A stretch of DNA of 64,000 bases. It comes from Candidatus Poriferihabitaceae bacterium. GTDB taxonomy: Bacteria; Pseudomonadota; Gammaproteobacteria; Arenicellales; Poriferihabitantaceae. Shown here piece by piece: positions 1 through 64,000 of this stretch. Each line of letters opens with the position of its first letter. Positions within the stretch are counted from its first letter, which is position 1. The notes under the pieces are model-generated. The model ran no database searches and was not told the origin of the DNA. It was given only the letters and a program-made list of their open reading frames with translations. The position numbers were made by a program, and so were the translations under genes. The stretch covers positions 2,502,174 through 2,566,173 of the forward strand of contig OZ241878.1 of the NCBI GenBank assembly GCA_965203365.1, in the 5' to 3' direction.

Positions 1-539
1 CATCGACGCAGGTCACGCGCCACGAGTCCCTCCACCAAGGCCACCAGACCGAACAGCAAAAAAACCGGCAGGGCCAAGGTCAAGATGGCGACACGGACAC
101 AAAAGACCTGCACCATCTGCTGGGCCGCCATGCCGTAAGGCATCAGACGTCGGTAGAGCCGGTGGCCGATCCGCCAGACGACTTGCGCAGGGCCGTCGGG
201 AACTTGAGTCATCCGTCGGACCAGCCCATCCCACCGCGCCGCATCAAACAAGAGATGATCCATGCGGGTGGCAAGACCCAGGGCGAACCGGGTCGGATCA
301 CGGGCCAGGACGCTGCGCCGGAAGTCGTTCTGGAGATAGCCGATTTCCGCTTCCAGCAAGGCCCGACTGTGATCAATCCCCTCGTCCGGCCACCAGAACA
401 CCATCCCGACCCATTCGACCAGAATCGACAGCACCAAGGAGCCGACCAGCCATCCGCCGAGCCGGAAGATACTGGATAGGATGCGGGTGATCCATCCTCG
501 TCCCGACCTCGGATCGGGGCGGCTGGCTGGATTACTCAT
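1..539 (-). CDS. ICE inner-membrane protein, PFL_4697-like (5' part only; gene runs off the left edge)
   Basis: Minus-strand ATG at 537-539 overlaps the traD stop (ATGA). Translation MSNPASRPDPRSGRGWITRILSSIFRLGGWLVGSLVLSILVEWVGMVFWWPDEG... contains hydrophobic helices. It lies directly after traD, as in PFGI-1/ICEclc-type ICEs. Family assigned from memory. Confidence 0.6.
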   Translation of the reverse strand, partial: MSNPASRPDPRSGRGWITRILSSIFRLGGWLVGSLVLSILVEWVGMVFWWPDEGIDHSRALLEAEIGYLQNDFRRSVLARDPTRFALGLATRMDHLLFDAARWDGLVRRMTQVPDGPAQVVWRIGHRLYRRLMPYGMAAQQMVQVFCVRVAILTLALPVFLLFGLVALVEGLVARDLRR

Positions 540-2632
540 CCGCCCCCCTCATCCCGAAATTCGGGTTCAGCATACTCCGTCGGATCAATTCGCCCACGCG
601 GGGTGACGGGGGGGCAGCCCGGATGGGTTTGGCACCGGCGCTGCATCTCAGCGGCGATGGCCGGCAAGGTGGCGGGGGCCGACGGATCCGCCATCGGCAG
701 GGGGATGCGAATCTTCCACAACTGGCCCCCTTCCATCAGCACGAAGGCCTGGCCCTTGGGTAGGGCCACCAAATCGGCCGGGGTCAGCATCGGCACTTCG
801 GTGACACTGAGGCGATCCTCGTTGCGGGATCGAAAATCGATGCCGGAACCGGGTTCCGCCGTATCCGCCACGCCAGAGACGCTCATCATCGTCACCACCT
901 CGACCTGCGGCAGCTGGTCCGTCAGCAGCGCCGCCGTGGCCGGTTCCCTGACCCGGAGCATGATCAGGGTATTGAAGTTGCCGGCCACCTGTCCGGCCTT
1001 GGCCCGATTGCCGATCGTGGCCTCGACATCCGACCAGGTCTGGGTATAGGCGGTAATCTGGAACCCCGCTCCGCCAGCCTTGTTCAGTAGCGGGACAAAC
1101 TCGTCTCCGAGCAGTTCGCTGAACTCATCCGCATGCAGGGAAATGGTGGGCGGCGGTGCGCGTTCCCCGTCCTTGAGGCCATGCTTGTAGATCCATCCGG
1201 CTACCGACACCAGATCCGCGAACATGGCATTGCCCACCGCCCCGGCGACGGCGGTGTCCGCCAACGCATCCAGTCCGATATAGACGATCCCCCGGCGCCG
1301 GATGATGTCCATCCATTCGAAGACCGGGCGCGGATCCTCCTCGTTGTCATAGTTGGGCGAGATCAGTCCCGCGACCGCCCCGGTCGTGAGCTTTTCCATC
1401 AAGGGCCCCACCGAACTGACGATCTTGTCGAAATAGGTTCGCTCATACTGGATGGCGGACAGGAGTCCATCCAAGACTGGATCATAGAAATCCTGTCCCT
1501 GCAGATAGCGCAGCAGGGCGATGGTGTCGCGTTGGCGCCCACGCTGCGCCGTCGGCAGGTGACGTTCGGCGATTTTTTCACGGAGGCGGTCGACCGCCTC
1601 CGTCCAGTCCGGTGGGCCATACCGTGCCAGACCATGACGGGTGTATTCGATGAACAGCGGTTCGATATCGTTGATATAGCGCCGCACCTGCCGGAAATCG
1701 GGACGCCGGCCGAGGGCCACCAGTGCCTGGGCAATGATGTTGACGAAGCGCCAGGCGAATTCCCGGAAGGCCGCCGAATTGCCCTCTCCCGGCAGTTGGC
1801 TGGCAATGCGGGTGGCCACCTCCGTGATGCGGGCAAAGTTCCCGATCGCGTTGTAGCGCGCCGAAAACTGCGGAAAGCCGAGATGAAACAGGCAGAAGTC
1901 CTCGGCCCGTTCGGATCGTTGGGCTTCAGCATACATCCGGCGCATCAGGTCGGCGTCGCCCTTGGGGTCGAAGACGATGACCACCTCCCCGCGTCGGATA
2001 TCCTGCGTGATGAGGATTTCCGCCAAGCGGGTCTTGCCGACCCGGGTGGTGCCCAGCACCAGCGTGTGACCCCCCCGATCACCCAGGTTCATCCAGACCG
2101 CCTGTTCCCGGGGTTCCACCCCATGGATCGCCGGCCAGCCTCCGACCGGGGGCTGGGGGGCCAGGGGATTCCACCAGGCCCGGACGCCGAGCCGCCGGGC
2201 CAAGGGGGCCAGCAGGGCGTGGGTTTCCCAGGCGATCTCCCGTTCACGAGCCCAGCGATAGAGGGGACCGTTTTCGACATAACGTCGGGCCTGGGGGTTC
2301 AGGGTATCCCGAAGCCGTTGGGTATGCTGTCGGGTCCAGCGAAATCCCCGGCCCAGAAACAGCTTGTGTCGGCTCACCGGCAAGTCCCTGGTGCTCACTT
2401 GCCAGACCGGCAGGCAGCGCAGATGGCGTTGGTACCGCCACACCCGATAGGCCTGACGCAGCCGGAGGGCGGCCAGACCCCAGAGCAATATCCCGGCTCC
2501 CTGAGCCACTCCCGGGGGCATCATCAACGCCCAAGGCGCCAGGAAAGCGAGGGTGCCGGCCCCCAGGCTCGTCAGGCAAGACCACAGCTCGACCGGCGGT
2601 CGAAGCCACGCTTCCAGGGGGGTCTTCCTCAT
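536..2632 (-). CDS. traD: Conjugative coupling protein TraD (PFGI-1/ICEclc class)
   Basis: 698-aa ORF with N-terminal TM helices and Walker A GTTRVGKT. VVIVFDPKGD and ITAYTQTWSD blocks are typical of ICE TraD/VirD4-type ATPases. Confidence 0.9.
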   Translation of the reverse strand: MRKTPLEAWLRPPVELWSCLTSLGAGTLAFLAPWALMMPPGVAQGAGILLWGLAALRLRQAYRVWRYQRHLRCLPVWQVSTRDLPVSRHKLFLGRGFRWTRQHTQRLRDTLNPQARRYVENGPLYRWAREREIAWETHALLAPLARRLGVRAWWNPLAPQPPVGGWPAIHGVEPREQAVWMNLGDRGGHTLVLGTTRVGKTRLAEILITQDIRRGEVVIVFDPKGDADLMRRMYAEAQRSERAEDFCLFHLGFPQFSARYNAIGNFARITEVATRIASQLPGEGNSAAFREFAWRFVNIIAQALVALGRRPDFRQVRRYINDIEPLFIEYTRHGLARYGPPDWTEAVDRLREKIAERHLPTAQRGRQRDTIALLRYLQGQDFYDPVLDGLLSAIQYERTYFDKIVSSVGPLMEKLTTGAVAGLISPNYDNEEDPRPVFEWMDIIRRRGIVYIGLDALADTAVAGAVGNAMFADLVSVAGWIYKHGLKDGERAPPPTISLHADEFSELLGDEFVPLLNKAGGAGFQITAYTQTWSDVEATIGNRAKAGQVAGNFNTLIMLRVREPATAALLTDQLPQVEVVTMMSVSGVADTAEPGSGIDFRSRNEDRLSVTEVPMLTPADLVALPKGQAFVLMEGGQLWKIRIPLPMADPSAPATLPAIAAEMQRRCQTHPGCPPVTPRGRIDPTEYAEPEFRDEGGG

Positions 2633-2671
2633 GGTCGGGGCCGACCACCGACGGCGGAAGGACCCGATGCC

Positions 2672-3403
2672 CTACTGTTCGATCCCACGGTCGGTGATCA
2701 AGACGGGATAATGCCGAATGCCCAGGGCACGGGCGAGGTCACTGCCCGACGCGGGCATCAGAGGCAGTGCCCCGGCCAGGGCCCTGATCGTCCGGACATC
2801 GTTCAGCGTGTCCGTCTGCACCAGCATGCCGACCGCACCGATCTTCTCCAGCCGGTCCCGATGACGGGCCAGCCATTGCCGGGACCGAGGATCGGAACCC
2901 ACCAGAAAGAACGGGCGGGCGAATGGATGTCGATGGGCTCTAATGGGGACGGGTCCTGGAGTCAGTCCGGGCGATCGGATCGCCCCCCCGGCTGGCCGAT
3001 CCGCCGGCCGGACAGTGGCATCGACGGAGGCCGCCCCCCGGGGATTGTCCAGGGACTCCCGGGATCCGGGGGTGATTGAGGACCAAGCGTCGGGGCCGCC
3101 CAAAATGGACAGGAACGGGGCCACCGGCCGTGTTCGGCCACTGTCATGCAATACAGTCAGCTCGGCCGGAGCCGACATTGAGGCCAGCAGTGCCCCCATG
3201 GCCACCCACTGGATTCGCGGCCGATGGGCGACGCGACCGCGGAATCGTCGGGTCAGCCGTGCGCGGATTCGAGACTCGACTCGACGAACGCTCCAGGTCG
3301 ACCGCCTCCCTGGACTTCGGGGCCGTTCTCCCCCTCTGAGGGGGGTGGACCGCTGGCCGGACGGCTTCGCGCAGCGCCGATCACGAATCCAGCGGAAGGT
3401 CAT
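2672..3403 (-). CDS. ICE protein, PFL_4695-like
   Basis: C-terminal PFFLVGSDPRSRQWL...GAVGMLVQTD...HYPVLIT matches my memory of this ICE family. The ATG at 3401-3403 overlaps the upstream stop (ATGA). The Arg-rich first ~57 aa look non-genuine, so GTG at 3232 or ATG at 3199 (signal-peptide-like MGALLASMSAPA) may be the true start. Confidence 0.65.
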   Translation of the reverse strand: MTFRWIRDRRCAKPSGQRSTPLRGGERPRSPGRRSTWSVRRVESRIRARLTRRFRGRVAHRPRIQWVAMGALLASMSAPAELTVLHDSGRTRPVAPFLSILGGPDAWSSITPGSRESLDNPRGAASVDATVRPADRPAGGAIRSPGLTPGPVPIRAHRHPFARPFFLVGSDPRSRQWLARHRDRLEKIGAVGMLVQTDTLNDVRTIRALAGALPLMPASGSDLARALGIRHYPVLITDRGIEQ

Positions 3404-4251
3404 GGCCGAAGATCCGCGGGCAAGACGGACATCAGCTCGTTGCCTTGCAGACGAAATACCACCGGCAGGTCCGGTATCGGATGGACCCAGCGTTGCAGGG
3501 CGCCCCGATTGTGATTCAGTGTCACCCGCCGACTGCGAACCAGTTCGGGGTCAATCGCCTGCGCCCGGGCCCAGCGGCGCACGGCCGCATCATCGTCCGG
3601 GGTCAGGTTCACCAGATAGATGTCCAGGCCGTGGTATTCATCAAGTCGCTCCATGAGCCGGCGCATGACCCGGTCGCAGGCCGGACAGTCCGGCTGGGTA
3701 AAGAACAGCAGCCGATCCTGGGAATCGAACGCAGCCCGGGGGGCCGGCGAGCGGGACAATCGGGACCGGTTGATCAGGGGTTCGCCGCCCTGGACCTGTC
3801 GGATGGCCGCATCGTACGCCCGCTGGAACGCCAGGATGCGTCGGGCATCCTGGGTCATGACCCGCGCCCAGCGTTTGGCGTAATGACGTCGTTCCCCCGG
3901 ATTGCGGGCGTGGATGCCCAGCACCTCCACCGGCGAAATCGTGGCGGGGCTGATGCTGCCGCGAATGCCCTGCATCAGATCGAGATACCGCCGCCATTCC
4001 GTCTCGGAGAGCTCCCAGAGCTGGGCCCGAAACTGGTGGGTAGCGGACAGTCGGGCCGAAGATTCGGTCGTCGTCACCGATCGGGATGAGGGGGTGGGGG
4101 GGTTGGAGACGGTCGGGACGGTCCCATCGACCGTGCTAGGCACGGACGACCCCCGGTCAGCCGCCAGCACACAGGGTGATGCCATCAGGAACCCGGCCAG
4201 GAGAGGCGCCGTGATCGGGGAGCGGCGGTTTCGGCCACGACGGCCGATCAT
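3400..4251 (-). CDS. ICE protein, PFL_4693-like (thioredoxin-like CxxC, secreted)
   Basis: 283-aa ORF with a signal-like N-terminus (APLLAGFLMASPCVLAA) and an FFTQPDCPACD CxxC motif. Conserved ICE operon position. Confidence 0.7.
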   Translation of the reverse strand: MIGRRGRNRRSPITAPLLAGFLMASPCVLAADRGSSVPSTVDGTVPTVSNPPTPSSRSVTTTESSARLSATHQFRAQLWELSETEWRRYLDLMQGIRGSISPATISPVEVLGIHARNPGERRHYAKRWARVMTQDARRILAFQRAYDAAIRQVQGGEPLINRSRLSRSPAPRAAFDSQDRLLFFTQPDCPACDRVMRRLMERLDEYHGLDIYLVNLTPDDDAAVRRWARAQAIDPELVRSRRVTLNHNRGALQRWVHPIPDLPVVFRLQGNELMSVLPADLRP

Positions 4252-4589
4252 GGCCCTGTCTCCCGGACAGGGGAGGGCGAGAAGGCGGAATGCGCCGGGT
4301 CAGGTAACGACAGATCCCGGTAGATCGTCACCGGTCGGGGGACCGGTGACGACCGGTGATCGGGATGGCAACGAAGCCCAGTCAGCCGGCCGGTCACCGG
4401 TGAGCGGGTCGGCCTGTTCTCCCGGGGAGTGGAGGGAACCGCGGGCGGTTCGACCAATCGGGGCAGGGCGGTACGCACCGGAGCGGGCGCGGTGATGGGA
4501 GGGGAAGCCGGCGGAAATCCGGCCAGTGGAGTCGTGCTGCCCCACAGATATCCGCCGTAGAACCCCAGGATCGCAATCAGAATCTCCAT
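4248..4589 (-). CDS. Small hypothetical membrane protein (ICE operon)
   Basis: N-terminal TM segment MEILIAILGFYGGYLWG. The stop overlaps the next start (ATGA). The rest is Pro-rich low complexity and no clear SD is present. Confidence 0.4.
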   Translation of the reverse strand: MEILIAILGFYGGYLWGSTTPLAGFPPASPPITAPAPVRTALPRLVEPPAVPSTPRENRPTRSPVTGRLTGLRCHPDHRSSPVPRPVTIYRDLSLPDPAHSAFSPSPVRETGP

Positions 4590-4597
4590 TCAAGTGT

Positions 4598-5479
4598 TCA
4601 GGGAAGTGAAAAGGTGTGGGACTGGCCGTGTGGATCGGTCCATTCGACCTGCCTGACAAGGGGGTCGATTCGGATCACGGTCCACCCCGCCTGGCGATCG
4701 CCCGTCTGCAGGAATGTCCTCTGACCTGCCTGGGAGAGGGTGACCTGGTTGACCCCATCCCAAACATCAATGGCTTCCAGACGAAAGGGCGGTCTACCCG
4801 CCGGTCCCCCTTGCGCCGTTTCGGTCGGAAGGCTGGGCGGTTGTTCGACCGAGTCGATCCTCGTCTCCCATGAGGCGGTGACGGCGACGAGTTGCTCGAC
4901 AACCGCCGTCTGTTGCGCGAGGAGCGCCTCCATCCGGTCCAGGGTAGCCTTGGCCTGATCATTCAGGGCGTCCGGAGTCGGCTGACGGGTGACCGCCTCG
5001 TCCAGGCGGGTCACCAGGGTGTCCAGCCGCTGCCAGAGTGCCTGACGATTCCCATCGGGATTCGGGGGGGTCGTCATGGCCGGGGGCGCCCACGGCGGGA
5101 GGTCGTCGGCCGCCGGCGCGTTCTTCTCGCTGGCCGGAGGGGTCAGCGAAGACTCCTCCACGCTGGCCGGGAGCGGTGGAACGGGCACCAAGGCCGCGGG
5201 GGGCCGAGGCTCCAGGTGCGCCTGGTTTTCGGCGAGCGGCATCGTCAGGCGCCCGATGGCGAGATACCCCAAGGCCCCGAGGATCACCCCACCCAACAGT
5301 CCAAGGATCAAGACGGGTCGGGGCCGCCTTCGGCGGGCGGGAGCGGGGTCGGCGTCAGGAGAGTCAGGGGGCGGTATGAGTTCTTCTTCCAAGAGGTGGG
5401 GGTCGATGTCCGAGAGAACCGGCGAATCCCTGGGGTCTTCGACCGGCGGGGTCGCCTGAGCGGGGGGCTGATGAGTCAT
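4598..5479 (-). CDS. Hypothetical single-pass membrane protein (ICE operon)
   Basis: GGAGG SD ~10 nt upstream; the ATG overlaps the pilL stop (ATGA). One TM helix (VLILGLLGGVILGALGYLAIG). Conserved-looking C-terminus WTVIRIDPLVRQVEWTDPHG. Confidence 0.6.
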   Translation of the reverse strand: MTHQPPAQATPPVEDPRDSPVLSDIDPHLLEEELIPPPDSPDADPAPARRRRPRPVLILGLLGGVILGALGYLAIGRLTMPLAENQAHLEPRPPAALVPVPPLPASVEESSLTPPASEKNAPAADDLPPWAPPAMTTPPNPDGNRQALWQRLDTLVTRLDEAVTRQPTPDALNDQAKATLDRMEALLAQQTAVVEQLVAVTASWETRIDSVEQPPSLPTETAQGGPAGRPPFRLEAIDVWDGVNQVTLSQAGQRTFLQTGDRQAGWTVIRIDPLVRQVEWTDPHGQSHTFSLP

Positions 5480-5970
5480 CCGGCACAGCCTCCAGGTGGG
5501 AAAGCCGCGTCACAGGTCGATGTCCCATCCGGCTCCAGGGCGCACCGTTCGAATGCGATCAGCCGATGAACCGGATCCTGAACCAGCGCGAAGGCCGGTC
5601 CGGCCAGCACCCAGAGGGCCTCGCGCAGGGACAAGGGCCCCAATGTCCGATGCACCATCGGGAGGGGCAGGGAAAACAGGTGGAGGGTGTCGGGGGAGTG
5701 GACCGCCGTGGGCGCCAGGCGATAGCCACTTCGATGCAAAAGATGTCGGACCGCCTCCCCCACGGTCTGGACCGCTTCCGGCATCCGGAGAGTCAGGACC
5801 GTACTGAGCAGATCGGTCTGCGCGGCGGTCGGCGTGGGGGTCGACAGCGAGTACCGGCCCATGGGCACTTCCTGCGCCAGAACCGGTGCGCAGACTTGGC
5901 CACCGATCCCGGCCAGACAACTGGCGGTGATCAGGAGACCCCGAAACAAACGGGAGCGGAGGGATGACAT
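5476..5970 (-). CDS. pilL: PilL-like ICE transfer-region lipoprotein
   Basis: Internal start MSSLRSRLFRGLLITASCLAG (lipobox-like). The VGEAVRHLLHRSGYRL...LPLPMVHRTLGPLSLREAL block resembles the conj_PilL family (from memory). The longer ORF to 6225 is Arg/Pro-rich and unlikely to be genuine. Confidence 0.65.
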   Translation of the reverse strand: MSSLRSRLFRGLLITASCLAGIGGQVCAPVLAQEVPMGRYSLSTPTPTAAQTDLLSTVLTLRMPEAVQTVGEAVRHLLHRSGYRLAPTAVHSPDTLHLFSLPLPMVHRTLGPLSLREALWVLAGPAFALVQDPVHRLIAFERCALEPDGTSTCDAAFPPGGCAG

Positions 5971-6080
5971 ATTCGGTCGCCGGGTGGGGAAACGGGGCCG
6001 GATCATCCCGAAGACGGGCCCCGAGCGACAAGGTGAAATGCCGTCGCCGGCTGATGGGATTTTGACGGACGGGGACGGAG

Positions 6081-6998
6081 TTACCGACCGCAATACAGGG
6101 CCACGATCTTGATGCGCTCGTGGCCCAGTTCTCGGCTGATGACCAGGCGGACGGTCTGGTCGATGGCCTGTTGTTCGACGGTGAGATCCCGGACTCGAGG
6201 CCCGTTCGCGGCCGGAGGCGGCCAACCAGCCAAGGCTTCATACCGCCGCTGGGCATAGGCGTGTCGCAGCCCATGCATGCGGGACAGTCCACTGCGCTGG
6301 AGCTCGCGATGATAGACTTTCAGTTGCTGGCGATAGTTCCGGGTACTGGGAATCAACGACCCCTTGCCGGCCAGCCGGTGCGCTGCGTCCAGGAGGGTAC
6401 GTTGCTGGTCGGTGATCACGGGGATGGTCCGGGCCTTCCCGCCCTTGGTCCAGCTGCCCCTGAGCCGGATGTGGTCGCCCTGGTCGGCGTACGAGGGCAT
6501 GAACTTGATCGACTCCTCCCGTCTCAGGCCAAAGGCCTGTTGCAACTTGAGGCTCATCCGCACTCTCGGGTCACGGATCGTGGCCAAGGTGGCGTCATCG
6601 ACGGTTTGGGCCTTGGAGACATTGGTCAGGTAACGTCGGTTGGGAATCCCGTAGAACGCATTGGATCGGGCCACCACACTGTCCCGGCCGACCTTGCGGG
6701 CCCACCAGCGGATGGCCGACATCCTGGGTTTGATGGTGCCGGCCGACAGTCCCTCCGCCAACCAACGCTGCACCAATGCCTCCACATGCTTGGGCTTGAG
6801 GGAGTGGATGCTCATGTGCCGGTATCCCAGTTCGTGCAGTTGATTGGCAATCAAGGTCAGGGTGCCTTGCCGGGCGGCCTGGGTGCCAAAGCCGCCGTCC
6901 CGGTTACGGCGGCACATCTGCTTGAGTTGGTAGTTCAGGTTTCTCACAGTGCAACCCAATCGGTTAGTGTTACTGACCAGACCGGTGGCCTGGGCCAT
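6081..6998 (-). CDS. Tyrosine recombinase / phage-integrase family protein
   Basis: 305 aa. Motifs HGLRHAYAQ and LGHERIKIVALY fit the H-x-x-R ... Y catalytic region. SAM-like N-terminal domain (LKPKHVEALVQRWL). Confidence 0.85.
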   Translation of the reverse strand: MAQATGLVSNTNRLGCTVRNLNYQLKQMCRRNRDGGFGTQAARQGTLTLIANQLHELGYRHMSIHSLKPKHVEALVQRWLAEGLSAGTIKPRMSAIRWWARKVGRDSVVARSNAFYGIPNRRYLTNVSKAQTVDDATLATIRDPRVRMSLKLQQAFGLRREESIKFMPSYADQGDHIRLRGSWTKGGKARTIPVITDQQRTLLDAAHRLAGKGSLIPSTRNYRQQLKVYHRELQRSGLSRMHGLRHAYAQRRYEALAGWPPPAANGPRVRDLTVEQQAIDQTVRLVISRELGHERIKIVALYCGR

Positions 6999-7558
6999 CC
7001 GGTCTCGCCGAAGCGCAGTGGTCGCGGGGCACCACTCCCTTCCACCTGAAGACTGTCTCGTTTAGACAACCCCGGTCGCTCCCGGTGGGGAGCCAAGCCG
7101 GAGTGGCCCAACCGGTCCTGACGGACCCGGGTCCAGGATGGCCGCTGGCCGCAGTGCAGATCGGGAGGCCACCGGGGGCAGGCGCCACCTCAGTGACTTC
7201 GGTGTCGGTGTCTCCAGTGGAAAACGGCGGCTGGGGATACCGGGCCATCAGGGGGGCCGTTTTCCGACAGGACCCACGACCGGAGTCGCCGCGCTTCACG
7301 GGGTCCGAGGGCGCGTTGGCCACAGGGATCCGCTGTGGCGGCGGTTGACATGGGGGGAGTATCCTGTGGCCGCCCGGTTCGGTCACGACAGAATCTCGAC
7401 CAATTCCGGCCGGGATTTTCGGGCGGAACCGGCCGCGGCGAGGTTTCCGCAAGACCCGCACCGCCGAAGAGCGCAGGGCTCTTCGGCGGCCGGGCGGGAG
7501 AATGGGTAGATTCCCGTTCTCCCGCGGTACAGACAACGAACGGAACCCGCGTCGGGCT

Positions 7559-7996
7559 TCAGTCCTCGCTCGGGCGCAGGATGGTGACGACCGGCTCGGC
7601 GTTGTCCCCTGGGCCGACCAGCAGTTTCAGGGTGGTCTCCCGGGCTGTTTTCGTCTGCCCATCGCGGGGCACTCGATACAGCGGAAACAACAGTTGGTCG
7701 CCGATCCCGCGGGCAATCCGAATGGCGTAGGCCGCCATCGTCAGGACATCCCACAGGCGCCCGGACTCTTCCTGGTGGACCTGGCGTCGGGAATCGTCCC
7801 CAGACCAGGCCACACAGTCCACCCAGGCTCCGGCAGTCAAGGCCACCGGCAGGCGAAACCCGGCCTCCTGGGCCATTTGGCCGGTGTCCACGAGGACACC
7901 GTCCTCGATGGCCTGGGTACGGGTATAGGTCGACATCACCGGACCGAAGAGTGATTCGGTCTCGGCGGGTTCAAGCTGATGGGAATTTGCAGTCAT
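7559..7996 (-). CDS. Conserved hypothetical protein (ICE/plasmid-associated)
   Basis: 145-aa ORF with an AGGAG SD 7 nt upstream of the ATG and non-repetitive composition. No family recognised. Confidence 0.6.
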   Translation of the reverse strand: MTANSHQLEPAETESLFGPVMSTYTRTQAIEDGVLVDTGQMAQEAGFRLPVALTAGAWVDCVAWSGDDSRRQVHQEESGRLWDVLTMAAYAIRIARGIGDQLLFPLYRVPRDGQTKTARETTLKLLVGPGDNAEPVVTILRPSED

Positions 7997-8132
7997 GGCA
8001 GTTCTCCTGAAAAGGTGTTACGCCGGGGCATTCCCTCCCCCTGACGGGGGCGGAACCGCTTCCCCGACAGGGTGAGTCAAGTGATGAGGATGGCCGGACC
8101 CCCGAAAGACTCCGACCAAGGGTGGAAAGAAC

Positions 8133-8549
8133 CTACACCACGGCTTCCTGACGGTCAGCCGCGGTGTAGAACGGTTGGCCCTCGACCCGAATCCACGACA
8201 GGCGCAGGAGACGGGATTTCAGGCGAATTGCCGTCTGGCCCGCTCGCTCGCCCTGGCGGACGGTGAACGGTTCGGCGCAGAGATCACTCAAGGTGAACCC
8301 GGCCAGAACCTTCCGGTTCGCCTCCATGGACGGCTGGAGCCGGCGCACGAGTTCCTGCGCCTGCGGTCCGGAGACTCGGCACTCGAAATGAGTGTACTGG
8401 GCGTTGTCGACACGGCCCCGAAGCGCCGCGATGGTGACGCACAGGAAGGGAGCCCCTTCTTTGGGTGTCACCGTCCAGAGACGGCTGAGATAGCCGATCC
8501 CCTGCAAGTGAAGATCGAAATACGCTCTCGTTTCGCGGGTGGATATCAT
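8133..8549 (-). CDS. DUF3577-like ICE protein (putative ssDNA-binding/replication accessory)
   Basis: Internal start MISTRETRAYFDLHLQGIGYLSR preceded by AGGAGG. This sequence type sits next to PFL_4669-like genes in this ICE class. Confidence 0.7.
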   Translation of the reverse strand: MISTRETRAYFDLHLQGIGYLSRLWTVTPKEGAPFLCVTIAALRGRVDNAQYTHFECRVSGPQAQELVRRLQPSMEANRKVLAGFTLSDLCAEPFTVRQGERAGQTAIRLKSRLLRLSWIRVEGQPFYTAADRQEAVV

Positions 8550-8761
8550 GAAGACCTCCTGATTCGATAAGGAAACATCGGAAATCCGGAGTCCACATGA
8601 CCCTGACGGGGCATCGGCCCCGGCAGGGTGAGGGAATGGTGGCCATTCCGTCGAGGGAGGACCGATGGAATCTGCGGATGCAGCGTCCACTGGGCACCGA
8701 TTGCACGGTCCAAGGGGTGCCTCGCTTGCCACTGAACCGCAGTGGCCACGGAGAAAATCGG

Positions 8762-9718
8762 TCATGGCGCCCCGCTCGATTCCCCGCCTGGCGGGTCGCG
8801 GCGGTCGAGCTCGTCGATGGCATCGGGGCCCTCCTGGGGAACGCCCCCCGGGAGGTTCTCGGTGGCCGGGGTCGGGCGGGCGGGCTCGACCGAGGTCACC
8901 TTGCGCAGCGGGGCCAGCGGGGCCCGCTGGACGCCTTGGCGCACGGCCGCCGGCAACGAACCCATCTTGCGCCGAGCCCGCTCGTCGGTATGGCCGCCCA
9001 GAGTCGCCCGATCAATGTTCAGAAACCGATAGCCGAGCGGGATCAGAAACAGGCTGCGCAACTTGCGGGCGCCGGCCCGGATGATGTCACCGGCCTGGGT
9101 CTTGTCCAGCAGACCGACATGGCAGGTCGCCAGGGCCGTGCGGGTCAGGGTATCGAAGCTGGCGACCAGGTTGGCGGCCCGGTAGGCATAGGGCGTGGCA
9201 AATCGAAGCGGGATTCGGTAGGGCTGCTGGGATTCGGGCAGGGCAATGTCAATGGCACCCATCTGGGCCAGGGTGTTTTCCAAATCCTCTCGCTGGCGTT
9301 GAAACAAGGCGGCCCGGTCGGCAATCGCATCATGCACCATGATCAACCACCAGTCGGCATAGGGATCGTCATCACGGGCCGCCTGCCAGATCACCCGCAG
9401 GCGATCGGCAAACAGGCCCAGGCCGATAATCGGGTCCCGGCCGGCAGCGCCCGACCGGCCCCGAACCAGTTCCTGGGCCTTGCGGGTGTGAAGCGTCAGC
9501 CAGATGTCACTGCGCAGCGGACCCGGTCTGTCGGCCCCGTTGGTCCGGTCAGCAGCATTCAGCGGGTTCGGTTCGGCATCAGGCAATGGGTCGGTCACGG
9601 TCAGTCTGCATCGAGTGGGAAAGGCGCGGATTCCAGCCGAAAGGCCGCGACTTGACCAGACAGAACTCCCGCGTCGATCTGGAGGGGTTTTCATCGGGGG
9701 TGATTCCAATGGAATCAC
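8762..9718 (-). CDS. ICE protein, PFL_4669-like
   Basis: DPYADWWLIMVHDA and RFATPYAYRAANLV blocks recalled from this family. The start may be MKTPP at 9694. Confidence 0.7.
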   Translation of the reverse strand: MIPLESPPMKTPPDRRGSSVWSSRGLSAGIRAFPTRCRLTVTDPLPDAEPNPLNAADRTNGADRPGPLRSDIWLTLHTRKAQELVRGRSGAAGRDPIIGLGLFADRLRVIWQAARDDDPYADWWLIMVHDAIADRAALFQRQREDLENTLAQMGAIDIALPESQQPYRIPLRFATPYAYRAANLVASFDTLTRTALATCHVGLLDKTQAGDIIRAGARKLRSLFLIPLGYRFLNIDRATLGGHTDERARRKMGSLPAAVRQGVQRAPLAPLRKVTSVEPARPTPATENLPGGVPQEGPDAIDELDRRDPPGGESSGAP

Positions 9719-10009
9719 CCCCGCTCGCGTTCAATGGGTAGCTTTCGCCCGGCGGTGGGAACGGGGAGGGCCCGCCTTCTGACGCGGCGGGGATTCGGCG
9801 GGCGGTTTTCAGGCGAAACCCGGCCTGGCGACCCGAGTGCGATCGGACTTAAGGCGGCGCCTCGTCGATCTCGTCCTTCCGGGACACGTTGACGGACGGT
9901 GGTCCGGCAACCGGCGGTCATCATCGATCTGGGTGGGCTCCCTGCCCGCTGGCGCCGGTCATCAGACTCCGGACCGATGACGGCGCATTTCCCTGACAGG
10001 CCCGACCCG

Positions 10010-10606
10010 CTATCGGGCCTTTCCCGTCGCCGGACGCGTCCGTCCGTTCAGGTGGCCATACTGGCTCCAGCGACGGGTCAGATTCCAGATGGCCCGCATC
10101 GGGATCCCCGTTTCGCGATGCAGGGTCAGATAGTCGTCGGGGGAGCAGCCGGGATCCGGTTGGTCCATGCCCATCGCTTTCCAGGCATGCCAGAGGCGAT
10201 GGCTGGTGGCTTCATCGACTTCCGGGGGTCGTCCGACCGTGGGTTTAACCAGCAAGGTGCGCCGCAGGCGGCTGTAGTCCCGGGAGCCCAGGCCGAAGAG
10301 ATCCTGCAGCATGGCATGGGGGGCATCGGCCACAATGAGATCATGCAAGGTGGTCTCCGATTGTCGCTGCGCCCGCAGATGCTCGATCATGGACCAATAC
10401 ACGGCCCGGTTGAGTTCAATGTTCAGGCAATGCGAACGCAGCCGGCCGATCCGGTGCAGGTCGGTGACATTCATATCCCGCAATGCGTCGATTTCCCGGG
10501 GGCCGAAGGCCATGCAGCGAAGCGCCGAATGGTCGCCTTCGACGAAGCAACGCATGGCATAGATCAGTAGGGCGATGACCAGATCGGATTCTTTGGTTTG
10601 TTCCAT
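10010..10606 (-). CDS. DUF2857-like ICE protein
   Basis: Internal start MEQTKESDLVIALLIYAMRCF. Lies immediately downstream of parB, as in PFGI-1-type ICEs. The upstream part of the 309-aa ORF is GC-artefact-like. Confidence 0.7.
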   Translation of the reverse strand: MEQTKESDLVIALLIYAMRCFVEGDHSALRCMAFGPREIDALRDMNVTDLHRIGRLRSHCLNIELNRAVYWSMIEHLRAQRQSETTLHDLIVADAPHAMLQDLFGLGSRDYSRLRRTLLVKPTVGRPPEVDEATSHRLWHAWKAMGMDQPDPGCSPDDYLTLHRETGIPMRAIWNLTRRWSQYGHLNGRTRPATGKAR

Positions 10607-10635
10607 CGTCAGAAAATACCTCCAGTGCGTGTTGA

Positions 10636-12270
10636 TCAAGAGATGGATGAGGGTTCCGTCCAGAGGGATACGCCGTCCGCCTCGGTCCGCTTGGCCACCT
10701 GATGAATGAGACGGTAGGTGTCCATCAGCCCCCGCAGGTCCTGCCAATCCTGTTCTTCCAGGTGACGCCAGAGGAGGAATCCCATCTGATGGCAGTCCGG
10801 GTGAGGAAAACAGTCGGGGGTGGGGGTGGACGGGTCGGCCGCGAGCGCACGGCGCAGGCGGGAGGTTTCCGGGATCCGGGCCTTCAGGAACGCCGCCGGA
10901 GCCTGGGTCAAATCGCAGCACGCCGCCAGTTGGCTCCACAAGAGAGGTCGCCGAGGGTCGGGGTTCGGACGGGGGTCGCTGGATGGAACCGATTCGGGCA
11001 CGTCCCGCAACAAAAACCCCAATCCCGCTTCGGGGACCCGAATGACCAGTTCGCCCATCGCATGACGCTGCGCCAGCCCCAAGGCGAGGGCTGCCGCCTG
11101 TCGGCGCAGGGACGGTAGGTCACGGCAGACACCGGGGGGGCCGCTGCCGGCCGACCCCGTCGGCGCAGAACCCTCCCGACCGGACCGCTCGGGCGATCCG
11201 TGATGGGGCGGGATGCGGGGGCCGGAGGCGTCATCGCGTGGTGGATCCACCGCCCGGGGTTTCGACCCCGGAGTGGGGGCTGGGGGGATGGCCGGAGGTG
11301 AGGTGGAGGGGATCTGTGATTCCGGCCCCTCGGTGGTCGCCAACGTCGCATCCCCTGGGGAGGGTCCTTCTTCCGGCGGGGTCGGTTCCAAGGGCAGCGG
11401 GATCCATTCGCGGCCGGCCAGCTGCACGTCGAGCATCGTCCGGGCGGTCTGGATGCCGACTTCCAGGGTGACGGCGATTTCGGAGGCCAGGGCACCATGC
11501 AGCAAGTCGGTCTCCCAGTCGGGGGCGTCATACCGGCGGCAGAGGGCTTCAAACACCTCGGTGAATTCCTCGTTCGAGCCCACGGCACCCTGCTGCCAGA
11601 CGGCTTTCGCCGCCCGTTCCAAGGCCCGGATTCGCTCGACCTGGGGGCGACCGAGTCCCTGTTCCAGCGCGAACGGGATGAGGGGCAGCAGTCGGTTGAC
11701 CGCATAGATCATCTGGGAGATCCGGGCCTGGGTCATGCCATATCCGGCCTGACGCAGGGCGGCTTCCAGCTGGCGTTGCGACAGGTCCTCATCGCGTTGG
11801 GCCGCCAACAAGCGCTTGACCGCACAGACCGCCCGGGCCTTGTCGATAAAGGTGAGGTGGCCGCGAAGATCATTTTCCCGCAAGTGGGCCAACAGGACAT
11901 CGGTCTCGCCGTTCCAGGGGATCACGCGACAGGGGATGTCGGCAAATCGTCGTTCGCCGGTCTCATGCCACAGCGCCTTGAGGATCGACAGTCGGGTGTT
12001 GCCGCCGGAATGGACAATGTAATCGCCGGCCCCGGGACGCTGGGTAATGACCAGGGGTTGGTCCAGTCCCGCTTGCCGGATCGAATCCTTGATGCGGTCA
12101 TATTCGGGGTGATCCCCGTGCCTAGGATTGTGCTCATACGGCCGGATGCGGCCGACATCAATGAGGCATAAAGGAAAGGATGCCGGCGATTGGGGGTCAG
12201 GGGACTGTGCCGTGTCCACGGAGGCGTTGTCGGCGGAAGTCGGGATGCGTGTCATGACGGAGTACTCCAA
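10636..12270 (-). CDS. parB: ParB-family protein, ICE PFGI-1 class
   Basis: 544 aa. ParB box IRPYEHNPRH and HSGGNTRLSIL, followed by a long Pro-rich linker and a C-terminal domain. Confidence 0.85.
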   Translation of the reverse strand: MEYSVMTRIPTSADNASVDTAQSPDPQSPASFPLCLIDVGRIRPYEHNPRHGDHPEYDRIKDSIRQAGLDQPLVITQRPGAGDYIVHSGGNTRLSILKALWHETGERRFADIPCRVIPWNGETDVLLAHLRENDLRGHLTFIDKARAVCAVKRLLAAQRDEDLSQRQLEAALRQAGYGMTQARISQMIYAVNRLLPLIPFALEQGLGRPQVERIRALERAAKAVWQQGAVGSNEEFTEVFEALCRRYDAPDWETDLLHGALASEIAVTLEVGIQTARTMLDVQLAGREWIPLPLEPTPPEEGPSPGDATLATTEGPESQIPSTSPPAIPPAPTPGSKPRAVDPPRDDASGPRIPPHHGSPERSGREGSAPTGSAGSGPPGVCRDLPSLRRQAAALALGLAQRHAMGELVIRVPEAGLGFLLRDVPESVPSSDPRPNPDPRRPLLWSQLAACCDLTQAPAAFLKARIPETSRLRRALAADPSTPTPDCFPHPDCHQMGFLLWRHLEEQDWQDLRGLMDTYRLIHQVAKRTEADGVSLWTEPSSIS

Positions 12271-12384
12271 AGGACCAGGTCAAGGGAATGGCCACACCCG
12301 CAACGGGTGTCGTGTGGCTTCATCAGATTATAATTTAGCATTATGCTTATTATTTTATCAACTATTTGGAAAAATCCCCCTCCA

Positions 12385-12413
12385 TTGCTAAATGATTTCC
12401 CCTGTGATAGCAT
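12385..12413 (+). promoter_or_regulatory. Putative promoter of the S24 repressor (leaderless-type)
   Basis: TTGCTA (12385-12390), a 17-nt spacer, then TAGCAT (12408-12413). The ATG at 12420 is only 6 nt past the -10. Lies in the AT-rich 149-bp divergent intergenic region 12271-12419. Confidence 0.4.
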
Positions 12414-12419
12414 CGGTGC

Positions 12420-13130
12420 ATGAGTCGACAGATTGAACAGACCCGACGATACAACCTGGAACTTCTGATTGCCGAAGCGGACTCGGCGGTCCGACTGGCC
12501 CGTCGCGCTGGGACGCACAGTGCCTATTTGAGTCAGGTCCGCCATGGCACTCCGTCTCCCCATGGCAAGCCGCGGGCCATCGGCGATCAGTTGGCGGGCA
12601 AGCTGGAACAGGGAATGGACAAGCCGGAGGGCTGGCTGGACGAGCCCCATCCCGCCGAATGGGCGCAGATCGGGATGTCGGGACCGGTCCTGGCGGTGCC
12701 CCCTCGCGGCCGGATCCGAGGACCCCGGCCGTCTTCTTCCAGACCGTGTCCCGTGATCTCCTGGGTTCAGGCGGGAGGATGGACCGAAGTCATCGAGTCC
12801 CCCGCCGCCGGGGGAGATTCAGCCGGGATTCCGTGTCCGGTCCGCTGCAGCGAGGAAACCTATGTCTTGCGGGTCCGGGGGGTCAGCATGGAACCGGATT
12901 TTCGCGATGGCGACCTGATCTTCGTCGACCCCCGGGTCGAGCCCGTCCACGGTCAGTTCGTGGTGGTGATGCTGGAGGATTCACCGGAAGCCACCTTCAA
13001 GCAGCTCATCATCGAGGGCGGACGACAATACCTGAAGGCCCTGAATCCCGAGTGGCCGACGCCGATCATCGAAGTGAAACGACCAGCCCGGTTCTGTGGC
13101 GTGGTCATCTTCAAAGGAGCGGTGGTGTGA
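12420..13130 (+). CDS. CI/LexA-like repressor, S24 peptidase family
   Basis: N-terminal HTH region plus a C-terminal S24 fold with catalytic Ser in GVSMEPDF and Lys in ATFKQL. Confidence 0.85.
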   Translation: MSRQIEQTRRYNLELLIAEADSAVRLARRAGTHSAYLSQVRHGTPSPHGKPRAIGDQLAGKLEQGMDKPEGWLDEPHPAEWAQIGMSGPVLAVPPRGRIRGPRPSSSRPCPVISWVQAGGWTEVIESPAAGGDSAGIPCPVRCSEETYVLRVRGVSMEPDFRDGDLIFVDPRVEPVHGQFVVVMLEDSPEATFKQLIIEGGRQYLKALNPEWPTPIIEVKRPARFCGVVIFKGAVV

Positions 13131-14393
13131 GCAGGGACCCGGTCGGGCTGAGGAGCAAGACGATCCATCAGCCTGAAGCCAACAGGACCCATCGAGGGCT
13201 CGGGAAAGAACCTTGACCTCGGTCCGGCCGAACGTCCGCCGATCACGGACCGGATAGCCTGACCGCCGGAAAACGAAGTGGCGTCCGGCCGTCGGGACCA
13301 CCCGGTACCGTACCCCACTGGGAATCCGCCGCCAGGGTGGAGGGGGCAAGGCGTCCTGATCAGTCCAAGGCGGCGGGGAATTGGGCTCCCGGTGAAGGGG
13401 GCCTCATGACGCCGGGACGGTGTTGGCATGGGCGGTGGGGCGGCTGGATGCCCAAGGGCCACTGAAGGGCGGACCCGTGTTCTCCCTGCGGTGACTGGAT
13501 GGCTTGCTCGTGGGCAACCCCTGTTATGTCCGCCAAGAGGCCCCGGCGGGTCATCGGTCGGCAGCCATCGGCGGTCGGTCGACGCCAGGACTGTTCGTCT
13601 GGGGGATCAAAGGGCTCTTCTCCGGGACATTTTCCCCAGTCACTTCGTCATCTCCTCATGGGAGCGGAGCGGGGCCGGATGACCCATGGTCGGGGGACTG
13701 CTTGATCACGAGGAGGCGTCCCGGTCCCATCGGCGCCTTTCCCTGCACCCACTCAAAGGGGACATTCGGCGGCCCGAGCCGAACCGAAGCCGCCACCCTC
13801 CCGCTCGGATGGGCGAGCTCTCCCATCCAACAGTGAGTCAATCGCGGTCCCGACGGGTTGCCGTGAACCTGCCCGGGCCCTATCCACTCATCATCCCCAA
13901 CCCGGGGATTGTCTTCACGGAAATGAGCCTCGTTTTGTCCGTTGTTGGCTTCATTCTCGTTCTCCGTCGGCATGGCCTCATCGCCACTCACGGATCCCTT
14001 CAGCCGTGGCCGTCCCTGCCAGCGTGTCTGCGCCCCGGACATCGGCTGACGTTGGGAGGGATAAAATCCCGCCCGCCCTGCAGTCAGGATCACCCCCAGG
14101 TCCGGCGGTTCACATCGGGTCCGGGGGATCGCGCGAGCTGGCCCGATGCCGTGGTCGGTCTGCTCATGGCGAAGCGGAATGGGACCTTTCAGGAAGGATG
14201 AAATAACCCCTGCCGAATGAGGAACGACTCATTCCCCGGCAGGGCAGACCCGGGGTGATCCGGCGGCAGGCCACCTAGTGATTGACGGCGAGGCGTTTGT
14301 CGGCCACGATTCTCTGGGCCCCGACTGTCGTCAGGCCACTGAACGCGGCGAGACCAGGGTCCCATGGAAGCCGTCGAGTCAGCCCCCCTTCCT

Positions 14394-15968
14394 TCAGGCC
14401 CGCTCCGCCCGCAGGGCGGCCAGATTGCGCTGCTCCTGATCAAACACCAGGGCCAGCCGATGGACCTCCTTCCCCGGTGTTCGGTACTTGTCCGCATACC
14501 CCTTCTCCCGCATCTGCGCCATCGCGTCGTCCAGTTTCCTGTCGACTTCCGCCTCGCCCTGCGCCACCTTGCATTCGAACACGAACACCTGCGCCCGATG
14601 GATCAACACCAGATCCGACCGCCCCTGATAAGTGACCTCCTCTCCCCGGATGTCGAGTCCCTGCGTCAGCCAGGCGGCATACAGCAACCCGACATAAAAT
14701 CCCTCCCACCGGAACAACTCCCCCGGGTCCTGCCAGGTATGCGGAATCCCCGCAAAGAACGCCTGCAGGGCCTGCTCGAAGCCGTCGAAGTCCTGGGCCA
14801 GCAGCCGATCGGTCAGGGTCTGGCGGCGCTTCGAGATCGTCTCCCAATCGCCCAGCACCGCCTCCAGCAGTTCCCGGTTCAGGCTGCGGCGCACCTCTTC
14901 GTTGGGATAGTCCAGGGTGTAGACATACTCTTCGTTGGTGTGCTGTTCCCCGACCATGGTCAGGTAGCCGCACTGGAACAGCAGGGCGTTCACGCTGATA
15001 TTCTCCAGGTTGAATCGGGACAGTTCCCCCCGGGACATGTCCAGCCGACTCAAGGTCTGGGGCAGGATGTCGCCTCGGGCCAGTCGATGATAGAGATAGC
15101 TCGGGGTGCCGGTCTCGTACCAGTAGGGCAGGAACTTCCGGTTCTGAAAGTACAGCAGGATGTCGAATGGGTTGTAGACGGTCTCCTGGCCGAGCCACGA
15201 ATAGCCATTGTACCAGTGGCGAATCTTGTCCCGGTCTTCGGCGGATATGTCCGTCAGTTCCGGCGCGAACACGGTGTCGAGGTCGGCCTCGGTATAGCCG
15301 CAGATGGTGGCATAACGCGGCATCAGGCTGAGGTCGTTGAGGTTGTTCAGGTTCGAAAACAAGCTCACCTTCGAATACATGCTGATGCCGGTGACGAACA
15401 CGAAGCGCAGCCAGCGGGCACAATCCTTGAGCATCCCGTACAGCCCCCGCAGGGTATCGCGGTGGGCCCGCGCCAAGTCGGGGTCTTCCAGCACATCCAG
15501 GATCGGCTTGTCGTATTCGTCCACCAGCACCACCACCTGCTGATCGGTGGCCAGCTGCAGCCGATCGATCAGGCTCCGAAGGCGGGTCGGTCCGGTGTCG
15601 GATTCGGTATCGGGATCCAGCTGATAGCGGCGTTCAATGCTGTGCAACTGGCGGAGAATGTCCTTGTCCAGTTCGTCCGGTCCACGGAATGTTCCCCCGA
15701 AGCTCAGCCGCACCACGGGATGGGTCGTCTGCCAGTCCCATCGGGGGTGGATGTCCAGGCCCCGGAACAGGTCCTCGCTGCCGGCGAACAGCTCGTGCAG
15801 CGTATCGACCAGCAAGGTCTTGCCGAAGCGACGCGGGCGCGACAGGAACCAGTATTCGCCCTCCTCAAGCAACTGATGGAGGTGCGGAGTCTTGTCGACA
15901 TAATAGAACCCCCGGCGGCGAATGTTGCGGAAGGCAGATATGCCGACCGGGAGCGGGTGCTGATTCAT
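14394..15968 (-). CDS. AAA-ATPase-like / PD-(D/E)XK (PDDEXK_9-type) protein
   Basis: N-terminal FYYVDKT...RPRRFGKT hallmark and C-terminal GRSDLVL...FVFECK nuclease-like motif. 524 aa. Confidence 0.85.
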   Translation of the reverse strand: MNQHPLPVGISAFRNIRRRGFYYVDKTPHLHQLLEEGEYWFLSRPRRFGKTLLVDTLHELFAGSEDLFRGLDIHPRWDWQTTHPVVRLSFGGTFRGPDELDKDILRQLHSIERRYQLDPDTESDTGPTRLRSLIDRLQLATDQQVVVLVDEYDKPILDVLEDPDLARAHRDTLRGLYGMLKDCARWLRFVFVTGISMYSKVSLFSNLNNLNDLSLMPRYATICGYTEADLDTVFAPELTDISAEDRDKIRHWYNGYSWLGQETVYNPFDILLYFQNRKFLPYWYETGTPSYLYHRLARGDILPQTLSRLDMSRGELSRFNLENISVNALLFQCGYLTMVGEQHTNEEYVYTLDYPNEEVRRSLNRELLEAVLGDWETISKRRQTLTDRLLAQDFDGFEQALQAFFAGIPHTWQDPGELFRWEGFYVGLLYAAWLTQGLDIRGEEVTYQGRSDLVLIHRAQVFVFECKVAQGEAEVDRKLDDAMAQMREKGYADKYRTPGKEVHRLALVFDQEQRNLAALRAERA

Positions 15969-16314
15969 GGCCCTGGTCAGTCAGTCAATCGGAGCGTTTC
16001 ATCATAACATGCTCCGGGCCATCCGTCCCGGGTCAGGTGGAGGATGTCAGACGCGCTCTGCCCACAAGACCGTTGGGATCAGTATGCCAGCAGCGACCGT
16101 TCCCGGGGGGAGTCGTGACCCATGCAGCCGACACTCGCCATCCCGTCGGGCCGGACGACGGCCGGGCATCCCCCGGTTGTCGGACCCCGGTCCCCGACCT
16201 CATCCAGCCCCCCATCAGGGCCGCGCTGCAAGCGGTCGACCCCCCCAGGTGGACCGGAGTCCTCACCGACTTCCTCGGGATTCCGTGGATGGGCCGACGG
16301 GTCGACGATCTCCG

Positions 16315-17889
16315 CTACCGGGACCGTCCGCCCCGGGTGTTCCGCCAGACGGAGGGACCCAATCGGCCGCCCTGTACGCCGGCATCCCTGGCTGGAGCTG
16401 TCAAGGCCCCGGTGGCCGAATCGATCGCCCGTCCGATTCGAACCCCCGCCCAGGCCATCATGGCACTCCACAGCATCGGCAGGCCGAGATACAGGCTGGT
16501 CGTGATCATGTTCAGCAGCATGCGTTTGGTGTCATGCGTTCCCGGGTTGGCGAATATCTGCAAAAACCACTTCACCTCAGGATACATGGACGTGATCAGA
16601 TTCTGATCCACCCACATCGCCAGATACCACAGCACACTCCAGAACTTGACCGTGAAAATGGCCAGCGCCCCGGTCATCATCATAGACAGGGAATAGCGGG
16701 AAAGGACCAAGACCAGCGGCAACAGGGCGTACATGCCCAACAGCACGAGGGCCTGCACCATGGGCAACGCCTGCAGGAGCGCCGTCATGGTGACGGAAAA
16801 CAGGACCGAAACGGCCACCACCCCCCCGGTCGCCAACCCGCCCTTGGCCAGATTCTCCACCGTGCCCACCAGTCCCGTCGTGCTGCGGTGGTGGATCACG
16901 AGGTCCTGATTGGACCAAGACGGGGGGGCATTGGCCAGGACGGTCTTGGCCACGGCATCGTACTGCTGATCGGTGGCCCATGCCGGGGCCAGCCTCACCA
17001 CGAGACTGGAGAGCCCCGCGGCGGTCGCATCGGCGGCGTCAATCAGCTTGGCCCGCAATCCGCGGGAGCGGTCCTCCCACCACTGTCGACAGACCGGCTT
17101 CCCCCAGGCGGGCGGATCCCCGGGATCATATTCCGTGTCTCTGGCGGGGTGATAGGGCCATCCGATCACGGGCCGGGTGGATCGCAACGTATCGTAATAC
17201 CCGGGGATTCGACGATAGACCTGTGAGCCCATCCAATCGGGGTCATCCGGCCCATGAGTGGACAGCAACGCATTGACCGCCGGGGTGTCGGGTCGTTCCC
17301 GCTGGAATTTGGAACGAGCCGGGATGTAGCAGTCACTGAAAAAATCGCTCGCTTCCCGACGCAGTCTCGGATCGGTGATGGTCGCGAGCCGGGCCTGTTG
17401 CTCGTAAGTGCGCAGGTCGGATACGGAAGGCAGGCCAGCGACCACCCCCTGGTTGAAGCCAGCGGACAGGGACAAGACGGCATACCACCACACCGGGAGG
17501 TTCACCGTGGACGGGGAGCCGGTAAATCCGTGGGTGCCATAGGTGCTGTCCGGGGACCGGACCGTAGCCGGTCGGGGCGTCGGCTCCGACAGGGTGGGCG
17601 GCGGGGTGTATTGCAGTGCGGCCGCATTCAGCGGTGTCAGCGTGGCCGGCTGCGCAGCCAGCACCACCACCAGGAGGGCGAGGAACAGTTCAATCTCCAT
17701 GCGCCGCAACGAGTATCCGGCCGCCGAGTTGGCGTCACCGCCTTCCGCCGAATCCTGCCAATGGTCGATCAGGATCCCCAGAAAGGGCAGAAACACCACG
17801 CCCGTGCTGACGAGTACATTCCACACGATACCGTAGAAGGTCCAGCCAAACAAGGTGGTGAACAGTTCCAGGTAGCTGTCAACGGCCAT
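16315..17889 (-). CDS. traG: Conjugal transfer protein TraG (N-terminal-domain family, polytopic membrane)
   Basis: MAVDSYLELFTTLFGWTFYGIVWNVLVSTGVVFLPFLGILIDHW plus several further TM helices. Confidence 0.85.
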   Translation of the reverse strand: MAVDSYLELFTTLFGWTFYGIVWNVLVSTGVVFLPFLGILIDHWQDSAEGGDANSAAGYSLRRMEIELFLALLVVVLAAQPATLTPLNAAALQYTPPPTLSEPTPRPATVRSPDSTYGTHGFTGSPSTVNLPVWWYAVLSLSAGFNQGVVAGLPSVSDLRTYEQQARLATITDPRLRREASDFFSDCYIPARSKFQRERPDTPAVNALLSTHGPDDPDWMGSQVYRRIPGYYDTLRSTRPVIGWPYHPARDTEYDPGDPPAWGKPVCRQWWEDRSRGLRAKLIDAADATAAGLSSLVVRLAPAWATDQQYDAVAKTVLANAPPSWSNQDLVIHHRSTTGLVGTVENLAKGGLATGGVVAVSVLFSVTMTALLQALPMVQALVLLGMYALLPLVLVLSRYSLSMMMTGALAIFTVKFWSVLWYLAMWVDQNLITSMYPEVKWFLQIFANPGTHDTKRMLLNMITTSLYLGLPMLWSAMMAWAGVRIGRAIDSATGALTAPARDAGVQGGRLGPSVWRNTRGGRSR

Positions 17890-17977
17890 GATCTGTCCCG
17901 GCTGTCAAGGGGTGACCGGGCTCGGTCCGACGGGGATGACCGGAGGGGACGACATCAGATGGTCTGCCAAGCCCCAT

Positions 17978-18322
17978 TCAGCCGCTCACCAGGGAAGCGA
18001 TCCATCGGGCGAGCATGGCCTGACCCACGATCAGCTCGATGGTGCCCAGCCAAAGAACGAGGCGCCAGCCAAGCGCCTGTCGGCCCGGCCCCGTCGGCAC
18101 CAAGCCGGAAGGAGGGGGGCGGTAAGCCTGACCCAGGATCATCAGAGCCGTCAAACCGAGCAGCCCCCAGCGGGCGGCGGTCCAGACCGGCATCCAAGGG
18201 CCGACCCGGGTTTCCACTTCCCCAAGCGTGGAAATCCGGGCCTCGGACCAGAGCCAACTGCCCATCCCCCCGGTCAGGACCAAGGCCAGCAGCAGGGTCA
18301 GACCGACTGTGCGTCTTTTCAT
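17978..18322 (-). CDS. Small membrane protein (ICE mating-pair block)
   Basis: 114 aa with 3-4 hydrophobic segments, between the PFL_4711-like gene and traG. Confidence 0.45.
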   Translation of the reverse strand: MKRRTVGLTLLLALVLTGGMGSWLWSEARISTLGEVETRVGPWMPVWTAARWGLLGLTALMILGQAYRPPPSGLVPTGPGRQALGWRLVLWLGTIELIVGQAMLARWIASLVSG

Positions 18323-18332
18323 GCCCAGACCC

Positions 18333-19700
18333 TCAGGGGATACGGCCGCCCCGGACGGGCCGAGGGTCGATGACCGGCACCGGCGGGATCTGGAGTGATG
18401 CCCGGCGGCGGGCGGCCGCCTGCGCGATCAGCGTGACTGCCGTATCGGAAACCACTTCCCGACGCACCCGGGTTTCGAACAGCAGGTTGTCGATCTCCCG
18501 GTCCAGTTCGGCGATGGCCGCATCCGCATGCTCCCGCACCACCTCGGTGGCATAGACTTCCGGGACCTGTCGGCCTGACAGCAGGAGCCGGCGAACGAAG
18601 AGCGCCTTTTCAATGGTGCGAGCCGTGGCAATCTCCGAGACCAGACGCCCGATGATCAGCCCCTGTTCCTTCGCCGGCATCTCGCGGATGGCGTCAATCA
18701 CCTGTCGGGTGATAGCGATGCCTGGTGCGGCCACCTGCTGCAGGTGAGTCAGGGTGGGCGGGACGGTCTGGTTCACCAGACGCTGCAGTTCCTGGGCCAC
18801 CACGGTCGATTCCTGGTGCAACCCGGGCAGCAGTCCAGTCCCGGGAATACTGTCCTTGCGACAGGTATCGCAGGTGGTCACGATGTTCTCGCCGACGACT
18901 TCGACGGCCCATTGACGGGCCTGGTCGGGAGAGGACCAGAGTTCGGCCAGTCGGCTGGTGGCGGAAGTCGGGACCGAGCTGGTGTCGGTGAGGGGCCGAT
19001 TCAGCTGAATGTTGTAACCCGCGGCCACCAGATCGCCCGTGAATCGCAGGACCGGCTGGCCCTCCCCCCCGGCCGACCCCCCAATCCAGGGGATGCCATG
19101 GCGGCCGCTGGCGGTCTCGACGGCCTTTTTCGCCGTCACGACATCATTGCCGCCGATGCCCATTTGGACTTTCCAGTCGGTGCCCTTGGACAGGGTGATG
19201 AGGTCGGCATAGGGGTTCTTGCCTTGTGCCAGTTCCGCTTCCATCTGTTCACAGGATTTGGTCGCCAGTTGCAGTGTGTCCTCAGCCTGAATCAAGGCAT
19301 TCTGAAACAGGTCGTACAGGCCGGGATTCGCCCGTTGCAGGATCAGGGCAGGCAATGAGGCAATGGCCCCGGTCGCCGCCGCCGTCATGGCATTCATCAT
19401 GTTGTCGAGACCGGCCCCGATCTCGTTCAAGGTGTGGGTGACCGCCGCCACCGGATCAAACCGGCCGCAACTGTAGCCGAGACTCAAGGCTGCGGATCCC
19501 CGCAGAGGGATACTGATCACCGAGGCGTTCGCGGGCAGGGATACCGGGTCGGCGCCGCCGATCTGGTAATACCAAACACTGTCTTGCGTCGGCCCTTTCG
19601 GGAAGGTCCGGGCCTGGGCGATATCTGGCCCGCCCAGTACCCACCCGATGAGCGACAGTACGGGAAGAACCGGGAAAATACATCGTGGGATGGAGTGCAT
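18333..19700 (-). CDS. ICE protein, PFL_4711-like (secreted)
   Basis: Start chosen at MHSIPRCIFPVLPVLSLIGWVLGGPDIAQA (signal peptide). The longer ORF to 20063 overlaps the upstream gene. Confidence 0.75.
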   Translation of the reverse strand: MHSIPRCIFPVLPVLSLIGWVLGGPDIAQARTFPKGPTQDSVWYYQIGGADPVSLPANASVISIPLRGSAALSLGYSCGRFDPVAAVTHTLNEIGAGLDNMMNAMTAAATGAIASLPALILQRANPGLYDLFQNALIQAEDTLQLATKSCEQMEAELAQGKNPYADLITLSKGTDWKVQMGIGGNDVVTAKKAVETASGRHGIPWIGGSAGGEGQPVLRFTGDLVAAGYNIQLNRPLTDTSSVPTSATSRLAELWSSPDQARQWAVEVVGENIVTTCDTCRKDSIPGTGLLPGLHQESTVVAQELQRLVNQTVPPTLTHLQQVAAPGIAITRQVIDAIREMPAKEQGLIIGRLVSEIATARTIEKALFVRRLLLSGRQVPEVYATEVVREHADAAIAELDREIDNLLFETRVRREVVSDTAVTLIAQAAARRRASLQIPPVPVIDPRPVRGGRIP

Positions 19701-19842
19701 GGTTTTGTGATGGGGCAAGTCAAACGAGTGAAGGGTCGAGGCTGCAGAACATCGGGTCAGGAAAGACCGCCTCCCGGCATGCCGGCCCGCCAAGCGGACT
19801 GGTCGCGGGACGGTCGCTGACCTTCCGGCTCGAATCGCCCGC

Positions 19843-20883
19843 TCATGGAGGGTATCCCGACCAGTCGAGGTCATACAGGAACCACTGCCCTCGCCGGGGA
19901 CAACACCGATAGGGGCGCCACAGGTTCCACACGTACTCCCCCTTCGTATCCCGCCGTCCGCTCCCCCAACCGCTGGCCGCCAAGCGGTCATCCGATCCGA
20001 AGACCTCACAGGTGGTTTCCGACCGCGGATGCAAGAGTTGCCAGAGGCCGGTGGAACGATCATTTTCCTTCAGCGGGCCCGGCGGCCAAATCCGACCGGA
20101 ACCGGGCGACCCGGTGATCGGGACATAGACATGAGGCTGTCCGGTTCGGGTCGTGATATCCCCCACTCGTTGCGCGACGAGGGCCGCGGCCTTGGGCTCT
20201 TCCGCCTGGACTGCCCAACCGGTTCGGGGATAAATGCTGCCCCAGGTCTGCAGGAGTCCGGTTCCGAGTTCCCGCATGCCCGGGAGACGACTCGCCGGAT
20301 AGAAGATTTCGGGAACTTCCTGACGCCAGGCCAGGGCATCCAGGCTGGACTGGAAGTAAGGAAACAGGGGTCGGGACTGAGAGGGGCAAATCAGGCCGAG
20401 GGGCGGCAGGTGTCCCGCCAGGGCTTTCAAGGGATGACCGACCACATCGGCTTCCCAAAAGGTCAGGTTCTCATGGTAGCGCCGGGTGGCACTCCCGGTT
20501 CGGTGGCCCGAACCGCCAACCGGGGCGGGGGTCAGTGCGCCCATCAGACCCGACAGGGCGGTTTTCTGGGCCTGTCCCAAGGTAGTTCGAATGTCCGTCC
20601 ACGGGTTGCTGCCCGACTCGTGGTACACGCTAACCACCAAGTCCGGGTGGTAATGGCCGACCTTGAGAGAAGTGCGAACACGACAGCCGGTCAGGCCGCA
20701 ACGCAGCCAAAAGCAGGTCCCGATCGGCTTCCACTGCAGGCACGACCGGGCGGAGGTCGTGGCCGACATGATATGTGGCGTGGTGATGGGGCTGGCCCAG
20801 GACGCTCCCCACCCCCACCCCAAGGCGACGATCACCCACAGAGCCAGTGGGTGTCGATTCACGGCGCGGTCCCGTCTCGCCAT
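19843..20883 (-). CDS. ICE protein, PFL_4710-like
   Basis: 346 aa. Signal-like N-terminus and Cys-rich CLQWKPIGTCFWLRCGLTGC block recalled from this family. Confidence 0.75.
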   Translation of the reverse strand: MARRDRAVNRHPLALWVIVALGWGWGASWASPITTPHIMSATTSARSCLQWKPIGTCFWLRCGLTGCRVRTSLKVGHYHPDLVVSVYHESGSNPWTDIRTTLGQAQKTALSGLMGALTPAPVGGSGHRTGSATRRYHENLTFWEADVVGHPLKALAGHLPPLGLICPSQSRPLFPYFQSSLDALAWRQEVPEIFYPASRLPGMRELGTGLLQTWGSIYPRTGWAVQAEEPKAAALVAQRVGDITTRTGQPHVYVPITGSPGSGRIWPPGPLKENDRSTGLWQLLHPRSETTCEVFGSDDRLAASGWGSGRRDTKGEYVWNLWRPYRCCPRRGQWFLYDLDWSGYPP

Positions 20884-21359
20884 TGTCGGTAGTAACGCAA
20901 CCCTTCTGTCGGGGGGATGACGCCATACACGACTGCCTGGCCATCAAACACGATGGCCGGATAGCGGTCGATCCGGTATTCAATGAGCTTCATCAGGCCG
21001 ACAGCCGTCTGCCGGACGGTATCCATCAGGGCGGGATCCCGTTGCGACAGACGGGCCCGAACCGCCGCCTGGGCGGCGGTGGGGTCGCGGCTCAGGCCTT
21101 GTGACAGTGACTGCTCCAGCCGATGGATACCGTCCAGTCTGTACACCATCCATTGGGTGTCGGCAGGATATTCGCGCGGCCGATGGGTCCAGCCGGATCG
21201 TTCGTCGGAGGCGGCCATGAAGACCTCTACTTGTTGCGGACCCTCCACCGAGGTCGACTGGGCCGCCGGATGGGCCAGGATCATCCCGCCCGTCAGCAGG
21301 ACACCAAGAATCGACGACCGGCGGTCGATGCGATTGAGTTGGACAGTGCGCCAGAGCAT
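20859..21359 (-). CDS. ICE protein, PFL_4709-like
   Basis: 166 aa. IDRYPAIVFDGQAVVYGV C-terminal block. First gene of the truncated mating-pair block. Confidence 0.75.
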   Translation of the reverse strand: MLWRTVQLNRIDRRSSILGVLLTGGMILAHPAAQSTSVEGPQQVEVFMAASDERSGWTHRPREYPADTQWMVYRLDGIHRLEQSLSQGLSRDPTAAQAAVRARLSQRDPALMDTVRQTAVGLMKLIEYRIDRYPAIVFDGQAVVYGVIPPTEGLRYYRQWRDGTAP

Positions 21360-21523
21360 GGATCCGAGCTTGCCCCAATGCGAACACGGGTGCCACAGAA
21401 AATCCGATCAGCCACTGACGGAATTGTCCCGATCCTTCTCCCCCCTTTCAACCTATGACACTTGTATCCAACCTCATTCTCGCTTTCTCTCACCTAGGGC
21501 ATCCCGTCCCAAGACCGCCCAGT

Positions 21524-22650
21524 TCAGTCGTTCAAGCCCCTGCCAGACCTGCTTCGCCCCCGGCAGCGGCGGGCTCTTCGACGGATGACTGCCCCCAGTC
21601 GGTCGAGATCGGTCACCCCGGGGCGGATGTGGGGCCCGGTCCGATTCGTCGGGGTCGGGGAATCCCGGACCGAGGGCGCGGACTCGTCGGTCGGGGGAGG
21701 ACTCGGCGAGACCGGACCGGATGGCGTCGGGACGGGCTGGTGGCCGGGTGCCCGCAGCCCGGGATGCAGCCCGTCGATCTCCTCCAGGTCAAAGACCACC
21801 GTCGCCGGCCCGTCAGGCTGCTCGCGGGCGAGGAACTTGTCGACCGTGCCGGTCATGCCCGTGTCGGGCACAGTGGTGGTGGTTCCGAACTTGGCCTTCA
21901 GCAGGGCCGTCGCCGTGAACGCGCCGCCCTCGCCCTTGCCGTCGAGCGGGTCGTGGATGGCATACTGGCCGACCACGGGTCCCTCGAAGGTCGCCCCGCC
22001 GCCGAGCAGGGCGTCGTCGTCCTCTCTCAACCACCAGCCGAAGTACGCAAAGTGATAATCGGGATGGATCACCCTGGCCCCCTCATCGTGAACGAACATC
22101 CAGTCGGCGTTGCTGGGGGTTTGCAGGAAGTAGCCGCCGGTCCCAACCCCGACATCGCAGGTGCCGGTGCCGGGAGTGCAGTAGTAGTAGCCGGGTGCGC
22201 CCCGGTAGGAGCCCCGGACCTGGATCTCCTCGGCTCCGTCTTTCGCCGGGAAGTTCAGGGTGCCCGACTCCGGGAACTCGGGGGAGTCGATGCTGTGGTC
22301 GATCCCGGTGCCCAGGGATATCCTGCGCTCCGCCGCGGTGTAGTCCCCCGCGTTGGCCGTGAAGCTGTCCTTGGCACCCTGATCAGGGAACCATTTCGCG
22401 ACCGGAATGGAGTTCGGCCCTGTCCGGTTGCTGTACACCTTGACCTTGTCGGTGAACTTCCCTTCGCCGGAGCCCTGGGTCCTCTCGTAGTCCGTGACCG
22501 TCCACACGCCGCCCACCTTCTCCTCGGCGTCTCTGGCCTCCTCCGTGCCGTGCCGGAAGCTCACCGCACCATGCTTGTCCGATGTCGCTCGCGACCCCAC
22601 CACCCGCCGCGGGATCAATCCGGAAGTCTCCCCGAGGCCGGTCCAGGGTG
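21524..22650 (-). pseudogene. SLP fragment beta4a (TbpB-like, 5'- and 3'-truncated, frameshifted)
   Basis: Matches beta1 from LDRPRGDFRIDPAAG to MTGTVDKF. A 1-nt insertion relative to beta1 occurs after RIDPAAG. No signal peptide, and the C-terminal barrel is replaced by unrelated sequence. Confidence 0.8.
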
Positions 22651-22833
22651 AAGAGGCCCTGTGAAGGATTCGACCGCAGCCTAACTTGTTCGCTCAAGGG
22701 TGTCAAAAACCTTGACACAACCTTGTTGCGCTGTTCCCCGGCGCAGGCTCCAAGCCGGGAAACCGCGTGTAGCCGCAAAGGACAGGAAAGTCAACAACCC
22801 CGGAGCTTCCGCTCGACAGCCAGCACCACCTCA

Positions 22834-22869
22834 TACAGCCTCGCCGAGGGTCGCATCGGCGAGGCTGTA
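22834..22869. other. Conserved hairpin in the alpha 3' flank (copy 1 of 4)
   Basis: tacagcctcgccga-gggtcgca-tcggcgaggctgta. No U-tract on either strand. Mirror copy at 26935-26970; other copies at 35511-35554 and 40765-40808. Confidence 0.6.
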
Positions 22870-22946
22870 CGAGAAAAGGGGGGGACGCCCGGCCTGGAAA
22901 GGAGAAGCCCACCGGCCGGGCGCCCGATCAGGGGTCAAGTCGATGG

Positions 22947-24665
22947 CTAGTCGTTGACGTTCTGTTTCGTGATGTTGCTCGCGCCGAACGCGCCGACCAG
23001 CCGATGGGTGGTGCTGTATTCGGAGTAGAAGGTTCCGAGGACCTTGTCCGCCTCGTCGCGGCCGTCGCCGCCATCCGCAACGGTTCCGGGCGTGGTGTCA
23101 AACAACCGGGCTTCCCAGCTGTTGAGAACCTCCGGCCCCTTGACGTCGCCGATCGACATGACCGTCTTGGTGCCCCTTCTGGTGACCCGGGTTCCGGTGC
23201 TCTGATCAAAGCCGCTTTTCATCAACTGCACGCTCCAGCCCGGATCCTCGGACCCGCCGTTCAGCCGAAACTCGTCGATCGTGCCGGACAGGCCCGCATC
23301 GCGCACATTGTCGGGGTCCCCGAACCGGGCCTTCAGCGTGGCCTTCGCCTCGAATGCGCCGCCCTCGCCCTCGCCGTTGCGCGGGTCGTGGATGGCGTAC
23401 TGGCCGACCGCGGGGCCCTCGAAGGTCGCCGAGCCGTTGTAATTTCTGGCGGACGAGGTGTTGTCATCAATCAAGCCCTCGTAGCCGAAAAAGGCGGTGG
23501 CCAGTCTGGGCACGTCGTCGCTGCTGTTCGATCTCACCCACCAGCCGAAGTACAGGTAGCTACTATCGGTGAGGGACACCTGGGCGCCCGGGTCGTGGAC
23601 GAACCTCCAGTCGCCATTACTGTTACCCATGGAGAGGCCGCCTCTATTCACCCGGACTTGGCAGTCGGTCTTGCAGTAATAGTAGCCGGGCGCCCCCTGG
23701 TAGGTGCCCCGCACCTTGACCTCCGAGGCTCCGTTTTTCGGAGCGAAGAGCTTGGTTCCGGCTGCCGGGAACTCGGGGGACGCAATGAGCGGATCGACAG
23801 CGAAGTTCAGGGACAGCGAGCGATTCTTCGCGGTGTAGGTCCCTGTAGTAGCCGGCTTGTCATCGGAGCCGAAGTGTGCCGCGGCATCCTTCTTCGTATT
23901 CTCCCCCCGATCGTTGTACACCCGGGCCCGGTCGGTGAACTCGGGCACCAACTGGCCCTCGGTCCGGATACCGTCGGTCTGGTCCGAGACCATCCAGTCG
24001 CCTACCTTCTTGACGGGTTTGACGGTCGTGAAGACCACCGGGGACTCGTTGGGGACGTAGACATCGTTGACCTCGGTGCTGATCGGCAAGTCCCCGCCGC
24101 CGTCCGTAGGATCGAGCTTGATGCCGGTCGGGTCTCCGGAATTCGACAGGCCCGTCTGAACGTCGGCCGCGTCTGCCAGGTTGTCCAGCGCGTTCTTGAC
24201 GGCTGCGGCGGTGGTGGTGCCAGGTACAAGCGGCCCGTCCAGCGCCGCAAACAGCGCCTTGCCCGTGGCGGCCATGGCCTTCTTCTCGGCGGCCGCCTTC
24301 CTCTGCATGGCGGCCGTGCGGGACGCCGTCTTTCCCTCAAGCGTGCCCTCGAGGTTCCCGAGCCGCTGGCTGAGGGCGGCCCGCTGCGCGGCAGGCACCT
24401 TGTCGACGGCCGCCTTGGCGGCCGCCACCTTCGCGTCGGCGTCCATGGTGTTTTCGGAGTCGTCCGTCACCAGGTCGACAGCCGTCTCCGCCTCATTGAG
24501 GGCCGTGGTCGCCGCGTCAGCAAGCTCCTTCGGGGTCATCTCGTTATCCGGGGGGGTCATCTCGTTATCCGGGGGCGTCACCGGACCGCTGCTGCCGCCC
24601 CCGCAGCCCGCCAAGGCCAACCCAGCGGCCAGCAAGACCGCCATTAAGACATTGTGTTTGTTCAT
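22947..24665 (-). CDS. Surface lipoprotein alpha1 (TbpB/fHbp-like, intact)
   Basis: Signal and lipobox MNKHNVLMAVLLAAGLALAG|C. Ala/Lys-rich helical region. YFGWW motif and C-terminal 8-strand-barrel signature GSATFEGPAVGQYA...GAFEAKATLKARFG...GTIDEF...WSV...GTFY...LVGAFGA. Confidence 0.85.
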   Translation of the reverse strand: MNKHNVLMAVLLAAGLALAGCGGGSSGPVTPPDNEMTPPDNEMTPKELADAATTALNEAETAVDLVTDDSENTMDADAKVAAAKAAVDKVPAAQRAALSQRLGNLEGTLEGKTASRTAAMQRKAAAEKKAMAATGKALFAALDGPLVPGTTTAAAVKNALDNLADAADVQTGLSNSGDPTGIKLDPTDGGGDLPISTEVNDVYVPNESPVVFTTVKPVKKVGDWMVSDQTDGIRTEGQLVPEFTDRARVYNDRGENTKKDAAAHFGSDDKPATTGTYTAKNRSLSLNFAVDPLIASPEFPAAGTKLFAPKNGASEVKVRGTYQGAPGYYYCKTDCQVRVNRGGLSMGNSNGDWRFVHDPGAQVSLTDSSYLYFGWWVRSNSSDDVPRLATAFFGYEGLIDDNTSSARNYNGSATFEGPAVGQYAIHDPRNGEGEGGAFEAKATLKARFGDPDNVRDAGLSGTIDEFRLNGGSEDPGWSVQLMKSGFDQSTGTRVTRRGTKTVMSIGDVKGPEVLNSWEARLFDTTPGTVADGGDGRDEADKVLGTFYSEYSTTHRLVGAFGASNITKQNVND

Positions 24666-24800
24666 CGTTCAGTTCATGTTAGCAGATTGATAATATTCAA
24701 GCGAAACAATTCAATGCGGATTCTAAACAGTGAGGAAACTCTGGCCAAGGGACACATCTACCGACCAGAATCGAACCTAAATCAGCAAATAAGAATCGAC

Positions 24801-24830
24801 ATTATACATCGTTAAATCCCACCACTTCAA
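24801..24830 (-). promoter_or_regulatory. Putative alpha1 promoter
   Basis: On the minus strand: TTGAAG (24825-24830), an 18-nt spacer, then TATAAT (24801-24806). Lies in the 294-bp AT-rich module 24666-24959. Confidence 0.5.
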
Positions 24831-24959
24831 TTCGATACTCGGGTCAAGGCGAAGTTGATGCGTGATTATCTATCGGAATCGCCTCGGATGCAAGCCATAA
24901 CTGGTTTTCCGAATTCAAGGCGGATATGTCTAATAAGTGATTGACTTTAATAATTATTA

Positions 24960-25111
24960 CACTCAGAAGCGCCCCGCTCGGTGCGCTGCCCGAATAAAGG
25001 GAGCGCGGCGGCGACCGGACAATTCGGCCCCCAAGAGGCTGATTCGGTCATCAATTTCACGACACCAAGGCCCGCTCGGGCCGTGTCAGATGGGTTTTGA
25101 CCGAGCGGGAC
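24960..25111 (-). mobile_element. IS30-family 3'-end remnant
   Basis: Homologous to the sequence downstream of the IS30 transposase stops at 42553-42770 and 44059-44300. Carries an internal ~50-bp deletion relative to 36971-37172. Confidence 0.6.
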
Positions 25112-25212
25112 TCAGATTAGGTGGCCTGGGCAGACCCGACTGACCAGTGCCACTCTGGGGCATGAGATCGGCTAGGGCAAGGGCTATGCCAAGGGATTCG
25201 AAGCCGGTCAAC
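25112..25212 (+). repeat. 101-bp end of an unclassified IS-like element (copy a)
   Basis: Near-identical to 59913-60013. Its end interrupts the alpha2 signal-peptide coding region just before LALAGC. Confidence 0.7.
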
Positions 25213-26857
25213 TGGTCTGGCCCTGGCGGGCTGCGGTGGGGGCAGTTCGAATGATCCTCCCCCGCCGGCTCCGGGGCAGACGCTGGAGGCCGCGGCGGCG
25301 GAGGCCCTTGATGCGGCGAAGAAGGCTGTCGACCTGGTGACGGACGACTCCGAAAACACCATGGACGCCGACGCGAAGGTGGCGGCCGCCAAGGCGGCCG
25401 TCGACAAGGTGCCTGCCGCGCAGCGGGCCGCCCTCAGCCAGCGGCTCGGGAACCTCGAGGGCACGCTTGAGGGAAAGACGGCGTCCCGCACGGCCGCCAT
25501 GCAGAGGAAGGCGGCCGCCGAGAAGAAGGCCATGGCCGCCACGGGCAAGGCGCTGTTTGCGGCGCTGGACGGGCCGCTTGTACCTGGCACCACCACCGCC
25601 GCAGCCGTCAAGAACGCGCTGGACAACCTGGCGGCTGCGGCCGAGGTGCAGACGGGCCTGTCGAATTCCGGAGACCCGACCGGCATCAAGCTCGATCCTA
25701 CGGACGGCGGCGGGGACTTGCCGATCAGCACCGAGGTCAACGATGTCTACGTCCCCAACGAGTCCCCGGTGGTCTTCACGACCGTCAAACCCGTCAAGAA
25801 GGTAGGCGACTGGATGGTCTCGGACCAGACCGACGGTATCCGGACCGAGGGCCAGTTGGTGCCCGAGTTCACCGACCGGGCCCGGGTGTACAACGATCGG
25901 GGGGAGAATACGAAGAAGGATGCCGCGGCACACTTCGGCTCCGATGACAAGCCGGCTACTACAGGGACCTACACCGCGAAGAATCGCTCGCTGTCCCTGA
26001 ACTTCGCTGTCGATCCGCTCATTGCGTCCCCCGAGTTCCCGGCAGCCGGAACCAAGCTCTTCGCTCCGAAAAACGGAGCCTCGGAGGTCAAGGTGCGGGG
26101 CACCTACCAGGGGGCGCCCGGCTACTATTACTGCAAGACCGACTGCCAAGTCCGGGTGAATAGAGGCGGCCTCTCCATGGGTAACAGTAATGGCGACTGG
26201 AGGTTCGTCCACGACCCGGGCGCCCAGGTGTCCCTCACCGATAGTAGCTACCTGTACTTCGGCTGGTGGGTGAGATCGAACAGCAGCGACGACGTGCCCA
26301 GACTGGCCACCGCCTTTTTCGGCTACGAGGGCTTGATTGATGACAACACCTCGTCCGCCAGAAATTACAACGGCTCGGCGACCTTCGAGGGCCCCGCGGT
26401 CGGCCAGTACGCCATCCACGACCCGCGCAACGGCGAGGGCGAGGGCGGCGCATTCGAGGCGAAGGCCACGCTGAAGGCCCGGTTCGGGGACCCCAACAAT
26501 GTGCGCGATGCGGGCCTGTCCGGCACGATCGACGAGTTTCGGCTGAACGGCGGGTCCGAGGATCCGGGCTGGAGCGTGCAGTTGGTGAAAAGCCGCTTTG
26601 AGAGTGCCGGAAAAAAGGTCACCAGAAGAGGCACCAAGACGGTCATGTCGATCGGCGACGTCAAGGGGCCGGAGGTTCTCAACAGCTGGGAAGCCCGGTT
26701 GTTTGACACCACGCCCGGAACCGTTGCGGATGGCGGCGACGGCCGCGACGAGGCGGACAAGGTCCTCGGAACCTTCTACTCCGAATACAGCACCACCCAT
26801 CGGCTGGTCGGCGCGTTCGGCGCGAGCAACATCACGAAACAGAACGTCAACGACTAG
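25208..26857 (+). pseudogene. SLP alpha2 (promoterless, signal peptide truncated)
   Basis: The body is ~99% identical to alpha1 from codon 62 onward. Only ...STGLALAGCGGGSS remains of the signal peptide. An in-frame stop at 25163 leaves no start codon upstream. Confidence 0.8.
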
Positions 26858-28359
26858 CCATCGACTTGACCCCTGATCGGGCGCCCGGCCGGTGGGCTTC
26901 TCCTTTCCAGGCCGGGCGTCCCCCCCTTTTCTCGTACAGCCTCGCCGATGCGACCCTCGGCGAGGCTGTATGAGGTGGTGCTGGCTGTCGAGCGGAAGCT
27001 CCGGGGTTGTTGACTTTCCTGTCCTTTGCGGCTACACGCGGTTTCCCGGCTTGGAGCCTGCGCCGGGGAACAGCGCAACAAGGTTGTGTCAAGGTTTTTG
27101 ACACCCTTGAGCGAACAAGTTAGGCTGCGGTCGAATCCTTCACAGGGCCTCTTCACCCTGGACCGGCCTCGGGGAGACTTCCGGATTGATCCCGCGGCGG
27201 GTGGTGGGGTCGCGAGCGACATCGGACAAGCATGGTGCGGTGAGCTTCCGGCACGGCACGGAGGAGGCCAGAGACGCCGAGGAGAAGGTGGGCGGCGTGT
27301 GGACGGTCACGGACTACGAGAGGACCCAGGGCTCCGGCGAAGGGAAGTTCACCGACAAGGTCAAGGTGTACAGCAACCGGACAGGGCCGAACTCCATTCC
27401 GGTCGCGAAATGGTTCCCTGATCAGGGTGCCAAGGACAGCTTCACGGCCAACGCGGGGGACTACACCGCGGCGGAGCGCAGGATATCCCTGGGCACCGGG
27501 ATCGACCACAGCATCGACTCCCCCGAGTTCCCGGAGTCGGGCACCCTGAACTTCCCGGCGAAAGACGGAGCCGAGGAGATCCAGGTCCGGGGCTCCTACC
27601 GGGGCGCACCCGGCTACTACTACTGCACTCCCGGCACCGGCACCTGCGATGTCGGGGTTGGGACCGGCGGCTACTTCCTGCAAACCCCCAGCAACGCCGA
27701 CTGGATGTTCGTTCACGATGAGGGGGCCAGGGTGATCCATCCCGATTATCACTTTGCGTACTTCGGCTGGTGGTTGAGAGAGGACGACGACGCCCTGCTC
27801 GGCGGCGGGGCGACCTTCGAGGGACCCGTGGTCGGCCAGTATGCCATCCACGACCCGCTCGACGGCAAGGGCGAGGGCGGCGCGTTCACGGCGACGGCCC
27901 TGCTGAAGGCCAAGTTCGGAACCACCACCACTGTGCCCGACACGGGCATGACCGGCACGGTCGACAAGTTCCTCGCCCGCGAGCAGCCTGACGGGCCGGC
28001 GACGGTGGTCTTTGACCTGGAGGAGATCGACGGGCTGCATCCCGGGCTGCGGGCACCCGGCCACCAGCCCGTCCCGACGCCATCCGGTCCGGTCTCGCCG
28101 AGTCCTCCCCCGACCGACGAGTCCGCGCCCTCGGTCCGGGATTCCCCGACCCCGACGAATCGGACCGGGCCCCACATCCGCCCCGGGGTGACCGATCTCG
28201 ACCGACTGGGGGCAGTCATCCGTCGAAGAGCCCGCCGCTGCCGGGGGCGAAGCAGGTCTGGCAGGGGCTTGAACGACTGAACTGGGCGGTCTTGGGACGG
28301 GATGCCCTAGGTGAGAGAAAGCGAGAATGAGGTTGGATACAAGTTTAATATGTTGAAAG
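25325..28359. repeat. IR1 right arm
   Basis: See 21445-24482. Confidence 0.9.
27154..28280 (+). pseudogene. SLP fragment beta4b (mirror of beta4a)
   Basis: The 364-aa ORF translation is identical to 21524-22618. Confidence 0.8.
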
Positions 28360-28387
28360 CAGCCGCACCCGGCGGTGGAATCGGCGA

Positions 28388-28500
28388 TCAACTATCAGGA
28401 GCACCGGTGACTGGATCGGGTCAGGACGCATGGCGCTGAGGGCTTTGCCCGCACCGGGGACTGGTCGATGCTGGCGTTCAATCTTCGTGGTGGGTCAAGG
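28388..28500 (+). mobile_element. Transposase C-terminal remnant (DDE IS4/IS5-like tail)
   Basis: ...LDRVRTHGAEGFARTGDWSMLAFNL... resembles the ...R.RGL.K......L.A.A.NL.RL tails of DDE transposases. Paralogous remnants lie at 32119-32209 and 33255-33440. Confidence 0.45.
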
Positions 28501-28536
28501 GGGCTCCTGGTCAGGACATGGTGGCCAACGCGGGGA

Positions 28537-29874
28537 TCAGAGTGGTCGGACGAAGCTGAGTTCGGCGCGGTTGCGTTCGAAGTCGAGGGCCTGGGCGTTG
28601 GTGTGGCGTTCCTCGCGGATGAGCGACAGGCGCGGGCTGAAGCCGCGCAGGGTCAGGGCGCGATTGTGGACCGAGAAGGTGAAGGTCCGCGTCTCGTCCC
28701 GGCGGGACTTTCGGTCGATGGTGTGATGGGCGGCGCCGCTTCCCTGATAGTCGGTACGCTCCAAGGCGGTGCGCAGGCCCAGCGTGAAGCCCTTCGGCAA
28801 CGCCAGCGTGGCGCCAAGGCTCACCTGCGGACCCCGGCTACGCCAGTGTTCCACCTTTGCCCGACTCCAGTTCCACCCCACATTCCCGCCCAGGCGCAGC
28901 GTGGGCCGCGCGATCCAACTGGCCCCGAGCGAGATCTCCCCCTCTGGACCATCCAGATGGCCGCAGCCGCGGCAGTTGCGCCGGGCAGCGCTGGTTTGGG
29001 CGGATATCGACAGCCTTGGCGTCAGGCGACGATCCGCCTCCAGCCGCAGGCCGAAGCGATCGGTTTCGGGCCGCCCGGCGGTCCATTGCCGGTCCACGGT
29101 CGCCAGCAGGCTGGCTTCGGAGCGGGCATCGATCAGCCAGCGTGGGCCCAGGTGCAGGGCCAAGGATTGCCGGTCGAACTCCCGACCCCGGTATTCCCGG
29201 AGGCTGGCATTCGCGCCGATGCGCAGCCGCCGGTGGTCCGTCAGTGGGTGCTGGTATTCGCCCCCGCCCCAGAGGGACAGGCCGAGGCCGGATTCAGGCT
29301 TCGCCGGATCGTCCAGGGTGAAGGGCAGCCGCCCGAAGTCCGTGTCAAGGAAGATCGTGCGCTCTCCCGAGGCCGCATTGAGGTTGCTGTCCGGGGCGAT
29401 GGCCGCGCCGAACCAGGCCTCCCACCGCCGCCGCTGCCGCATGACCTGGAGAAAGCGTCGTAAATTGGCCACCACCGCCGGCGGCAGGTCTCCGGCCAGC
29501 ACTTGCTCGAAATGCCGTTTCGCCCGCCTGTCCTCCTCCTTCAGGAAGAAGGCGTACGCCAGTTCGAGGCGCACCCGCACCAGTTCCGGCTGATTCACCA
29601 GGATGGCCCGGAAGGCCGCGATGGCCTCGTCGAGTTTCCCGTCCCGGGTTGCCCGATCCGATGCGGCCCGGGCGGCCTGGAGTGCCGCCATCCCGGCCTC
29701 GAAACGCTGGCCAGTCAGGGCCTCGTCCGAGAGGGCCGTTGCTTCCGTCTTTCCCGTCGGGGTAGCGGGGTCGGCACCGAAGGCGGACGAGGGAGTCCCG
29801 CCGACGGTCACCAGCAGTCCGGCCAGCGGGATCAGCAGGGCCCGGAAAGCGGGGCCGACAGGAAATCGCATCAT
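28537..29874 (-). CDS. Slam (surface lipoprotein assembly modulator, DUF560) outer-membrane protein
   Basis: Signal peptide, then a TPR-like region, then the hallmark LPPAVVANLRRFLQVMRQRRRWEAWFGAAIAPDSNLNAAS, then an alternating beta-strand C-terminal domain ending FERNRAELSFVRPL. ATG chosen at 29872-29874; the ORF track begins at a TTG. Confidence 0.8.
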   Translation of the reverse strand: MMRFPVGPAFRALLIPLAGLLVTVGGTPSSAFGADPATPTGKTEATALSDEALTGQRFEAGMAALQAARAASDRATRDGKLDEAIAAFRAILVNQPELVRVRLELAYAFFLKEEDRRAKRHFEQVLAGDLPPAVVANLRRFLQVMRQRRRWEAWFGAAIAPDSNLNAASGERTIFLDTDFGRLPFTLDDPAKPESGLGLSLWGGGEYQHPLTDHRRLRIGANASLREYRGREFDRQSLALHLGPRWLIDARSEASLLATVDRQWTAGRPETDRFGLRLEADRRLTPRLSISAQTSAARRNCRGCGHLDGPEGEISLGASWIARPTLRLGGNVGWNWSRAKVEHWRSRGPQVSLGATLALPKGFTLGLRTALERTDYQGSGAAHHTIDRKSRRDETRTFTFSVHNRALTLRGFSPRLSLIREERHTNAQALDFERNRAELSFVRPL

Positions 29875-30001
29875 GGCGTCAGGGGGCAATCGGAAAAAAA
29901 GGGGGGAACCGGGAGAAGATCCAGAATCGGGAAGGGGGGTGCCGGAAGTGCTCCCAGGGTCAGGCCGGGAACCGGGGCGGATTCCCGCCTGAACGGGTCG
30001 G

Positions 30002-31582
30002 CTACTCGTTGGTGTCCTTCACGCCGAAGGCACCGACCAGCCGGTGGGGGCTGCCGTACTCGGAGTAGACACTGGCGAGGATCAGGTCCGGCACAGTGTT
30101 GTTGGCTTTTTTCCGGGTATCGAAATACGTGGCGCCTTTCCACTAGCCGGACTCCTTCGCCGGGTTGCCGTTGATCGACCAGACGGTCCTGGCCGACGCA
30201 AGACTGTTACTGGTCGTGCCCGAGCCATATGCCGCTCTTTTCAACTCCACGCTCCAGCCCGAATCCGTGGATCCACCCTTCAGGCGGAACCCGTTGATCG
30301 TGCCGGTCACGCCCGCGTTCTCGACGACGGGGCTTCCGACGGTGTTCCCGAAAATAGCGTTCAGCGTGACGTCTGCCGTGAAGGCGCCGCCGTCGCTGTC
30401 CTCTCTCACCCAGCAGCCGAAGTAGTAGAAGGTCTTATCGGTCACGGTCACTTGGGCACCCTCGTCGTACTGGAAGATCCATTTCTCCAACAGGGGATAG
30501 GCATCGTCCTTGGTATTTTCAACAATTCCGACCTTCAATTCAACCGTGCAGTCGCCAGCGGTGGCGGATGTGCAGCGATAGTTGCCTGGGGCACCCTGAT
30601 AGGTGCCCTGGATGCTGACGACGTTGGTTTCCGTATCCTTCGGCGAATCGAAGTCCGTCTTCCCCGCTGTCGGGAACCCGTCGGACTGGATGTGGATATC
30701 TTCTTTGGTGGCCATATCCCCGTCATGCTTCAGAGGCAGCGTCATCGCAGCCGCATCATGGTTTCCCGCGTTGGGCGGTCGGTCTGTACCCGCGAAGTGT
30801 TTCGCCGCATCCACCTCCATATTCTTCCAGTTGGAGTAGATCCTGGCCCAGTCGGTGACAGTGGAGTAGGTGGAGGGGGCTTCGTTGCCGGTTGGGGTGT
30901 TGGTGAGCCCAGTGCGCCGGTAGTCCGTGACCATCCAGGGAGACCCCTTTCCCACCGACCGGGGTGCCCCGACCGGATCAAGGGCCTTCGTCTTGTGGGT
31001 GCCGAGTGCTTTATCCTTGTCGTCGAGCGGCATCGACCCCGCGCCGTCCACGGGATTGACCTCCAGCTGAGGGAGGCCGACCTCAAGGACCTTGCTCCCG
31101 TCAGTGCCCGTGGCCTTGAGGCGAAAGTCTTGCTCAATGTTGTTCAGCGCGGTCAGGTTGGTCTGGGCACTGCCGTCCGAGTCCTTGGGCCCGGCCAGCG
31201 CCGCAAACATCGCCTTGCTGGTGGCGACGTTCTTGGCCTTCATGGCGGTCGTGCGCGACTCCTTCGCTTCGTTAAGCATGCCCACGAGGTTCCCGAGCTG
31301 CTGGCTGAGGGCGGCCCGCTGCGCAACTGGCACCTTGTTGACGGCCGTCCGGGCCGCCGCCAGCTTCGTATCGGCGTCGGTGACCTTGGCGTCATCGGCA
31401 GTGTCCGTCACCGCCTCGACGGCGGTCTTCGCCGCCGCGGCCCGTTGCGCCGGGGTTTGGGTCATGGTGCCATCGCCATCATTGTTCGTATTCGGGATGG
31501 TACTGTTGTTGCCGCCGCCGCAGCCAGCCAAAGTCAGCAAGGCGGCCAGCAGGACAGTCATCAAGAGATTGGGAGTGTTCAT
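30002..31582 (-). pseudogene. SLP gamma (TbpB-like) with a single in-frame TAG
   Basis: MNTPNLLMTVLLAALLTLAG|C lipobox. TAG at 30143-30145 sits where paralogs have Ser/Asn (GSW/NSW/GNW). The same frame continues for 46 codons, WKGATYFDT...VYSEYGSPHRLVGAFGVKDTNE, to a TAG at 30002-30004. Confidence 0.8.
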
Positions 31583-31746
31583 CGTTCGGTTCACGTTGAT
31601 GTTGGCAGAATGAGTGGTTGGATGCCCGGGGGGTTGGATGCGGGGGCACTGCGGCCAGCGAGCGGACCCGCTGGCCGAAGCCCAACGCTCAACACCAATC
31701 TGCCTAGCATCGTGAAGGCCGTCGCCGGGGGGCGACGGACGCAGGG

Positions 31747-31775
31747 ACTATAAAACGAGGGGGGGGGTGGGTCAA
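31747..31775 (-). promoter_or_regulatory. Putative gamma promoter with a C9 tract in the spacer
   Basis: On the minus strand: TTGACC (31770-31775), a 17-nt spacer (ca, C9, tcgttt), then TATAGT (31747-31752). Confidence 0.5.
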
Positions 31776-31877
31776 CCCCTGGCGGCCCTTTTTTCCGTCC
31801 GGCCGAAGGGTCATCGGTTTTAGGGGACCTTCCCCTAGGATGCGGGATGTTACCAGCATCTCGGCGATCTAGGGTAG

Positions 31878-32075
31878 TGTCTGGCAGAAAACGCCTCTTT
31901 TTCGGGCGACCCGGCTCGGTCCGTCGCCAGTTCCCCAAGCAAAACAATAGGCAATATCTATAAAATAAGAGAATCTGATCGAATTTCCCGATGACCGGCC
32001 GAGACCATCCCACTTGGGGTCCTTGCTGACTCGATTTTGTCAAAATGCGCCCACAGGTCTCCCCACCCTGACCCA
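31878..32075 (-). repeat. 198-bp IS-end-like repeat R2 (copy a)
   Basis: Inverted copy of 52075-52272. Ends in ...TTTTCTGCCAGACA. Lies directly after a transposase C-terminal remnant. Confidence 0.7.
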
Positions 32076-32118
32076 TCGGTCAGGGGAGGTTGATACCGGA
32101 AAGGGGAGTCAACGACCG

Positions 32119-32209
32119 TCAGGCCGCTTTTCTTCGTCGGCGCTCGGCCTCCCGCAGCTGGCGACGCAGCAACCAGCCCAATCAATGGAGATTGAACGCC
32201 AGCATCGAC
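32119..32209 (-). mobile_element. Transposase C-terminal remnant
   Basis: SMLAFNLH*LGWLLRRQLREAERRRRKAA*, paralogous to 33380-33440. Confidence 0.45.
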
Positions 32210-32273
32210 TAGGCCCCGGTCTCACAACTGCCCACAGTTGAATCAGTCAGACTGATCTGTTCCCTTTCCGGCC

Positions 32274-32700
32274 ATGCAGGTCGGACTCTACCCATTTGAT
32301 GCCGAGACGGTGAACTGGTTTCGCGGCGCGGTCACGGAACCGGGCCGCACGCGCCATTCGCTGGCCCGGGAACTCTGCGTCCGCGAGCATTGGACAGGCG
32401 AGCGCGGGGAATACTATCTCGGTTCGGTGCGCCCGATCCTGCCGGCCCTGACCGACCGGCTGGGGATTGGGTTGCCGCCGACTCGTTCGGCGGGTGCCGG
32501 GATGCGCCCCCGAAGGCGGGCTATCCCGATGTCTCGGTGGCTGGCCCCCTGGCCGACCTAGGGGAGGGGACCCTGGAACCGGTGTCCGGGAAGCCGGACC
32601 GCCGCCTGAATATGAAATCGGTTCCACCAGGGAGATCCCGGTGGATGCCGGGTCTGATGAAGGAACGCTCCCCGAACCGATGACGGTCGATACGGGAGTT
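32274..32700 (+). pseudogene. IS4-family (DUF4338/Tn5-like type) N-terminal fragment, frameshifted
   Basis: ...RTRHSLARELCVREHWTGERGEYYLGSVRPILPALTDRLGIGLPPTRS resembles the N-terminal domain of DUF4338-containing IS4-like proteins (from memory). The reading frame breaks near 32560. Confidence 0.35.
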
Positions 32701-32849
32701 GAAAAAATGCCAATGTGGAATTGTCAGCGGACGATGAACCGGAAGAACCTCCCCTGACCGACAGATCGGCGCATGATGGACAAGCTGAAAACCCTTCAGC
32801 CGAGGGAATGTGTCCGATGGAGAGGCTGAAAAAGGAATCGTGATCTGAG

Positions 32850-33038
32850 ATGGTGGCGTCGATCAGAGCGCTGGCCTCATCCTCGCAAGGGATTTCGTAC
32901 TACGAGCGGGACGGGTACTACGCCAGGGACGATCCGGAACACAAGGCCGCCAGCACCTGGGTGGGCAAGGGCGCGGCGGACCTCGGCCTGCAGGCCCGGT
33001 GGATTCCGGCGTGTTCCAGTCGGTTTCGGCAGCGCCTT
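32850..33038 (+). pseudogene. MOBF (TrwC/TraI-like) relaxase N-terminal fragment
   Basis: MVASIRALASSSQGISYYERDGYYARDDPEHKAASTWVGKGAADLGLQ matches the relaxase N-terminal pattern S..A..YY....DYY........W.GKGA..LGL. A frameshift occurs at ~32995 and the fragment is truncated at ~33038. Confidence 0.5.
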
Positions 33039-33180
33039 CGAGGCTGTCGGCACACACCACCAGCCTTGCGCGTGGCGCCAGTCGGTGCGCTCGCACAACC
33101 CCCGCGCCAGGGCATGACGAGTCAGCTCGCACGGGCGCAAGGCCTGGGTCAGCCACGTCAGCGTGGCGGTATCGAAATGG
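33039..33180 (-). mobile_element. Tn5-like IS4 transposase fragment (first catalytic Asp region)
   Basis: FDTATLTWLTQALRPCELTRHALARGL...AQGWWCVP compares with Tn5 IEDTTSLSYRHQVAEELGKLG...RGWWVHS. Confidence 0.4.
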
Positions 33181-33254
33181 CGTCATCCGATCTGCCTGCC
33201 CGAAGCAGACAGGAACGAAAATCAAAATACAATTCTAAGATCCTGAAAGGTGCG

Positions 33255-33440
33255 GCCGCCCGGCAGCAGCATCCGGCGGTGGAATCCGCGATCAACCATC
33301 GGGAGCACCGGGGATTGGATCGGGTCAGGACGCCTGGTGCTGAGGGCTTTGCCCGCACCGGGGCCGGGTCGATGCGGGCGTTCAATCTCCATCGATTGGG
33401 GGGGTTGCTGCGTCGCCGGATGCGGGAGGCCGAGCGCTGA
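33255..33440 (+). mobile_element. Transposase C-terminal remnant
   Basis: HPAVESAINHREHRGLDRVRTPGAEGFARTGAGSMRAFNLHRLGGLLRRRMREAER*. TGA at 33438-33440. Confidence 0.45.
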
Positions 33441-33444
33441 CGAA

Positions 33445-35094
33445 GGCGAGATGACCCCGCCGCCTCCGGGGCTGACGCTGGAGGCCGCGGCGAAGACGGC
33501 TGTCGGCATGGTGACGGACGACTCTGACGCCGCGGCGGTCACCGACGCCGAGAAGAAGGTGGCGGCCGCCAAGGCGGCCGTCGACAAGGTGCCTGCCGCG
33601 CAGCGGAACGCCCTCATCCGGCGGCTCGGGAACCTCGAGGGCAAGCTTGGGGGAAAGACGGCGTCCCGCACGGCCGCCATGGCGATGAAGGCGAAGGCCA
33701 TGGTTGCCCGCGGCAAGGCGCTGCTCGGGGCGATGACGAAGCCCGATGGTGACGACAAGACGGTGCTGGACAATCTCGAGAGCGATCCTGTCTACAACGA
33801 CCTCCTCGTCGATGATGCGACGTACGATGACGGTGCCCGCAAGGCCGTCCGGGCGAAAAACTACCTGGACCGGCCTCGGGGAGACTTCCGGATTGATCCT
33901 GCGGCGGGTGCGGGGTCGCGAGCGACGTCGGATCTGCATGGTGCGGTGAGCTTCCGGCACGGCACGGAGGAGGCCAGGGACGCCGAGGAGAAGGTGGACG
34001 GCGTGTGGACGGTCACGGACTACGTGAGGACCCAGGGCTCTGGCGAAGGGAAGTTCACCGACAAGGTCAAGGTGTACAGCGACCGGACGGGGCCGAACTC
34101 CATTCCGGCCGCGAAATGGTTCTCTGATTCGGGTGCCAAGGCCTCCTACACGGCCAACGCGGGGACCTACACCCCGGCGGAACGCAGGATATCCCTGAAC
34201 ACCGGGACCGACCACAGCATCGACTCCCCCGATTTCCCGGAGACGGGCACCAAGCCCTTCGCTCCGACAGACGGAGCCGATGAGGTCCAGGTCCGGGGCT
34301 CCTACCGGGGGGCGCCCGGCTACTACTACTGCACCCCCGGCACCAGTGAATCCTGCACGGTCGGGGTCGGGCAAATCGGCTACTTCCTGAGCGCCGGCTG
34401 GACGTTCGTCCATGACGAGGGGGCCATGGTGATCCACCCCGATACTGACTTTGCGTACTTCGGCTGGTGGTTGAGAGAGGACGACGACGGCCTGCCCGCG
34501 GCGGTCGCCCCCTTCTACGCCACCAGAGGCGGCGGCGTCGGGATCACCTCGGACGGCAACAGCCTGATCGGCGGCGAGGCGACCTTCGAGGGTCCCGCAG
34601 TCGGCCAGTATGCCATCCACGACCCGCTCGACGGCAAGGGCGAGGGCGGCGCGTTCACGGCGACGGCCCTGCTGAAGGCCAAGTTCGGAGCCAGCAACTT
34701 GGTGCCCGACACGGGCATGACCGGCACGGTCGACAAGTTCCGCCTGGAAAACGGGTCCGAGCCGAACTGGAGCGTGACGCTGAACAGGGGTGGCCCTGGC
34801 AGCACCCCTGCTTCGGATAATCGAGGCGGATGGAGGGCTGGCGCCAAGACGGACCCCGCCGCCAAGACGGTCTGGTCGATCGATGGCAACAAGGCGCTGG
34901 CGGCCGGCAGCTGGGTTGCCACGATGTATGATGAAACGCCCGATTTGCCCACGGTTGCCAGTGGCGGTATCACCAAACCGGTCGGCGACGGCAACAACAA
35001 TCCGACCCTGGTGCTCGGAAAGTTCCATGCCGAATACGGCGGCACCCACCGACTGGTCGGCGCCTTCGGCGCGAAGAGGGTTGTTGAAGAGTAG
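33445..35094 (+). pseudogene. SLP beta2 (promoterless, no signal peptide)
   Basis: Nearly identical to beta1 at a 4130-bp offset (33620-35111). The N-terminus is replaced by an IS remnant and there is no lipobox. Confidence 0.8.
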
Positions 35095-35104
35095 GAGCAG
35101 CCAT

Positions 35105-35458
35105 CGAACGGACCGGGGTGTGAAGCTCGAACTACGGGCCGGTTTCGTCGGTCTCGTCCCGCCCGCCGACCGGCCGACGGACACGCCACCCCTGCGGCTG
35201 CTTGCCGTGCGGGTGCGGGAACCCGAGCCGCCGGCCGGGAAGGAATCGCTCGACTGGCTGCTGCTGACGACCGAGGGTGAACCCCCCGCCGGGAACGCAC
35301 TGCGCGTCGCCGGGTGGTACGAGAAGCGGTGGCTGATCGAGGAATGGTTCCGCGCCCTGAAGACCGGCACGCGGATCAAGGACCGTCGGCTCAATGCCGC
35401 CGACAGCCTGTGCTGCTGCCTCGCCTTCGACGCGATCACGGCCTGCACCGTGATGTCG
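35105..35458 (+). mobile_element. Tn5-like IS4 transposase fragment (C-terminal catalytic region)
   Basis: LDWLLLTTEGEPPAGNALRVAGWYEKRWLIEEWFRALKTGTRIKDRRL compares with Tn5 LKWLLLTSEPVESLAQALRVIDIYTHRWRIEEFHKAWKTGAGAERQRM. Confidence 0.7.
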
Positions 35459-35510
35459 AAGGACAGGAAAGTCAACAACCCCGGAGCTTCCGCTCGACAG
35501 CCAGCACCAC

Positions 35511-35554
35511 CTCGTACAGCCTCGCCGAGGGTCGCATCGGCGAGGCTGTACGAG
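35511..35554. other. 18-bp perfect-stem hairpin in the alpha 3' flank
   Basis: ctcgtacagcctcgccga-gggtcgca-tcggcgaggctgtacgag. Confidence 0.6.
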
Positions 35555-35653
35555 AAAAGGGGGAACGCCCGGCCTGGAAAGGAGAAGCCAACCGGCCCGG
35601 GCGCCCGATCAGGGGTCAGGGAACGGCACCACCTGCCCCCCTCCGTTTGATGG

Positions 35654-36917
35654 CTATTCGTTGACGTTCTGTTTCGTGATGTTGCTCGCGCCGAACGCGC
35701 CGACCAGCCGATGGGTGGTGCTGTATTCGGAGTAGAAGGTTCCGAGGATCTTGTCCGCCTCGTTGGAGCCGTCGCCGCCGTCCGCAACGGTTCCGGGCGT
35801 GGTGTCAAACAACCGGGCGTCCCAGCTGTTGAGAACCTCCGGCCCCTTGAAGTCGCCGATCGACATGACCGTCTTGGTGCCTCTTCTGGTGACCTTTTTT
35901 CCGGCACTCTCAAAGCGGCTTTTCACCAACTGCACGCTCCAGCCCGGATCCTCGGACCCGCCGTTCAGCCGAAACTCGTCGATCGTGCCGGACAGGCCCG
36001 CATCGCGCACATTGTTGGGGTCCCCGAACCGGGCCTTCAGCGTGGCCTTCGCCTCGAATGCGCCGCCCTCGCCCTCGCCGTTGCGCGGGTCGTGGATGGC
36101 GTACTGGCCGACCGCGGGGCCCTCGAAGGTCGCGGAGCCGTCGTAATCGCGGGCGCTCGTAGTTTTGCCTTCCTCCAGAGTGACGCCCTCGAAGCCGAAA
36201 AAGGCGGTGGCCAGTCTGGGCACGTCGTCGCTGCTGTTCGATCTCACCCACCAGCCGAAATACAGGTAGTCGGAATCAGGGAGGGACACCTGGGCGTCCG
36301 GGTCGTGGACGAACCTCCAGCCGGCATACAGGCTGATGCCGCCTCTTCTCACCTGGACTTGGCAGTCGGTCTTGCAGTAATAGTAGCCGGGCGCCCCCTG
36401 GTAGGTGCCCCGCACCTTGACCTCCGAGGCTCCGTCTGTCGGCTCGAAGGTATGGCTTCCGGCTCCCTGCACCGGGAACTCGGGGGACGCAATGCGCGGA
36501 TCGACAGCGAAGTTCAGGGACAGCGAGCGATTCTTCGCGGTGTAGGTCCCTGTAGTAGCCGGCTTGTCATCGGAGCCGAAGTGTGCCGCGGCATCCTTCT
36601 TCGTATTCTCCCCCCGATCGTTGTACACCCGGGCCCGGTCGGTGAACTCGGGCACCAACTGGCCCTCGGTCCGGATACCGTCGGTCTGGTCCGAGACCAT
36701 CCAGTCGCCTACCTTCTTGACGGGTTTGACGGTCGTGAAGACCACCGGGGACTCGTTGGGGACGTCGACATCGTTGACTTTGGTGCTGATCGGCAAGTCC
36801 CCGCCGCCGTCCGTAGGATCGAGCTTGATGCCGGTCGGGTCTCCGGAATTCGACAGGCCCGTCTGAACGTCGGCCGCGTCTGCCAGGTTGTCCAGCGCGT
36901 TCTTGACGGCTGCGGCG
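35654..36917 (-). pseudogene. SLP alpha3 (5'-truncated cassette with variant central block)
   Basis: Homology to alpha1 begins at ...NALDNLADAADVQTG (breakpoint ~36917). No signal peptide or promoter. The central block differs (VQGAGSHTFEPTDG...GVTLEEGKTTSARDYDGS). Confidence 0.8.
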
Positions 36918-36970
36918 CTGTCAGAGGCGGGCGCCGGCCCGCCCAGCGCCGCTGGTCGGTGTGTGTAAAT

Positions 36971-37172
36971 GACGGGCCGGGTCCCGCTCGGTCAAAACCC
37001 GTCTGACACGGCCCGAGCGGGCTCTGGCGTCGTGAAATCGCCTCGGTCAGACTTCCTGGCGCCGAGCGGGATGCCATTGATGACCGACATCCGCCCCTTG
37101 GGGGCCGAATTTTCCGGTCGCCGCCGCGCTCCCTTTATTCGGGCAGCGCACCGAGCGGGGCGCTTCTGAGTG
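36971..37172 (+). mobile_element. IS30-family 3'-end remnant abutting the beta1 promoter module
   Basis: Homologous to 44090-44300 and 42553-42770. Ends ...GAGCGGGGCGCTTCTGAGTG. Confidence 0.6.
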
Positions 37173-37301
37173 TAATAATTATTAAAGTCAATCACTTATT
37201 AGACATATCCGCCTTGAATTCGGAAAACCAGTTATGGCTTGCATCCGAGGCGATTCCGATAGATAATCACGCATCAACTTCGCCTTGACCCGAGTATCGA
37301 A

Positions 37302-37331
37302 TTGAAGTGGTGGGATTTAACGATGTATAAT
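37302..37331 (+). promoter_or_regulatory. Putative beta1 promoter
   Basis: TTGAAG (37302-37307), an 18-nt spacer, then TATAAT (37326-37331). Lies in the AT-rich module 37173-37466, an exact mirror of 24666-24959. Confidence 0.5.
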
Positions 37332-37466
37332 GTCGATTCTTATTTGCTGATTTAGGTTCGATTCTGGTCGGTAGATGTGTCCCTTGGCCAGAGTTTCCTC
37401 ACTGTTTAGAATCCGCATTGAATTGTTTCGCTTGAATATTATCAATCTGCTAACATGAACTGAACG

Positions 37467-39224
37467 ATGAACAAACACAATGTCTTAATGGCGGTCTTGC
37501 TGGCCGCTGGGTTGGCCTTGGCGGGCTGCGGGGGCGGCAGCAGCGATCCGGTGACGCCCCCGGATAACGAGATGACCCCGAAGGAGCTTGCTGACGCGGC
37601 GACCACGGCCCTCAATGAGGCGGAGACGGCTGTCGGCATGGTGACGGACACGGCCGATGACGCCAAGGTCACCGCCGCCGACGCGAAGGTGGCGGCCGCC
37701 AAGGCGGCCGTCGACAAGGTGCCTGCCGCGCAGCGGGCCGCCCTCAGCCAGCGGCTCGGGAACCTCGAGGGCAAGCTTGGGGGAAAGACGGCGTCCCGCA
37801 CGGCCGCCATGGCGATGAAGGCGAAGGCCATGGTTGCCCGCGGCAAGGCGCTGCTCGGGGCGATGACGAAGCCCGATGGTGACGACAAGACGGTGCTGGA
37901 CAATCTCGAGAGCGATCCTGTCTACAACGACCTCCTCGTCGATGATGCGACGTACGATGACGGTGCCCGCAAGGCCGTCCGGGCGAAAAACTACCTGGAC
38001 CGGCCTCGGGGAGACTTCCGGATTGATCCTGCGGCGGGTGCGGGGTCGCGAGCGACGTCGGATCTGCATGGTGCGGTGAGCTTCCGGCACGGCACGGAGG
38101 AGGCCAGGGACGCCGAGGAGAAGGTGGACGGCGTGTGGACGGTCACGGACTACGTGAGGACCCAGGGCTCTGGCGAAGGGAAGTTCACCGACAAGGTCAA
38201 GGTGTACAGCGACCGGACGGGGCCGAACTCCATTCCGGCCGCGAAATGGTTCTCTGATTCGGGTGCCAAGGCCTCCTACACGGCCAACGCGGGGACCTAC
38301 ACCCCGGCGGAACGCAGGATATCCCTGAACACCGGGACCGACCACAGCATCGACTCCCCCGATTTCCCGGAGACGGGCACCAAGCCCTTCGCTCCGACAG
38401 ACGGAGCCGATGAGGTCCAGGTCCGGGGCTCCTACCGGGGGGCGCCCGGCTACTACTACTGCACCCCCGGCACCAGTGAATCCTGCACGGTCGGGGTCAG
38501 GCAAATCGGCTACTTCCTGAGCGCCGGCTGGACGTTCGTCCATGACGAGGGGGCCATGGTGATCCACCCCGATACTGACTTTGCGTACTTCGGCTGGTGG
38601 TTGAGAGAGGACGACGACGGCCTGCCCGCGGCGGTCGCCCCCTTCTACGCCACCAGAGGCGGCGGCGTCGGGATCACCTCGGACGGCAACAGCCTGATCG
38701 GCGGCGAGGCGACCTTCGAGGGTCCCGCAGTCGGCCAGTATGCCATCCACGACCCGCTCGACGGCAAGGGCGAGGGCGGCGCGTTCACGGCGACGGCCCT
38801 GCTGAAGGCCAAGTTCGGAGCCAGCAACTTGGTGCCCGACACGGGCATGACCGGCACGGTCGACAAGTTCCGCCTGGAAAACGGGTCCGAGCCGAACTGG
38901 AGCGTGACGCTGAACAGGGGTGGCCCTGGCAGCACCCCTGCTTCGGATAATCGAGGCGGATGGAGGGCTGGCGCCAAGACGGACCCCGCCGCCAAGACGG
39001 TCTGGTCGATCGATGGCAACAAGGCGCTGGCGGCCGGCAGCTGGGTTGCCACGATGTATGATGAAACGCCCGGTTTGCCCACGGTTGCCAGTGGCGGTAT
39101 CACCAAACCGGTCGGCGACGGCAACAACAATCCGACCCTGGTGCTCGGAAAGTTCCATGCCGAATACGGCGGCACCCACCGACTGGTCGGCGCCTTCGGC
39201 GCGAAGAGGGTTGTTGAAGAGTAG
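37467..39224 (+). CDS. Surface lipoprotein beta1 (TbpB/fHbp-like, intact)
   Basis: 585 aa with the same signal and lipobox as alpha1. YFGWWLRED motif and barrel signature GEATFEGPAVGQYA...GAFTATALLKAKFG...GTVDKF...WSV...GKFH...LVGAFGA. Confidence 0.85.
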   Translation: MNKHNVLMAVLLAAGLALAGCGGGSSDPVTPPDNEMTPKELADAATTALNEAETAVGMVTDTADDAKVTAADAKVAAAKAAVDKVPAAQRAALSQRLGNLEGKLGGKTASRTAAMAMKAKAMVARGKALLGAMTKPDGDDKTVLDNLESDPVYNDLLVDDATYDDGARKAVRAKNYLDRPRGDFRIDPAAGAGSRATSDLHGAVSFRHGTEEARDAEEKVDGVWTVTDYVRTQGSGEGKFTDKVKVYSDRTGPNSIPAAKWFSDSGAKASYTANAGTYTPAERRISLNTGTDHSIDSPDFPETGTKPFAPTDGADEVQVRGSYRGAPGYYYCTPGTSESCTVGVRQIGYFLSAGWTFVHDEGAMVIHPDTDFAYFGWWLREDDDGLPAAVAPFYATRGGGVGITSDGNSLIGGEATFEGPAVGQYAIHDPLDGKGEGGAFTATALLKAKFGASNLVPDTGMTGTVDKFRLENGSEPNWSVTLNRGGPGSTPASDNRGGWRAGAKTDPAAKTVWSIDGNKALAAGSWVATMYDETPGLPTVASGGITKPVGDGNNNPTLVLGKFHAEYGGTHRLVGAFGAKRVVEE

Positions 39225-39519
39225 GAGCAGCCATCGAACGGGGGCGTGCATGCGTCTCCGCAGCGGCGCCGTCTCGCCCGCCAACGTCAGTCCGACCTCC
39301 GATGGCGACATGGCGGGCGAGTTCGGCGTCGCGAGGGGTGCAGGTGGTGTCGTTCCCTGACCCCTGATCGGGCGCCTGGCTTGGTATTGCCTTCTCCTTT
39401 CCAGGCCGGATGTCCTCCCTTTCTCACACCGCATTCGGATGCTGCGCGGGCGGGTTTGGTGTGTCATGTTGTGAAAAAAACCGCTGGACACTCGTTTTTT
39501 TGTGGCCCAGTCCGGGGCA

Positions 39520-39810
39520 TGGACCAGCTCCACATGCTGCGCGATGAGGCAGCGACGGCTCGCTTCGTCACCCTCCTGTCCGAGGAACCGTTCGACAGTC
39601 GGACGGCCTTGAGTCCGCCGCGTCTGCGAGGTGTTCTCGCTGTTCGACGCGCGGGGCCGCCCCCGGCTCGCTGGTTGCAAGAAGGCCCTGGCGACGCTGG
39701 CCGAGCGGGTGCCACAGATCGTGCTGCCACCGCCGCAGGGGCTGGCGGTGGACCGTCGACCGCGTCTCCTCGTGGGCGGCGTGCCCGTCCCCGAGCAGGA
39801 TCGGCAGCGC
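39520..39810 (+). pseudogene. IS4-like (DUF4338-type) N-terminal fragment, frameshifted
   Basis: MDQLHMLRDEAATARFVTLLSEEPFDSRTALS, then after a frameshift RRVCEVFSLFDARGRPRLAGCKKALATLAERVPQIVLPPPQ. Confidence 0.35.
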
Positions 39811-39881
39811 CTTCGACGCCGCCGGCACACCCCATCGGCCGAGCGCGTGGCGCCAGTCGGTGCGCTCGCACAAACAAACAA

Positions 39882-40665
39882 AGACGGAGCCTCGGAGGTC
39901 AAGGTGCGGGGCACCTACCAGGGGGCGCCCGGCTACTATTACTGCAAGACCGACTGCCAAGTCCAGGTGAGAAGAGGCGGCATCAGCCTGTATGCCGGCT
40001 GGAGGTTCGTCCACGACCCGGACGCCCAGGTGTCCCTCCCTGATTCCGACTACCTGTATTTCGGCTGGTGGGTGAGATCGAACAGCAGCGACGACGTGCC
40101 CAGACTGGCCACCGCCTTTTTCGGCTTCGAGGGCGTCACTCTGGAGGAAGGCAAAACTACGAGCGCCCGCGATTACGACGGCTCCGCGACCTTCGAGGGC
40201 CCCGCGGTCGGCCAGTACGCCATCCACGACCCGCGCAACGGCGAGGGCGAGGGCGGCGCATTCGAGGCGAAGGCCACGCTGAAGGCCCGGTTCGGGGACC
40301 CCAACAATGTGCGCGATGCGGGCCTGTCCGGCACGATCGACGAGTTTCGGCTGAACGGCGGGTCCGAGGATCCGGGCTGGAGCGTGCAGTTGGTGAAAAG
40401 CCGCTTTGAGAGTGCCGGAAAAAAGGTCACCAGAAGAGGCACCAAGACGGTCATGTCGATCGGCGACTTCAAGGGGCCGGAGGTTCTCAACAGCTGGGAC
40501 GCCCGGTTGTTTGACACCACGCCCGGAACCGTTGCGGACGGCGGCGACGGCTCCAACGAGGCGGACAAGATCCTCGGAACCTTCTACTCCGAATACAGCA
40601 CCACCCATCGGCTGGTCGGCGCGTTCGGCGCGAGCAACATCACGAAACAGAACGTCAACGAATAG
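39882..40665 (+). pseudogene. SLP alpha4 (3' cassette fragment, mirror of the alpha3 C-terminal 260 aa)
   Basis: Starts at ...DGASEVKVRGTYQGAPGYYYCKTDC, fused to IS-derived sequence. Confidence 0.8.
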
Positions 40666-40860
40666 CCATCAAACGGAGGGGGGCAGGTGGTGCCGTTCCC
40701 TGACCCCTGATCGGGCGCCCGGGCCGGTTGGCTTCTCCTTTCCAGGCCGGGCGTTCCCCCTTTTCTCGTACAGCCTCGCCGATGCGACCCTCGGCGAGGC
40801 TGTACGAGGTGGTGCTGGCTGTCGAGCGGAAGCTCCGGGGTTGTTGACTTTCCTGTCCTT

Positions 40861-41214
40861 CGACATCACGGTGCAGGCCGTGATCGCGTCGAAGGCGAGG
40901 CAGCAGCACAGGCTGTCGGCGGCATTGAGCCGACGGTCCTTGATCCGCGTGCCGGTCTTCAGGGCGCGGAACCATTCCTCGATCAGCCACCGCTTCTCGT
41001 ACCACCCGGCGACGCGCAGTGCGTTCCCGGCGGGGGGTTCACCCTCGGTCGTCAGCAGCAGCCAGTCGAGCGATTCCTTCCCGGCCGGCGGCTCGGGTTC
41101 CCGCACCCGCACGGCAAGCAGCCGCAGGGGTGGCGTGTCCGTCGGCCGGTCGGCGGGCGGGACGAGACCGACGAAACCGGCCCGTAGTTCGAGCTTCACA
41201 CCCCGGTCCGTTCG
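40861..41214 (-). mobile_element. Tn5-like IS4 transposase fragment (mirror copy)
   Basis: Translation identical to 35105-35458. Confidence 0.7.
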
Positions 41215-41224
41215 ATGGCTGCTC

Positions 41225-42552
41225 CTACTCTTCAACAACCCTCTTCGCGCCGAAGGCGCCGACCAGTCGGTGGGTGCCGCCGTATTCGGCATGGAACTTT
41301 CCGAGCACCAGGGTCGGATTGTTGTTGCCGTCGCCGACCGGTTTGGTGATACCGCCACTGGCAACCGTGGGCAAATCGGGCGTTTCATCATACATCGTGG
41401 CAACCCAGCTGCCGGCCGCCAGCGCCTTGTTGCCATCGATCGACCAGACCGTCTTGGCGGCGGGGTCCGTCTTGGCGCCAGCCCTCCATCCGCCTCGATT
41501 ATCCGAAGCAGGGGTGCTGCCAGGGCCACCCCTGTTCAGCGTCACGCTCCAGTTCGGCTCGGACCCGTTTTCCAGGCGGAACTTGTCGACCGTGCCGGTC
41601 ATGCCCGTGTCGGGCACCAAGTTGCTGGCTCCGAACTTGGCCTTCAGCAGGGCCGTCGCCGTGAACGCGCCGCCCTCGCCCTTGCCGTCGAGCGGGTCGT
41701 GGATGGCATACTGGCCGACTGCGGGACCCTCGAAGGTCGCCTCGCCGCCGATCAGGCTGTTGCCGTCCGAGGTGATCCCGACGCCGCCGCCTCTGGTGGC
41801 GTAGAAGGGGGCGACCGCCGCGGGCAGGCCGTCGTCGTCCTCTCTCAACCACCAGCCGAAGTACGCAAAGTCAGTATCGGGGTGGATCACCATGGCCCCC
41901 TCGTCATGGACGAACGTCCAGCCGGCGCTCAGGAAGTAGCCGATTTGCCCGACCCCGACCGTGCAGGATTCACTGGTGCCGGGGGTGCAGTAGTAGTAGC
42001 CGGGCGCCCCCCGGTAGGAGCCCCGGACCTGGACCTCATCGGCTCCGTCTGTCGGAGCGAAGGGCTTGGTGCCCGTCTCCGGGAAATCGGGGGAGTCGAT
42101 GCTGTGGTCGGTCCCGGTGTTCAGGGATATCCTGCGTTCCGCCGGGGTGTAGGTCCCCGCGTTGGCCGTGTAGGAGGCCTTGGCACCCGAATCAGAGAAC
42201 CATTTCGCGGCCGGAATGGAGTTCGGCCCCGTCCGGTCGCTGTACACCTTGACCTTGTCGGTGAACTTCCCTTCGCCAGAGCCCTGGGTCCTCACGTAGT
42301 CCGTGACCGTCCACACGCCGTCCACCTTCTCCTCGGCGTCCCTGGCCTCCTCCGTGCCGTGCCGGAAGCTCACCGCACCATGCAGATCCGACGTCGCTCG
42401 CGACCCCGCACCCGCCGCAGGATCAATCCGGAAGTCTCCCCGAGGCCGGTCCAGGTAGTTTTTCGCCCGGACGGCCTTGCGGGCACCGTCATCGTACGTC
42501 GCATCATCGACGAGGAGGTCGTTGTAGACAGGATCGCTCTCGAGATTGTCCA
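41225..42552 (-). pseudogene. SLP beta3 (5'-truncated cassette)
   Basis: Identical to beta2 from DNLESDPVYNDLL to the stop. The 5' end is cut by an IS30-like end at 42552/42553. Confidence 0.8.
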
Positions 42553-42935
42553 CAGAAGCGCCACGCTCGCCGCGCTCCCCGAATAAAGGAAGCGCGGCGG
42601 CGACCGGAAAATTCGGCCCTAAAGGGGCTAGTGTCGGTCATCAATGGTATCCTTCTCGACGCTAGGGCCCGCTCGGGCCGTGTCAAACGGGTTTTGGCCG
42701 AGCAGGACCCGGCCCGTCGAACACGGGCTGGCGGAAGGGGGAAGATGGGGGAGGAATGACCGCCTTCAGGGCGGGACGGCAGCGGTGAAGACCTCTTCCG
42801 GGGTCCGATACCCCAGCACCTTGCGGGACCGGCATCACCTGACGGAATTCCGTTCCCTTCGGGAAGGACTGACGCACCAGACCGTTGGTGTACTCGTTCA
42901 GACCCCGTTCCCAAGAGTGGTCCGGGGTCTATCAA
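42553..42935 (-). mobile_element. IS30-family 3' fragment (transposase C-terminus plus end)
   Basis: TPDHSWERGLNEYTNGLVRQSFPKGTEF...RTPEEVFTAAVPP*, followed by the ~215-bp end sequence. Confidence 0.7.
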
Positions 42936-43005
42936 CTCATCACACTTTGACTAGGGGTACTATCTTCACGGAAATTGTCCTCGTTTTATCAGTCCCCCGT
43001 GCCAC

Positions 43006-44333
43006 TCTGAAGTGCAACGCTTGGCCCCGTCGCCTGATCGCTTGAGTTAAGCGGATTGCAGCGGGCCAGAGGATGGCAGACCATCTCAGTTGACGAACAA
43101 CTGGAGAACTGTCATGCCAACTGGCGACCACCCCCTGACCCACCCGGAAAGATCGCCCATTTTCGCGCTCCAGTCCACTGGTTGATCCCAGCGGCCGATG
43201 GCCGCGCAGCTTGGGCGGGACGTCAGCACGATTTCCCGAGAGCTGTCCCGCCACCGCGGACAGCGGGGGGATCGTCACCAGCCAGCCCAGGGCAAGGCGA
43301 CGAGTCGGCGCCGGGAAGCCTCAGCTGTGCCCTGGAAGATGACCCCGGAGCGCTGGGCGGTGGTCGAGGACCGGCTGCAGGCCGGATGGAGCCCGGAACC
43401 CATCTCGGACCGGTCTCGACAACAAGGGGAGGTGATGGCCGGCCGGGAATGGATCTACCCATAGGTTGAGAGCAGGCCGACAGGCGGGGGGGACCTTTAC
43501 CGGTGCCTGCGCCGCTGGGGGAAGCAGCCCAACTGGCGCGGTGGGCGACCTGCGGGACGCGGTCATATTCCCGATCGGGTAGACATCGCCGAGCGCCCGT
43601 TGATCGGGGACAGGGAGCTCGACCTGATCATTGGGGTGAAGCACCGGGGAGCCTGGATTTCCTGGGTAGATCGGGCCTCGAAGTATCGGGTCCTGATCGG
43701 GGTGGCCGGGAAGACAGCGGCGGCCGTGACCGAGGCCATTGTCCGGCGGATGGCCCCGATTCGGGACCGGGTGCACACGGGCACGGCGGACAACGGCCAG
43801 GAGTTCGCGGGGCACCGGGAGATTGCGGCAGCCCTCGGAGCCGACTTGGACTTTGCCACTCCTGACCATTCCTGGGAACGGGGCCTGAACGAGCACACCC
43901 ACGGCCTAGTACGCCAGGACTTTCCGAAGGGAACGGACTTCCGTCAGGGGACGGCTTCTCAGGTCCAGGCGGTGGCAGAGCGGATCAACCGTCGGCCCCG
44001 GAAAGTCCTGGGGGTTCGAACCCCGGAAGAGGTCTTCACCGTCGTCGCCCCGCCCTGAAGGCGGTCATTCCTCTCCCCTCCCCTACCTTTCCAGAAGCCC
44101 GTATTCGACGGGCCAAGTCCCACTCGGCCAAAACCCGTCTGACACGGCCCGAGCGGGCCCTGGCGTCGTGAAATCGCCTCGGTCAGACTCCGCTGAGTCG
44201 AGATGGCTGCCATCGGTGGCCGACATCAGCCCCTTTCAGCCCCTGGGAGGACTGAATGGTCCGGTCGCCGCCCCGCTCCCTTCATTCGGGGGATGCCCTC
44301 ATGCCGGGAGCGGGGCGAGCGTTGCACTTCAGA
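43006..44333 (+). mobile_element. IS30-family element (decayed)
   Basis: Terminal inverted repeats TCTGAAGTGCAACGCTTGGCCCCG (43006-43029) and CGGGGCGAGCGTTGCACTTCAGA (44311-44333). Confidence 0.7.
43114..44058 (+). pseudogene. IS30 transposase with a frameshift (~43185) and an in-frame TAG (43462-43464)
   Basis: HTH ...LGRDVSTISRELSRHRGQRG. DDE region DLIIG...TADNGQEF...SWERGLNEHTHGLVRQDFPKGTDF. Confidence 0.8.
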
Positions 44334-44573
44334 TTGGAAGTGGGGAAGTCTTTGGGTTCACTCTCGTTCCCTGCTTGGATCGCCTCGTAGCCAATCACAT
44401 CGGCCTTCAGCCGCTACAGGCTCTGCCAGAGCTTCTGCGTTCCCGGCATCGGCTGACGTCGGCGGCACCGCCGTGGAGCGTGTCATCACCGTCGCGGCCA
44501 TTGACCGGGTCGACATCAGCGAATAGGCAGTCCAGGGGGCTTCGCCCGACGGGTAGGATGAGGCCACCGCCGG

Positions 44574-47500
44574 TCAACCCACCCAGCGAAAGGCATTGGC
44601 GAACAGGTGAATCCAGGGGCTGTGCTCGCCCCATTCGGGCGGATGCCAGGAATGCGTCACGGTGCGCAGCCCCCGCTCCGGATGTGGCATCATGATGGTG
44701 AAGCGGCCATCCGAGTTGGTCAAGCCGGTGATTCCGGCCGGGGATCCATTGGGATTCAGGGGGTAAGTTTCGGTCACTTGGTGCCGATTGTCCACGAAAC
44801 GAAGCGCCACCTGTCCCGCGCTTTCCAGTGCCGGTGACTGATGCTCATCCGGGAACCAGGCCCGGCCTTCTCCATGGGCCACGGCAACGGGTAACTTGGC
44901 CCCCTGCATGCCACGCAGCAAGATGGACTGCTCGGATTCCACGGCGACCGTCACGAACCGGGCTTCGTATTGTTCCGAAGCATTGCGCACAAATCGGGGC
45001 CAATGATCCGAGCCGGGAATCAATTCCCGAATCGCCGCCATCATCTGACACCCATTGCACACGCCCAGGGCAAACGTGTCTTGACGGTCAAAGAACGCAC
45101 TGAACTGATCGCGCAGGGCGGGATTGAACAGAATCGACTTGGCCCAGCCCTCTCCCGCCCCCAAGACATCGCCATAGGAAAACCCCCCACAGGCGGCCAG
45201 ACCACAAAATGCCGTCAATGAAACGCCCGCCGTCAGGTCAGTCATCGTGACATCGACGGACTCAAAGCCCACCGCATCGAACGCCGCCGCCATTTCCAGC
45301 TGGCCGTTCACGCCCTGTTCCCGCAAAATCGCAATCTGCGGCCTGGACCGACCCGAGATCGCGGGAACCGGCGCCGAAGCCACCCGCCATGACGACGTGA
45401 TACCCGGCTCGTCCCGGTCCAGGAGCCGATCATATTCTTCCTGGGCACAGCGAGGATGGTCACGGAGGGATTGCATATGATAGGTCACCGAGGACCAGGC
45501 ACGATGCAAGGCACTCCTTTCCAGGCACAGCAAGGCCTGGCCTTCCGTCTGAATACGAATCTCATGGCCCACCGTGGGACGGCCGAGCCGAATCGTCATC
45601 GCCGACAAGCCCCACTGCGACAGCACCTGCCAGCACCGCTCCCGGGTCCTGTCGGGCACCTGAACCACCATCCCGAGTTCTTCGTTGAACAATTGTGCCC
45701 ACGGATCGCCCATGGGCAGGTCGACATCAAGGCCACAGCGAGAAACAAAACACATTTCCAGCAAGGTGGTGACCAGTCCCCCATCGGACCGGTCGTGGCA
45801 GGCGACGATCAGTCCGTCTTCACGCAACCCCTGCATCGCCCCCAGAAAAGCCTTCAACAACCCGGCCTCCACATCGGGCGGGGTCTGTCCCATTTGGTCC
45901 AGGACCTGGGCCAGGACGGATCCCCCCAAGCGGTGGCGACCTGATCCCAGATCAATCAGCCACAATTCGGAATCTTCCGCTTGGAAGGTCAGCAGCGGCG
46001 TCAAGGTCCGACGGGCATCTCCGACCGTCGAAAAGGCACTGATCACCAAGGACAGCGGGGCTGTCACCCGATAGGCTTGTCCTTGATCCCGCCAGTGGGT
46101 CGTCATGGACAGGGAATCCTTGCCGACCGGGATGGACAGCCCGAGATCCCGGCAAAGTTGCATGGCGACCGCTTCCACCGTCTGATACAGGGAGGCCGCT
46201 TGGCCGGGTTCTCCCACTGCCGCCATCCAGTTGGCAGACAGCTTGACCCCGCTGCCATCCCCGATATCGGCCGCCGCCAGATTGGTCAATGCCTCTCCAA
46301 CGGCCATGCGGCCACTGGCCGGGGCATCCAGCACCGCCAGGGGCGTTCGCTCCCCGATCGCCATCGCTTCGCCCGTGAATCCCTGGTACCCGCTTAGGGT
46401 GACGGCCACATCGGCGACCGGAACCTGCCAAGGTCCAACCATTTGGTCGCGGGCCACCAGACCCGTCACACTGCGGTCTCCGATCGTGACCAGAAACGTT
46501 TTGTCGGCCACCGACGGAAAGGAAAGCACTCGATGCAATGCCTCCTCCAAAGACAACCCATTGAGGGATAGGGGGGCTGTGATGGGGAACGCCACTTTCG
46601 CGTCGCGTGACATCATCGGGGGTCGCCCGAACAGCAAGGCCATCGGCAGGTCGATCGGATCCGGACCGGTATCCGCGAAATGGCGGTCCGTCAACCGAAG
46701 GGTCGGTGCCAGCGTGGCCTCCCCGATCCGGGCGAAGGGGCATCGTTCACGTTGGCAGATGGCCGAGAAGGTATGAAAGTGATCCGGATCCACCGCCAGC
46801 ACATAACGCTCCTGGGATTCGTTGCACCACAACTGCATCGGGGACATGCCGGGTTCGTCGTTAGGGATCGAACGCAATTCGAACCGCCCGCCCCGGTCGG
46901 CACCATGCACCAGTTCCGGCAGGGCATTGCACAGCCCCCCGGCGCCCACATCATGGATGGAAAGGATCGGATTATCCTGATCCAGCGCACAGCAGGCATC
47001 AATCACCTCCTGACAGCGACGTTGCATCTCCGGGTTGCCCCGCTGCACGGACGCAAAATCCAACCCCTCGGAACGGCTGCCGGTGGCGACACTGGATGCC
47101 GCTCCGCCCCCCAGACCAATGAGCATGGACGGCCCCCCCAGGACCACAATGGGTGCCCCGGGAGGAATCGGCGACTTGTGGATATGGGAGGGGCGAATAT
47201 TCCCCAGTCCGCCTGCGAGCATGATCGGCTTGTGATAACCCCATCGCTCCCGTGAACGCCCTGATGACTGCTCAAAGGTTCGAAAATAGCCACACAGGTG
47301 GGGTCGACCGAACTCATTGTTAAAGGCGGCTGCCCCGACGGGTCCTTCCAACATGATGCGCAAGGGGCTGGCAATCCTCAAGGGCCGCGAGGCCTCCATT
47401 TCCCAGGGTCGATTGAACTGCGGAATCCGCAGATGGGACACGGTGAATCCAGTCAGTCCGGCCTTGGGCTTGCTCCCCCGACCCGTCGCCCCTTCATCTC

Positions 47501-48476
47501 GGATTTCCCCCCCGGAACCGGTGGCCGCCCCCGAAAACGGCGAGATCGCCGTGGGATGGTTATGCGTTTCTACCTTGGCAATAAAATGGATCTCTTCTTC
47601 GATATAACGGTACACCCGGTCAGCCGAGTCGGGTTGGAAACGACTGGCCTTGGTCCCTTGCAGAATGGCGGAATTATCGGCATAAGCGACCAGGGTCCCA
47701 TCGGGATGGTGCCCGTGAGTGGTGCGGATCATGGAAAACAACGACCGGGGCTGGCGTTCGCCGTCGATGGTCCAGTCCGCCTGAAAGATCTTGTGCCGGC
47801 AGTGTTCCGAGTTGACCTGGGCGAACATCATCAGCTCCACATCCGTCGGATTGCGCCCGAGTTGGTGGAACTGGTCCAGCAAATAGCCCTTCTCCCCCGA
47901 ACTGAGCGCCAGCCCATAGTGCCGATCGGCCTCTTCCAGGGCGTCCCGGCCATCGACCTGAAGATCAATCTGTACCAGCGGGGCGGGCTCTTGAGTCATG
48001 AACAGGGCTTTCGCGGCCGTCATCTCCGGCAACAAGGACTCCACCATGGGGTCGAACACCACGCCCGACAACGCCGCGTCGATCTGATGCGCCGGTGTGC
48101 CCGTCAGCGACTGGCGGGAATAGAACCGCCAGTGCACCCCCCGCTCAATCCGGTGCACCGCCGGAAGTCCGCAGTGATGGACAATCTCGGTGGCCTTGGT
48201 GGCCCACGGGGATATGGTGCCGATGCGGGGCACCGTATACCGATGCAAGACATAGGCCGTCGGAGGCGTCGGATGACCCGGCCCCTGGCCGTCATCCAGC
48301 AGTTGTTCGAGAATGCCCTGGTCACGAACCGTCAGGGTCGACCCCGGAACGAGATGGATCAGATACAGGAAGTGCGCTTCAATCGCCTGGATTCGATGAC
48401 CGCGGGCCTGGAGTTGTTGCGCAATTTTTCGTTTCCGAAAATCCGACAGCGCAATGGCCCCGTCGAGGGAGATCAT
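44574..48476 (-). CDS. purL: Phosphoribosylformylglycinamidine synthase (large single-chain PurL)
   Basis: ~1300 aa. Start chosen at MISLDGAIALSDFRKRK. Carries a C-terminal glutaminase domain (GVCNGCQMM). Confidence 0.95.
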   Translation of the reverse strand: MISLDGAIALSDFRKRKIAQQLQARGHRIQAIEAHFLYLIHLVPGSTLTVRDQGILEQLLDDGQGPGHPTPPTAYVLHRYTVPRIGTISPWATKATEIVHHCGLPAVHRIERGVHWRFYSRQSLTGTPAHQIDAALSGVVFDPMVESLLPEMTAAKALFMTQEPAPLVQIDLQVDGRDALEEADRHYGLALSSGEKGYLLDQFHQLGRNPTDVELMMFAQVNSEHCRHKIFQADWTIDGERQPRSLFSMIRTTHGHHPDGTLVAYADNSAILQGTKASRFQPDSADRVYRYIEEEIHFIAKVETHNHPTAISPFSGAATGSGGEIRDEGATGRGSKPKAGLTGFTVSHLRIPQFNRPWEMEASRPLRIASPLRIMLEGPVGAAAFNNEFGRPHLCGYFRTFEQSSGRSRERWGYHKPIMLAGGLGNIRPSHIHKSPIPPGAPIVVLGGPSMLIGLGGGAASSVATGSRSEGLDFASVQRGNPEMQRRCQEVIDACCALDQDNPILSIHDVGAGGLCNALPELVHGADRGGRFELRSIPNDEPGMSPMQLWCNESQERYVLAVDPDHFHTFSAICQRERCPFARIGEATLAPTLRLTDRHFADTGPDPIDLPMALLFGRPPMMSRDAKVAFPITAPLSLNGLSLEEALHRVLSFPSVADKTFLVTIGDRSVTGLVARDQMVGPWQVPVADVAVTLSGYQGFTGEAMAIGERTPLAVLDAPASGRMAVGEALTNLAAADIGDGSGVKLSANWMAAVGEPGQAASLYQTVEAVAMQLCRDLGLSIPVGKDSLSMTTHWRDQGQAYRVTAPLSLVISAFSTVGDARRTLTPLLTFQAEDSELWLIDLGSGRHRLGGSVLAQVLDQMGQTPPDVEAGLLKAFLGAMQGLREDGLIVACHDRSDGGLVTTLLEMCFVSRCGLDVDLPMGDPWAQLFNEELGMVVQVPDRTRERCWQVLSQWGLSAMTIRLGRPTVGHEIRIQTEGQALLCLERSALHRAWSSVTYHMQSLRDHPRCAQEEYDRLLDRDEPGITSSWRVASAPVPAISGRSRPQIAILREQGVNGQLEMAAAFDAVGFESVDVTMTDLTAGVSLTAFCGLAACGGFSYGDVLGAGEGWAKSILFNPALRDQFSAFFDRQDTFALGVCNGCQMMAAIRELIPGSDHWPRFVRNASEQYEARFVTVAVESEQSILLRGMQGAKLPVAVAHGEGRAWFPDEHQSPALESAGQVALRFVDNRHQVTETYPLNPNGSPAGITGLTNSDGRFTIMMPHPERGLRTVTHSWHPPEWGEHSPWIHLFANAFRWVG

Positions 48477-48574
48477 CTCGTCCATGTCACCCCGACCAGC
48501 CATCCACGGCGGACCGCATGGGGGACCATTGATCACTCAGGAACAAGGCAACGTATCGAATTCGGGTCGGTCAC

Positions 48575-49453
48575 TCAGGCGATCACCCCCGCCTGTCGCA
48601 TCGCCGCGGCCACGGTGTCCTGGCAGGAGTCCGACAACCAAGTCAAGGGCAGGCGGATGCCCTTCGGGATCCATCCCATTTGATGCAAAGCCCATTTCGA
48701 GGGGATGGGGTTCGACTCGATGAACAAGCTGCGATGCAGTCCGTCCAACTCCTCGTTCAGCCGGTCGGCCGTGTCATGGTCTCCTGCCAGGGCGGCCCGA
48801 CACATCGCCCGCATTTTGGCCGGAGCGACATTGGCGGTGACCGAAATACACCCATGCCCGCCCGCTTTCATGAACGCCAGGGAACTGACGTCCTCACCGG
48901 AATAGAGCCGGAAATCCGCGGGACATCGGGCCAGAAAATCCGCCACTCTCGGAATATCCGAAGTCGCGTCCTTGATCCCCACGATATTGTCGATTTCCGC
49001 CAGCCGAACCACGGTATCATTATGCATGTCCAAGGCGGTTCTGCCGGGGACATTGTAGAGGATCTGCGGCACCCCGACCTGCTCGGCAATATGTCGAAAG
49101 TGACGATAGAGTCCTTCCTGGGTGGGCTTGTTGTAATACGGCACCACCAGCAAACACCCGAGAATGTCGAGTTCGGCCGCACTTTTCGTCAACTCCAAGG
49201 CTTCATGAGTGGAGTTCCCACCGGTTCCCGCAATCACCGGAATCCGACCGCGGGCATACTCGACCGTCCGGGCGATGACCTCGATTTGTTCGGGAATATC
49301 CAAGGTGGCGGATTCTCCCGTGGTGCCGACCGAGACGATCCCATCGGTGCCGCTGTCGATATGGAATTCCACCAGTTTCTTCAGGCTGTTGAAATCCACC
49401 CCTCCCTCTTCGAACATGGGGGTGACCAAGGCGACCAGACTGCCGGTAATCAT
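48575..49453 (-). CDS. dapA: 4-hydroxy-tetrahydrodipicolinate synthase
   Basis: MITGSLVALVTPMFEEGGVDF...VSVGTTGESATL...YNKPTQEGLYRHF aligns by eye with E. coli DapA. An alternative start lies at 49459. Confidence 0.95.
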   Translation of the reverse strand: MITGSLVALVTPMFEEGGVDFNSLKKLVEFHIDSGTDGIVSVGTTGESATLDIPEQIEVIARTVEYARGRIPVIAGTGGNSTHEALELTKSAAELDILGCLLVVPYYNKPTQEGLYRHFRHIAEQVGVPQILYNVPGRTALDMHNDTVVRLAEIDNIVGIKDATSDIPRVADFLARCPADFRLYSGEDVSSLAFMKAGGHGCISVTANVAPAKMRAMCRAALAGDHDTADRLNEELDGLHRSLFIESNPIPSKWALHQMGWIPKGIRLPLTWLSDSCQDTVAAAMRQAGVIA

Positions 49454-49597
49454 TGCCATGTGACCAATTTCGCGATTCATGAAACAGATAGAGATGGCGT
49501 GGATGGTATCGCCTGACCGAGAATCAAGCAAGAGGCGCCGCTTGCAAGACCCCGCCTTCGAGGGGATTGTTCCCCAAAACAGATGATTTTTCTGCCG

Positions 49598-49942
49598 GAG
49601 GAGGTGGGCGGGCCCATTTACGGCGGGTGGCTCAAGACATCCGGGAACGACGGTGCCTTGACCGCGAGCGCGTTCTATGGCGAGCGGGTCAGGGGGTCGT
49701 CGGGCGTCAGTCGTGCAAACCCCTTCCGTACGTTGAGGGGACAGGCGACCTACGAGGACGGGGCAGCCAGCCTTTACACGCTCCACCGCCCCGTCGGCGC
49801 AAGGAACGAGGCCGGCCCGTTCGCCGCGGACACCATGGTTGAAGCGAACTTCGATAGCCTGACAATCAAGGGGATCCCCAGCCACTTCAGGACCGGCGCC
49901 CTCGGGGAGCGTCGTAAAGTCAGCGGGATGAGCGGGCGTTAA
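49598..49942 (+). pseudogene. SLP fragment (delta'-like C-lobe piece)
   Basis: YGGWLKTSGNDGALTASAFYGER...GQATYEDGAASLYTLH...GPFAADTMVEANFDSLTIKG..HFRTGALG compares with delta' YGWWLKKSGDGPWTASAFYGER...ATYEGGSAGLYALH...FVADAMLEANFDTQKIKG.LSNFRTGALG. Confidence 0.7.
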
Positions 49943-49945
49943 CCA

Positions 49946-50567
49946 TTAAACCAGCCAAATCATGGCCCTGGCCAAGTCCCCCATCGACCCATTCTTTTGC
50001 TTCCACCCCTCATCACGAGTCGCCAGGCGACGACAGGGCTTCCGCTGCTGAAACCGGCGTTCCACCCCATAGCGCACTGGGTCAATTGCCCGATCATCGT
50101 CTCGGGGCGCTTGACGATGACGGCGCGGCGGAATCACGGCCGTCGCCCCCGAATGCCCCATCCATTCCCTCCGTGGATGACGGTCATCCCCTGGACCGGC
50201 GATCCCATCATCGGCTTCGACCTCCCCGACCCGGCTCGGGGCCTGACCCGACTCCGAGGCTTGTCCAGGCGTGACCCACCGCGGGATCGGGAGCCCCCCT
50301 GCCTCGACGGAGGCCGGGATGTTCGGGCCCCACGCCCCTCGAGAGCGGCCGACCGCTTCGGTGGCCTGATCGTTTTTTGGGGGGAGCCCCAGGCGGATGG
50401 ACGCGCGTCATTGAGCCGATCAATCATGAGCGATTCAAAGTCCGCCTCGACCGACCGGACCGGTCAAATCTGCGGCCACTGCCCTTTTGAGGACCCGCGG
50501 AGGGGTTGCCGGACATCCCGGGCTGGATGCGTTCCCCCGGGTCCTCTCTGAGTCTGAACCGGGTCAT
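49946..50567 (-). pseudogene. IS5-family transposase remnant (internal deletion and frameshifts)
   Basis: N-terminus MTRFRL.ED..ERIQP. Middle ADFESLMID. C-terminus AVIPPRRHRQAPRDDDRAIDPVRYGVERRFQQRKPCRRLATRDE matches the IPP..NR...R.YD...Y..R..VE..F..LK.FRR.ATRY.K pattern. Confidence 0.65.
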
Positions 50568-51395
50568 GGCGATTGCTGATGACCGCCCCTTGGTTGACCG
50601 AGTCGACTCGAAATGACTTCAATGGGTAACGCCCCCGAGATACTGTCGTCATAAGACAGGCCGAATGGGGCAGCCTTCACGGAAGAAATGCTCCGGGTTG
50701 ACTGCTGCCAGGACCGACTCTCACCGTCGACCCGATGGGTCGGCCCCCGTCTGGTCCCAGTCGGCCCCCAGCGGCCGGGTCGAAAAGGCCGGGGTGCGCG
50801 GTGGCCTGTGACCCCCGGCGGTTTCCTGAGACGGGCTCCTCGATTCGGCAGACCGGGACGCCGGGACTATCCCCTCATCCCCCTGAACAGACCCAGCTTC
50901 CCCCCCCTGATTGGCCTCCTCGTTCCCCTCGTTTCGTCAGTCGGCTTCTCCTCAGTCAGTCACCGGCACTGGGAACCCAGGTCATCCCCGATCACCTCCC
51001 CCTGTCCGCCGCTGCCGGCCTGGCCAGAACTGCTGCATCCCGGGCATCAGCGGGCGTTTCGTCGAACACCCCCCCGCCCGACCAGGGGTCCACTCCCCCC
51101 AGGCCCGATGCCTCCAGTCCCGAACCCGAAACACCAGGATGGCCTCGAACACCAGACACGGGCACTGATCAGGGATCCGGGCCACCCGGCCGGATCATTC
51201 CCCAGACCGGAATGGCTCTTCCCAAGACCGGAATGGCTCTTCCCAAGATGACCGGAGGCCGCTGATGGGCGCCGCCGCGTCCTGGGGCCGGCGATGGGAG
51301 GACGGGGCTCTGCCTGCGTGGCAGGTCCCCCCCCCAGCGGGTCGCCCCGGCGAACGCCGCGAGGCCCCGCATCGCCCTCCGGATACGCTCCATTC

Positions 51396-51758
51396 CTAGA
51401 GCAACTTGACCAGCGCGACGATCAGTCCTCCCTGGGCGATCAGTGCGCTGAACATCCATTTCAGCAGATCCGCCTTGACCTGCGCCATATCGGCCTTGGT
51501 CCCCTGTCGCAAGGCTTCGATATCGGCCTTGGTCTCCTGTCGCAAGGCTTCGATATCAGCCTTCGTGGCCTGTTTCAGTGCCTCGATATCGGCCTTGGTC
51601 CCCTGTCGCAAGGCTTCGATATCGACCTTCGTGGCCAAATTGGTATTGAGCAGGGCGACCTGCTCCTCAGCCAGCGTTTCCGCCTGCAGCTCAGTAAAGC
51701 CGCTGCCCGTCAAACGCTTGACAAAGCGGTGCGTATCAAATGCGATGGCCTCGGTCAT
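51396..51758 (-). CDS. DUF1640-like coiled-coil, C-terminally anchored protein (short allele)
   Basis: MTEAIAFDTHRFVKRLTGSGFTELQAETLAEEQVALL..., about 4.6 units of an 11-aa repeat, then TM segment LLKWMFSALIAQGGLIVALV. Confidence 0.75.
   Translation of the reverse strand: MTEAIAFDTHRFVKRLTGSGFTELQAETLAEEQVALLNTNLATKVDIEALRQGTKADIEALKQATKADIEALRQETKADIEALRQGTKADMAQVKADLLKWMFSALIAQGGLIVALVKLL
51487..51640. repeat. 33-bp in-frame tandem repeat (~4.6 units)
   Basis: Unit atatcggccttggtc.cctgtcgcaaggcttcg encodes (T)KADIEALRQ(E/G). Confidence 0.85.
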
Positions 51759-52074
51759 GAGGGAAATTATAGACCATCCGCTCCGGCCCAACAAGCCTCG
51801 GCCAAGTCGTCTCCCGGCCGGTCCGTCGCGACCCGGTCGACCGTCATTCGCCCCATCCCGGGGCTGTCATTGACCCCCACCTGACAAATGGTCAGGGAGG
51901 GGGATCCCGGAGCCGGGGTTTCATGGCCGGGTACATGACCGTGGAGTGCCTCAGCAACCCCATGGCCTGCCAGAGTTTCGCCGCGCCGGGCAGCGGCGGG
52001 CGTTGGGAGGGATGAACCCCGATCCGCCGGGCGAGGTCGACCACGCCGGTCGCCAAGGAGAGGGGGTTATCCGG

Positions 52075-52272
52075 TGGGTCAGGGTGGGGGGGGCTGTGGG
52101 CGCATTGTGGCAAAATCGGGTCAGCAGGGACCCCAAGGGGGATGGTCTCGGCCGGTCATCGGGAAATTCGATCAGATTCTCTTGTTTTATAGAGATTGCC
52201 TATTGTTTTGCTGGGGGAACTGGCGACGGACCGAGCCGGGTCGCCCGAAAAAGAGGCGTTTTCTGCCAGACA
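52075..52272 (+). repeat. 198-bp IS-end-like repeat R2 (copy b)
   Basis: Inverted copy of 31878-32075. Abuts the stop codon of the second DUF1640 gene. Confidence 0.7.
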
Positions 52273-52273
52273 A

Positions 52274-52930
52274 CTAGAGTATCTTGACCAGCGCGACGAC
52301 CAACGCGACGATCAGTCCTCCCTGGGCGATCAGTGCGCTGAACATCCATTTCAGCAGATCCGCCTTGACCTGCGCCATATCGGCCTTGGTCTCCTGTCGC
52401 AAGGTTTCGATATCAGCCTTGATCTTCGCCATATCGGCCTTGGTCTCCTGTCGCAAGGCTTCGATATCCGCCTTCGTGGCCTGTTTCAGTGCCTCGATAT
52501 CGGCCCTGATCTGCGCCACATCGGCCTTGGTCTCCTGTCGCAAGGCTTCGATATCCGCCTTCGTGGCCTGTTTCAGTGCCTCGATATCGGCCCTGATCTG
52601 CGCCACATCGGCCTTGGTCTCCTGTCGCAAGGCTTCGATATCCGCCTTCGTGGCCTGTTTCAGTGCCTCGATATCGGCCTTGGTCTCCTGTCGCAAGACT
52701 TCGATATCAGCCTTCGTGGCCTGTTTCAGTGCCTCGATATCGGCCCTGATCTCCGCCACATCGACCTTGGTCTTCTGTCGCAAGGCTTCGATATCGACCT
52801 TCGTGGCCAAATTGGTGTTGAGCAGGGCGACCTGCTCCTCAGCCAGCGTTTCCGCCTGCAGCTCAGTAAAGCCGCTGCCCGTCAAACGCTTGACAAAGCG
52901 GTGCGTATCAAATGCGATGGCTTCGGTCAT
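52274..52930 (-). CDS. DUF1640-like coiled-coil protein (expanded allele)
   Basis: Same N-terminal 45 aa and C-terminal TM as 51396-51758, but ~13 repeat units. The 395-aa ORF reading in from the GFA pseudogene is a read-through artefact. Confidence 0.75.
   Translation of the reverse strand: MTEAIAFDTHRFVKRLTGSGFTELQAETLAEEQVALLNTNLATKVDIEALRQKTKVDVAEIRADIEALKQATKADIEVLRQETKADIEALKQATKADIEALRQETKADVAQIRADIEALKQATKADIEALRQETKADVAQIRADIEALKQATKADIEALRQETKADMAKIKADIETLRQETKADMAQVKADLLKWMFSALIAQGGLIVALVVALVKIL
52370..52810. repeat. 33-bp in-frame tandem repeat (~13 units, with 99-bp higher-order periodicity)
   Basis: Visible periodicity in DNA and in the translation (TKADIEALKQA TKADIEALRQE TKADVAQIRAD ...). 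Confidence 0.85.
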
Positions 52931-53094
52931 GAGGAAATTATAGCCCATCCACTCCGGCCCAACAAGCCTCGGCCAGGTCGGCTCCGAAAGCGTTCCGTCT
53001 GACGGGAAAACTGCGGGCGTCTCCGCTGGAACTCGACCCCGACGCCCGCCCGTTCTCTTCCGCGTCGGACTCGGCTTCCAAGCCGACTTCACCC

Positions 53095-53461
53095 ACCAGC
53101 CCCGGCGCAAGCCAAGGCTTGACCCCCGTGGTCCAGCGATCACTGGTGGGGCAATGCCCGAGGGTTCGTCGAGCATACCGGCCTGCAGGCTGATCGTGAG
53201 GCCGCCTTCCCCGCGAACGCCCCCACCCGCACGATCGAGTCGGGTACCGCATGCGCCCCAGCGCGAGCAGGGTTTCACGCCTCTCGAGTCGCCTCTCGTG
53301 TGGTAAAGGCGCCGCTCGGGGCCTGTGAACTCGACTGCGTCCCACTCCATCCCCATTGACAGCCCAAACGCGCTTGAGGACTGCTTCTGGCCAATCATGC
53401 AGTGGCAGGCGTAGAGCGCAACCGGGGCGCGAAGAAGCCGGTAGCGGATTGCACCGCACAC
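53095..53461 (-). pseudogene. GFA-family (CENP-V/glutathione-dependent formaldehyde-activating-like) gene, frameshifted
   Basis: CGAIRY...ACHC..CQKQSSSAF...C..CGTRL...GMLDEP in one frame, then ...HCPTSDRWTTGVKPWL in another. The N-terminus also looks shortened. Confidence 0.45.
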
Positions 53462-53747
53462 ACCCGGTTACCCCGATACCAGTAAGATAATGCTATGGTG
53501 CCAAACTAGGCATTGCGCTGGCAAGACTTTCACCCGCCAGCAAGGCAGCCGGACTCAAGGCCCGTGGGCTGAACCTCTACCGGGCAGGAGTCGAACCGGC
53601 TGGACTGCGATACGGAGTTTCAGTCTGGTCATCACGTTCCCCATCCCAGGACTGGGCTGGCGCCAGGGCGCCGGACATCATGTCCAATGATCAACCGGTC
53701 CTGGCGCAAGGTAAAGACCGCCTCATTGCGACGAACCGGCTACATGT

Positions 53748-55082
53748 TCAGTGATCCAGCCGCCCCGGGAGCCATGTCGCCAGTGCCGGAAACACAACGA
53801 CCAGCACGACCGCCACGGCCAGCAACAGAAAGAACGGCAGCGCACATCGGGCCACATACAGGATGTTCCTGCCCGTCAGACCTTGCAGCACGAACAGGTT
53901 GAAGCCCACCGGCGGAGTGATCTGGGACATCTCGACGACGAGCACGAGGTAGATGCCGAACCAGACAAGATCCAGTCCCGCGGCCTCGATCATCGGCATG
54001 ACCACGGATGTGGTCAGCACCACCACCGAGATGCCGTCAAGAAAGCAACCGAGAATCACGAAAAAGACCGTCAGGACAAGAACCAGCATGTCGGGCGACA
54101 GTTGCAGGGTCCCGATCCACGCGGCAAGTTGCCGCGGAATGCCGGTAAACCCCATGGCAACGGTCAGGAATGCCGCTCCACCCAATATGAAAGCGATCAT
54201 ACACGACGTTCTTGTCGCGCCCATCAGCGCTTCGAAGAAGGTCTCCCGGGACAGGGACCCCGTGATCCATGACAACAGGAGGGCCAGCACAACCCCGATG
54301 GCCGCCGCCTCGGTGGGCGATGCGAAGCCGGTGTAGATCGTGGCGATGACGCCGACGATGAGCGCCAGAACCGGCAATAGGCACCGGGCGGCCCGAATCC
54401 GCGCCACCAGCTCCATCCGCATGTCCCCCTGAGGGACCTGCCCGGAGTGGACCAGCGACCAGACAACCACATAGGACATGAACAGGAGGATCAGCAGCAC
54501 CCCCGGGATCACCCCGGCAATGAAAAGCCGAACGATGGACTGATCGGTGCTGACCCCATAAACGATCAGGATGATCGAGGGCGGAATCAACAGGCCGAAC
54601 GTGCCGGAACCGGCCAGCGTTCCGATCATGATCCGCTCGTCATAACCGCGCCGCACAAGTTCCGGGATCGACATCCTGCCGATGGTCGCTGTGGTCGCTG
54701 CCGAGGAACCCGACACCGCGGCGAATATCCCACACCCCAAGATATTAACATGCAGCAGGCGCCCGGGCAATCGGTCGACCCAAGGCGCGATGCCTTCGAA
54801 CAGGTCCTCGGACAGTCGTGAACGGAACAGGATTTCACCCATCCAGATGAACATGGGCAATGCCACCAGCTCCCAGGAATTGCTGCCCCCCCATACGGTG
54901 ATCGCCATGATCGGCCCCGCCGGCACGGAAGTGAATCCGACGATCGCGATTACCGCCACGCCGAGCAGGGAAAGCGCCACCCACACCCCACTGCCGAGCA
55001 GGAGGAACAAGGATATCAGTAGCGTCAGTGAGAGGGCAGCCTGTTCCAAGGGGGCCCCCTTACGGTAAACCAGCCCCGTCAT
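53748..55082 (-). CDS. dctM: TRAP transporter large permease
   Basis: 444-aa polytopic membrane protein. Overlaps dctQ by 23 nt. DctM-like repeats. Confidence 0.9.
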   Translation of the reverse strand: MTGLVYRKGAPLEQAALSLTLLISLFLLLGSGVWVALSLLGVAVIAIVGFTSVPAGPIMAITVWGGSNSWELVALPMFIWMGEILFRSRLSEDLFEGIAPWVDRLPGRLLHVNILGCGIFAAVSGSSAATTATIGRMSIPELVRRGYDERIMIGTLAGSGTFGLLIPPSIILIVYGVSTDQSIVRLFIAGVIPGVLLILLFMSYVVVWSLVHSGQVPQGDMRMELVARIRAARCLLPVLALIVGVIATIYTGFASPTEAAAIGVVLALLLSWITGSLSRETFFEALMGATRTSCMIAFILGGAAFLTVAMGFTGIPRQLAAWIGTLQLSPDMLVLVLTVFFVILGCFLDGISVVVLTTSVVMPMIEAAGLDLVWFGIYLVLVVEMSQITPPVGFNLFVLQGLTGRNILYVARCALPFFLLLAVAVVLVVVFPALATWLPGRLDH

Positions 55083-55665
55083 CCCGAACGGCTTCGCCCG
55101 GGGGCTGTTCAGACTGCCCGTACGAAGGATCCCAACGGCGAAGGACGGATACCAGATCGTCCAGGGCGGCGATGGTCAGCACGACCAGCCCCATCGCCAT
55201 GAAGCCTTGGGGAATCCACAGCGGCACCGGCACCATGCCCACCGACACCTCGCCGAAGGCCAGGCTGTCGAGAACGAGCAGGACGGCATGGCTGGCGAAG
55301 AACCCGGCGAATCCTGCGGCGAACGCGAGACACCAGATTTCCGCTCCCCGCCGCGCCCTGTCAGGGAGGCGCACCAGACACAGCAGGACCCGTATGTGAT
55401 CTCCATGCCGAAGCGTATAGGCGAGCGCGAGGAAGGAGGAGGACGCAAACAGGAACCCTGAAAACTCGGCCGCCGAAGGGATATAGAACCCGAAACCGCG
55501 ACCGGTCACAGCCAATGCGATGGCGTCTACGATCCTCCCGGCAACCTGCCCCGCGACAATCAGGCAGATGAACACCAGGCAAAGGGCCGCGAGCGCTCCG
55601 CTGATGCGATAGAGACCGTCCAGCACGGCTCGCATCAGGGGTTTGCCGGAGGAATGCAACGCCAC
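55060..55665 (-). CDS. dctQ: TRAP transporter small permease
   Basis: About 4 TM helices, between dctP and dctM. The start may be at 55635. Confidence 0.8.
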   Translation of the reverse strand: MALHSSGKPLMRAVLDGLYRISGALAALCLVFICLIVAGQVAGRIVDAIALAVTGRGFGFYIPSAAEFSGFLFASSSFLALAYTLRHGDHIRVLLCLVRLPDRARRGAEIWCLAFAAGFAGFFASHAVLLVLDSLAFGEVSVGMVPVPLWIPQGFMAMGLVVLTIAALDDLVSVLRRWDPSYGQSEQPPGEAVRDDGAGLP

Positions 55666-55681
55666 CCGCCCGCGGATCGGG

Positions 55682-56659
55682 CTATTGCCGATAAGCTTCC
55701 AGGATCATCTGGCCAGCCTCGCCGGCTCGAGCAACCCATTCTTCTGTCATGGTGTGGCCGATTGCCCTGAAGCTGTCCATCAGCCCGCCCCCCGGCATGA
55801 CGATGATCATGCCGTTGTCTTCCATTTCGGTGATCTTCTCATCGGCTTCCCTCATGCTGGCCGCCCAGCCGCGCTCCTCGGCCCGGCGTGCCGCGGCCAG
55901 CACGGCTTCCCGGACCTCGGGCCCAAGCCCCCCGAAGGCCGCCTGATTGACCACCACCATGTTTTTCGGGAGCCAGGCCCGGGTATGATGAAAATGGGAC
56001 ACATAGTCCCACGCCTTGGTGTTCGCCCCCGTCGAGGGCGAGGTGATCATGGCCTCGACCCGCCCGCTGGCGAAAGCGACCGGTATATCCGGCACCTCCA
56101 CCTGCGTCGGAAGCGCCCCGGCGAGTTCGGCGACCCGCTCCGTGCTGGTGTTGTACGCCCGGAACTTCATGCCAGCCAGATCCTCAATCGTACGGATTTC
56201 CTTGCCCGCATAGATGCCCTGGGGCGGCCATGGAACCGCATACAACAACAACAGGCCCTGCTTCTCGAGTCTGGCCTTCAGTACCGGATAGCTGGCCTTC
56301 CAGAGTTTCCGAGCCTGACCATAATCAGTGGCAAGAAAGGGCACGGAATCGATCTCGAATACCGCGTCCTCGTTTCCAAGCCGAGACATGAGCACCTCGC
56401 CGAGGGGGACGAGGCCGTTCCTGACCGAACTCTTGATCTGGGGATGCTTGATCAGGGAACCGCCGCTGTGCACGGTGATCGTCAATGCGCCGCCTGTCGC
56501 CTTGTTCACATCCTCGGCAAAGGCGCTGACATTGACGGTGTGAAAGGTGCCGTCACCATACGGGGTGGGCATATCCCAGGTTTCCCTTGCCGCAACCCCC
56601 TGACCCAAACCCAGGCAGACCATCGCCAGCAGGCATCTTGTTGCCAATTTGGTCGTCAC
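55682..56659 (-). CDS. dctP: TRAP transporter substrate-binding protein (DctP family)
   Basis: Signal peptide MTTKLATRCLLAMVCLGLGQGVAA. DctP-like body of 325 aa. Confidence 0.9.
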   Translation of the reverse strand: MTTKLATRCLLAMVCLGLGQGVAARETWDMPTPYGDGTFHTVNVSAFAEDVNKATGGALTITVHSGGSLIKHPQIKSSVRNGLVPLGEVLMSRLGNEDAVFEIDSVPFLATDYGQARKLWKASYPVLKARLEKQGLLLLYAVPWPPQGIYAGKEIRTIEDLAGMKFRAYNTSTERVAELAGALPTQVEVPDIPVAFASGRVEAMITSPSTGANTKAWDYVSHFHHTRAWLPKNMVVVNQAAFGGLGPEVREAVLAAARRAEERGWAASMREADEKITEMEDNGMIIVMPGGGLMDSFRAIGHTMTEEWVARAGEAGQMILEAYRQ

Positions 56660-56948
56660 TCTCTTTCACCAAGGTGTTTGTGGAACGGCGCGGCCCGGTC
56701 AGGGCCAACCCGCCAGGACAGGAATGAGGATAACACATCGATCAGCGCAATCAACAAATCAGCCAGGGTCTGACAGGACGATTCTATTGTCGGACAACGG
56801 GTGATGTGGGCGTGTTCAGGCGACCATTGGAGAAAGCGTTTCGTTGTCTGCGTACCCGTTTGGGCCACGTGGAGCTGCCATCGACTGCATCGAAGGCAGC
56901 CACGCACTGGTTCCCGACATTGATTCGAGAAAACAATGGTCCTGAGGC

Positions 56949-56972
56949 TTGACAGGAGGGGGGGGGTACAGT
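56949..56972 (+). promoter_or_regulatory. Putative delta promoter with a G9 tract in the spacer
   Basis: TTGACA (56949-56954), gga plus G9 (56958-56966) giving a 12-nt spacer, then TACAGT (56967-56972). Confidence 0.45.
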
Positions 56973-57134
56973 TGCCGGTCAGTCTGCCCGAACGGTTGAA
57001 CGCAGGGCGGCTGATCAAGCGATGCAATGCAGGTTGGTGTTTGGGTTCGGCCAGGGGGTGCACCCCCTGGCCGGGTTCCCGGGCAGCCGGACCGGCAGGG
57101 CCTCGGAATACCAAATCTGCAACGTGAACTGAAC

Positions 57135-58781
57135 ATGAACAAACACAATGTCTTAATGGCGGTCTTGCTGGCCGCTGGGTTGGCCTTGGCGGGCTGCGGG
57201 GGCGGCAGCGGTCCGGCGACGGCCCCGAACGACGGCGAGATGACACCCGAGATGACCCCGGCGCAACTTGCTGACGCGGCGGACAAGGACCTCAAGGCGG
57301 CGGAGACGGCTGTCGGCAGGGTGACGGACACGGCCGATGACGCCAGGGTCACCGACGCCGATACGAAGGTGAAGGCGGCCAAGGCGGCCGTCAACCAGGT
57401 GCCTGCCGCGCAGCGGGCCGACCTCAGCGAGCGGCTCGGGAAGCTTGAGGCGAGGCTTGACGCCGCGAAGGTGTCCCGCACGGCCGCCCTGGAGAAAAAG
57501 AGGATGGCCGAGGCCGCGGCGATGAAGGAGACGGCGGGCAAGCTGTATGCCGGCATTGCCGCGAGAAATTTTGGTGGCAGTAATAGTGTAGGGCGGCGGG
57601 GTGCGTACTTTGATGATCAGAATCTCAAGGTGCAGATTGACGGGAATGAGGTTACCCTGAAAAAAGACAAGGAGGCGATGGTCCCGGCGATCAAGGACTG
57701 GGTGGGAGAGAAGTACACCCTGACCGAAGGTGTCGATACCTACGAGGCCTATATTTACGGCGATATGGCGGAAGGCAGTTTGAAGACGCTCAAGGAAAAG
57801 CATGACGAATATGACGAAACCACCGGCGTGTTGCCCTGGGCAGAAGTCCTGAGAAGCTCTGGCTCCCGCATTGGACGCACTGGTTTCGGCATCACAGCCG
57901 GGTACAAGACTTACCCGCCAGATAATCCCGGCGGCACCGAGGTGACGATCAAGGGCACCTACCTCGGCGTACCCGGCACCTACCGGTGCGTGCCGAATAA
58001 AGGTTATCGGTGCGCAGCGTATCTGTACGTCGAAAACAATGATGATAAGGAAACCATCGTTCTTACCGGACAGCAGATCGAAAATGAAGGGTACCGGAAC
58101 GATAACGTGACTTGGACGTTCAAGGCGGACGACCCGAAGGCCAAGGTCAGGCAGGCGGACGCGGTCGGCTGGTCCATGTACGGCTGGTGGATCAAGAAGT
58201 CCAGTGACACTGGTACCTTGACCGCAAGCGCGTTCTATGACATCAGGAGCGGGAGTGTGACGGGAGTCGACAGGACAAATGTACCCCAGCAGATACACGG
58301 CGATGCGACCTATGAGGGTGGGGCCGCTGGCCTGTACGCACTCTACAGCAACCCCAGCAGTGGGCACGACGCCGGCCAGTTCGTTGCAGACGCCCGGTTT
58401 GAAGCGAACTTCGATACCGACAAGGTCAGTGGTGTCATCAACAACTTCAGGACAGGCAACCTCGGGACGTCACCGGAAAGGCCGCGGGACTGGTCCGTCG
58501 AACTGATGCCGGTGAATATTAAGAATAACAATACCAGCGTGAGTAGTAGTACGCCTAATGCAGGCGCCCATGGCGAGACCGAAAAGACCAAATGGACCAT
58601 CGGCGGAACCGCTGCAGCAGCCTCCGGCAACTGGTTCGGAGGGTTCAGTCAGAAGGATAATGGCATCGGCAAGAGCGTAATCCCGCAGACGGTAATCGGG
58701 AACTTCTACTCCGAATACGGCCGGGTGGGCAAGATCGTCGGCGGCTTCGGGGCGAATCTGAAGACGCAGACGGAGGAGTAG
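57135..58781 (+). CDS. Surface lipoprotein delta (TbpB/fHbp-like, intact)
   Basis: The first 75 nt are identical to alpha1/beta1 (MNKHNVLMAVLLAAGLALAG|CGGGS). YGWWIKK motif and barrel signature GDATYEGGAAGLYA...FVADARFEANF...GVINNF...WSV...GNFYSEYG..GKIVGGFGA. Confidence 0.85.
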   Translation: MNKHNVLMAVLLAAGLALAGCGGGSGPATAPNDGEMTPEMTPAQLADAADKDLKAAETAVGRVTDTADDARVTDADTKVKAAKAAVNQVPAAQRADLSERLGKLEARLDAAKVSRTAALEKKRMAEAAAMKETAGKLYAGIAARNFGGSNSVGRRGAYFDDQNLKVQIDGNEVTLKKDKEAMVPAIKDWVGEKYTLTEGVDTYEAYIYGDMAEGSLKTLKEKHDEYDETTGVLPWAEVLRSSGSRIGRTGFGITAGYKTYPPDNPGGTEVTIKGTYLGVPGTYRCVPNKGYRCAAYLYVENNDDKETIVLTGQQIENEGYRNDNVTWTFKADDPKAKVRQADAVGWSMYGWWIKKSSDTGTLTASAFYDIRSGSVTGVDRTNVPQQIHGDATYEGGAAGLYALYSNPSSGHDAGQFVADARFEANFDTDKVSGVINNFRTGNLGTSPERPRDWSVELMPVNIKNNNTSVSSSTPNAGAHGETEKTKWTIGGTAAAASGNWFGGFSQKDNGIGKSVIPQTVIGNFYSEYGRVGKIVGGFGANLKTQTEE

Positions 58782-59439
58782 CACCGCCCGCAGAATAGCG
58801 CCTCGCCACGGCGCCGTCTCGCCCGCCAGCGTCGGTCCTAAACCTCAATGGTGACCTGGCGGGTGCCTTCGGCGGCACGCGGGGGCAGATCCTCATAAGC
58901 GCAGGACGATTCTTTGTCCGGCCGGTCATGATCGGGCCAGCAATTTCCGCCAAGGAAATCCCCCCGTGGATTCGGCGGGATTTTCGGGTGCAGAGGCATG
59001 ATGCCCCGTATTCGGGGGGCGCGAGCCATCCGTTCATCTGGCCAGGGCCAATGGGCCTTGGGGGCGGTGTGGTTTCGGGTCGTGTTGAACCGTGAACCGT
59101 TTGCGTCGGGCCGGGGGGACCCGAAGAAGAGCCCCCTCGGGGTCGCTGACATCCCATGAGATTGCATCCAGCTGCTCCGGGGTGATATCCGGCTTGAGGA
59201 GTGCACTGCGCCCGGGTGGGGCCGGCGTTTCGCGTGGGGGGCGTGATGTTCCGGGCAGCGTCGTCGGCCAGAAGGGATGACCGGATTAAGGAGTACAGAC
59301 GGCCCGTCCCTTCACGACCGGAACGCTCCCCGCGTAGCGGAAGTCATTTTTTCCCTGAAAAGTCTTGATTCCGGATTGAAATTTCGGGGGGGTAGGTAGA
59401 ATGAATCCTGCTGATGCAAGACCCGCACCGCCCCCCGGA

Positions 59440-60013
59440 TCTGTCATTCACACCCACCTGACAAATGGTCAGGGAGAGGGATCCCGGAGCCGGGGTTTCA
59501 TGGCTTGGTACATACGTGGAGTGCCTCAGCAACCCCATGGCCTGCTAGAGTTTCGCCGCGCCGGGCATTGGCTGGCGTTGGGAGGGATGAAACCCGACCC
59601 GCCGGGCGAGGTCGACCACGCAGGTCGCCAATCGGGTCGAGCAGGGGTTGTTCCGCCCCGCCGAACGGCGGCAGCGGGCCCTGGCCATTCAGGCCGTCAT
59701 CGCCTGGCGCCATCCTGGTGATGATCCTGCTCCGGCCGTCCAATACCCAACTGTGAACCCCAGTGGATGTTCACTGACGTCGAGTTGACCTTCTGGCAGG
59801 AGGATGCCGAACAGGTCTGACTGAATGGACCCCACCCATTGGGGGATGCGGTGCCATGGGGTGCGCATCTGGGGGGGTACCGGGGTCGCCGGCAGGATCC
59901 GGATCCCGGCCATCAGATCAGGTGGCCTGGGCAGACCCGACTGACCAGTGCCACTCTGGGGCATGAGATCGGCCAGGGCAAGGGCTATGCCAGGGGATTC
60001 GAAGCCGGTCAAC
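59440..60013 (-). mobile_element. Unclassified IS-like remnant (multiple stops and frameshifts)
   Basis: Contains the 101-bp repeat (59913-60013) and the junction module ...VVDLARRVGFHPSQRQPMPGAAKL*QAMGLL. Family not recognised. Confidence 0.4.
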
Positions 60014-60221
60014 AAGCGGCCTTAAGGTTACTCCGCCCTCCGACACCCAAGGACGCGGCTTCCCCCAAACCATGACCCCCTGACGGGGGGGATCCGGCGG
60101 AATCTCCGCCGGGCTGGCCCCTGACATCGGGGTCCCAGCGGGTCAACAGGGCGTCACACAGTCGATGATGAATTGCCAGCGTCATCCATGATTTGTGTAT
60201 GCTCGGTAGCCTGCGGCGGCG

Positions 60222-61838
60222 CTACTCCTCCGTCTTCAGGTTCGCCCCGAAGCCACCGACCATCTTGCCCACACCGCCGTACTCGGTATAGAAGTTCCCG
60301 GTCATCACCTTCGGGCGCAAGGTCCCGCCGCGACCGCTATCCTGCTGGGTGAATTTTCCGGTCCAGTTGCCAGAGGCATCCGCAGCGGTCCCGCCGATGG
60401 TCCACTTGGTCCTTTCGGTCGCTTTCCAGTCGCCTATGTTTTCCGTGGTCGAGTTCTTGATCTCCGCCGACATCAGTTCGACCGACCAGTCCCGCTGGCT
60501 TTCCGGCGACGTCCCGAGGGCGCCGGTCCGGAAGTTGCTGAGGGTCCCCTTGATCTTCTGGGTATCGAAGTTCGCTTCAAGCATGGCGTCTGCAACGAAC
60601 TGGCCGGCGTCGTTGGTTCCGCCGGTAGGGCTGTGCAGCGCGTACAGGCCGGCGGACCCGCCCTCATACGTCGCCTTTCCCTTCACCAAATCGCCATTTG
60701 CAGTACCGACAGTTATGTCATTTAGTGACGGCCGCTCGCCATAGAACGCACTCGCGGTCCAGGGGCCGTCCCCGGACTTCTTGAGCCACCAGCCGTACAT
60801 CGACCAGGCAGTATAGTCTATCTGCATTATCTTGGCCTTCGGATCATCGGCCTTGAACGTCCAGTCCGCCAGGGTGTTCGCGTAATTGTTTTCGTCCTCC
60901 CCGAGAAGGTCGACGCCTTCCTCACCCTCTGAGTTGATGGACAATCGCGCGGCGCACTTGTGGTCGGCGGCGGTGGGCGTGCACCGGAAGGTGCCGGGGA
61001 TGCCGTAGTAGGTGCCCTTGATCGTCACCTCGGTGCCACCACCCAGTTCGTATACCTTGTACCCGCTCGTGATGCCAAAGCCAGCGCGTCCGATCCCATT
61101 TCCGTTGGAATACAGGGCAGCCTTGTCCAATACCCCGGTCGTATCGTCATACTCGTTGCCGTGCTTGTCCTCAAGCGTCTGGAACTCGCCTTCCGAAACA
61201 TCGCCGTAGACATAGGCCTCGTAGGTATCCCGACCGTCGGTCAAGGTGTACTTCTCTCCCCTCCAGCCCTTGATGGCCGGGACCATCGCCTCCTTGTCCG
61301 TCTTCAGTTCCTTCACGACCTTCTCGATCTGCACCCTGAGCACCTGGCTGGCAAAGATCGCATTCCGCCGGCCCGTGAATTCACTGGTGCGACCCCCGGT
61401 GCGCCTGAAAATGCCGTGATACAGCTTGCCCGCCGTCTCCTTCATCGCCGCGGCATCGGCCATCCTCTTTTTCTCCAGGGCGGCCGTGCGGGACACCTTC
61501 GCGGCGTCAAGCCTCGCCTGAAGCCTCCCGAGCCGCTCGTTGAGGTCGAGGTCGGCCCGCTGCGCGGCAGGCACCTTGTCGACGGCCGCCGCGGCCGCCT
61601 TCACCTTCGCCTCGGCGTCGGTGACCTTGGCGACATCGGCCGTGTCCGTCACCATGCCGACAGCCGTCTCCGCCGCCTTGAGGTCCTTGTCCGCCGCGTC
61701 AGCAAGTTGCGCCGGGGTCATCTCGGGTGTCATCTCGCCGTCGTTCGGGGCCGTCGCCGGACCGCTGCCGCCCCCGCAGCCCGCCAAGGCCAACCCAGCG
61801 GCCAGCAAGACCGCCATTAAGACATTGTGTTTGTTCAT
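60222..61838 (-). CDS. Surface lipoprotein delta' (TbpB/fHbp-like, intact)
   Basis: Same signal and lipobox; roughly 65% identical to delta by eye after residue ~60. YGWWLKK motif and barrel signature GKATYEGGSAGLYA...GNFYTEYGGVGKMVGGFGA. Confidence 0.85.
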   Translation of the reverse strand: MNKHNVLMAVLLAAGLALAGCGGGSGPATAPNDGEMTPEMTPAQLADAADKDLKAAETAVGMVTDTADVAKVTDAEAKVKAAAAAVDKVPAAQRADLDLNERLGRLQARLDAAKVSRTAALEKKRMADAAAMKETAGKLYHGIFRRTGGRTSEFTGRRNAIFASQVLRVQIEKVVKELKTDKEAMVPAIKGWRGEKYTLTDGRDTYEAYVYGDVSEGEFQTLEDKHGNEYDDTTGVLDKAALYSNGNGIGRAGFGITSGYKVYELGGGTEVTIKGTYYGIPGTFRCTPTAADHKCAARLSINSEGEEGVDLLGEDENNYANTLADWTFKADDPKAKIMQIDYTAWSMYGWWLKKSGDGPWTASAFYGERPSLNDITVGTANGDLVKGKATYEGGSAGLYALHSPTGGTNDAGQFVADAMLEANFDTQKIKGTLSNFRTGALGTSPESQRDWSVELMSAEIKNSTTENIGDWKATERTKWTIGGTAADASGNWTGKFTQQDSGRGGTLRPKVMTGNFYTEYGGVGKMVGGFGANLKTEE

Positions 61839-62000
61839 GTTCAGTTCACGTTGCAGATTTGGTATTCCGAGGCCCTGCCGGTCCGGCTGCCCGGGAACCC
61901 GGCCAAGGTGTGCACACCCTGGCCGAACCCAAACACCAACCTGCATTGCATCGCTTGATCAGCCGCCCTGCGCTCAAACGTTCGGGCAGACTGACCGGCA

Positions 62001-62035
62001 ACTGTACCCCCCCCCCCCCCCCCCCCTCCTGTCAA
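62001..62035 (-). promoter_or_regulatory. Putative delta' promoter with a G20 tract in the spacer
   Basis: On the minus strand: TTGACA (62030-62035), gga plus G20 (C-run 62007-62026) giving a 23-nt spacer, then TACAGT (62001-62006). Confidence 0.45.
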
Positions 62036-62224
62036 GCCTCAGGACCATTCTGCAGCCATTCCCGCCAAGGACATCCCCCGGTGGATTCGGCGGGATGTCC
62101 TGGCGCCCCCGCCCGCAGGGGAAATCTGCGGACAGGACGGCCCCGCCAGCGGGCGGCCGGATCGACGATAGGCCCTGGGTTTCCTGAAGCACCGGCCGAT
62201 CCCCCACTCGGTCACGGCATCAAG

Positions 62225-62630
62225 TCAGGCCGGGTCGAAGGGCTCCCCATCAGGCGGGCGGTGCCCGAACACGATGGCTTGGGACCCCGTCTCCCCGTCC
62301 GGGAGGGGGAACCCCCCGAACCCGCCGCGCCACGGTCTCCCCCCGCGGGGGGGACGACCCGACTTCACCCGGGCGGCCTGGCACAGCGCACCGCACCGCT
62401 GCGGCACCGGATCGATGAGGAATGCCCGCCTCGTCCGATGGGCGAACCCCGCCGCCAGATGTTGCTTGCCGTGACCGAAGGGGTGGTACCAAGCCATCCC
62501 CTGGGTTCTTCAGGGGGTTGAAGGGTTCGTTCTCAATCCGCCAGCGGGCGGTCGGGATGGCGTCCTCGGACAGCCAGTCGGCGGCGGACTTTTCGGGCGT
62601 ATCCCGAGCGGCGCGTTGCAGATCGAACAC
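62225..62630 (-). mobile_element. DDE transposase C-terminal remnant (RWRIENE...FGHGKQHL type), frameshifted
   Basis: ARWRIENEPFNPLKNPG, then in another frame YHPFGHGKQHLAAGFA...AFLID. Confidence 0.55.
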
Positions 62631-63064
62631 GCGCCAAGCGACGACGGCATCCAGGGCCTTTCAACATATGACACTTATATCCGAACTCATTCTCGCTTTC
62701 TCTCACCGAGGGCATCGCGCACCAGCACAGCCCAGTTCAGTCGTTCGAGTCTCTGCCAGACCTGCTTCGCCCCTGGCAGCGGCCTCACAACTCAGGGCGA
62801 TTCTTTATGTCCGGGCGGTCATGATCGGGCGTTGAATCGGGGCTGGCCATTTCGTTTTTGATGGGGATTGTAGCGGCCATGATCCGTCTTGCGCCCCCGG
62901 ATATGTCCATCGAGCTGCGGGCGGTCACGGCCCTCTCAACCCAAGGCGAGCGTGAGCACCGGTGCTGGGATCGTAAAGAATAGCCCTGCCAATCTCCTCG
63001 GTTTCATTGACTTTTTGAGGCTAACGGGAATCACTGACCGGATGCCAGTTACCCCACTCTTCGG

Positions 63065-63200
63065 GTGCGAGCGGGACGAGCCCGTTGGCGCATCGAGAAC
63101 GAGACCATCAAACCCCTGAAGAACCCATGGGATGGCATGGATTTCGGGGCATTGAGCCACCGCCATGGACATACGGCGTCAGCCCCGGACTGGCTGGCCA
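63065..63200 (+). mobile_element. Second remnant of the same transposase type (inverted)
   Basis: ARWRIENETIKPLKNPWDGMDFG. Confidence 0.45.
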
Positions 63201-63447
63201 ACTGGCAAAGTGCGTTCCCGTCAAGCGTACGTAGAAGATCAAGGGCGTGGGGGGCGGCATTAGCGTCGATCAAACAAAGAACCGGCGGGGCCCGCATCAG
63301 ATGATATGGGTCATACCCTGCTTCAAACCCAGTCCAGAATTGTGCCAGACAAATCAGGCCATCATGCCCTTGTCGTACCCAATCAAAGTTCGGTACTCTG
63401 TTCCCTCCCCCACCAAGACCCGCAGGCGACCTGCGCGAACCCGCTTG

Positions 63448-64000
63448 ATGACCGACTCACCCGCACATCCACCGGCCAGGCGAGAGGAGATCCTGATCAA
63501 CGTCACGCCCCAGGAAACCCGGGTGGCGACCCTGGAGAACGGCCTGCTGCAGGAAATCTACGTGGAACGGGTCAAGAACAAGGGGATTGTGGGCAATATC
63601 TATTTTGGCAAGGTGGTTCGGGTGTTGCAGGGGATGCAGGCCGCCTTCGTCGACATTGGTCTGGAACGGACCGCCTTCCTGCATGCCCGCGACCTTCTGC
63701 CTCGCCGCGAGGGGAGATCCCCACTGCAGCAGATGGATGAGGGAACCAACATCACTTCACTGCTCACGGAAGGGCAGGATCTGGTGGTGCAGGTGGTCAA
63801 GAATCCCCTGGGGGCCAAAGGAGCCCGCCTGACCGGCCAGATCAGCATTCCCTCTCGCAACCTTGTCTACCTGCCGACCCAGGACTACACGGGCGTCTCC
63901 CAACGCATCCGGGACGCCGCCACCCGCCATCGACTGCTGAAGGAACTGGATCGGCTCAAGGGCGAATGCCGGGTCGCCGGAGGCTTTATCATCCGAACCG
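63448..64000 (+). CDS. rng: Ribonuclease G (5' part; runs off the right edge)
   Basis: MTDSPAHPPARREEILINVTPQETRVATLENGLLQEIYVERVKNKGIVGNIYFGKVVRVLQGMQAAFVDIGLERTAFLH... aligns by eye with E. coli RNase G. Confidence 0.9.
   Translation, partial: MTDSPAHPPARREEILINVTPQETRVATLENGLLQEIYVERVKNKGIVGNIYFGKVVRVLQGMQAAFVDIGLERTAFLHARDLLPRREGRSPLQQMDEGTNITSLLTEGQDLVVQVVKNPLGAKGARLTGQISIPSRNLVYLPTQDYTGVSQRIRDAATRHRLLKELDRLKGECRVAGGFIIRT

What the first reader, a model, noticed from the sequence alone, without database searches (positions are those of the whole stretch)
21445..28359. 3-kb near-identical inverted repeat flanking an 842-bp segment that holds the only promoter and lipoprotein signal: a possible flip-flop expression switch
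Seen in sequence. The arms are 21445-24482 and 25325-28359. Each carries one alpha-type SLP body plus one beta4 fragment. The 842-bp spacer (24483-25324) contains the first 61 codons of alpha1 (signal peptide and lipobox), a 294-bp AT-rich promoter/leader module and two IS ends. Identity between the arms starts exactly at alpha1 codon 62 (AVDLVTDD). The arms differ only in three small patches. Patch 1: 23184-23222 MKSGFDQSTGTRV versus 26585-26620 VKSRFESAGKKV. Patch 2: a single D/N nucleotide change. Patch 3: 24159-24176 ADAADV versus 25631-25648 AAAAEV.
Inference. Homologous recombination anywhere in the arms would invert the spacer. That would splice the promoter and signal sequence onto the alpha2 body and silence the alpha1 body. 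The geometry resembles the Campylobacter fetus sapA system, where a promoter on an invertible segment sits between oppositely oriented cassettes and inversion is RecA-dependent. Here it would act on a Slam-type lipoprotein.
Basis: partly seen in the sequence, partly recalled or inferred. Interest (0 to 1): 0.8.

Follow-up and report, generated by a model that had tools for sequence, protein, structure and literature searches.

The report
Invertible promoter between lipoprotein gene copies
Two nearly identical, oppositely oriented copies of a surface-lipoprotein gene flank the only promoter and export signal, so ordinary recombination could flip that piece and swap a few exposed loops of the protein; whether it actually flips could not be tested here.

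Summary
Arms 21445-24483 and 25324-28359 are 99.3% identical: 21 differing columns, 17 of them in two short patches.

- **Genes.** The spacer carries a predicted promoter in a 40% GC stretch and the first 61 codons (signal peptide and lipobox) of one complete lipoprotein gene, alpha1. The facing copy, alpha2, keeps only an in-frame lipobox remnant with no start codon. It is cut off by two short repeated elements.
- **Protein class.** Alpha1 folds like fHbp, the TbpB C-lobe and NHBA. A Slam gene lies beside the right arm.
- **Simulated inversion.** It gives intact 571/572-aa lipoproteins, but at most 10 residues change. About 58% of possible crossover sites change nothing.
- **Wider family.**
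  - The same promoter module sits on a beta-type body at 37 kb.
  - There are several 5'-truncated copies.
  - A second inverted repeat is 100% identical.
  - The mosaic pattern shows past exchange between copies.
- **What is missing.** No second assembly, reads or recombinase gene were available, and the closest relative has a plain alpha-beta tandem.

Best reading (about 0.5): an expression-site/silent-copy pair that varies surface loops by general homologous recombination. It works like Campylobacter fetus sap and Mycoplasma pulmonis vsa but is a member of neither. The main rival is an accidental duplication truncated by an insertion sequence (IS).

The parts
21445..24483 (-). Left arm of the inverted repeat. 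It holds the alpha1 body (codons 62-572), a 300-nt intergenic stretch, an internal beta-type pseudogene fragment and a 125-nt terminal element.
   Evidence: The beta fragment (21832-22647) matches only the middle of the beta gene of relative L002. The terminal element 21445-21570 also occurs at 62657-62783, with the same end point.
22947..24665 (-). alpha1, a complete 572-aa surface lipoprotein gene with signal peptide MNKHNVLMAVLLAAGLALAGC.
   Evidence: ORF. It is identical to P0062 of the public 3.70-Mb contig. AlphaFold model, mean pLDDT 72.5. Foldseek: fHbp prob 1.00, TbpB C-lobe 0.97, NHBA 0.99.
24483..24665 (-). First 61 codons of alpha1 (signal peptide, lipobox and a 21-nt tandem repeat encoding PPDNEMT). 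This is the coding part of the P (promoter) module.
   Evidence: It is about 90% identical, together with the promoter, to 37628-36981.
24666..24963 (-). Promoter/leader stretch of 40% GC, with a predicted sigma-70-type promoter TTGAAG-18-TATAAT at 24830-24801.
   Evidence: GC 0.40 against 0.64 for the window. Consensus scan; this is a prediction only. Identical copy upstream of the beta gene at 37467.
24964..25111 (+). Repeated element A, an IS30-associated end-like repeat.
   Evidence: Copies at 36971-37168, 42553-42718 and 44107-44290. The last two flank an IS30-like pseudogene (rve, HTH_38).
25112..25212 (+). Repeated element B. It abuts and truncates the alpha2 signal-peptide coding region.
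   Evidence: 97% copy at 59913-60013. Junction read.
25212..25323 (+). Q module: the diverged remnant of alpha2's own 5' end. It has an in-frame lipobox but no start codon.
   Evidence: It is related to the 5' remnant of the silent beta copy at 33451 (25260-25297 vs 33455-33492).
25324..28359 (+). Right arm of the inverted repeat: the alpha2 body (ORF 25337-26857, 506 aa, frame intact) plus the same beta fragment and terminal element.
   Evidence: The public protein P0001 matches the alpha2 ORF at 99.8%.
28537..29889 (-). Slam (surface lipoprotein assembly modulator) gene. It lies downstream of a further family member at 30143-31594 (-).
   Evidence: PF04575 E=9.7e-21 and TPR_Slam. Homologues 70-72% identical lie directly after homologues of these lipoproteins in 14 other loci.
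36981..37628 (+). Second copy of the P module. It drives a beta-type gene, 37467-39224 (585 aa, P0065).
33767..36437 (.). Left arm of a second inverted repeat, 100% identical to 42552-39882. It holds a silent beta body and the 3' part of the silent alpha3 copy.
   Evidence: Silent beta 33451-35091 = P0008 (no signal peptide). Alpha3 (35459-36952, minus strand) has an intact frame from 36955 to its stop at 35654-35656.
39882..42552 (.). Right arm of the second inverted repeat. It holds the alpha4 fragment (39880-40860, +) and a 5'-truncated beta copy (41225-42553, -, P0064).

Best explanation
The repeat is a head-to-head pair of one expressed and one 5'-truncated ('silent') copy of a Slam-type surface-lipoprotein gene. 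It sits inside a larger family of such cassettes that is reshuffled by general homologous recombination.

**Anatomy.**
- The 842-nt spacer carries the P module: an end-like repeat, a 40% GC promoter and the first 61 codons with the signal peptide and lipobox.
- The spacer also carries the dead 5' stump of the second copy.

**Proposed action.**
- A RecA-type crossover anywhere in the 3-kb arms would flip the spacer.
- The expressed gene would then be alpha1 up to the crossover and alpha2 beyond it.
- Non-reciprocal gene conversion from alpha2, alpha3 or alpha4 would have the same effect.
- The net result is low-amplitude variation of two predicted loops of the C-terminal beta-rich region and one low-confidence linker, not on/off switching.

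**Shown:** the anatomy, the fold and Slam linkage, the in-frame outcome of simulated inversion, and past recombination within the family.

**Inferred:** that inversion or conversion happens at a useful rate, that the predicted promoter fires, and that the variation is selected.
For: **Geometry**
- The only start codon, lipobox with signal peptide, and promoter candidate lie in the spacer.
- Simulated inversion at four crossover points gives intact 571/572-aa lipoproteins with three different patch combinations.

**Protein class**
- Foldseek matches to fHbp, the TbpB C-lobe and NHBA.
- A Slam gene lies next to the right arm.
- Slam follows homologues of these lipoproteins in 14 other loci.

**Recombination in the family**
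- The 21 arm differences are clustered: 0 of 200,000 random placements reach the observed clustering.
- The differences are mosaic. For patch 1 and the D/N site, alpha2 equals alpha3 and alpha4. For patch 3, alpha1 equals alpha3.
- Alpha1 against alpha3 alternates between 100%-identical 60-nt windows and windows of 65-73% identity.
- The copies are 99.3% alike, while the orthologue in L001/L002 is about 86%. This indicates concerted evolution.
- The P module ends at the same nucleotide where alpha1/alpha2 identity begins. That point lies inside a 5' block conserved in all paralogues.
- All four module-body combinations exist: P+alpha, Q+alpha, P+beta and Q'+beta.
- A second inverted repeat, 100% identical over 2671 nt, surrounds the second P module.

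**Location of the differences**
- The D/N site and patch 1 fall between predicted strands.
- Patch 3 falls in a low-confidence linker.

**Other variation devices in the family**
- G9, G20 and C9 tracts lie next to TTGACA/TTGACC hexamers upstream of three other members.
Against: - **No direct evidence of inversion.**
  - The organism is represented by one assembly.
  - Its alpha cluster holds only alpha1 and alpha2.
  - Metagenome scans found nothing.
- **Small effect.**
  - The bodies differ by only about 10 residues.
  - About 58% of the arm (21460-23174) lies distal to the last difference.
  - The repeat runs 1.5 kb past the alpha stop codon into a pseudogene, which a purpose-built switch does not need.
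- **Scar-like silencing.** Alpha2 is silent because repeated elements A and B replaced its promoter and first 12 or so codons.
- **Not conserved.**
  - The closest relative (L002/L003) has a plain tandem of complete alpha and beta genes and no large inverted repeat.
  - Inverted pairs in other metagenome-assembled genomes (MAGs) have other geometries, tail-to-tail or with both copies complete.
- **No donor found.** The alpha1-specific patch 1 and the alpha2-specific patch 3 have no donor in the window or among 66 retrieved family proteins.
- **Promoter.** It is only a consensus match in AT-rich DNA.
Confidence: 0.5

Rival explanations
1. Evolutionary accident. A recent inverted segmental duplication of an alpha-beta unit arose in a rearrangement-prone region next to an integrative conjugative element (ICE). 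One copy was then decapitated by insertion and deletion of IS-type elements. Alpha2 is simply a young pseudogene. Inversion may happen now and then but has no role.
For: - The arms share the same truncated beta fragment and the same outer end, so they were copied as one 3-kb block.
- The alpha2 5' end is replaced by repeated elements A and B.
- The left arm abuts a broken ICE transfer operon.
- A TrwC-like fragment lies at 32850 and an IS30-like pseudogene at 43.2-44.1 kb.
- The closest relative lacks the repeat.
- Most crossover positions would leave the protein unchanged.
Against: - Plain divergence after a duplication does not give two dense patches with mosaic matches to other copies.
- The same P module is also joined to a beta body, again with an inverted near-identical truncated copy nearby.
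- All silent bodies keep intact reading frames. Recency could also explain this.
- The family carries other variation devices, the poly-G/C tracts.
Confidence: 0.3
2. Variation runs mainly by non-reciprocal gene conversion from 5'-truncated silent cassettes (alpha2, alpha3, alpha4) into the expressed alpha1, as in Neisseria pilE/pilS. The inverted orientation and the possibility of flipping are incidental.
For: - Several 5'-truncated copies exist in both orientations.
- The conserved-framework and variable-segment mosaic between alpha1/2 and alpha3/4.
- Short patches rather than long exchanged tracts distinguish alpha1 from alpha2.
Against: - No pilE-like G-quadruplex motif lies near the expression site.
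- Reciprocal exchange is equally compatible with the four module-body combinations.
- Nothing in one static sequence separates conversion from crossover.
Confidence: 0.15
3. Assembly artefact: a foldback or chimeric join, or a collapsed repeat, in a metagenome-assembled genome.
For: - The source is a single metagenome-derived contig.
- Repeats of this kind are hard to assemble.
- No reads could be inspected.
Against: - The arms are not identical. Their differences are allele-like and match other copies.
- Each arm has its own distinct inner junction (P module against Q remnant) and its own outer flank (ICE gene against Slam).
- A foldback artefact would give a perfect palindrome without an 842-nt structured spacer.
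- The whole structure is 6.9 kb. It would be spanned by single long reads if the genome was assembled like the neighbouring long-read MAGs; that is an inference.
Confidence: 0.04
4. Site-specific inversion by a dedicated recombinase acting at short sites at the arm/spacer borders, as in Mycoplasma vsa/vpma or Hin/Fim switches.
For: The P-module border coincides with a short block, GCTGTCG(A/G)C(C/A)TGGTGACGGAC, that is conserved in all paralogues.
Against: - No recombinase gene lies between 21 and 43 kb.
- The only candidates are an ICE integrase-family gene at 6081-6998 and an IS30-like pseudogene at 43.2-44.1 kb.
- The conserved block encodes a conserved helix also present in orthologues, so it needs no further explanation.
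- Three kilobases of homology make a dedicated enzyme unnecessary.
Confidence: 0.03

Closest known systems
Campylobacter fetus sap (S-layer) locus: a single promoter on an invertible segment between oppositely oriented sapA homologues. Source: Dworkin & Blaser 1996, title as listed in PMC4902306 ref. 62. Inversion is mostly RecA-dependent but is also seen without RecA (Ray et al. 2000, cited in PMC5634654). Details beyond these citations are from my own knowledge.
   Same: - One promoter lies between inverted paralogous surface-protein cassettes.
- Exchange goes through long homology rather than a dedicated short site.
- There are several cassettes, so nested rearrangements are possible.
- All family members share a conserved 5' block.
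   Different: - In sap every cassette is a complete ORF and only the promoter moves. Here the invertible piece carries the start codon, signal peptide and 61 codons, and the silent copy is 5'-truncated.
- In sap the homology is a 5' block and the bodies differ strongly. Here the homology is the whole body plus 1.5 kb, and the bodies differ by about 10 residues.
- The protein class and export route differ (S-layer protein against Slam-type lipoprotein).
- Inversion has not been shown here.
Mycoplasma pulmonis vsa locus, with the related M. agalactiae vpma and Ureaplasma mba. The promoter and N-terminal coding DNA of an expression site are recombined onto silent genes that lack 5' ends, by site-specific inversion (PMC4534519; PMC3047005).
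   Same: - The expression site consists of the promoter plus the lipoprotein signal and N-terminus.
- Silent copies lack the 5' end.
- The fusion point lies inside the ORF.
- The product is a chimeric surface lipoprotein.
   Different: - The mycoplasma systems use a dedicated recombinase (HvsR, Xer1) and short recombination sites.
- Here no recombinase gene is nearby and the repeats are 3 kb long.
- The silent bodies here are nearly identical rather than different.
Neisseria pilE/pilS and similar silent-cassette gene-conversion systems (own knowledge).
   Same: - One expressed gene and several 5'-truncated copies.
- A conserved framework with short variable segments.
   Different: - No G-quadruplex initiator motif was found near the expression site.
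- The orientation here allows reciprocal inversion.
- Conversion is not demonstrated.
Known variation of Slam-dependent lipoproteins in Neisseria and Moraxella (TbpB, LbpB, fHbp, HpuA): allelic diversity and homopolymer-tract phase variation (own knowledge; Slam background in PMC9090332).
   Same: - The same fold class and linkage to Slam.
- Homopolymer tracts lie upstream of three family members in this window.
   Different: A full-text search for Slam, surface lipoprotein and silent cassette found no paper, and I know of no report of silent cassettes or promoter inversion for this protein class.

Membership tests
Slam-dependent surface lipoproteins (TbpB/fHbp/HpuA type) | N-terminal lipoprotein signal peptide with lipobox | tested here: met
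   Alpha1 begins MNKHNVLMAVLLAAGLALAGC. The same signal is found in five other full-length family members.
Slam-dependent surface lipoproteins (TbpB/fHbp/HpuA type) | C-terminal beta-barrel/handle fold of the TbpB C-lobe/fHbp/NHBA type | tested here: met
   Model with mean pLDDT 72.5. Foldseek: 5nqx_B fHbp prob 1.00, 5kkx_A TbpB C-lobe 0.97, 6cuj_A NHBA 0.99, target-normalised TM 0.42-0.63. Sequence methods found nothing.
Slam-dependent surface lipoproteins (TbpB/fHbp/HpuA type) | Neighbouring Slam (PF04575) gene | tested here: met
   Gene at 28537-29889 (-), E=9.7e-21. Slam follows homologues of these lipoproteins in 14 other loci.
Slam-dependent surface lipoproteins (TbpB/fHbp/HpuA type) | Slam-dependent display on the cell surface | not testable with these tools
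   Needs an experiment.
C. fetus sap-type promoter inversion | Unique promoter on a segment between oppositely oriented homologous cassettes | tested here: met
   The geometry is met. Promoter candidates are found only in 24720-24830, and the cassettes are head-to-head. The promoter itself is only predicted.
C. fetus sap-type promoter inversion | Each cassette is a complete ORF with its own start; homology is limited to a conserved 5' region | tested here: not met
   Alpha2 has no start codon or signal peptide. The homology is 3 kb and covers the whole body.
C. fetus sap-type promoter inversion | Both orientations observed; dependence on RecA | not testable with these tools
   Only one assembly exists.
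Mycoplasma vsa/vpma-type expression-site inversion | Expression site with promoter and lipoprotein N-terminus; silent genes lack 5' ends | tested here: met
Mycoplasma vsa/vpma-type expression-site inversion | Dedicated site-specific recombinase gene in the locus, and short recombination sites | tested here: not met
   None of the ORFs scanned between 21 and 43 kb, the SLP cassettes and Slam, matched a recombinase domain. The nearest candidates are an ICE integrase-family gene at 6081-6998 and an IS30-like pseudogene. The repeats are 3 kb long.
pilE/pilS-type silent-cassette gene conversion | 5'-truncated silent copies with conserved and variable segments | tested here: met
   Alpha2, alpha3, alpha4 and two truncated beta copies. 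Mosaic identity profile.
pilE/pilS-type silent-cassette gene conversion | Non-reciprocal transfer into the expressed gene | tested here: inconclusive
   The patch pattern fits conversion, but one static sequence cannot separate it from crossover.
pilE/pilS-type silent-cassette gene conversion | G-quadruplex initiator upstream of the expressed gene | tested here: not met
   No G4 motif lies near 24.5-25.3 kb.

The most novel reading that the evidence does not exclude
An uncultured marine gammaproteobacterium runs a multi-cassette antigenic-variation system for Slam-dependent surface lipoproteins. The system would combine:
- two copies of a portable expression module (promoter plus signal peptide plus about 60 codons);
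- 5'-truncated silent alpha and beta cassettes in both orientations, exchanged by inversion and gene conversion;
- homopolymer-tract promoters on other family members.

It would be the first silent-cassette or invertible-promoter system for this protein class, and it would sit outside the classical pathogens.
Probability: 0.3. Interest if true: 0.75.

Novelty: new variant of a known kind. Interest (0 to 1): 0.5.

Why it matters
- **Protein class.**
  - Slam-dependent lipoproteins (TbpB, fHbp, NHBA and relatives) are major surface antigens and vaccine components.
  - Their known variation is allelic or by homopolymer tracts.
  - A locus that pairs an expressed copy with silent copies around a flip-able promoter/signal module would add recombinational cassette variation to this class.
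- **Host.**
  - It would also show such a system in an environmental, probably host-associated, uncultured bacterium.
  - There the selective agent is more likely phage or a host than an antibody response.
- **Testability.** The structure is only 6.9 kb. Single long reads from the existing sample can count both orientations and all patch combinations without a culture.

Tried and rejected
- **Fetching the same locus or other assemblies of the organism.**
  - Exact look-ups of alpha1, alpha2, the silent beta, PurL and another family member found no record.
  - The window's genome (a 3,699,958-nt contig) could therefore not be read outside the window.
- **Genome collection.**
  - A scan with alpha1 alone found nothing.
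  - A scan with a family alignment found 41 loci, all from other species.
- **Metagenome collection.** Scans with a promoter-module 43-mer and a conserved alpha 39-mer found nothing.
- **Donors for the unique patches.** The alpha1-specific patch 1 and the alpha2-specific patch 3 have no donor in the window or in 66 retrieved proteins.
- **Sequence-based family assignment.** Pfam, NCBIfam and a PDB sequence profile gave no usable family for the lipoproteins. Only the fold comparison worked.
- **RNA genes.** Rfam and tRNA scans of the window found nothing.
- **Recurrence of the layout in other genomes: rejected.** Near-identical inverted pairs of these lipoprotein genes are common there.
  - L012 is tail-to-tail with two complete genes.
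  - L022 is head-to-head with two complete genes.
  - In L011 both copies keep their start codon.
- **A pilE-like G-quadruplex near the expression site.** None was found.
- **The ATPase/nuclease gene at 14394-15968.** A PADLOC scan gave no hit.
- **Alpha2 as a functional gene with a misplaced start: rejected.**
  - A stop codon lies 19 codons upstream of the lipobox remnant's first residue.
  - There is no ATG/GTG/TTG in between.
  - Only six hydrophobic residues precede the Cys.

Full report
**1. The observation**

The inverted repeat is real and far beyond chance.
- The repeat finder reports arms 21445-23203/26601-28359 (99%) and 23206-24525/25282-26601 (98%).
- Self-BLAST gives 21445-24516 against 28359-25291 at 99.0% over 3072 nt.
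- A base-by-base alignment shows near-identity from 21445 to 24483, with 21 differing columns:
  - 3 at the outer edge (21453, 21457, 21459);
  - 12 within 23175-23222, including a 3-nt indel;
  - 1 at 23312;
  - 5 within 24159-24174.
- The stretches between these are perfectly identical for 1715, 846 and 309 nt.
- Random placement of 21 differences never put more than 6 in a 48-nt window in 200,000 trials. The observed maximum is 12.

**2. Anatomy of the spacer**

Read from left to right, the spacer holds the following:
- **24483-24665:** the first 61 codons of alpha1 on the minus strand, with signal peptide MNKHNVLMAVLLAAGLALAGC.
- **24666-24963:** 298 nt of 40% GC in a 64% GC window. The scan places TTGAAG-18-TATAAT at 24830-24801 on the minus strand. 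This is a consensus match only.
- **24964-25111, element A:** it has three other copies in the window. Two of them flank an IS30-like pseudogene at 43.2-44.1 kb in inverted orientation (rve, HTH_38).
- **25112-25212, element B:** it has one 97% copy at 59913-60013.
- **25212-25323:**
  - In the alpha2 frame it reads ...*DRLGQGLCQGIRSRSTGLALAGCGGGSSNDPPPPAPGQTLEAAAAEALDAAKKAVDLVTDD.
  - It has a lipobox, but there is a stop upstream, no ATG/GTG/TTG and no hydrophobic core.

Alpha2 is therefore a gene whose promoter and first dozen codons were replaced by repeated elements. Its 506-codon body is intact.

**3. What the genes are**

- Sequence libraries do not recognise the proteins.
- An AlphaFold model of alpha1 built on a 15-sequence alignment has mean pLDDT 72.5.
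- The model matches three Neisseria Slam-dependent lipoproteins with high Foldseek probability:
  - fHbp, 5nqx_B, probability 1.00;
  - TbpB C-lobe, 5kkx_A, 0.97;
  - NHBA C-domain, 6cuj_A, 0.99.
- A Slam gene (PF04575, E=9.7e-21) lies at 28537-29889, just outside the right arm.
- Slam homologues 70-72% identical lie directly after homologues of these lipoproteins in 14 loci from other genomes.
- The 'Slam-type lipoprotein' label is supported.
- Each arm also contains an internal fragment of a beta-type paralogue. It matches only the middle of the beta gene of the relative L002. Each arm ends in a 125-nt element that also occurs at 62657-62783 with the same end point.

**4. The wider locus**

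The window holds a whole family of these genes.
- **Full-length genes with the same signal peptide:**
  - alpha1;
  - a beta gene at 37467-39224;
  - two gamma genes at 57135-58778 (+) and 61838-60225 (-).
- **A further member:** 30143-31594 (-), with a related signal peptide, lies upstream of Slam.
- **5'-truncated copies:**
  - alpha2;
  - alpha3 (35459-36952, -; frame intact over 433 codons);
  - alpha4 (39880-40860, +);
  - beta copies at 33451-35091 (+) and 41225-42553 (-);
  - the two beta fragments in the arms.
- **Promoter module:**
  - Element A, the 40% GC promoter and the 5' coding part (24483-25111) recur at 37628-36981 at about 90% identity.
  - The promoter part is identical.
  - There the module is joined to a beta body.
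- **Second inverted repeat:** 33767-36437 equals 42552-39882 at 100% over 2671 nt. It surrounds that second module.

**5. Evidence that the family recombines**

- **Mosaic patches.** At patch 1 and the D/N site, alpha2 is identical to alpha3 and alpha4 and close to the orthologue in L001. At patch 3, alpha1 is identical to alpha3.
- **Mosaic profile.** Alpha1 against alpha3 shows 60-nt windows of 100% identity alternating with windows of 65-73%. In those diverged windows alpha3 resembles the L001 orthologue.
- **Concerted evolution.** The copies in this genome are 99.3% alike. The orthologue in the closest relative is about 86% identical to alpha1.
- **Shared junction.** The body-side end of the promoter module (24483) is the very nucleotide where alpha1/alpha2 identity starts. 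It lies in a 5' block, GCTGTCG(A/G)C(C/A)TGGTGACGGAC..., that is conserved in all paralogues and orthologues.
- **All four combinations exist**:
  - the promoter module on an alpha body;
  - the promoter module on a beta body;
  - a related stump on the silent alpha body;
  - a related stump on the silent beta body.

These points show that 5' modules and bodies have been exchanged. They do not show when, or how often.

**6. What inversion would do**

I built the inverted sequences in silico. The outcome depends on where the crossover falls:

| Crossover interval | Length | Share of arm | Expressed product |
|---|---|---|---|
| 24175-24483 | 309 nt | about 10% | 571-aa lipoprotein with all three alpha2 variants |
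| 23313-24158 | 846 nt | about 28% | alpha1 patch 3, alpha2 D/N site and patch 1 |
| 23223-23311 | 89 nt | about 3% | only patch 1 exchanged (by the same logic; not simulated) |
| 21460-23174 | 1715 nt | about 58% | protein unchanged |

- At most about 10 residues change.
- The D/N site and patch 1 lie between predicted strands. Patch 3 lies in a low-confidence linker.
- The device would therefore vary loops rather than switch a gene on and off.

**7. What speaks against a purpose-built switch**

- No second assembly, read set or strain could be examined.
  - The alpha cluster in the 15-billion-protein collection holds only alpha1 and alpha2.
  - The look-ups and scans failed.
- The closest relative, MAG OZ241893.1 (loci L002/L003), has a simple tandem of complete alpha and beta genes.
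- Near-identical inverted pairs of these lipoprotein genes are frequent in other MAGs, but with other geometries.
- The arms extend 1.5 kb past the alpha stop codon.
- Alpha2's silence is a scar made of repeated elements.
- The surroundings are rearranged:
  - The left arm starts 85 nt upstream of the DUF1525 gene of an ICE transfer operon (TraD, TraG_N, TIGR03755, TraU, DUF1525). From my knowledge of that ICE family, the upstream part of the operon is missing.
  - A weak TrwC-like fragment lies at 32850.
- No recombinase gene lies between 21 and 43 kb. General homologous recombination is therefore the only plausible mechanism. That 3-kb inverted repeats recombine in RecA-proficient bacteria is established knowledge; it was not tested here.

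**8. Comparison with known systems**

- **C. fetus sap.** The principle matches: a single promoter on an invertible segment between inverted homologues (Dworkin & Blaser 1996, as cited in PMC4902306; RecA issue via PMC5634654).
- **M. pulmonis vsa.** The fusion logic is closer still. There the promoter and N-terminal coding DNA of an expression site are recombined onto silent genes lacking 5' ends (PMC4534519).
- **Membership.** It belongs to neither family.
  - The silent copy is not a complete ORF, and the homology is not restricted to a 5' block (against sap).
  - There is no dedicated recombinase or short site (against vsa).
- **Literature.** A full-text search for Slam, surface lipoprotein and silent cassette found no paper.

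**9. Host**

- The single-chain PurL at 44574-48536 finds gammaproteobacterial relatives:
  - an Arenicellales MAG at 65% identity;
  - Candidatus Spongiihabitans at 59%;
  - the best unnamed hit, apart from the window's own PurL, at 73%.
- The alpha gene is 78% identical in protein, and 86-92% in DNA, to a gene in a MAG labelled Alphaproteobacteria.
- These lipoprotein cassettes have probably moved horizontally.

**10. Verdict**

Actual flipping, its rate and its benefit are untested, and the expected effect is small.
- I put 0.5 on an expression-site/silent-copy pair that varies surface loops by homologous recombination.
- I put 0.3 on an accidental duplication truncated by IS-type elements.
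- The remainder goes to conversion as the main route, an assembly artefact, or site-specific inversion.

Noticed in passing
window 56958-56966, 62007-62026, 31759-31767: Homopolymer tracts lie about 170 nt upstream of three other family members. G9 and G20 (gene strand) sit directly after a TTGACA hexamer upstream of the gamma genes at 57135 (+) and 61838 (-). C9 (gene strand) follows TTGACC upstream of the gene at 31594 (-). The two gamma promoters differ mainly in tract length (9 against 20). This looks like slipped-strand phase variation of promoter spacing.
   Followed up: partly
window 33767-36437 and 39882-42552: A second inverted repeat is 100% identical over 2671 nt. It surrounds the second promoter module and the whole expressed beta gene (37467-39224). 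In addition, the expressed beta and a truncated inverted copy (42552-41208) are 99.85% identical over 1345 nt.
   Followed up: partly
window 536-21359 and 32850-33050: An ICE-type conjugation gene set (TraD, DUF2859, TraG_N, TIGR03755, TraU, DUF1525) ends abruptly 85 nt from the left arm. From my knowledge of that ICE family, an ATPase gene expected upstream of DUF1525 is missing. A weak N-terminal TrwC relaxase fragment lies at 32850. The lipoprotein array seems to sit between broken pieces of mobile elements.
   Followed up: partly
window 14394-15968 (-); loci L004, L006, L007, L010, L011, L012, L015, L026, L027, L034: A 524-aa protein with AAA-ATPase_like (PF09820) and PDDEXK_9 nuclease (PF08011) domains has 50-53% identical homologues within 10 kb of homologues of these lipoproteins. 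They occur in 10 of the fetched loci, from four other MAGs, often in several copies. Some themselves form the inverted or direct repeats that flank the lipoprotein genes. There is no PADLOC hit. The background frequency is unknown, so enrichment is not shown.
   Followed up: partly
loci L012, L013, L015, L022-L025, L010/L011, L027: Near-identical (97-100%) inverted repeats of 1.7-4 kb that include homologues of these lipoproteins recur in several unrelated MAGs (Paracoccaceae, Alphaproteobacteria). Their geometries vary: tail-to-tail, or head-to-head with both copies complete.
   Followed up: partly
window 22947-24665 against L001/L002/L003; window 44574-48536: The alpha gene is 86-92% identical in DNA to a gene in a MAG labelled Alphaproteobacteria (OZ241893.1). 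The host's PurL finds nothing closer than 73% protein identity apart from the window's own PurL, and its named relatives are gammaproteobacterial. This suggests horizontal transfer of the cassettes.
   Followed up: partly
window 43198-44058, flanked by 42553-42718 and 44107-44290: An IS30-like transposase pseudogene (HTH_38 and rve pieces in different ORFs) is flanked by inverted copies of repeated element A. Further copies of element A lie immediately upstream of both promoter modules, and one abuts the truncated beta copy at 42552.
   Followed up: partly
window 21445-21570, 28234-28359, 62657-62783: A 125-nt element forms the outer end of both arms. It recurs at 62.7 kb (88% identical), and all three copies start at the same point (CTTTCAACATATGACACTT...). 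Its nature is unknown.
   Followed up: no
window 23538-23545, 22031-22038, 26262-26269, 27766-27773 and other cassettes: The E. coli Chi octamer GCTGGTGG occurs in the coding orientation in most cassettes, because it is encoded by the conserved FGWW motif. There are 23 copies in 64 kb, about half of them in the cassettes. It is probably a by-product of the protein motif. Whether this host recognises that sequence is unknown.
   Followed up: no
window 24532-24580; 51198-52985: A 21-nt tandem repeat (2.3 copies, PPDNEMT) lies in the alpha1 5' coding part and is single-copy in the second promoter module. Long 33/87/153-nt tandem arrays lie in and next to a CCDC90-like coiled-coil gene at 52274-53461. 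A CCDC90-like gene also lies near the alpha-beta pair of the relative L002.
   Followed up: no

Follow-up and report, generated by a model that had tools for sequence, protein, structure and literature searches.

The TbpB-type lipoprotein genes located beside a Slam gene in the 64,000-nt stretch of DNA analysed here (the window) are probably paralogs encoding Slam cargo, a family to which duplication, inversion, damage by IS elements and ordinary gene conversion have given its present form, and not a dedicated archive of silent cassettes. The silent copies are mostly very recent duplicates or decaying fragments located beside transposon debris, which argues for a scrambled gene family and against an antigenic-variation archive. 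The promoterless "cassettes" stem mainly from two young palindromic duplications of 3.07 kb and 2.67 kb. The genome is that of a gammaproteobacterial sponge symbiont, Arenicellales-like as suggested by purL.

A family-profile HMM, built from 19 members, matched exactly 13 reading frames in the window, the number of TbpB/fHbp-like copies given by the original prediction. As it had also stated, alpha1, beta1, delta and delta' are complete genes, all with a lipobox, and the remaining copies are defective: gamma is interrupted by a single TAG stop codon and eight pieces are truncated. A start codon together with a lipobox was confined to the four complete genes and gamma, and a promoter and signal peptide were found in few copies, in agreement with the small number of expressible genes claimed. 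The single family span proposed, 21524-61838, was right as to the copies and not as to a single locus: housekeeping genes (purL, dapA and a TRAP transporter) separate a 21-kb alpha/beta/gamma cluster (21445-42552) from the delta pair. The earlier census also left unmentioned the two large, nearly perfect inverted duplications which lie behind much of the copy number. ICE conjugation genes adjoin the alpha/beta/gamma cluster, and the family probably sits on or beside an ICE.

The product of the Slam gene (surface lipoprotein assembly modulator, DUF560/TXISS; 28537-29889, minus strand), 450 aa long, matched Pfam SlipAM over profile positions 1-285 of 288 (E 9.7e-21; 75 bits, above the curated cut-off of 22 bits) and TPR_Slam (E 9e-8). 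The lipoprotein gene directly upstream is gamma (30002-31594, minus strand; HMM frame 30146-31747). The nonsense codon predicted for gamma is a TAG at 30143-30145, its only in-frame interruption, after which the frame runs to the normal C-terminus of the family. The intact lipoprotein genes delta (57135-58781, plus strand) and delta' (60222-61838, minus strand) are convergent and 79% identical overall, their 5' regions being 97% identical over 471 nt (dS 0.34, dN/dS 0.69 for the pair). A delta-like fragment upstream of dapA (49517-49939, plus strand; profile positions 345-447) is 76% identical to 60490-60797 in delta'.

The family proteins start with an SPII signal and its lipobox, followed by a short linker rich in proline, a helical N-terminal module and, at the C-terminus, a beta-rich region like a TbpB lobe or HpuA. 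Their predicted fold shows a moderate resemblance to those of HpuA and TbpB. For the AlphaFold2 model of alpha1 (pLDDT 75), the top PDB match in Foldseek was HpuA (probability 1.0, E 1.3e-5), with TbpB also among the top matches; for the C-terminal model (pLDDT 86.9) it was the TbpB C-lobe (probability 0.99). The window proteins gave no Pfam TbpB_B_D match and no sequence-level PDB match. Their N-terminal module recurs, at 49% identity, in P0053, whose C-terminal end is a genuine Pfam TbpB_B_D barrel. With lipoboxes, a TbpB/HpuA-like predicted fold and a genuine Slam, the identification of TbpB-type lipoproteins beside Slam was upheld.

Self-BLAST of the window revealed the two palindromes. 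In palindrome A the left arm (21445-24516), carrying a beta-type fragment and the alpha1 body, aligned in inverted orientation with the right arm (25291-28359, read as 28359-25291), carrying the alpha2 body and a beta-type fragment, with 99.0% identity over 3072 nt. Alpha1 (22947-24665, minus strand) is an intact 572-aa lipoprotein with the N-terminus MNKHNVLMAVLLAAGLALAGCGGG. Alpha2 (25213-26857, plus strand; HMM frame 25166-26854) is an open alpha body 99% identical to alpha1; its frame starts inside the signal peptide and keeps ...GLALAGCGGG, and the start codon, the first ~14 codons and the promoter are missing. The coding differences between alpha1 and alpha2 are confined to a few clusters. 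The left beta-type fragment (21524-22693, minus strand; HMM frame 21527-22693) is a decayed pseudogene that matches the profile only from position 181 to 449. It is frameshifted close to the 5' end, has lost an internal segment in frame and is frameshifted or truncated on the 3' side; it shares 92% identity with the beta ortholog in OZ241893.1. The right fragment (27111-28280, plus strand; HMM frame 27111-28277) is its mirror copy, with 0 differences over 1170 nt; in all, the beta-type fragments are shifted in frame twice, have an internal deletion and are truncated at both ends.

The arms of palindrome B (33767-36437 and 39882-42552, the latter read as 42552-39882) are inverted and 100% identical over 2671 nt, and its 3.4-kb spacer contains the whole of beta1 (37467-39224, plus strand), an intact 585-aa lipoprotein. 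Beta2 (33430-35094, plus strand; HMM frame 33247-35091), cut just upstream of the lipobox cysteine and without a promoter, is 98.8% identical to beta1 over 1623 nt. Beta4 (41225-42552, minus strand; HMM frame 41228-42637), from which ~148 N-terminal codons are missing, is identical to beta2, and both are 2 SNPs from beta1 over the shared body. Alpha3 (35654-36952, minus strand; HMM frame 35657-36991) has lost ~144 N-terminal codons and shares 92.5% identity with the alpha ortholog in OZ241893.1; alpha4 (39882-40665, plus strand; HMM frame 39613-40662), which comprises the C-terminal 261 codons only, shows 0 differences from alpha3.

Part of this copy number could be due to assembly error, with strain haplotypes mis-joined or fold-back errors made when the long-read metagenome was assembled. 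Points in favour are that the source is a 3.70-Mb contig, that the related genomes found are sponge-metagenome MAGs and that the palindrome B arms are identical. This explanation is very unlikely, given that the palindromes enclose unique, gene-containing spacers of 0.8 kb and 3.4 kb, that the alpha1/alpha2 differences in the arms of palindrome A are clustered and that similar structures occur in independent assemblies. Each structure measures 7-9 kb, a distance which typical HiFi reads should cover.

The spacer of palindrome A (24517-25290; 0.6-0.8 kb) holds its only promoter and 5' end, so that after recombination between the arms the alpha2 body would be expressed in place of the alpha1 body. 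This could be the basis of an inversion switch, in which the arms, or ~34-nt inverted lipobox-coding repeats, recombine and flip the spacer with the promoter and the first signal-peptide codons, toggling expression between the two bodies; the inverted SLP pairs that recur in other symbionts would operate likewise. The open frame of alpha2, the loop patches that differ between alpha1 and alpha2, and the inverted SLP pairs of 97-100% identity found in L004, L008, L009, L011 and L023 are consistent with a switch. We nevertheless regard it as quite unlikely. The differences between alpha1 and alpha2 amount to a few clustered patches, and the pay-off from switching would therefore be small; palindrome B could not switch anything, because beta1 lies wholly inside the spacer and the arms are identical; and several of the relatives' pairs are convergent or consist of two complete genes, so that inversion would change nothing there. 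No recombinase gene was found inside the alpha/beta/gamma cluster, the nearest being an ICE-type tyrosine recombinase at 6081-6998, and the assembled sequence presents the palindrome A spacer in a single orientation. Moreover, inverted duplicates are in any case the repeats that can recombine and not be lost by deletion.

The scrambled family, which we prefer, is reflected in the sequences flanking the copies. The AT-rich region upstream of alpha1 (24666-24963, minus strand) is 100% identical to that upstream of beta1 (37169-37466, plus strand), where a sigma-70-like site, TTGAAG-18-TATAAT, is located; in all, a 491-nt promoter and signal-peptide region is common to both genes. Sequences resembling the end of an IS30-like element lie upstream of both promoters: element E' (24964-25111), 83% identical to 42553-42708 and in parts 85-96% identical to 36981-37168 and 44117-44290, and element E (36971-37168), which precedes the beta1 promoter and is separated by 18 nt from the cut 5' end of alpha3. 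The IS30-like element itself (42553-44290, plus strand) is degenerate, its HTH_38 and rve frames (Pfam E 1.2e-5 and 7.9e-5, both below the cut-offs) being split by a stop, and part of its 3' end is duplicated within it in inverted orientation (42653-42831 versus 44172-43993). The truncation of beta4 at 42552 adjoins this element. The truncated 5' end of alpha2 adjoins segment X (25112-25212), 97% identical to 59913-60013 downstream of delta', and the sequence just upstream of alpha4 (39801-39873) is 89% identical to 33026-33098. Between beta2 and alpha3 lies a transposase-like C-terminal fragment (YEKRWLIEEWFRALK; 35125-35458, plus strand), mirrored at ~40861-41194 and 80% identical to L013 16665-16998; it gave no Pfam match and is, by motif only, a candidate IS4-family sequence. 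A fragment resembling the N-terminus of a TrwC-type relaxase (32844-33000, plus strand) matched Pfam TrwC weakly (E 0.0011, below the cut-off). The truncation points vary by copy, falling near the lipobox, at codon ~144-148 or at codon ~282, with those of alpha2 and beta2 at different nucleotides, and several adjoin IS-like, transposase-related or repeated non-SLP DNA.

The block sharing between copies reflects real recombination. The peptide patches named by the original prediction were found in the copies as described: VKSRFESAGKKV and DPNNV in alpha2, alpha3 and alpha4, and the block VQGAGSHTFEPTDG...GVTLEEGKTTSARDYDGS in alpha3 and alpha4. The distribution of its three N-terminal helix variants was also reproduced, except that VTDTADDAKVT occurs in delta only approximately (R for K); delta' has V for the second D. 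A PHI-type permutation test gave a recombination signal in three alignments (p<=0.001). For hundreds of bases alpha1 does not differ from alpha3; this identity is broken by three patches in which alpha3 is of the ortholog type and alpha1 is 65-70% identical to alpha3. In the patch at 23312-23175, alpha2 agrees with alpha3 and the ortholog, so that the putatively expressed alpha1 has the derived patch and the silent alpha2 retains the ancestral one. The dN/dS ratio of alpha1 versus alpha3 was 1.43, and ~0.67 for other pairs; the variable patches lie mostly between predicted strands.

These findings bear on the reading offered originally, an archive like pilS, vls or tprK: alpha1 and beta1 would be the expression sites and the promoterless copies maintained donors, from which RecA-dependent segmental gene conversion copies loop patches into the expressed genes at high frequency. 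Phage or the sponge host would then meet Slam-displayed lipoproteins that vary as antigens or receptors. The patchwork with its recombination signal, the excess of replacements concentrated in predicted loops, and the derived patch in alpha1 against the ancestral one in alpha2 are in its favour, as is the service of the alpha/beta cluster by only two promoter regions, mutually identical. Two further observations count against the scrambled family: all five larger truncated copies (alpha2, alpha3, alpha4, beta2 and beta4) are free of internal stops, which also speaks for an archive, and several are inverted relative to a promoter-bearing copy, an orientation that allows sequence exchange by recombination without deletion. 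An archive is unlikely, however. Its repertoire would be tiny, with at most two alleles per variable patch in the window, beta2 and beta4 close to beta1 and alpha4 the same as alpha3, and no donor for the unique loop patch of alpha1 was found in the window. The beta-type fragments are frameshifted and gamma carries its nonsense codon, the truncation points are heterogeneous and in several cases beside IS-like or repeated DNA, and the cluster has no recombinase gene. The open frames of alpha2 (P = 0.24) and beta2 (P = 0.34) are within neutral expectation, and no G-quadruplex (G4) motif was found beside the alpha1 or beta1 promoter.

The orthologous locus of a related genome also argues against an archive. 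Its genes are intact and arranged in tandem, and two samples of it agree at 99.8% (4 SNPs over 12.1 kb), with no sign of rapid change. In other MAGs most copies are intact and lipobox-bearing, and ~17 other MAG loci have relatives no more than 10 kb away from a full-length Slam-like match, in line with the assignment as Slam cargo. At least two other sponge-symbiont genomes also have inverted SLP pairs that are nearly identical; this counts against the scrambled family and could point to selection for the arrangement.

Further intact family members, with shuffled N-termini (P0015 and P0021), occur elsewhere in the same genome and likewise count against that reading.

The alternative named in the original prediction, IS-associated pseudogenisation of a paralog family, fits better than the archive, and palindromic duplication and gene conversion have to be added to it. 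By the Neisseria Slam paradigm, the lipoproteins would pass through Sec, be lipidated, reach the outer membrane and be displayed on the surface by the adjacent Slam, with the variable loops facing outside. The anatomy of the locus suggests that an alpha-beta pair, which persists as an intact tandem in a related MAG, was duplicated, inverted and cut, and that IS elements and ectopic repeats took part in the rearrangement. The young duplications A (99%) and B (100%) would have made most promoterless copies. Homologous gene conversion between paralogs may have homogenised stretches such as the 491-nt region of alpha1 and beta1, and may also have carried loop-coding patches between copies, producing the mosaic. 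The promoterless copies would then be by-products of turnover, some of them decaying, which occasionally act as sequence donors and do not form a maintained donor library. Variation would arise on evolutionary time scales, aided by horizontal transfer, and not through a programmed high-frequency switch.

The locus shares with Neisseria Slam (TXISS-1A) and its cargo TbpB, LbpB, fHbp and HpuA a DUF560/SlipAM outer-membrane protein adjoining SPII lipoproteins, a predicted C-terminal handle-plus-barrel fold with HpuA and TbpB as best PDB matches, and variable regions in loops. DUF560 genes are widely paired with TbpB_B_D proteins (PMC8406197). Unlike the Neisseria cargo, the window proteins match neither Pfam TbpB_B_D nor, at the sequence level, any PDB entry, and are single-lobed with a long helical module in front. 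The host is a sponge symbiont and not an animal pathogen, many paralogs accompany one Slam, and the window showed no TonB-dependent receptor as a partner.

Few expressed genes, nearby promoterless partial copies and mosaic variable patches recall Neisseria pilE/pilS, Borrelia vlsE, Treponema tprK and Anaplasma msp2. Such archives contain many different cassettes with conserved flanks and often cis elements (the pilE G4, the vls direct repeats), whereas the cassettes of the window mostly duplicate the expressed genes, with two alleles per patch, some frameshifted copies and several junctions beside IS-like or repeated DNA. The promoter segment of palindrome A, located between opposed gene bodies, resembles Campylobacter fetus sap, Mycoplasma pulmonis vsa and M. 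agalactiae vpma, and the cuts in alpha2 and beta2 fall in the part that encodes the signal peptide, much as in silent vsa genes. Unlike these systems, the cluster lacks a gene for a recombinase, and a conserved short recombination site was not identified; alpha2 and beta2 are not cut at the same nucleotide, other truncated copies are cut elsewhere, and the assembled window locus does not present both orientations. In Helicobacter pylori, babA and babB are outer-membrane paralogs that undergo gene conversion without dedicated machinery. The protein family and export route differ, and large palindromic duplications and IS damage are added in the window; as in babA/babB, conserved 5' and 3' regions flank middle segments exchanged by ordinary homologous recombination, and the mosaicism is visible in the genomes.

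A search of the window with a profile of 19 family members yielded exactly 13 pieces of surface lipoprotein (SLP) genes, in agreement with the copy count and the completeness list of the original prediction; the peptide blocks quoted there were all found at the places assigned to them. Four copies, alpha1, beta1, delta and delta', are of full length and carry a lipobox, and gamma is interrupted by a single TAG codon at 30143-30145, after which it remains in frame up to the conserved C-terminus. The other 8 of the 13 pieces lack the start codon, the signal peptide or more. Entries of the protein collection match in length alpha2 (506 aa, 25337-26857) and alpha4 (344 aa, 39631-40665), and others fit beta2 (547 aa, 33250-35094) and beta4 (442 aa, 41225-42553), which indicates that the annotation has called these truncated copies as normal proteins beginning at internal start codons. 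Automated copy counts therefore overstate the number of functional genes.

Self-comparison of the window revealed that the bulk of the SLP copy number derives from two large inverted duplications, which the original prediction had overlooked. In palindrome A (arms 21445-24516 and 28359-25291; 3072 nt, 99.0% identity) each arm consists of an alpha body and, after it, a beta fragment; in palindrome B (arms 33767-36437 and 42552-39882; 2671 nt, 100% identity) each arm has a beta body and an alpha body with a transposase-like fragment between them. The spacer of palindrome A (24517-25290) includes, in this order, the 5' end of alpha1, a 298-nt AT-rich upstream region, the 148-nt element E', similar to the end of the IS30-like element, 101 nt with 97% identity to a stretch downstream of delta', and the truncated 5' end of alpha2, where ...GLALAGCGGG is still encoded. 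The spacer of palindrome B, 3.4 kb long, includes a 5' remnant of alpha3, a second such element (E), the same AT-rich region as at alpha1, and the entire beta1 gene; beta1 and beta2 are also direct repeats of each other (98.8% over 1623 nt). That this arrangement is an artefact of assembly appears very unlikely.

The AT-rich upstream regions of alpha1 and beta1 are 100% identical, and the 491-nt tract over which the two genes are 99% identical reaches codon 38. Promoter, signal-peptide start and E element were considered as a cassette mobilised by the IS30-like element; this was dropped in favour of gene conversion, since the homology runs past the 491-nt tract. The IS30-end-like elements themselves (24964-25111 and 36971-37168) are 150-200 nt long, each with a conserved hairpin, and lie directly outside the two identical promoter regions.

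The window has a G+C content of 64%, and its positions 1-21400 are occupied by the conjugation genes of an integrative conjugative element (ICE): a TraD-like coupling protein (536-2632), an ICE-type tyrosine recombinase (6081-6998), AcaB (8762-9718), TraG_N (16315-17889), TraU (19843-20883) and DUF1525 (20859-21359), with DUF3577 and DUF2859 in the same module. The lipoprotein cluster and Slam follow at 21445-42552, and then a degenerate IS30-like element at 42553-44290, with its HTH_38 and rve frames split and its own 3' end partly duplicated in inverted orientation. Located 3' of it are purL, dapA, coiled-coil genes and a TRAP transporter, with the delta pair last (57135-61838). The SLP cluster is probably on or beside a mobile element, and may be cargo of the ICE. 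No tRNA attachment site for the ICE was found in the window, no Rfam match was obtained over 21-64 kb, and Pfam searches with three suspected transposase fragments of the window gave no match.

Several smaller features accompany these genes. An N-terminal fragment of a TrwC-like relaxase lies inside the SLP cluster (32844-33000). Non-coding repeats, only 100-200 nt long and 88-94% identical, occur at dispersed sites near both SLP clusters and at the outer ends of palindrome A (31875-32079 with 52276-52071; 51857-52056 with 59434-59631; 21444-21570 and 28234-28359 with 62657-62783; 28359-28484 with 33263-33388), and are candidates for MITE or flank remnants. The two coiled-coil genes, CCDC90-like (DUF1640-type) and located at 51396-51866(-) and 52274-53461(-), carry different numbers of 33-nt (11-residue) tandem repeats, and for the longer frame an N-terminal GFA-domain match was obtained as well. 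A CCDC90-like gene was also found beside the SLP genes of loci L001 and L002 (the latter on contig OZ241893.1) from other metagenome-assembled genomes (MAGs).

The assignment of the gene at 28537-29889(-), directly downstream of gamma, to Slam was confirmed by a Pfam SlipAM (PF04575) match of 75 bits against a cut-off of 22, covering profile positions 1-285 of 288; the TPR_Slam match, at 32.9 bits, was slightly below its cut-off of 35.2. The lipobox was read from the sequence as LALAGC in alpha1, beta1, delta and delta' and as LTLAGC in gamma, and all five have a putative SPII signal with lipobox cysteine. No Pfam match to the TbpB_B_D barrel (PF01298) was obtained for alpha1, beta1, delta or gamma, the only Pfam match of gamma being a sub-threshold one to DUF7537, and a search with the SLP family profile gave no sequence relatives in the PDB. 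AlphaFold2 models were made of whole alpha1 (pLDDT 75) and of its C-terminal 372 residues (pLDDT 86.9). Their top Foldseek matches in the PDB were HpuA (5ee4; E 1.3e-5, probability 1.0), TbpB (3hol and 4qq1) and the TbpB C-lobe (5kkx; probability 0.99), with TM-scores of only 0.34-0.42. In about 17 of 61 genome loci, SLP relatives have a full-length Slam-like match no further than 10 kb away. It is reasonable to describe the window lipoproteins as TbpB/HpuA-like Slam cargo, a label based on fold, lipobox and gene context and not on sequence membership.

In the related protein P0053 (residues 26-133 and 541-670), the lipobox and helical N-terminal module of alpha1 (49% identity) are joined to a different body that terminates in a canonical Pfam TbpB_B_D barrel, a fusion which points to the N-terminal module as a unit shuffled across SLP families. 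Shuffling of N-terminal modules is seen among the SLP paralogs of this genome as well: two more of them, P0015 and P0021, encoded outside the window, have an N-terminus of the alpha1/beta1 type on a body of the delta type.

The original prediction suggested that the mosaic of shared blocks may reflect an archive of silent cassettes, a donor library comparable to pilS, vls or tprK, and named plain IS-mediated pseudogenisation as the alternative. Both the observation and the recombination behind it stood. A PHI-type permutation test, written by ourselves, was applied to three alignments (the alpha copies, the N-terminal regions of nine copies, and alpha plus beta) and gave p<=0.001. Stretches of hundreds of bases show no difference between alpha1 and alpha3, in regions where both depart from the ortholog on contig OZ241893.1. 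In three patches alpha3 matches this ortholog, with no more than 65-70% identity between alpha3 and either alpha1 or alpha2; a fourth patch is shared by alpha2, alpha3 and the ortholog, with alpha1 alone deviating, and in a fifth the deviating copy is alpha2. The dN/dS ratio was 1.43 for alpha1 versus alpha3 and about 0.67 for other pairs, and most of the variable patches are located between predicted strands. These values and positions are in keeping with diversifying selection on exposed loops.

The donor archive itself failed its key test, the diversity of donors. Many promoterless cassettes with differing variable regions would be expected of such an archive, yet the alpha patches exist in the window as two alleles each. 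There is no difference between beta2 and beta4, and each departs from beta1 at 2 positions of the body that they share; alpha3 and alpha4 are likewise identical, as are the two beta fragments, and the differences between alpha2 and alpha1 are confined to a few clusters. Nor could the expressed variable segments all be traced to donor cassettes within the window, where the alpha1-specific patch at 23175-23225 (MKSGFDQSTGTRV) occurs only once. The beta fragments are plainly decayed, with a 5' frameshift, an internal deletion, a 3' frameshift and truncation at both ends.

The idea that the open frames had been preserved beyond neutral expectation was likewise not upheld. A simulation based on substitution counts, usable for alpha2 and beta2 only, gave a probability of no stop codon of 0.24 and 0.34, respectively, with the pairs beta1/beta4, alpha3/alpha4 and alpha1/alpha3 left aside since they had been cut outside codon phase; these open frames are unsurprising since few substitutions are carried. 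Truncation points vary among the copies and most border foreign or repeated DNA: beta4 ends exactly at the tip of the IS30-like element, alpha3 ends 18 nt from an IS30-end-like element, alpha4 is preceded by a repeat also present upstream of beta2, and alpha2 borders a segment copied from near delta'. The cluster was found to contain no recombinase gene, and a G4 search gave motifs within alpha3, within alpha4 and upstream of delta' only, with none at the promoters of alpha1 and beta1. A scan of JGI metagenomes yielded 7 distant loci, all with at most 37% identity, and no strain variants. A maintained archive of silent cassettes is improbable.

An inversion switch at palindrome A was also considered, given that its spacer carries a promoter and a 5' end between inverted gene bodies, such that alternative genes could be joined to the same promoter. 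This arrangement holds for palindrome A and not for palindrome B. No recombinase-like frame was seen at 21.4-64 kb, small frames being only partly scanned; this region contains SLP copies, Slam, IS debris and housekeeping genes, and the only tyrosine recombinase found is that of the ICE. No dedicated site-specific recombinase was thus seen at the locus, and such a switch is improbable. A conserved recombination site at the lipobox was rejected too: the cut points of alpha2 and beta2 are close and not identical, and their flanks are unrelated repeats.

Near-identical (97-100%) inverted SLP repeats were found in at least two other sponge-symbiont genomes: in locus L004 (1764-2814 / 9558-8509, 99.6%), L008 (12603-15135 / 21479-18943, 97%), L009 (559-1894 / 6371-3255, 97%), L011 (2640-4734 / 7854-5761, 99.8%) and L023 (3329-5073 / 7856-6111 and 11517-12700 / 14954-13771, 99-100%). 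One partner in L011 is cut directly after the lipobox, like alpha2. Inversion would be without effect at some of these pairs, because the genes are convergent or both complete. Inverted repeats are the duplicates that survive recombination without deletion; the recurrence of inverted SLP pairs in symbionts is only partly explained.

A DUF1703-type gene, encoding Pfam AAA-ATPase_like and PDDEXK_9 nuclease domains, is located in the ICE block at 14394-15968(-). Its homologs (50-53% identity) are interleaved with SLP paralogs in the multi-copy SLP clusters that other sponge MAGs contain, where they often directly precede an SLP gene or are oriented divergently to one: L004 (6807-8342, 11626-13164), L005 (18044-19600), L006 (17511-19052), L008 (17295-18857), L009 (7538-9094, 15269-16831), L011 (998-2554, 8183-9742), L013 (6951-8492), L014 (three copies) and L023 (8622-10169). 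Among single SLP-Slam loci, DUF1703 was seen only as a short partial match (L056). Expansions of DUF1703 genes, of unknown function, have been described in the symbiont Cardinium (PMC6387759).

The SLP family is rare, with 61 database matches, almost solely in MAGs of several bacterial classes, many of which carry bin names of sponge studies; the related chromosome-level MAGs were apparently produced by sponge genome projects, which publish microbial metagenomes as well. Most SLP copies in other genomes are intact with a lipobox and fragments are occasional, so that the high share of truncated copies is peculiar to the window. On OZ241893.1 the alpha and beta orthologs form an intact tandem and more intact paralogs are present. 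A contig from a second sample was 99.8% identical to this locus over 12.1 kb, with four SNPs, and no sign of rapid variation was detected there across the two samples. The window lacks the IS1380-like element by which the orthologs of L001 and L002 are flanked.

Segments 21996-22647, 22945-24516, 35640-36952 and 37637-39206 of the window are 85-94% identical at the DNA level to positions 8105-11764 of locus L002 on OZ241893.1, with dS of 0.10-0.26. This contig is labelled Alphaproteobacteria, whereas the purL gene of the window is gammaproteobacterial and Arenicellales-like, its nearest named relatives being Arenicellales and Candidatus Poriferihabitaceae (about 60-70% identity), which places the source in a sponge-associated lineage of the Gammaproteobacteria. 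The flanks of the two SLP loci do not match. High SLP identity, different class and unmatched flanks together suggest that SLP genes have recently passed from one class to another in sponge microbiomes. The family is expanded in sponge-symbiont genomes of several classes and appears to move between them.

The best-supported explanation, which we consider probable, is a family of Slam-cargo paralogs that is being reshaped by recent palindromic duplications, by truncation associated with IS elements and by ordinary gene conversion. On present evidence, an actively rearranging paralog family is the better description of the locus, which illustrates how fast a surface-protein cluster can be remodelled by palindromic duplication, IS activity and gene conversion. 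It also extends Slam-type lipoprotein export to candidate cargo from an uncharacterised family without Pfam match.

A broader proposal, which we regard as doubtful, is that in sponge symbionts inverted, promoterless but open SLP bodies recombine with a few identical promoter and signal-peptide sites and so vary the lipoproteins displayed by Slam. Such variation would proceed by gene conversion, or by a flip of the promoter spacer as in palindrome A, and the DUF1703 genes (AAA-ATPase-like plus PD-(D/E)XK nuclease) found among SLP paralogs of other symbiont MAGs could be the source of the breaks that start it. If true, Slam cargo would gain its first variation system of the cassette or inversion type, which would also be the first known from an animal symbiont that is not a pathogen: a new type of surface variation, belonging to a mutualist.

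Follow-up and report, generated by a model that had tools for sequence, protein, structure and literature searches.

Does the promoter-like sequence that precedes gamma, a surface-lipoprotein (SLP) gene, act as a working sigma-70 promoter whose output is set by the run of nine C residues in its spacer, and which gene would such a promoter serve? The question arises because gamma is directly followed, on the same strand, by a gene encoding a Slam protein (DUF560/PF04575). It was addressed in the window, i.e., the whole stretch of 64,000 nucleotides that was analysed, for which an earlier note had described this promoter and two others of the same kind, delta and delta'. The coordinates of the features are collected in Table 1.

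Anatomy of the gamma promoter and its odds by chance

By direct reading, the minus-strand context is gggTTGACC-ca-CCCCCCCCC-tcgttt-TATAGTccc, and the consensus scan returns the same -35 hexamer, C9-containing 17-nt spacer and -10 hexamer on the gene strand, which confirms the initial description. The claim of an optimal spacing stands as well, as the site matches the sigma-70 type strongly, has a 17-nt spacer and stands at the right place and in the right orientation before gamma. The -10 hexamer ends 165 nt from the gamma ATG (31582), in agreement with the approximately 160 nt that had been put forward, and this distance is similar to that found for delta and delta', whose promoters each lie 163 nt from their own ATG. 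The site has the anatomy of a contingency promoter, with a homopolymer between recognisable -35 and -10 hexamers (10/12 positions) and a 17-nt spacer. As the C9 run takes up 9 of these 17 positions, adding or removing a C changes the distance between the two hexamers. The A6 run found further upstream is placed as a putative UP element would be. The segment 31705-31877, which contains the promoter, is unique in the window and among all fetched loci.

Table 1. Features of the gamma-Slam locus, comparator promoters and large repeats, in window coordinates
Feature	Position	Strand	Remark
A6 run, about 50 nt upstream of the predicted start	31789..31794	minus	read from sequence
-35 hexamer TTGACC, 5/6 to TTGACA	31775-31770	minus	read from sequence and consensus scan
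17-nt spacer CACCCCCCCCCTCGTTT, i.e., CA-CCCCCCCCC-TCGTTT	31769-31753	minus	
C9 homopolymer CCCCCCCCC (G9 on the plus strand)	31767-31759	minus	candidate slippage tract
-10 hexamer TATAGT, 5/6 to TATAAT	31752-31747	minus	
Predicted 5' leader, about 158 nt	31740..31583	minus	start predicted near 31740
Perfect palindrome CCGTCGCC-CCCC-GGCGACGG, just past the -10	31738-31719	minus	
Leader hairpin GGCCAGCGGG-TCCG-CTCGCTGGCC	31676-31653	minus	
Gamma ORF as it stands, 479 aa, lipobox LAGC	31582..30143	minus	lacks about 50 aa, premature TAG
Gamma remainder past the TAG, WKGATYFD...YSEYGSPHRLVGAFGVKDTNE	30142..30002	minus	no longer translated; barrel strands 6-8 of the family
Ancestral gamma-Slam intergenic region, C-rich, T7 at end	30001..29875	minus	no canonical intrinsic terminator
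Slam gene, 445 aa	29874-28537	minus	PF04575 SlipAM (E = 9.7e-21) and TPR_Slam
Delta promoter TTGACA-GGA-G9-TACAGT, spacer 12	56949-56972	plus	comparator
Delta' promoter, hexamers and flanks as in delta, G20, spacer 23	62035-62001	minus	comparator
TTGAAG-18-TATAAT	24830-24801	minus	at least 10/12, before SLP gene starting at 24665 (minus)
TTGAAG-18-TATAAT	37302-37331	plus	at least 10/12, before SLP gene starting at 37467 (plus)
Inverted repeat	33767-36437 / 39882-42552		100%
Inverted repeat	21445-23203 / 26601-28359		99%
Inverted repeat	23206-24525 / 25282-26601		98%

Promoter-like sites were defined as matches to the E. coli-type sigma-70 consensus at 9/12 or more positions of the two hexamers. 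Chance was estimated from first-order Markov simulations of a 64-kb sequence of 64.1% GC, 200 simulated windows being used for the combination of promoter and run. Between 28 and 34 kb, two matches are found on both strands together (0.8 expected in shuffles), the gamma promoter being the sole one on the minus strand and the only one at 10/12. In the whole window, 11 sites score at least 9/12 (9.1 expected) and three at least 10/12 (0.74 expected). Each of the latter three precedes a lipobox SLP gene on its own strand, at a distance of 130-165 nt, and the E. coli-type consensus thus looks meaningful in this organism. It is also a reasonable model in view of PurL: this protein is of the single-chain type, and the named sequences nearest to it come from Arenicellales and other Gammaproteobacteria MAGs. 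An alphaproteobacterial host, considered at first, was rejected for this reason and because the SLP/Slam genes lie beside ICE genes.

The C9 run, taken alone, is ordinary for a window of 64% GC: four G/C runs of at least 9 are present vs. 4.9 +/- 2.1 per 64 kb simulated, and run counts drop about 3-fold with each extra base, as composition predicts. Among the runs, the C20 alone far exceeds chance. The combination of the C9 run with a promoter spacer is, in contrast, not ordinary but rare by chance, since a promoter-like site with a run of at least 9 in its spacer occurs twice in 200 simulated windows. Three of the four runs of the window are in SLP promoter spacers, and all four appear outside genes. 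The remaining one is a further C9 (51327-51335), just past the stop of its neighbouring gene; together with a C8 (50900-50907), it is apparently non-coding and lies downstream of a second, short copy of a coiled-coil gene (51760-51398).

In known systems, G/C tracts are unstable from a length of about 7-9 or more (PMC5084427, PMC3639595), and C9 is long enough by this range, which comes from other organisms. The delta and delta' promoters, which the earlier note had reported to contain a spacer run as well, both exist, one with G9 and the other with G20, their hexamers being unlike those of gamma. Their flanks, including both hexamers, are identical, and the tracts differ by 11 G, which indicates that tract length has changed in this lineage. 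This difference between paralogous promoters would be the only internal, and indirect, sign of slippage. Both spacers are far from 17 nt, a length that G14 would give, and both genes are thus predicted to be OFF. Intact delta and delta' have off-spaced promoters, whereas the decayed gamma has an in-phase one.

Between its predicted start and the ATG, the gamma leader folds at -74 kcal/mol (z = -3.9 vs. shuffles), and homology with the delta and delta' leaders extends over its last 130 nt or so. The palindrome just past the -10 could be either a 5'-terminal stabilising RNA hairpin or an operator. The leaders of delta and delta' have retained the second hairpin, its stem sequences being different there (GGCCAGGGGGTGCACCCCCTGGCC and GGCCAGGGTGTGCACACCTTGGCC). 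A scan for a Fur box near gamma gave a best match of 12/19, no better than background. The SLP genes of the window are devoid of a Shine-Dalgarno sequence and share AACGTGAAC(T/C)GAAC(G)ATG (31583-31600, 57115-57134, 24668-24690), unlike their relatives, which carry a strong AAAGGAGAAGGGTTC ahead of the ATG.

Decay of gamma and Slam as the probable payload

The gamma product starts with MNTPNLLMTVLLAALLTLAGC followed by GGG, and its signal peptide and lipobox cysteine are present. The rest of the gene was aligned with four paralogues of the window and with the closest outside homologue, P0002 (48% identity). An in-frame TAG is found at 30145-30143, where P0002 has a Ser, 46 codons before the conserved C-terminal motif of the family, YSEYG..HRLVGAFG, which can still be read in the gamma frame, where the ancestral stop follows at 30004-30002. 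Between WVREDSD and GGAFTADV, about 50 aa are cleanly deleted, and a W has become a C at a column without variation among 25 family members. Altogether, 11 of the 37 family-invariant columns are missing from the gamma product.

The structural consequences of these lesions were mapped on an AlphaFold model of the intact paralogue 37467-39224 (mean pLDDT 80.6, pTM 0.76), in which a helical domain at the N-terminus, a beta handle and, at the C-terminus, eight strands can be distinguished, and whose best, though weak, PDB matches are to the TbpB C-lobe (prob 0.92-0.99, E about 2e-3). The deletion takes out barrel strand 1 and the TAG strands 6-8, so that gamma, compared with this model, is without a complete C-terminal eight-stranded barrel. 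As such a barrel is common to all predicted Slam-dependent SLPs (PMC5449769), gamma is best read, from alignment and model, as a decaying member of the SLP family and not as a functional one. With these strands lost, the product that the cell obtains from the promoter would most likely be Slam rather than gamma.

Slam matches PF04575 over residues 156-447 (285 of 288 profile positions) and PF24575 (TPR_Slam) over residues 78-127, the latter with a score below the cut-off, and it has 1792 homologues at E <= 1e-30. It is the sole Slam of the 64-kb window. The consensus scan finds no site of at least 9/12 between gamma and Slam that could be an own Slam promoter, and no canonical intrinsic terminator was found there. 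As Slam is single and is preceded by neither a promoter-like site of its own nor a terminator, it is probably the functional payload of the C9 promoter. At least four intact SLP paralogues are present in the window, among them those at 24665-22947 and 37467-39224, and these would need a translocon. The optimal spacing maintained before a dead SLP gene would fit selection on Slam expression.

The claim that gamma and Slam are transcribed together is therefore to be kept in part: it is in line with their common strand and with the region between them, but gamma can no longer be counted as an intact SLP. The 127-bp gap given for the two genes has to be revised, as it was counted from the ancestral stop, which is a second TAG, and so reads through the first; the real untranslated gap is 268 nt.

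Related loci and known contingency promoters

In protein searches, the closest non-self matches share 76% identity with Slam, 48% with gamma and 73% with PurL. Scanning genome contigs (GTDB) with Slam only retrieved relatives at about 71% identity (at most 72%), in two 'Alphaproteobacteria' MAGs. Look-ups of the exact products of gamma (from either possible start), of Slam and of the paralogue P0005 returned no record, and the only match of a metagenome pattern scan, run with the promoter flanks and a gap of variable length, was AT-rich and due to chance. The SLP promoters in the loci of the two MAGs are free of G/C runs of at least 8, the only such run being a C11 far upstream in L001. The region upstream of P0002 is without a similar promoter and without a tract, and no G/C run of at least 7 occurs in the 13 kb retrieved for the four further SLP-Slam loci L016-L019. 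The SLP promoter regions of the fetched relatives, in which the promoter is either a fixed one, TTGACA-16-TACACT, or that of an upstream porin, thus contain no G/C tract of similar length. As the related loci have fixed, tract-free promoters, the spacer tracts are not a family trait and would be derived in this lineage. Common descent of the gamma and delta promoters with the fixed promoter of the relatives was considered and not retained: the hexamer types are shared, but the homology of the alignment is unconvincing.

The order SLP then Slam, with both genes on a common strand, is shared by 17 related loci. In L016-L019, the operon is made of Porin_4 (PF13609), SLP and Slam, in that order (genes at about 2300-7350); a homologue of this porin partner was searched for in the window and is absent. 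Several relatives have a strong intrinsic terminator, AAGGGTGGCGC...GCGCCACCCTT followed by T8, between the SLP stop and the Slam ATG (L006, 5905-5952; also L008, L009, L011 and L013). Ending about 40 nt before the Slam ATG, it leaves little room for a separate promoter, which implies attenuated read-through and suggests that this terminator may set a low Slam:SLP ratio. In the window, the gamma-Slam region retains T7 only, and the stem of the relatives' terminator is gone. In L015, from the genome with the closest gamma homologue, a C14 (3183-3196) and a C21 (5335-5355) flank a transposase pair (DDE_Tnp_1; DruA with DDE_Tnp_1_assoc).

Several known systems can be compared with the gamma promoter. 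The promoter of opc in Neisseria meningitidis reportedly contains a poly-C on whose length expression depends, as described by Sarkari et al. (1994; cited in PMC5084427). The opc tract has a length of about 10-15, and gonococcal fetA has a poly-C in its promoter spacer, with tract-length-dependent expression. Gamma is like both in that its promoter, too, has a poly-C on the coding strand, and unlike opc in that its C9 is shorter. It also resembles porA of N. meningitidis, an outer-membrane/surface protein gene with a G/C tract of 9-11 in its sigma-70 spacer. The porA poly-G is located between the -35 and the -10, and expression is high with 11 G, about 2-fold lower with 10 G and about 13-fold lower with 9 G (PMC3639595). 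In view of this graded expression, modulation rather than a clean ON/OFF is the expected behaviour, and a slip of one C in either direction at C9 would, by analogy, lower the output of the gamma promoter and not switch it off. Gamma nevertheless differs from porA in several respects: its host is a deep-branching, uncharacterised gammaproteobacterium and not a host-restricted Neisseria, and the first gene is decayed, the likely payload being the export machine Slam and not an antigen.

The hpuAB locus of pathogenic Neisseria, which encodes a Slam2-dependent SLP and has a poly-G tract (PMC7857515, PMC5472700), is likewise an SLP/Slam-linked locus with a simple-sequence repeat. The hpuA tract is, however, in the reading frame and confers a translational ON/OFF (PMC7857515), whereas the gamma tract is in a promoter spacer and would confer transcriptional volume control. 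As in the pairs of a TbpB-like SLP and an adjacent Slam (Hooda et al., 2017; PMC5449769), a lipobox gene adjoins a DUF560/PF04575 Slam, and the intact paralogue is modelled with a C-terminal barrel whose best matches are TbpB C-lobes. Unlike TbpB-like SLPs, gamma is devoid of barrel strands 1 and 6-8, and the family of the window has a long N-terminal helical domain and no Pfam SLP domain match. Altogether, the gamma promoter appears to be a well-formed, unverified example of a known mechanism, the porA/opc-type spacer tract.

A possibly tunable promoter, rival readings and the surrounding cluster

The reading that we tentatively prefer, with a chance a little short of even, is that of a working sigma-70 promoter in which C9 acts as a graded and reversible volume control of the porA/opc type, the product being mostly Slam. 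An RpoD-type sigma-70 would start a transcript near 31740, and this transcript would comprise the structured leader, the decayed gamma and then, by read-through, Slam. Replication slippage, provided that it occurs at a useful rate, would add or remove one C, leading to a spacing of 16 or 18 nt and to a weaker promoter, and further slips would lead to a poorly active one. By analogy with porA, output could be maximal with C9 (17 nt), intermediate with C8 or C10 and low beyond. In this assembly, the tract would be set at the optimum spacing.

Several points go against this explanation. The first downstream gene is a pseudogene-like relic, amid repeats and ICE remnants, and the promoter could be a relic too. 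Rho-dependent polarity might set in over the 268 nt of C-rich RNA that stay untranslated ahead of Slam. In a finished assembly whose chemistry is unspecified, homopolymers may be miscounted by one. Finally, C9 occurs at chance frequency, and related loci have fixed promoters and no such tracts. This last point would also suit a promoter that is real but fixed, with constitutive expression of gamma and Slam, C9 being a mere C-rich spacer that slips too rarely and is not selected. The exactly optimal spacing is what would be expected if selection keeps Slam on, and the frequency of G/C runs of at least 9 and the fixed promoters of the relatives point in the same direction. We nevertheless consider a fixed promoter rather unlikely: a run of at least 9 in a promoter-like spacer is rare in the simulations, two more SLP promoters of the window have tracts at the same position, with G9 vs. 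G20, and G/C runs of 9 nt are within the phase-variable range of Neisseria (general knowledge and PMC5084427).

That the site is a relic or a chance match, with hexamers that drive no meaningful transcription and a Slam gene that is either silent or expressed from an unrecognised promoter, would agree with the nonsense codon, the 50-aa deletion and the W-to-C change of gamma, with the absence of the porin partner present upstream of SLP in four related loci, with the upstream DNA, made of a 202-nt repeat and a relaxase fragment, and with the nine or so promoter-like sites expected per window at the lower threshold. It is made improbable by the rarity of 10/12 matches, all three of which precede SLP genes, by the intact Slam ORF with its full-length Pfam matches, by the at least four intact SLP paralogues that would need Slam, no other Slam being nearby, and by the conserved hairpin retained in the leader. 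The length of the tract might also be an assembly artefact, in which case the true tract is not of nine and the 17-nt, ON configuration is wrong even if promoter and slippage are real. That the assembly is a single contig of 3.70 Mb (3,699,958 bp) and contains 2.7-kb inverted repeats of 100% identity implies long reads, some chemistries of which are prone to homopolymer errors; the C20 of the window is especially hard to call. However, reading frames are intact across the C7/G7 runs of long conserved genes (PurL at 47133 and 47507; TraD at 2070), so that the homopolymer consensus quality looks good, and we give an artefact very little credit.

A bolder form of the preferred, tunable promoter would make it the sole driver of the sole Slam serving the SLP cluster, the dead gamma ORF acting as a long leader and slippage tuning the display of all SLPs; this form is, in our opinion, distinctly improbable. 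If true, it would place a phase-variable export machine above the per-gene tract switches of delta and delta' and above possible cassette recombination, and it would mean phase-variable Slam export in a non-pathogen, deep-branching gammaproteobacterium. If the tract slips at all, contingency-promoter control would be extended beyond the host-restricted pathogens in which it is textbook knowledge, with a switch placed before a translocon and not before an antigen, in the SLP/Slam setting of a poorly sampled gammaproteobacterium.

The surrounding cluster is more unusual than the promoter. It combines paralogous promoters that carry tracts, SLP copies that have no promoter and duplications that form near-perfect palindromes. 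The SLP cluster (21445-42552) is made of very large, near-perfect inverted repeats. It contains two full lipobox genes and at least seven SLP-homologous segments without lipobox or start (for example 25412-26821 and 33406-35088 on the plus strand, 36829-35690 and 42313-41231 on the minus strand), which look like silent cassettes or possible substrates for recombination-driven variation. As the named relatives of the Slam family are 'Alphaproteobacteria' MAGs, the SLP/Slam cluster may have been acquired horizontally. ICE genes (TraD TIGR03754, PFGI-1-type ParB TIGR03764 and TIGR03755) occupy 1-21 kb, directly beside the cluster, and purL and dapA come after it, at 44.5-49.9 kb. Scans for Rfam families and tRNAs gave no hit in the window.

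The 202-nt repeat located just upstream of the gamma promoter (31878-32079) is 94% identical to an inverted copy at 52071-52272. The latter is just 3' of a coiled-coil gene (53461-52274; PF07798 and GFA) rich in tandem repeats of multiples of 33 nt, and it carries a G8 (52086-52093) where the gamma copy reads GGGGAGAC. Beyond the repeat, a fragment of the N-terminus of a TrwC-type relaxase (MVASIRALASSSQGISYYERDGYY..., 32850-33000, plus strand) is flanked by a short inverted repeat (32150-32200 and 33370-33430), one arm of which has a G7 (33398-33404), and the right arm of which adjoins a promoterless SLP copy.

Follow-up and report, generated by a model that had tools for sequence, protein, structure and literature searches.

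Positions 33767–42552 of the window, by which we mean the whole 64,000-nt stretch of DNA analyzed here, form an 8.8 kb structure in which two inverted arms (33767–36437 and 39882–42552) enclose a 3,444-nt spacer (36438–39881). Aligned base by base, the arms are exact reverse complements over 2,671 nt, with 0 mismatches, and their paired coordinates sum to 76319. The anatomy of arms and spacer given in a preliminary description of this DNA, including the spacer length, was borne out in every part that was checked. The identity of the arms stops sharply, with not one further base matching at either end. A repeat of this size cannot have arisen by chance; it is a genuine inverted segmental duplication within an IS-scrambled cluster of Slam-type surface-lipoprotein (SLP) genes, here called alpha and beta.

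The left arm holds the 3′ 1.33 kb of beta2, a dead IS4/Tn5-like fragment, an alpha 3′ flank and the 3′ 0.78 kb of alpha3. The beta2 copy (33487–35094, plus strand) is 5′-truncated and promoterless and lacks a signal peptide; its homology to the family begins at about 33487, downstream of fragments of an ISNCY element and of a MobF relaxase. The alpha3 copy (35654–36796, minus strand) is also 5′-truncated, with 380 codons open. In the right arm the same block recurs without a promoter and truncated at both ends: alpha4 (39882–40665, plus strand; 0.78 kb, identical to the 3′ part of alpha3) and beta3 (41225–42552, minus strand; the beta 3′ 1.33 kb) are both cut exactly at the arm ends. The open reading frame of alpha4 starts at 39631, in junk upstream sequence. 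Because beta2 and alpha3 continue past the left arm while beta3 and alpha4 end at the right-arm edges, the left arm is the longer, ‘source-like’ copy. One right-arm edge (42552/42553) adjoins an IS30 end, and the other (39881/39882) adjoins a short, unclassified 73-nt repeat (39801–39873). The transposase fragment in the arms (35060–35647, plus strand; mirror copy 40672–41259, minus strand) is indeed Tn5-like, as proposed earlier; this C-terminal piece matches residues 277–362 of the Tn5 transposase (E = 3e-10) and the NCBIfam IS4 model (6e-26). Beyond the right arm lie IS30-family remnants (42553–44290), namely a minus-strand 3′ fragment (42553–42950) and a plus-strand copy with a frameshift (transposase 43186–44055, NCBIfam IS30 match 1e-46; end 44107–44290).

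The spacer contains the 5′ part of alpha3, an IS30-family right-end remnant, an AT-rich promoter module, the intact beta1 gene and a 3′ patchwork. The IS30 remnant (36971–37168, plus strand) adjoins alpha3 at its truncated 5′ end, and its assignment was confirmed by 80% identity to 44107–44290, just downstream of the IS30 transposase gene. It is followed by the AT-rich module (37169–37466, plus strand), which is shared with alpha1 and carries the best sigma-70-like site in the 33–43 kb interval, TTGAAG-18-TATAAT at 37302–37331. The wider module (37089–37579) recurs upstream of alpha1 as an inverted copy with 99% identity (24553–25043). The gene beta1 (37467–39224, plus strand) encodes an intact lipoprotein of 585 aa, whose parts are the signal peptide MNKHNVLMAVLLAAGLALAGC, a stalk of three helices, a handle rich in beta structure and, at the C-terminus, a barrel of eight strands. 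As the preliminary description held, beta1 is the expression site: no other copy in 33–43 kb combines a promoter-like site with a lipoprotein signal peptide, and beta2, beta3, alpha3 and alpha4 have neither the promoter module nor a signal peptide. In the wider cluster, alpha1 is a second expression site. The spacer ends in a 640-bp patchwork, segment ‘X’ (39242–39881), which was absent from the preliminary description; its pieces resemble the 3′ flanks of family genes (58809–58888 and 35556–35643) and include the 73-nt repeat, which recurs at 33026–33098. Remnants of IS30, ISNCY, MobF and conjugative elements abound in the region, and annotators should be aware that most of its “genes” are promoterless fragments. 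A search of 21–44 kb for a dedicated recombinase gene found none, the cluster having transposase fragments only; the sole tyrosine recombinase/integrase found in the window (6081–6998) is part of a conjugative element.

The alpha and beta genes encode surface lipoproteins of the Slam type, as judged from their lipobox, predicted fHbp/TbpB-like fold and nearby Slam gene. Both beta1 and alpha1 start with MNKHNVLMAVLLAAGLALAGCGGG, read as a lipobox signal peptide, and across the aligned family members C21 hardly varies. An AlphaFold2 model of beta1 (pLDDT 78.6, pTM 0.75) places eight strands at residues 413–581, preceded by a beta-rich region at 184–400. The best Foldseek hits of this model in the PDB were fHbp (probability 0.99–1.0; TM 0.37–0.43, normalized to the target) and the TbpB C-lobe (0.96–0.97). 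At the sequence level, the family has no significant match to Pfam or PDB families; Pfam TbpB_B_D appears below threshold only, in two paralogs. Inside the cluster lies a gene for a Slam (surface lipoprotein assembly modifier) outer-membrane protein (28537–29889, minus strand; PF04575 SlipAM, 1e-20), the presumed exporter of the family, and at three further loci (L009, L010 and L011) a family gene lies ~160 nt upstream of a Slam homolog (70% identical). Relatives of the family occur almost exclusively in metagenome-assembled genomes named like sponge symbionts, and the host is probably a sponge symbiont; a search for further isolates found none. Homopolymer tracts lie in the promoters of other family genes of the window (C9 inside TTGACC-17-TATAGT; G9 versus G20). 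Six other kb-scale inverted repeats with family genes, 97–99.98% identical, were found in three other genomes (loci L010/13, L011/12, L015 (twice), L016/17 and L018); these loci were picked for carrying family genes, so the repeats do not amount to a statistical test of enrichment.

The three beta copies are nearly identical, in the relations described earlier. With an offset of 4130, beta2 and beta1 form a direct repeat (33489–35111 vs. 37619–39241) with 21 mismatches, 19 of them clustered in 33493–33620 and two in 33621–35111, so that a 19-SNP patch is followed by 1,491 nt with 2 SNPs. This patch, and the truncation of beta2 beside the ISNCY fragment, were absent from the preliminary description. 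As an inverted repeat, beta1 and beta3 (37897–39241 vs. 41208–42552) differ by 2 mismatches, which are the two differing codons already noted: codon 345 (AGG in beta1, GGG in beta3; R/G) and codon 536 (GGT/GAT; G/D). At both codons beta2 equals beta3, and within the repeat the two are the same, each 99.85% identical to beta1.

A neighboring inverted repeat, IR1 (21445–28359), has arms at 21445–24516 and 25291–28359 that are 99.0% identical, and a 774-bp spacer. It holds two alpha bodies, between which the spacer carries a promoter and signal peptide; the promoter and first ~50 codons of alpha1 (22947–24665, minus strand) sit there. The background divergence of the IR1 arms is zero over about 3 kb, and their differences fall into three clusters, two of which are shared with a third paralog (24159–24174, alpha1 = alpha3; 23175–23312, alpha2 = alpha3 and alpha4). 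On the sequence evidence, such clustered, paralog-shared differences are the signature that short-tract gene conversion would leave.

Can the perfect repeat switch proteins? It had been proposed that its isomers exchange the expressed beta body. This stands insofar as a two-codon swap or the import of the 19-SNP patch is possible, but inversion between the arms changes no protein. As the geometry shows, a crossover between the arms flips only the 3.4-kb spacer bearing beta1; since the arms are identical and beta1 and its promoter lie wholly inside the spacer, both isomers encode the same proteins. By the same geometry, the only available coding outcomes are a swap of R345G and/or G536D via beta3 or beta2, import of the N-terminal 19-SNP patch from beta2, and a crossover between beta2 and beta1, which, these being direct repeats, deletes the expression site. 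The further proposal that an alpha 3′ end could be joined to the beta1 site found little support: alpha3/4 are about 70% identical to beta1, with no exact match longer than 18 nt, which makes alpha/beta fusions unlikely. There is perhaps an even chance that the repeat is a near-neutral by-product of a contingency-type gene family prone to recombination, and not itself a switch. Expression could be altered by other structures in the window, namely IR1 and the homopolymer tracts that lie in promoters of other family genes.

Zero divergence between the arms implies, as suggested earlier, either very recent duplication or homogenization. We favor the latter, with a probability of about 0.5: general homologous recombination of the RecA type, acting as arm-to-arm gene conversion, would keep the arms identical, as in large palindromes elsewhere, and inverted copies would endure because a crossover between them inverts the DNA and deletes none of it. 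The pattern in IR1 and the inverted repeats in three other genomes favor such ongoing conversion, and the beta2/beta1 mosaic may be counted as consistent with it. Against homogenization, the two beta1-specific differences are still present, so the process would not be uniform over the three beta copies, and the sharp edges, where no decaying homology is seen, suit a single young duplication equally well. A single event of this kind, in which IS activity or template switching during replication made the inverted copy very recently and left it as neutral debris with no continuing exchange or function, would also agree with edges that lie beside an IS30 end and a short repeat, with duplication of the dead IS4 fragment together with the gene pieces, with the richness of the region in mobile elements (IS30, ISNCY, MobF and conjugative-element remnants), and with the zero mismatches expected of a young copy. 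We consider it improbable, since IR1 and several repeats in other genomes would all need to be young as well, and the differences in IR1 are conversion patches, not scattered mutations. It is more improbable by far that a metagenome assembler inverted and duplicated a single-copy segment or collapsed strain variants. The perfect identity of the arms is suspicious and the relatives are all metagenome-assembled genomes, but the structure, with 3.4 kb of unique sequence in its spacer and with breakpoints that fall at IS junctions, is no simple fold-back; nearby IR1 is 99% identical with structured differences; and repeats of like kind occur in independent assemblies of other organisms. Moreover, single long reads could span 8.8 kb if the assembly is a long-read one, as the contig naming of a related sample suggests.

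Homogenization must also be weighed against a dedicated cassette-based system of antigenic or phase variation, in which the promoterless alpha and beta copies would be a silent archive. Gene conversion would copy archive segments into alpha1 and beta1 and vary a surface-exposed lipoprotein, as a defence, for instance, against recognition by phage or host; the archive itself would be protected by its palindromic arrangement. Within 21–44 kb, only alpha1 and beta1 have the shared promoter module and a signal peptide, and the seven other copies, which have neither, keep open frames of 344–614 codons. Some silent alleles are divergent (alpha3/4 are 91% identical to alpha1, and beta fragments at 21524–22618 and 27186–28280 are 87% identical to beta1) and are 92–94% identical to intact genes of a sister genome, compared with 84–86% for the expressed copies (92.5% for alpha3 and 85.8% for alpha1 against the sister alpha gene). 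The conversion-like patches map to low-confidence segments of the beta1 model, the computed dN/dS between alpha1 and alpha3, as a bare ratio, is 1.4, homopolymer-tract promoters occur in other family genes of the window, and mirrored 5′-truncated beta-like cassettes are found in another genome (L015). However, the cassettes in the perfect repeat bring almost no diversity, and perfectly identical silent copies imply two-way exchange, unlike the one-directional conversion of vls type (PMC11499132). The 5′ truncations fall at IS remnants and so appear accidental, and an in-frame stop in the Slam-adjacent family gene (30143–31594) indicates decay. We hold a dedicated variation system to be rather unlikely.

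Under arm-to-arm homogenization, the repeat is of interest chiefly as a sign that homologous recombination is very active, and two neutral orientation isomers are expected at it in long-read data. A broader and doubtful reading, which we offer as speculation for all its parts together, is that sponge symbionts belonging to several phyla share, by horizontal transfer, an undescribed Slam-type lipoprotein family and operate it as a contingency system: homopolymer promoters would turn genes on and off, recombination with archived 5′-truncated paralogs would switch sequence, and near-perfect palindromes would preserve the archive via arm-to-arm conversion. If true, mutualists of an animal that lacks adaptive immunity would vary their surfaces in a programmed way, with phage or recognition by host phagocytes as the presumed driver. 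Should recombination and slipped-strand switching indeed vary the family, sponge symbionts would be drawing on a surface-variation toolkit known from vertebrate pathogens, and there would be a concrete locus for the study of symbiont evasion of phage or host recognition.

Slam-dependent surface lipoproteins are known in Neisseria, Haemophilus, Moraxella and Pasteurella (TbpB, fHbp, HpuA and PmSLP), and Slam translocation has been reconstituted in E. coli (PMC5449769). The alpha/beta family shares with them the lipobox in the signal peptide, the variable handle at the N-terminus with an 8-stranded barrel at the C-terminus, and linkage to Slam; its display on the cell surface is predicted. It differs in its extra N-terminal three-helix stalk, in its multiple gene copies with truncated paralogs, and in its hosts, which are apparently sponge-associated bacteria of several phyla and not vertebrate pathogens.

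In the pilE–pilS system of Neisseria, an expressed surface-protein gene is accompanied by promoterless, 5′-truncated silent paralogs. The locus resembles this arrangement and Borrelia vls/vmp in that an expressed surface (lipo)protein gene adjoins promoterless 5′-truncated paralogs, some of them inverted, with mosaic patches consistent with segmental gene conversion; in 33–43 kb, beta1 is the one expression site among such copies. It departs from them in that one-directional conversion is unlikely and the truncations coincide with IS remnants. The silent cassettes of vls are highly diverse, with about 90% identity to the expressed gene (PMC11499132). Comparable diversity is found here only for copies paired with the other site (alpha3/4 with alpha1, and the IR1 beta fragments with beta1), whereas in the perfect repeat beta2 = beta3 and alpha3 = alpha4.

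Several inversion systems invite comparison as well. In the sap locus of Campylobacter fetus, a promoter-bearing segment undergoes RecA-dependent inversion between oppositely oriented sapA homologues. Here too, kb-scale inverted homologous genes flank a promoter segment, and general recombination would act with no invertase. IR1 fits this model; the perfect repeat does not, since its spacer holds the entire beta1 gene with its promoter between identical arms and gives the same products both ways. Like Hin/Gin, the R64 shufflon and Bacteroides invertible promoters, the locus has inverted-repeat-flanked DNA beside surface-protein genes, but its arms are 2,671 nt and not tens of bp, which, with no dedicated recombinase gene in 21–44 kb, sets it apart from site-specific invertons and shufflons. 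Arm-to-arm gene conversion in large palindromes or inverted paralogs is known from human Y-chromosome palindromes and from tufA/tufB of Salmonella. Unlike those, the arms here consist of gene fragments and a dead IS, so that homogenization has no evident selective benefit; as in those, long inverted arms stay ~100% identical while their flanks diverge, and the inversion isomers are neutral.

Exact alignment of the two arms of the inverted repeat around beta1 (33767-36437 and 39882-42552) found 0 mismatches over 2,671 nt: each arm is the perfect reverse complement of the other, as the preliminary description had proposed. They cannot be extended at either end, and they enclose a spacer of 3,444 nt (the window G+C content is 64%). 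Alignment also bore out the direct repeat of beta2 and beta1 (offset 4130), with 21 mismatches over the aligned span, 19 clustered in 33493-33620 (37623-37750 in beta1 coordinates) and two in the following 1,491 nt (38499 and 39073 in beta1). The same two differences separate beta1 from its inverted copy, beta3, over 1,345 nt. Both are nonsynonymous (R345G and G536D), and beta2 matches beta3 at both; comparison with a protein of a sister genome suggests one change per side, the derived residues being R345 in beta1 and D536 in beta2 and beta3. In the left arm both genes run past the arm, whereas in the right arm both end at the arm edges, which adjoin an IS30 end and, at the opposite edge, a 73-nt repeat. 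The right arm therefore most plausibly derives from the left-arm region, a part of which it duplicates.

Within the cluster (21-44 kb), alpha1 (22947-24665, minus) and beta1 (37467-39224, plus) possess a promoter module and a signal peptide, while alpha2, alpha3, alpha4, beta2, beta3 and two beta-like fragments (21524-22618 and 27186-28280) are 5'-truncated and promoterless. The module common to alpha1 and beta1 (491 nt, 99% identical) contains TTGAAG-18-TATAAT, the best candidate for a sigma-70-like site in the region. Several truncated gene ends adjoin mobile-element remnants: those of beta3 and alpha3 abut IS30 ends (at 42553 and 36971) and that of beta2 an ISNCY fragment; alpha4 abuts the 73-nt repeat, which has a second copy at 33026-33098. 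Just upstream of beta2, 32844-33437 contains an ISNCY fragment together with an orphan N-terminal piece of a MobF relaxase. Each arm has a dead IS4/Tn5-like transposase piece between its beta and alpha parts. Parts of it (35117-35458 and 35460-35544) have about 80% DNA identity to sequences beside family genes in other genomes (loci L005-L014, L018, L019), on the upstream side at a distance of about 1.3 kb in L005-L014, which hints that the lipoprotein genes travel with this IS. Three copies of a roughly 200-nt repeat (31878-32079, 51857-52272 and 59434-59631) have 91-94% identity, and two of them adjoin family genes; the repeat may be a miniature mobile element. The cluster is flanked on the right by purL and on the left by a conjugative-element remnant (1-21359) encoding a coupling protein (536-2632), tyrosine integrase (6081-6998), AcaB (8762-9718), S24 peptidase (12420-13130), TraG_N (16315-17889) and DUF1525 (20859-21359). 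Farther right, coiled-coil (CCDC90-like) ORFs (51396-51794 and 52274-53461) contain tandem 21/33/54-nt periodic repeats (51396-53461), and related sequence is present at the sister locus L061 (9010-9153). Rfam and tRNA scans of the window returned nothing, and a search of 33-43 kb revealed no terminator-like site.

The alpha and beta genes form a paralogous family that shares the lipoprotein signal peptide MNKHNVLMAVLLAAGLALAGC (GC3-guided ORF calling). Sequence searches of Pfam, NCBIfam and PDB gave no significant family for these lipoproteins; fold comparison alone gave matches. In the AlphaFold2 model of beta1 (pLDDT 78.6, pTM 0.75), a three-helix stalk and a β-rich handle precede a C-terminal eight-stranded barrel, and in structure the model most closely resembles meningococcal fHbp and the C-lobe of TbpB. 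The gene at 28537-29889 encodes a Slam outer-membrane protein (PF04575, 1e-20), and in other genomes a family gene lies directly upstream of a Slam homolog. On these features, which define Slam-dependent surface lipoproteins (PMC5449769), the family is predicted to consist of Slam-type surface lipoproteins. A protein search found few homologs (46), nearly all in metagenome-assembled genomes of diverse phyla; several genome names (Poriferihabitaceae; SB0662, CAR and RHO bins) hint at sponge symbionts, suggesting a sponge association of the family. The closest relative in a scan of species-representative genomes is 74% identical. In two metagenome scans, beta1 as query found no relative, and the family alignment found only relatives of 35-42% identity.

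What could recombination change at beta1? Since the spacer encloses all of beta1 and its promoter, and the two arms do not differ, an isomer formed by arm-by-arm crossover encodes exactly the same products, and inversion of the spacer leaves all products unchanged. The proposed exchange of the expressed beta body thus stands in reduced form: a swap is possible, limited to the two variant codons (beta1 with inverted beta3) or to the 19-SNP patch, which could be imported by conversion from beta2. Crossover between the direct repeats beta2 and beta1 would remove 4,130 bp, and the promoter with it. Joining of an alpha 3' end to the beta1 expression site, also proposed, is unlikely: alpha3 and alpha4 are about 70% identical to beta1, and we rejected such a fusion because they share no exact match of more than 18 nt with it. 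Longer exact matches link each repeat to the expression site of the other (270 nt between alpha3 and alpha1; 90 nt between beta1 and the beta fragments of IR1, the neighboring inverted repeat at 21445-28359), which makes the other repeat's expression site the natural recombination partner of the cassettes. A site-specific invertase was rejected, as the cluster contains no recombinase and the arms are kilobase-sized. The sole match to a G-quadruplex like that near Neisseria pilE falls inside the alpha arms (36279 and 40017), away from the promoter, and we regard it as a chance occurrence.

The arms of IR1 (21445-24516 and 25291-28359) are 99.0% identical, and their differences fall into three clusters, located at the inner edge, at 24159-24174 (where alpha1 matches alpha3) and at 23175-23312 (where alpha2 matches alpha3 and alpha4). 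Outside these clusters no difference separates the arms, even in stretches from which alpha3 diverges by 10-25%; short-tract gene conversion acting on a homogenized background would be expected to leave such a pattern. The 774-bp IR1 spacer holds the alpha1 promoter and first ~50 codons between the alpha1 and 5'-truncated alpha2 bodies; its inversion would switch which alpha body is expressed. Kilobase-scale inverted repeats with family genes (97-99.98% identical) occur in three other genomes, including mirrored 5'-truncated beta-like cassettes at locus L015; these loci were chosen for containing family genes, so the repeats show recurrence and are not a test of enrichment. On contig CBDBGH010000003.1, from a 5.46-Mb genome, the whole lipoprotein-Slam unit is duplicated head to head at two separate places (L010/L013, arms of at least 4,061 nt, 99.98% identical; L011/L012, at least 3,341 nt, 99.6%). 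In the sister genome (L001/L061), intact alpha and beta genes stand in simple tandem. The silent alpha3, alpha4 and beta fragments are 92-94% identical to these genes, versus 84-86% for the expressed copies; the silent copies therefore archive divergent alleles. Values of dN/dS for the beta fragment were left unused because an out-of-frame tail contaminates them.

Homopolymer tracts occur in the promoters of three further family genes (31759-31767, 56958-56966 and 62007-62026), an appearance typical of slipped-strand phase variation. For the gene at 30143-31594 (minus), a C9 run lies within the spacer of TTGACC-17-TATAGT. The genes 57027-58781 and 60222-61946 are convergent, and their upstream regions are 97% identical but have G9 versus G20 right after TTGACA. 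The family gene directly upstream of Slam (29890-31594, minus), in the conserved SLP-then-Slam position, lacks a barrel segment and has an in-frame stop after ...NPAKESG, beyond which the frame goes on to ...HRLVGAFGVKDTNE; it is probably a pseudogene.

We favor, with a probability of roughly 0.5, a real inverted duplication that would be kept identical by general homologous recombination and whose spacer flip would be phenotypically neutral. As accounts of the same mismatch-free arms, a single young duplication appears improbable, and an assembly artefact very improbable indeed. Literature searches found no description of this lipoprotein family or of its architecture in sponge symbionts; the mechanism class, a recombination-prone multigene family of surface proteins with truncated paralogs and inverted duplications, is already well known.

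A dedicated cassette system is a tentative and rather unlikely alternative. It would fit the separation of expression sites and silent copies into distinct classes, the divergence of the archived alleles, the location of the patches in regions matching low-confidence segments of the beta1 model, and the homopolymer tracts in promoters of other family genes. However, the cassettes of the 2,671-nt repeat add almost no diversity, the truncations look accidental, and an in-frame stop interrupts the family gene next to Slam. Finally, whereas conversion at the vls locus of Borrelia follows a one-directional pattern (PMC11499132), the silent copies here are homogenized.
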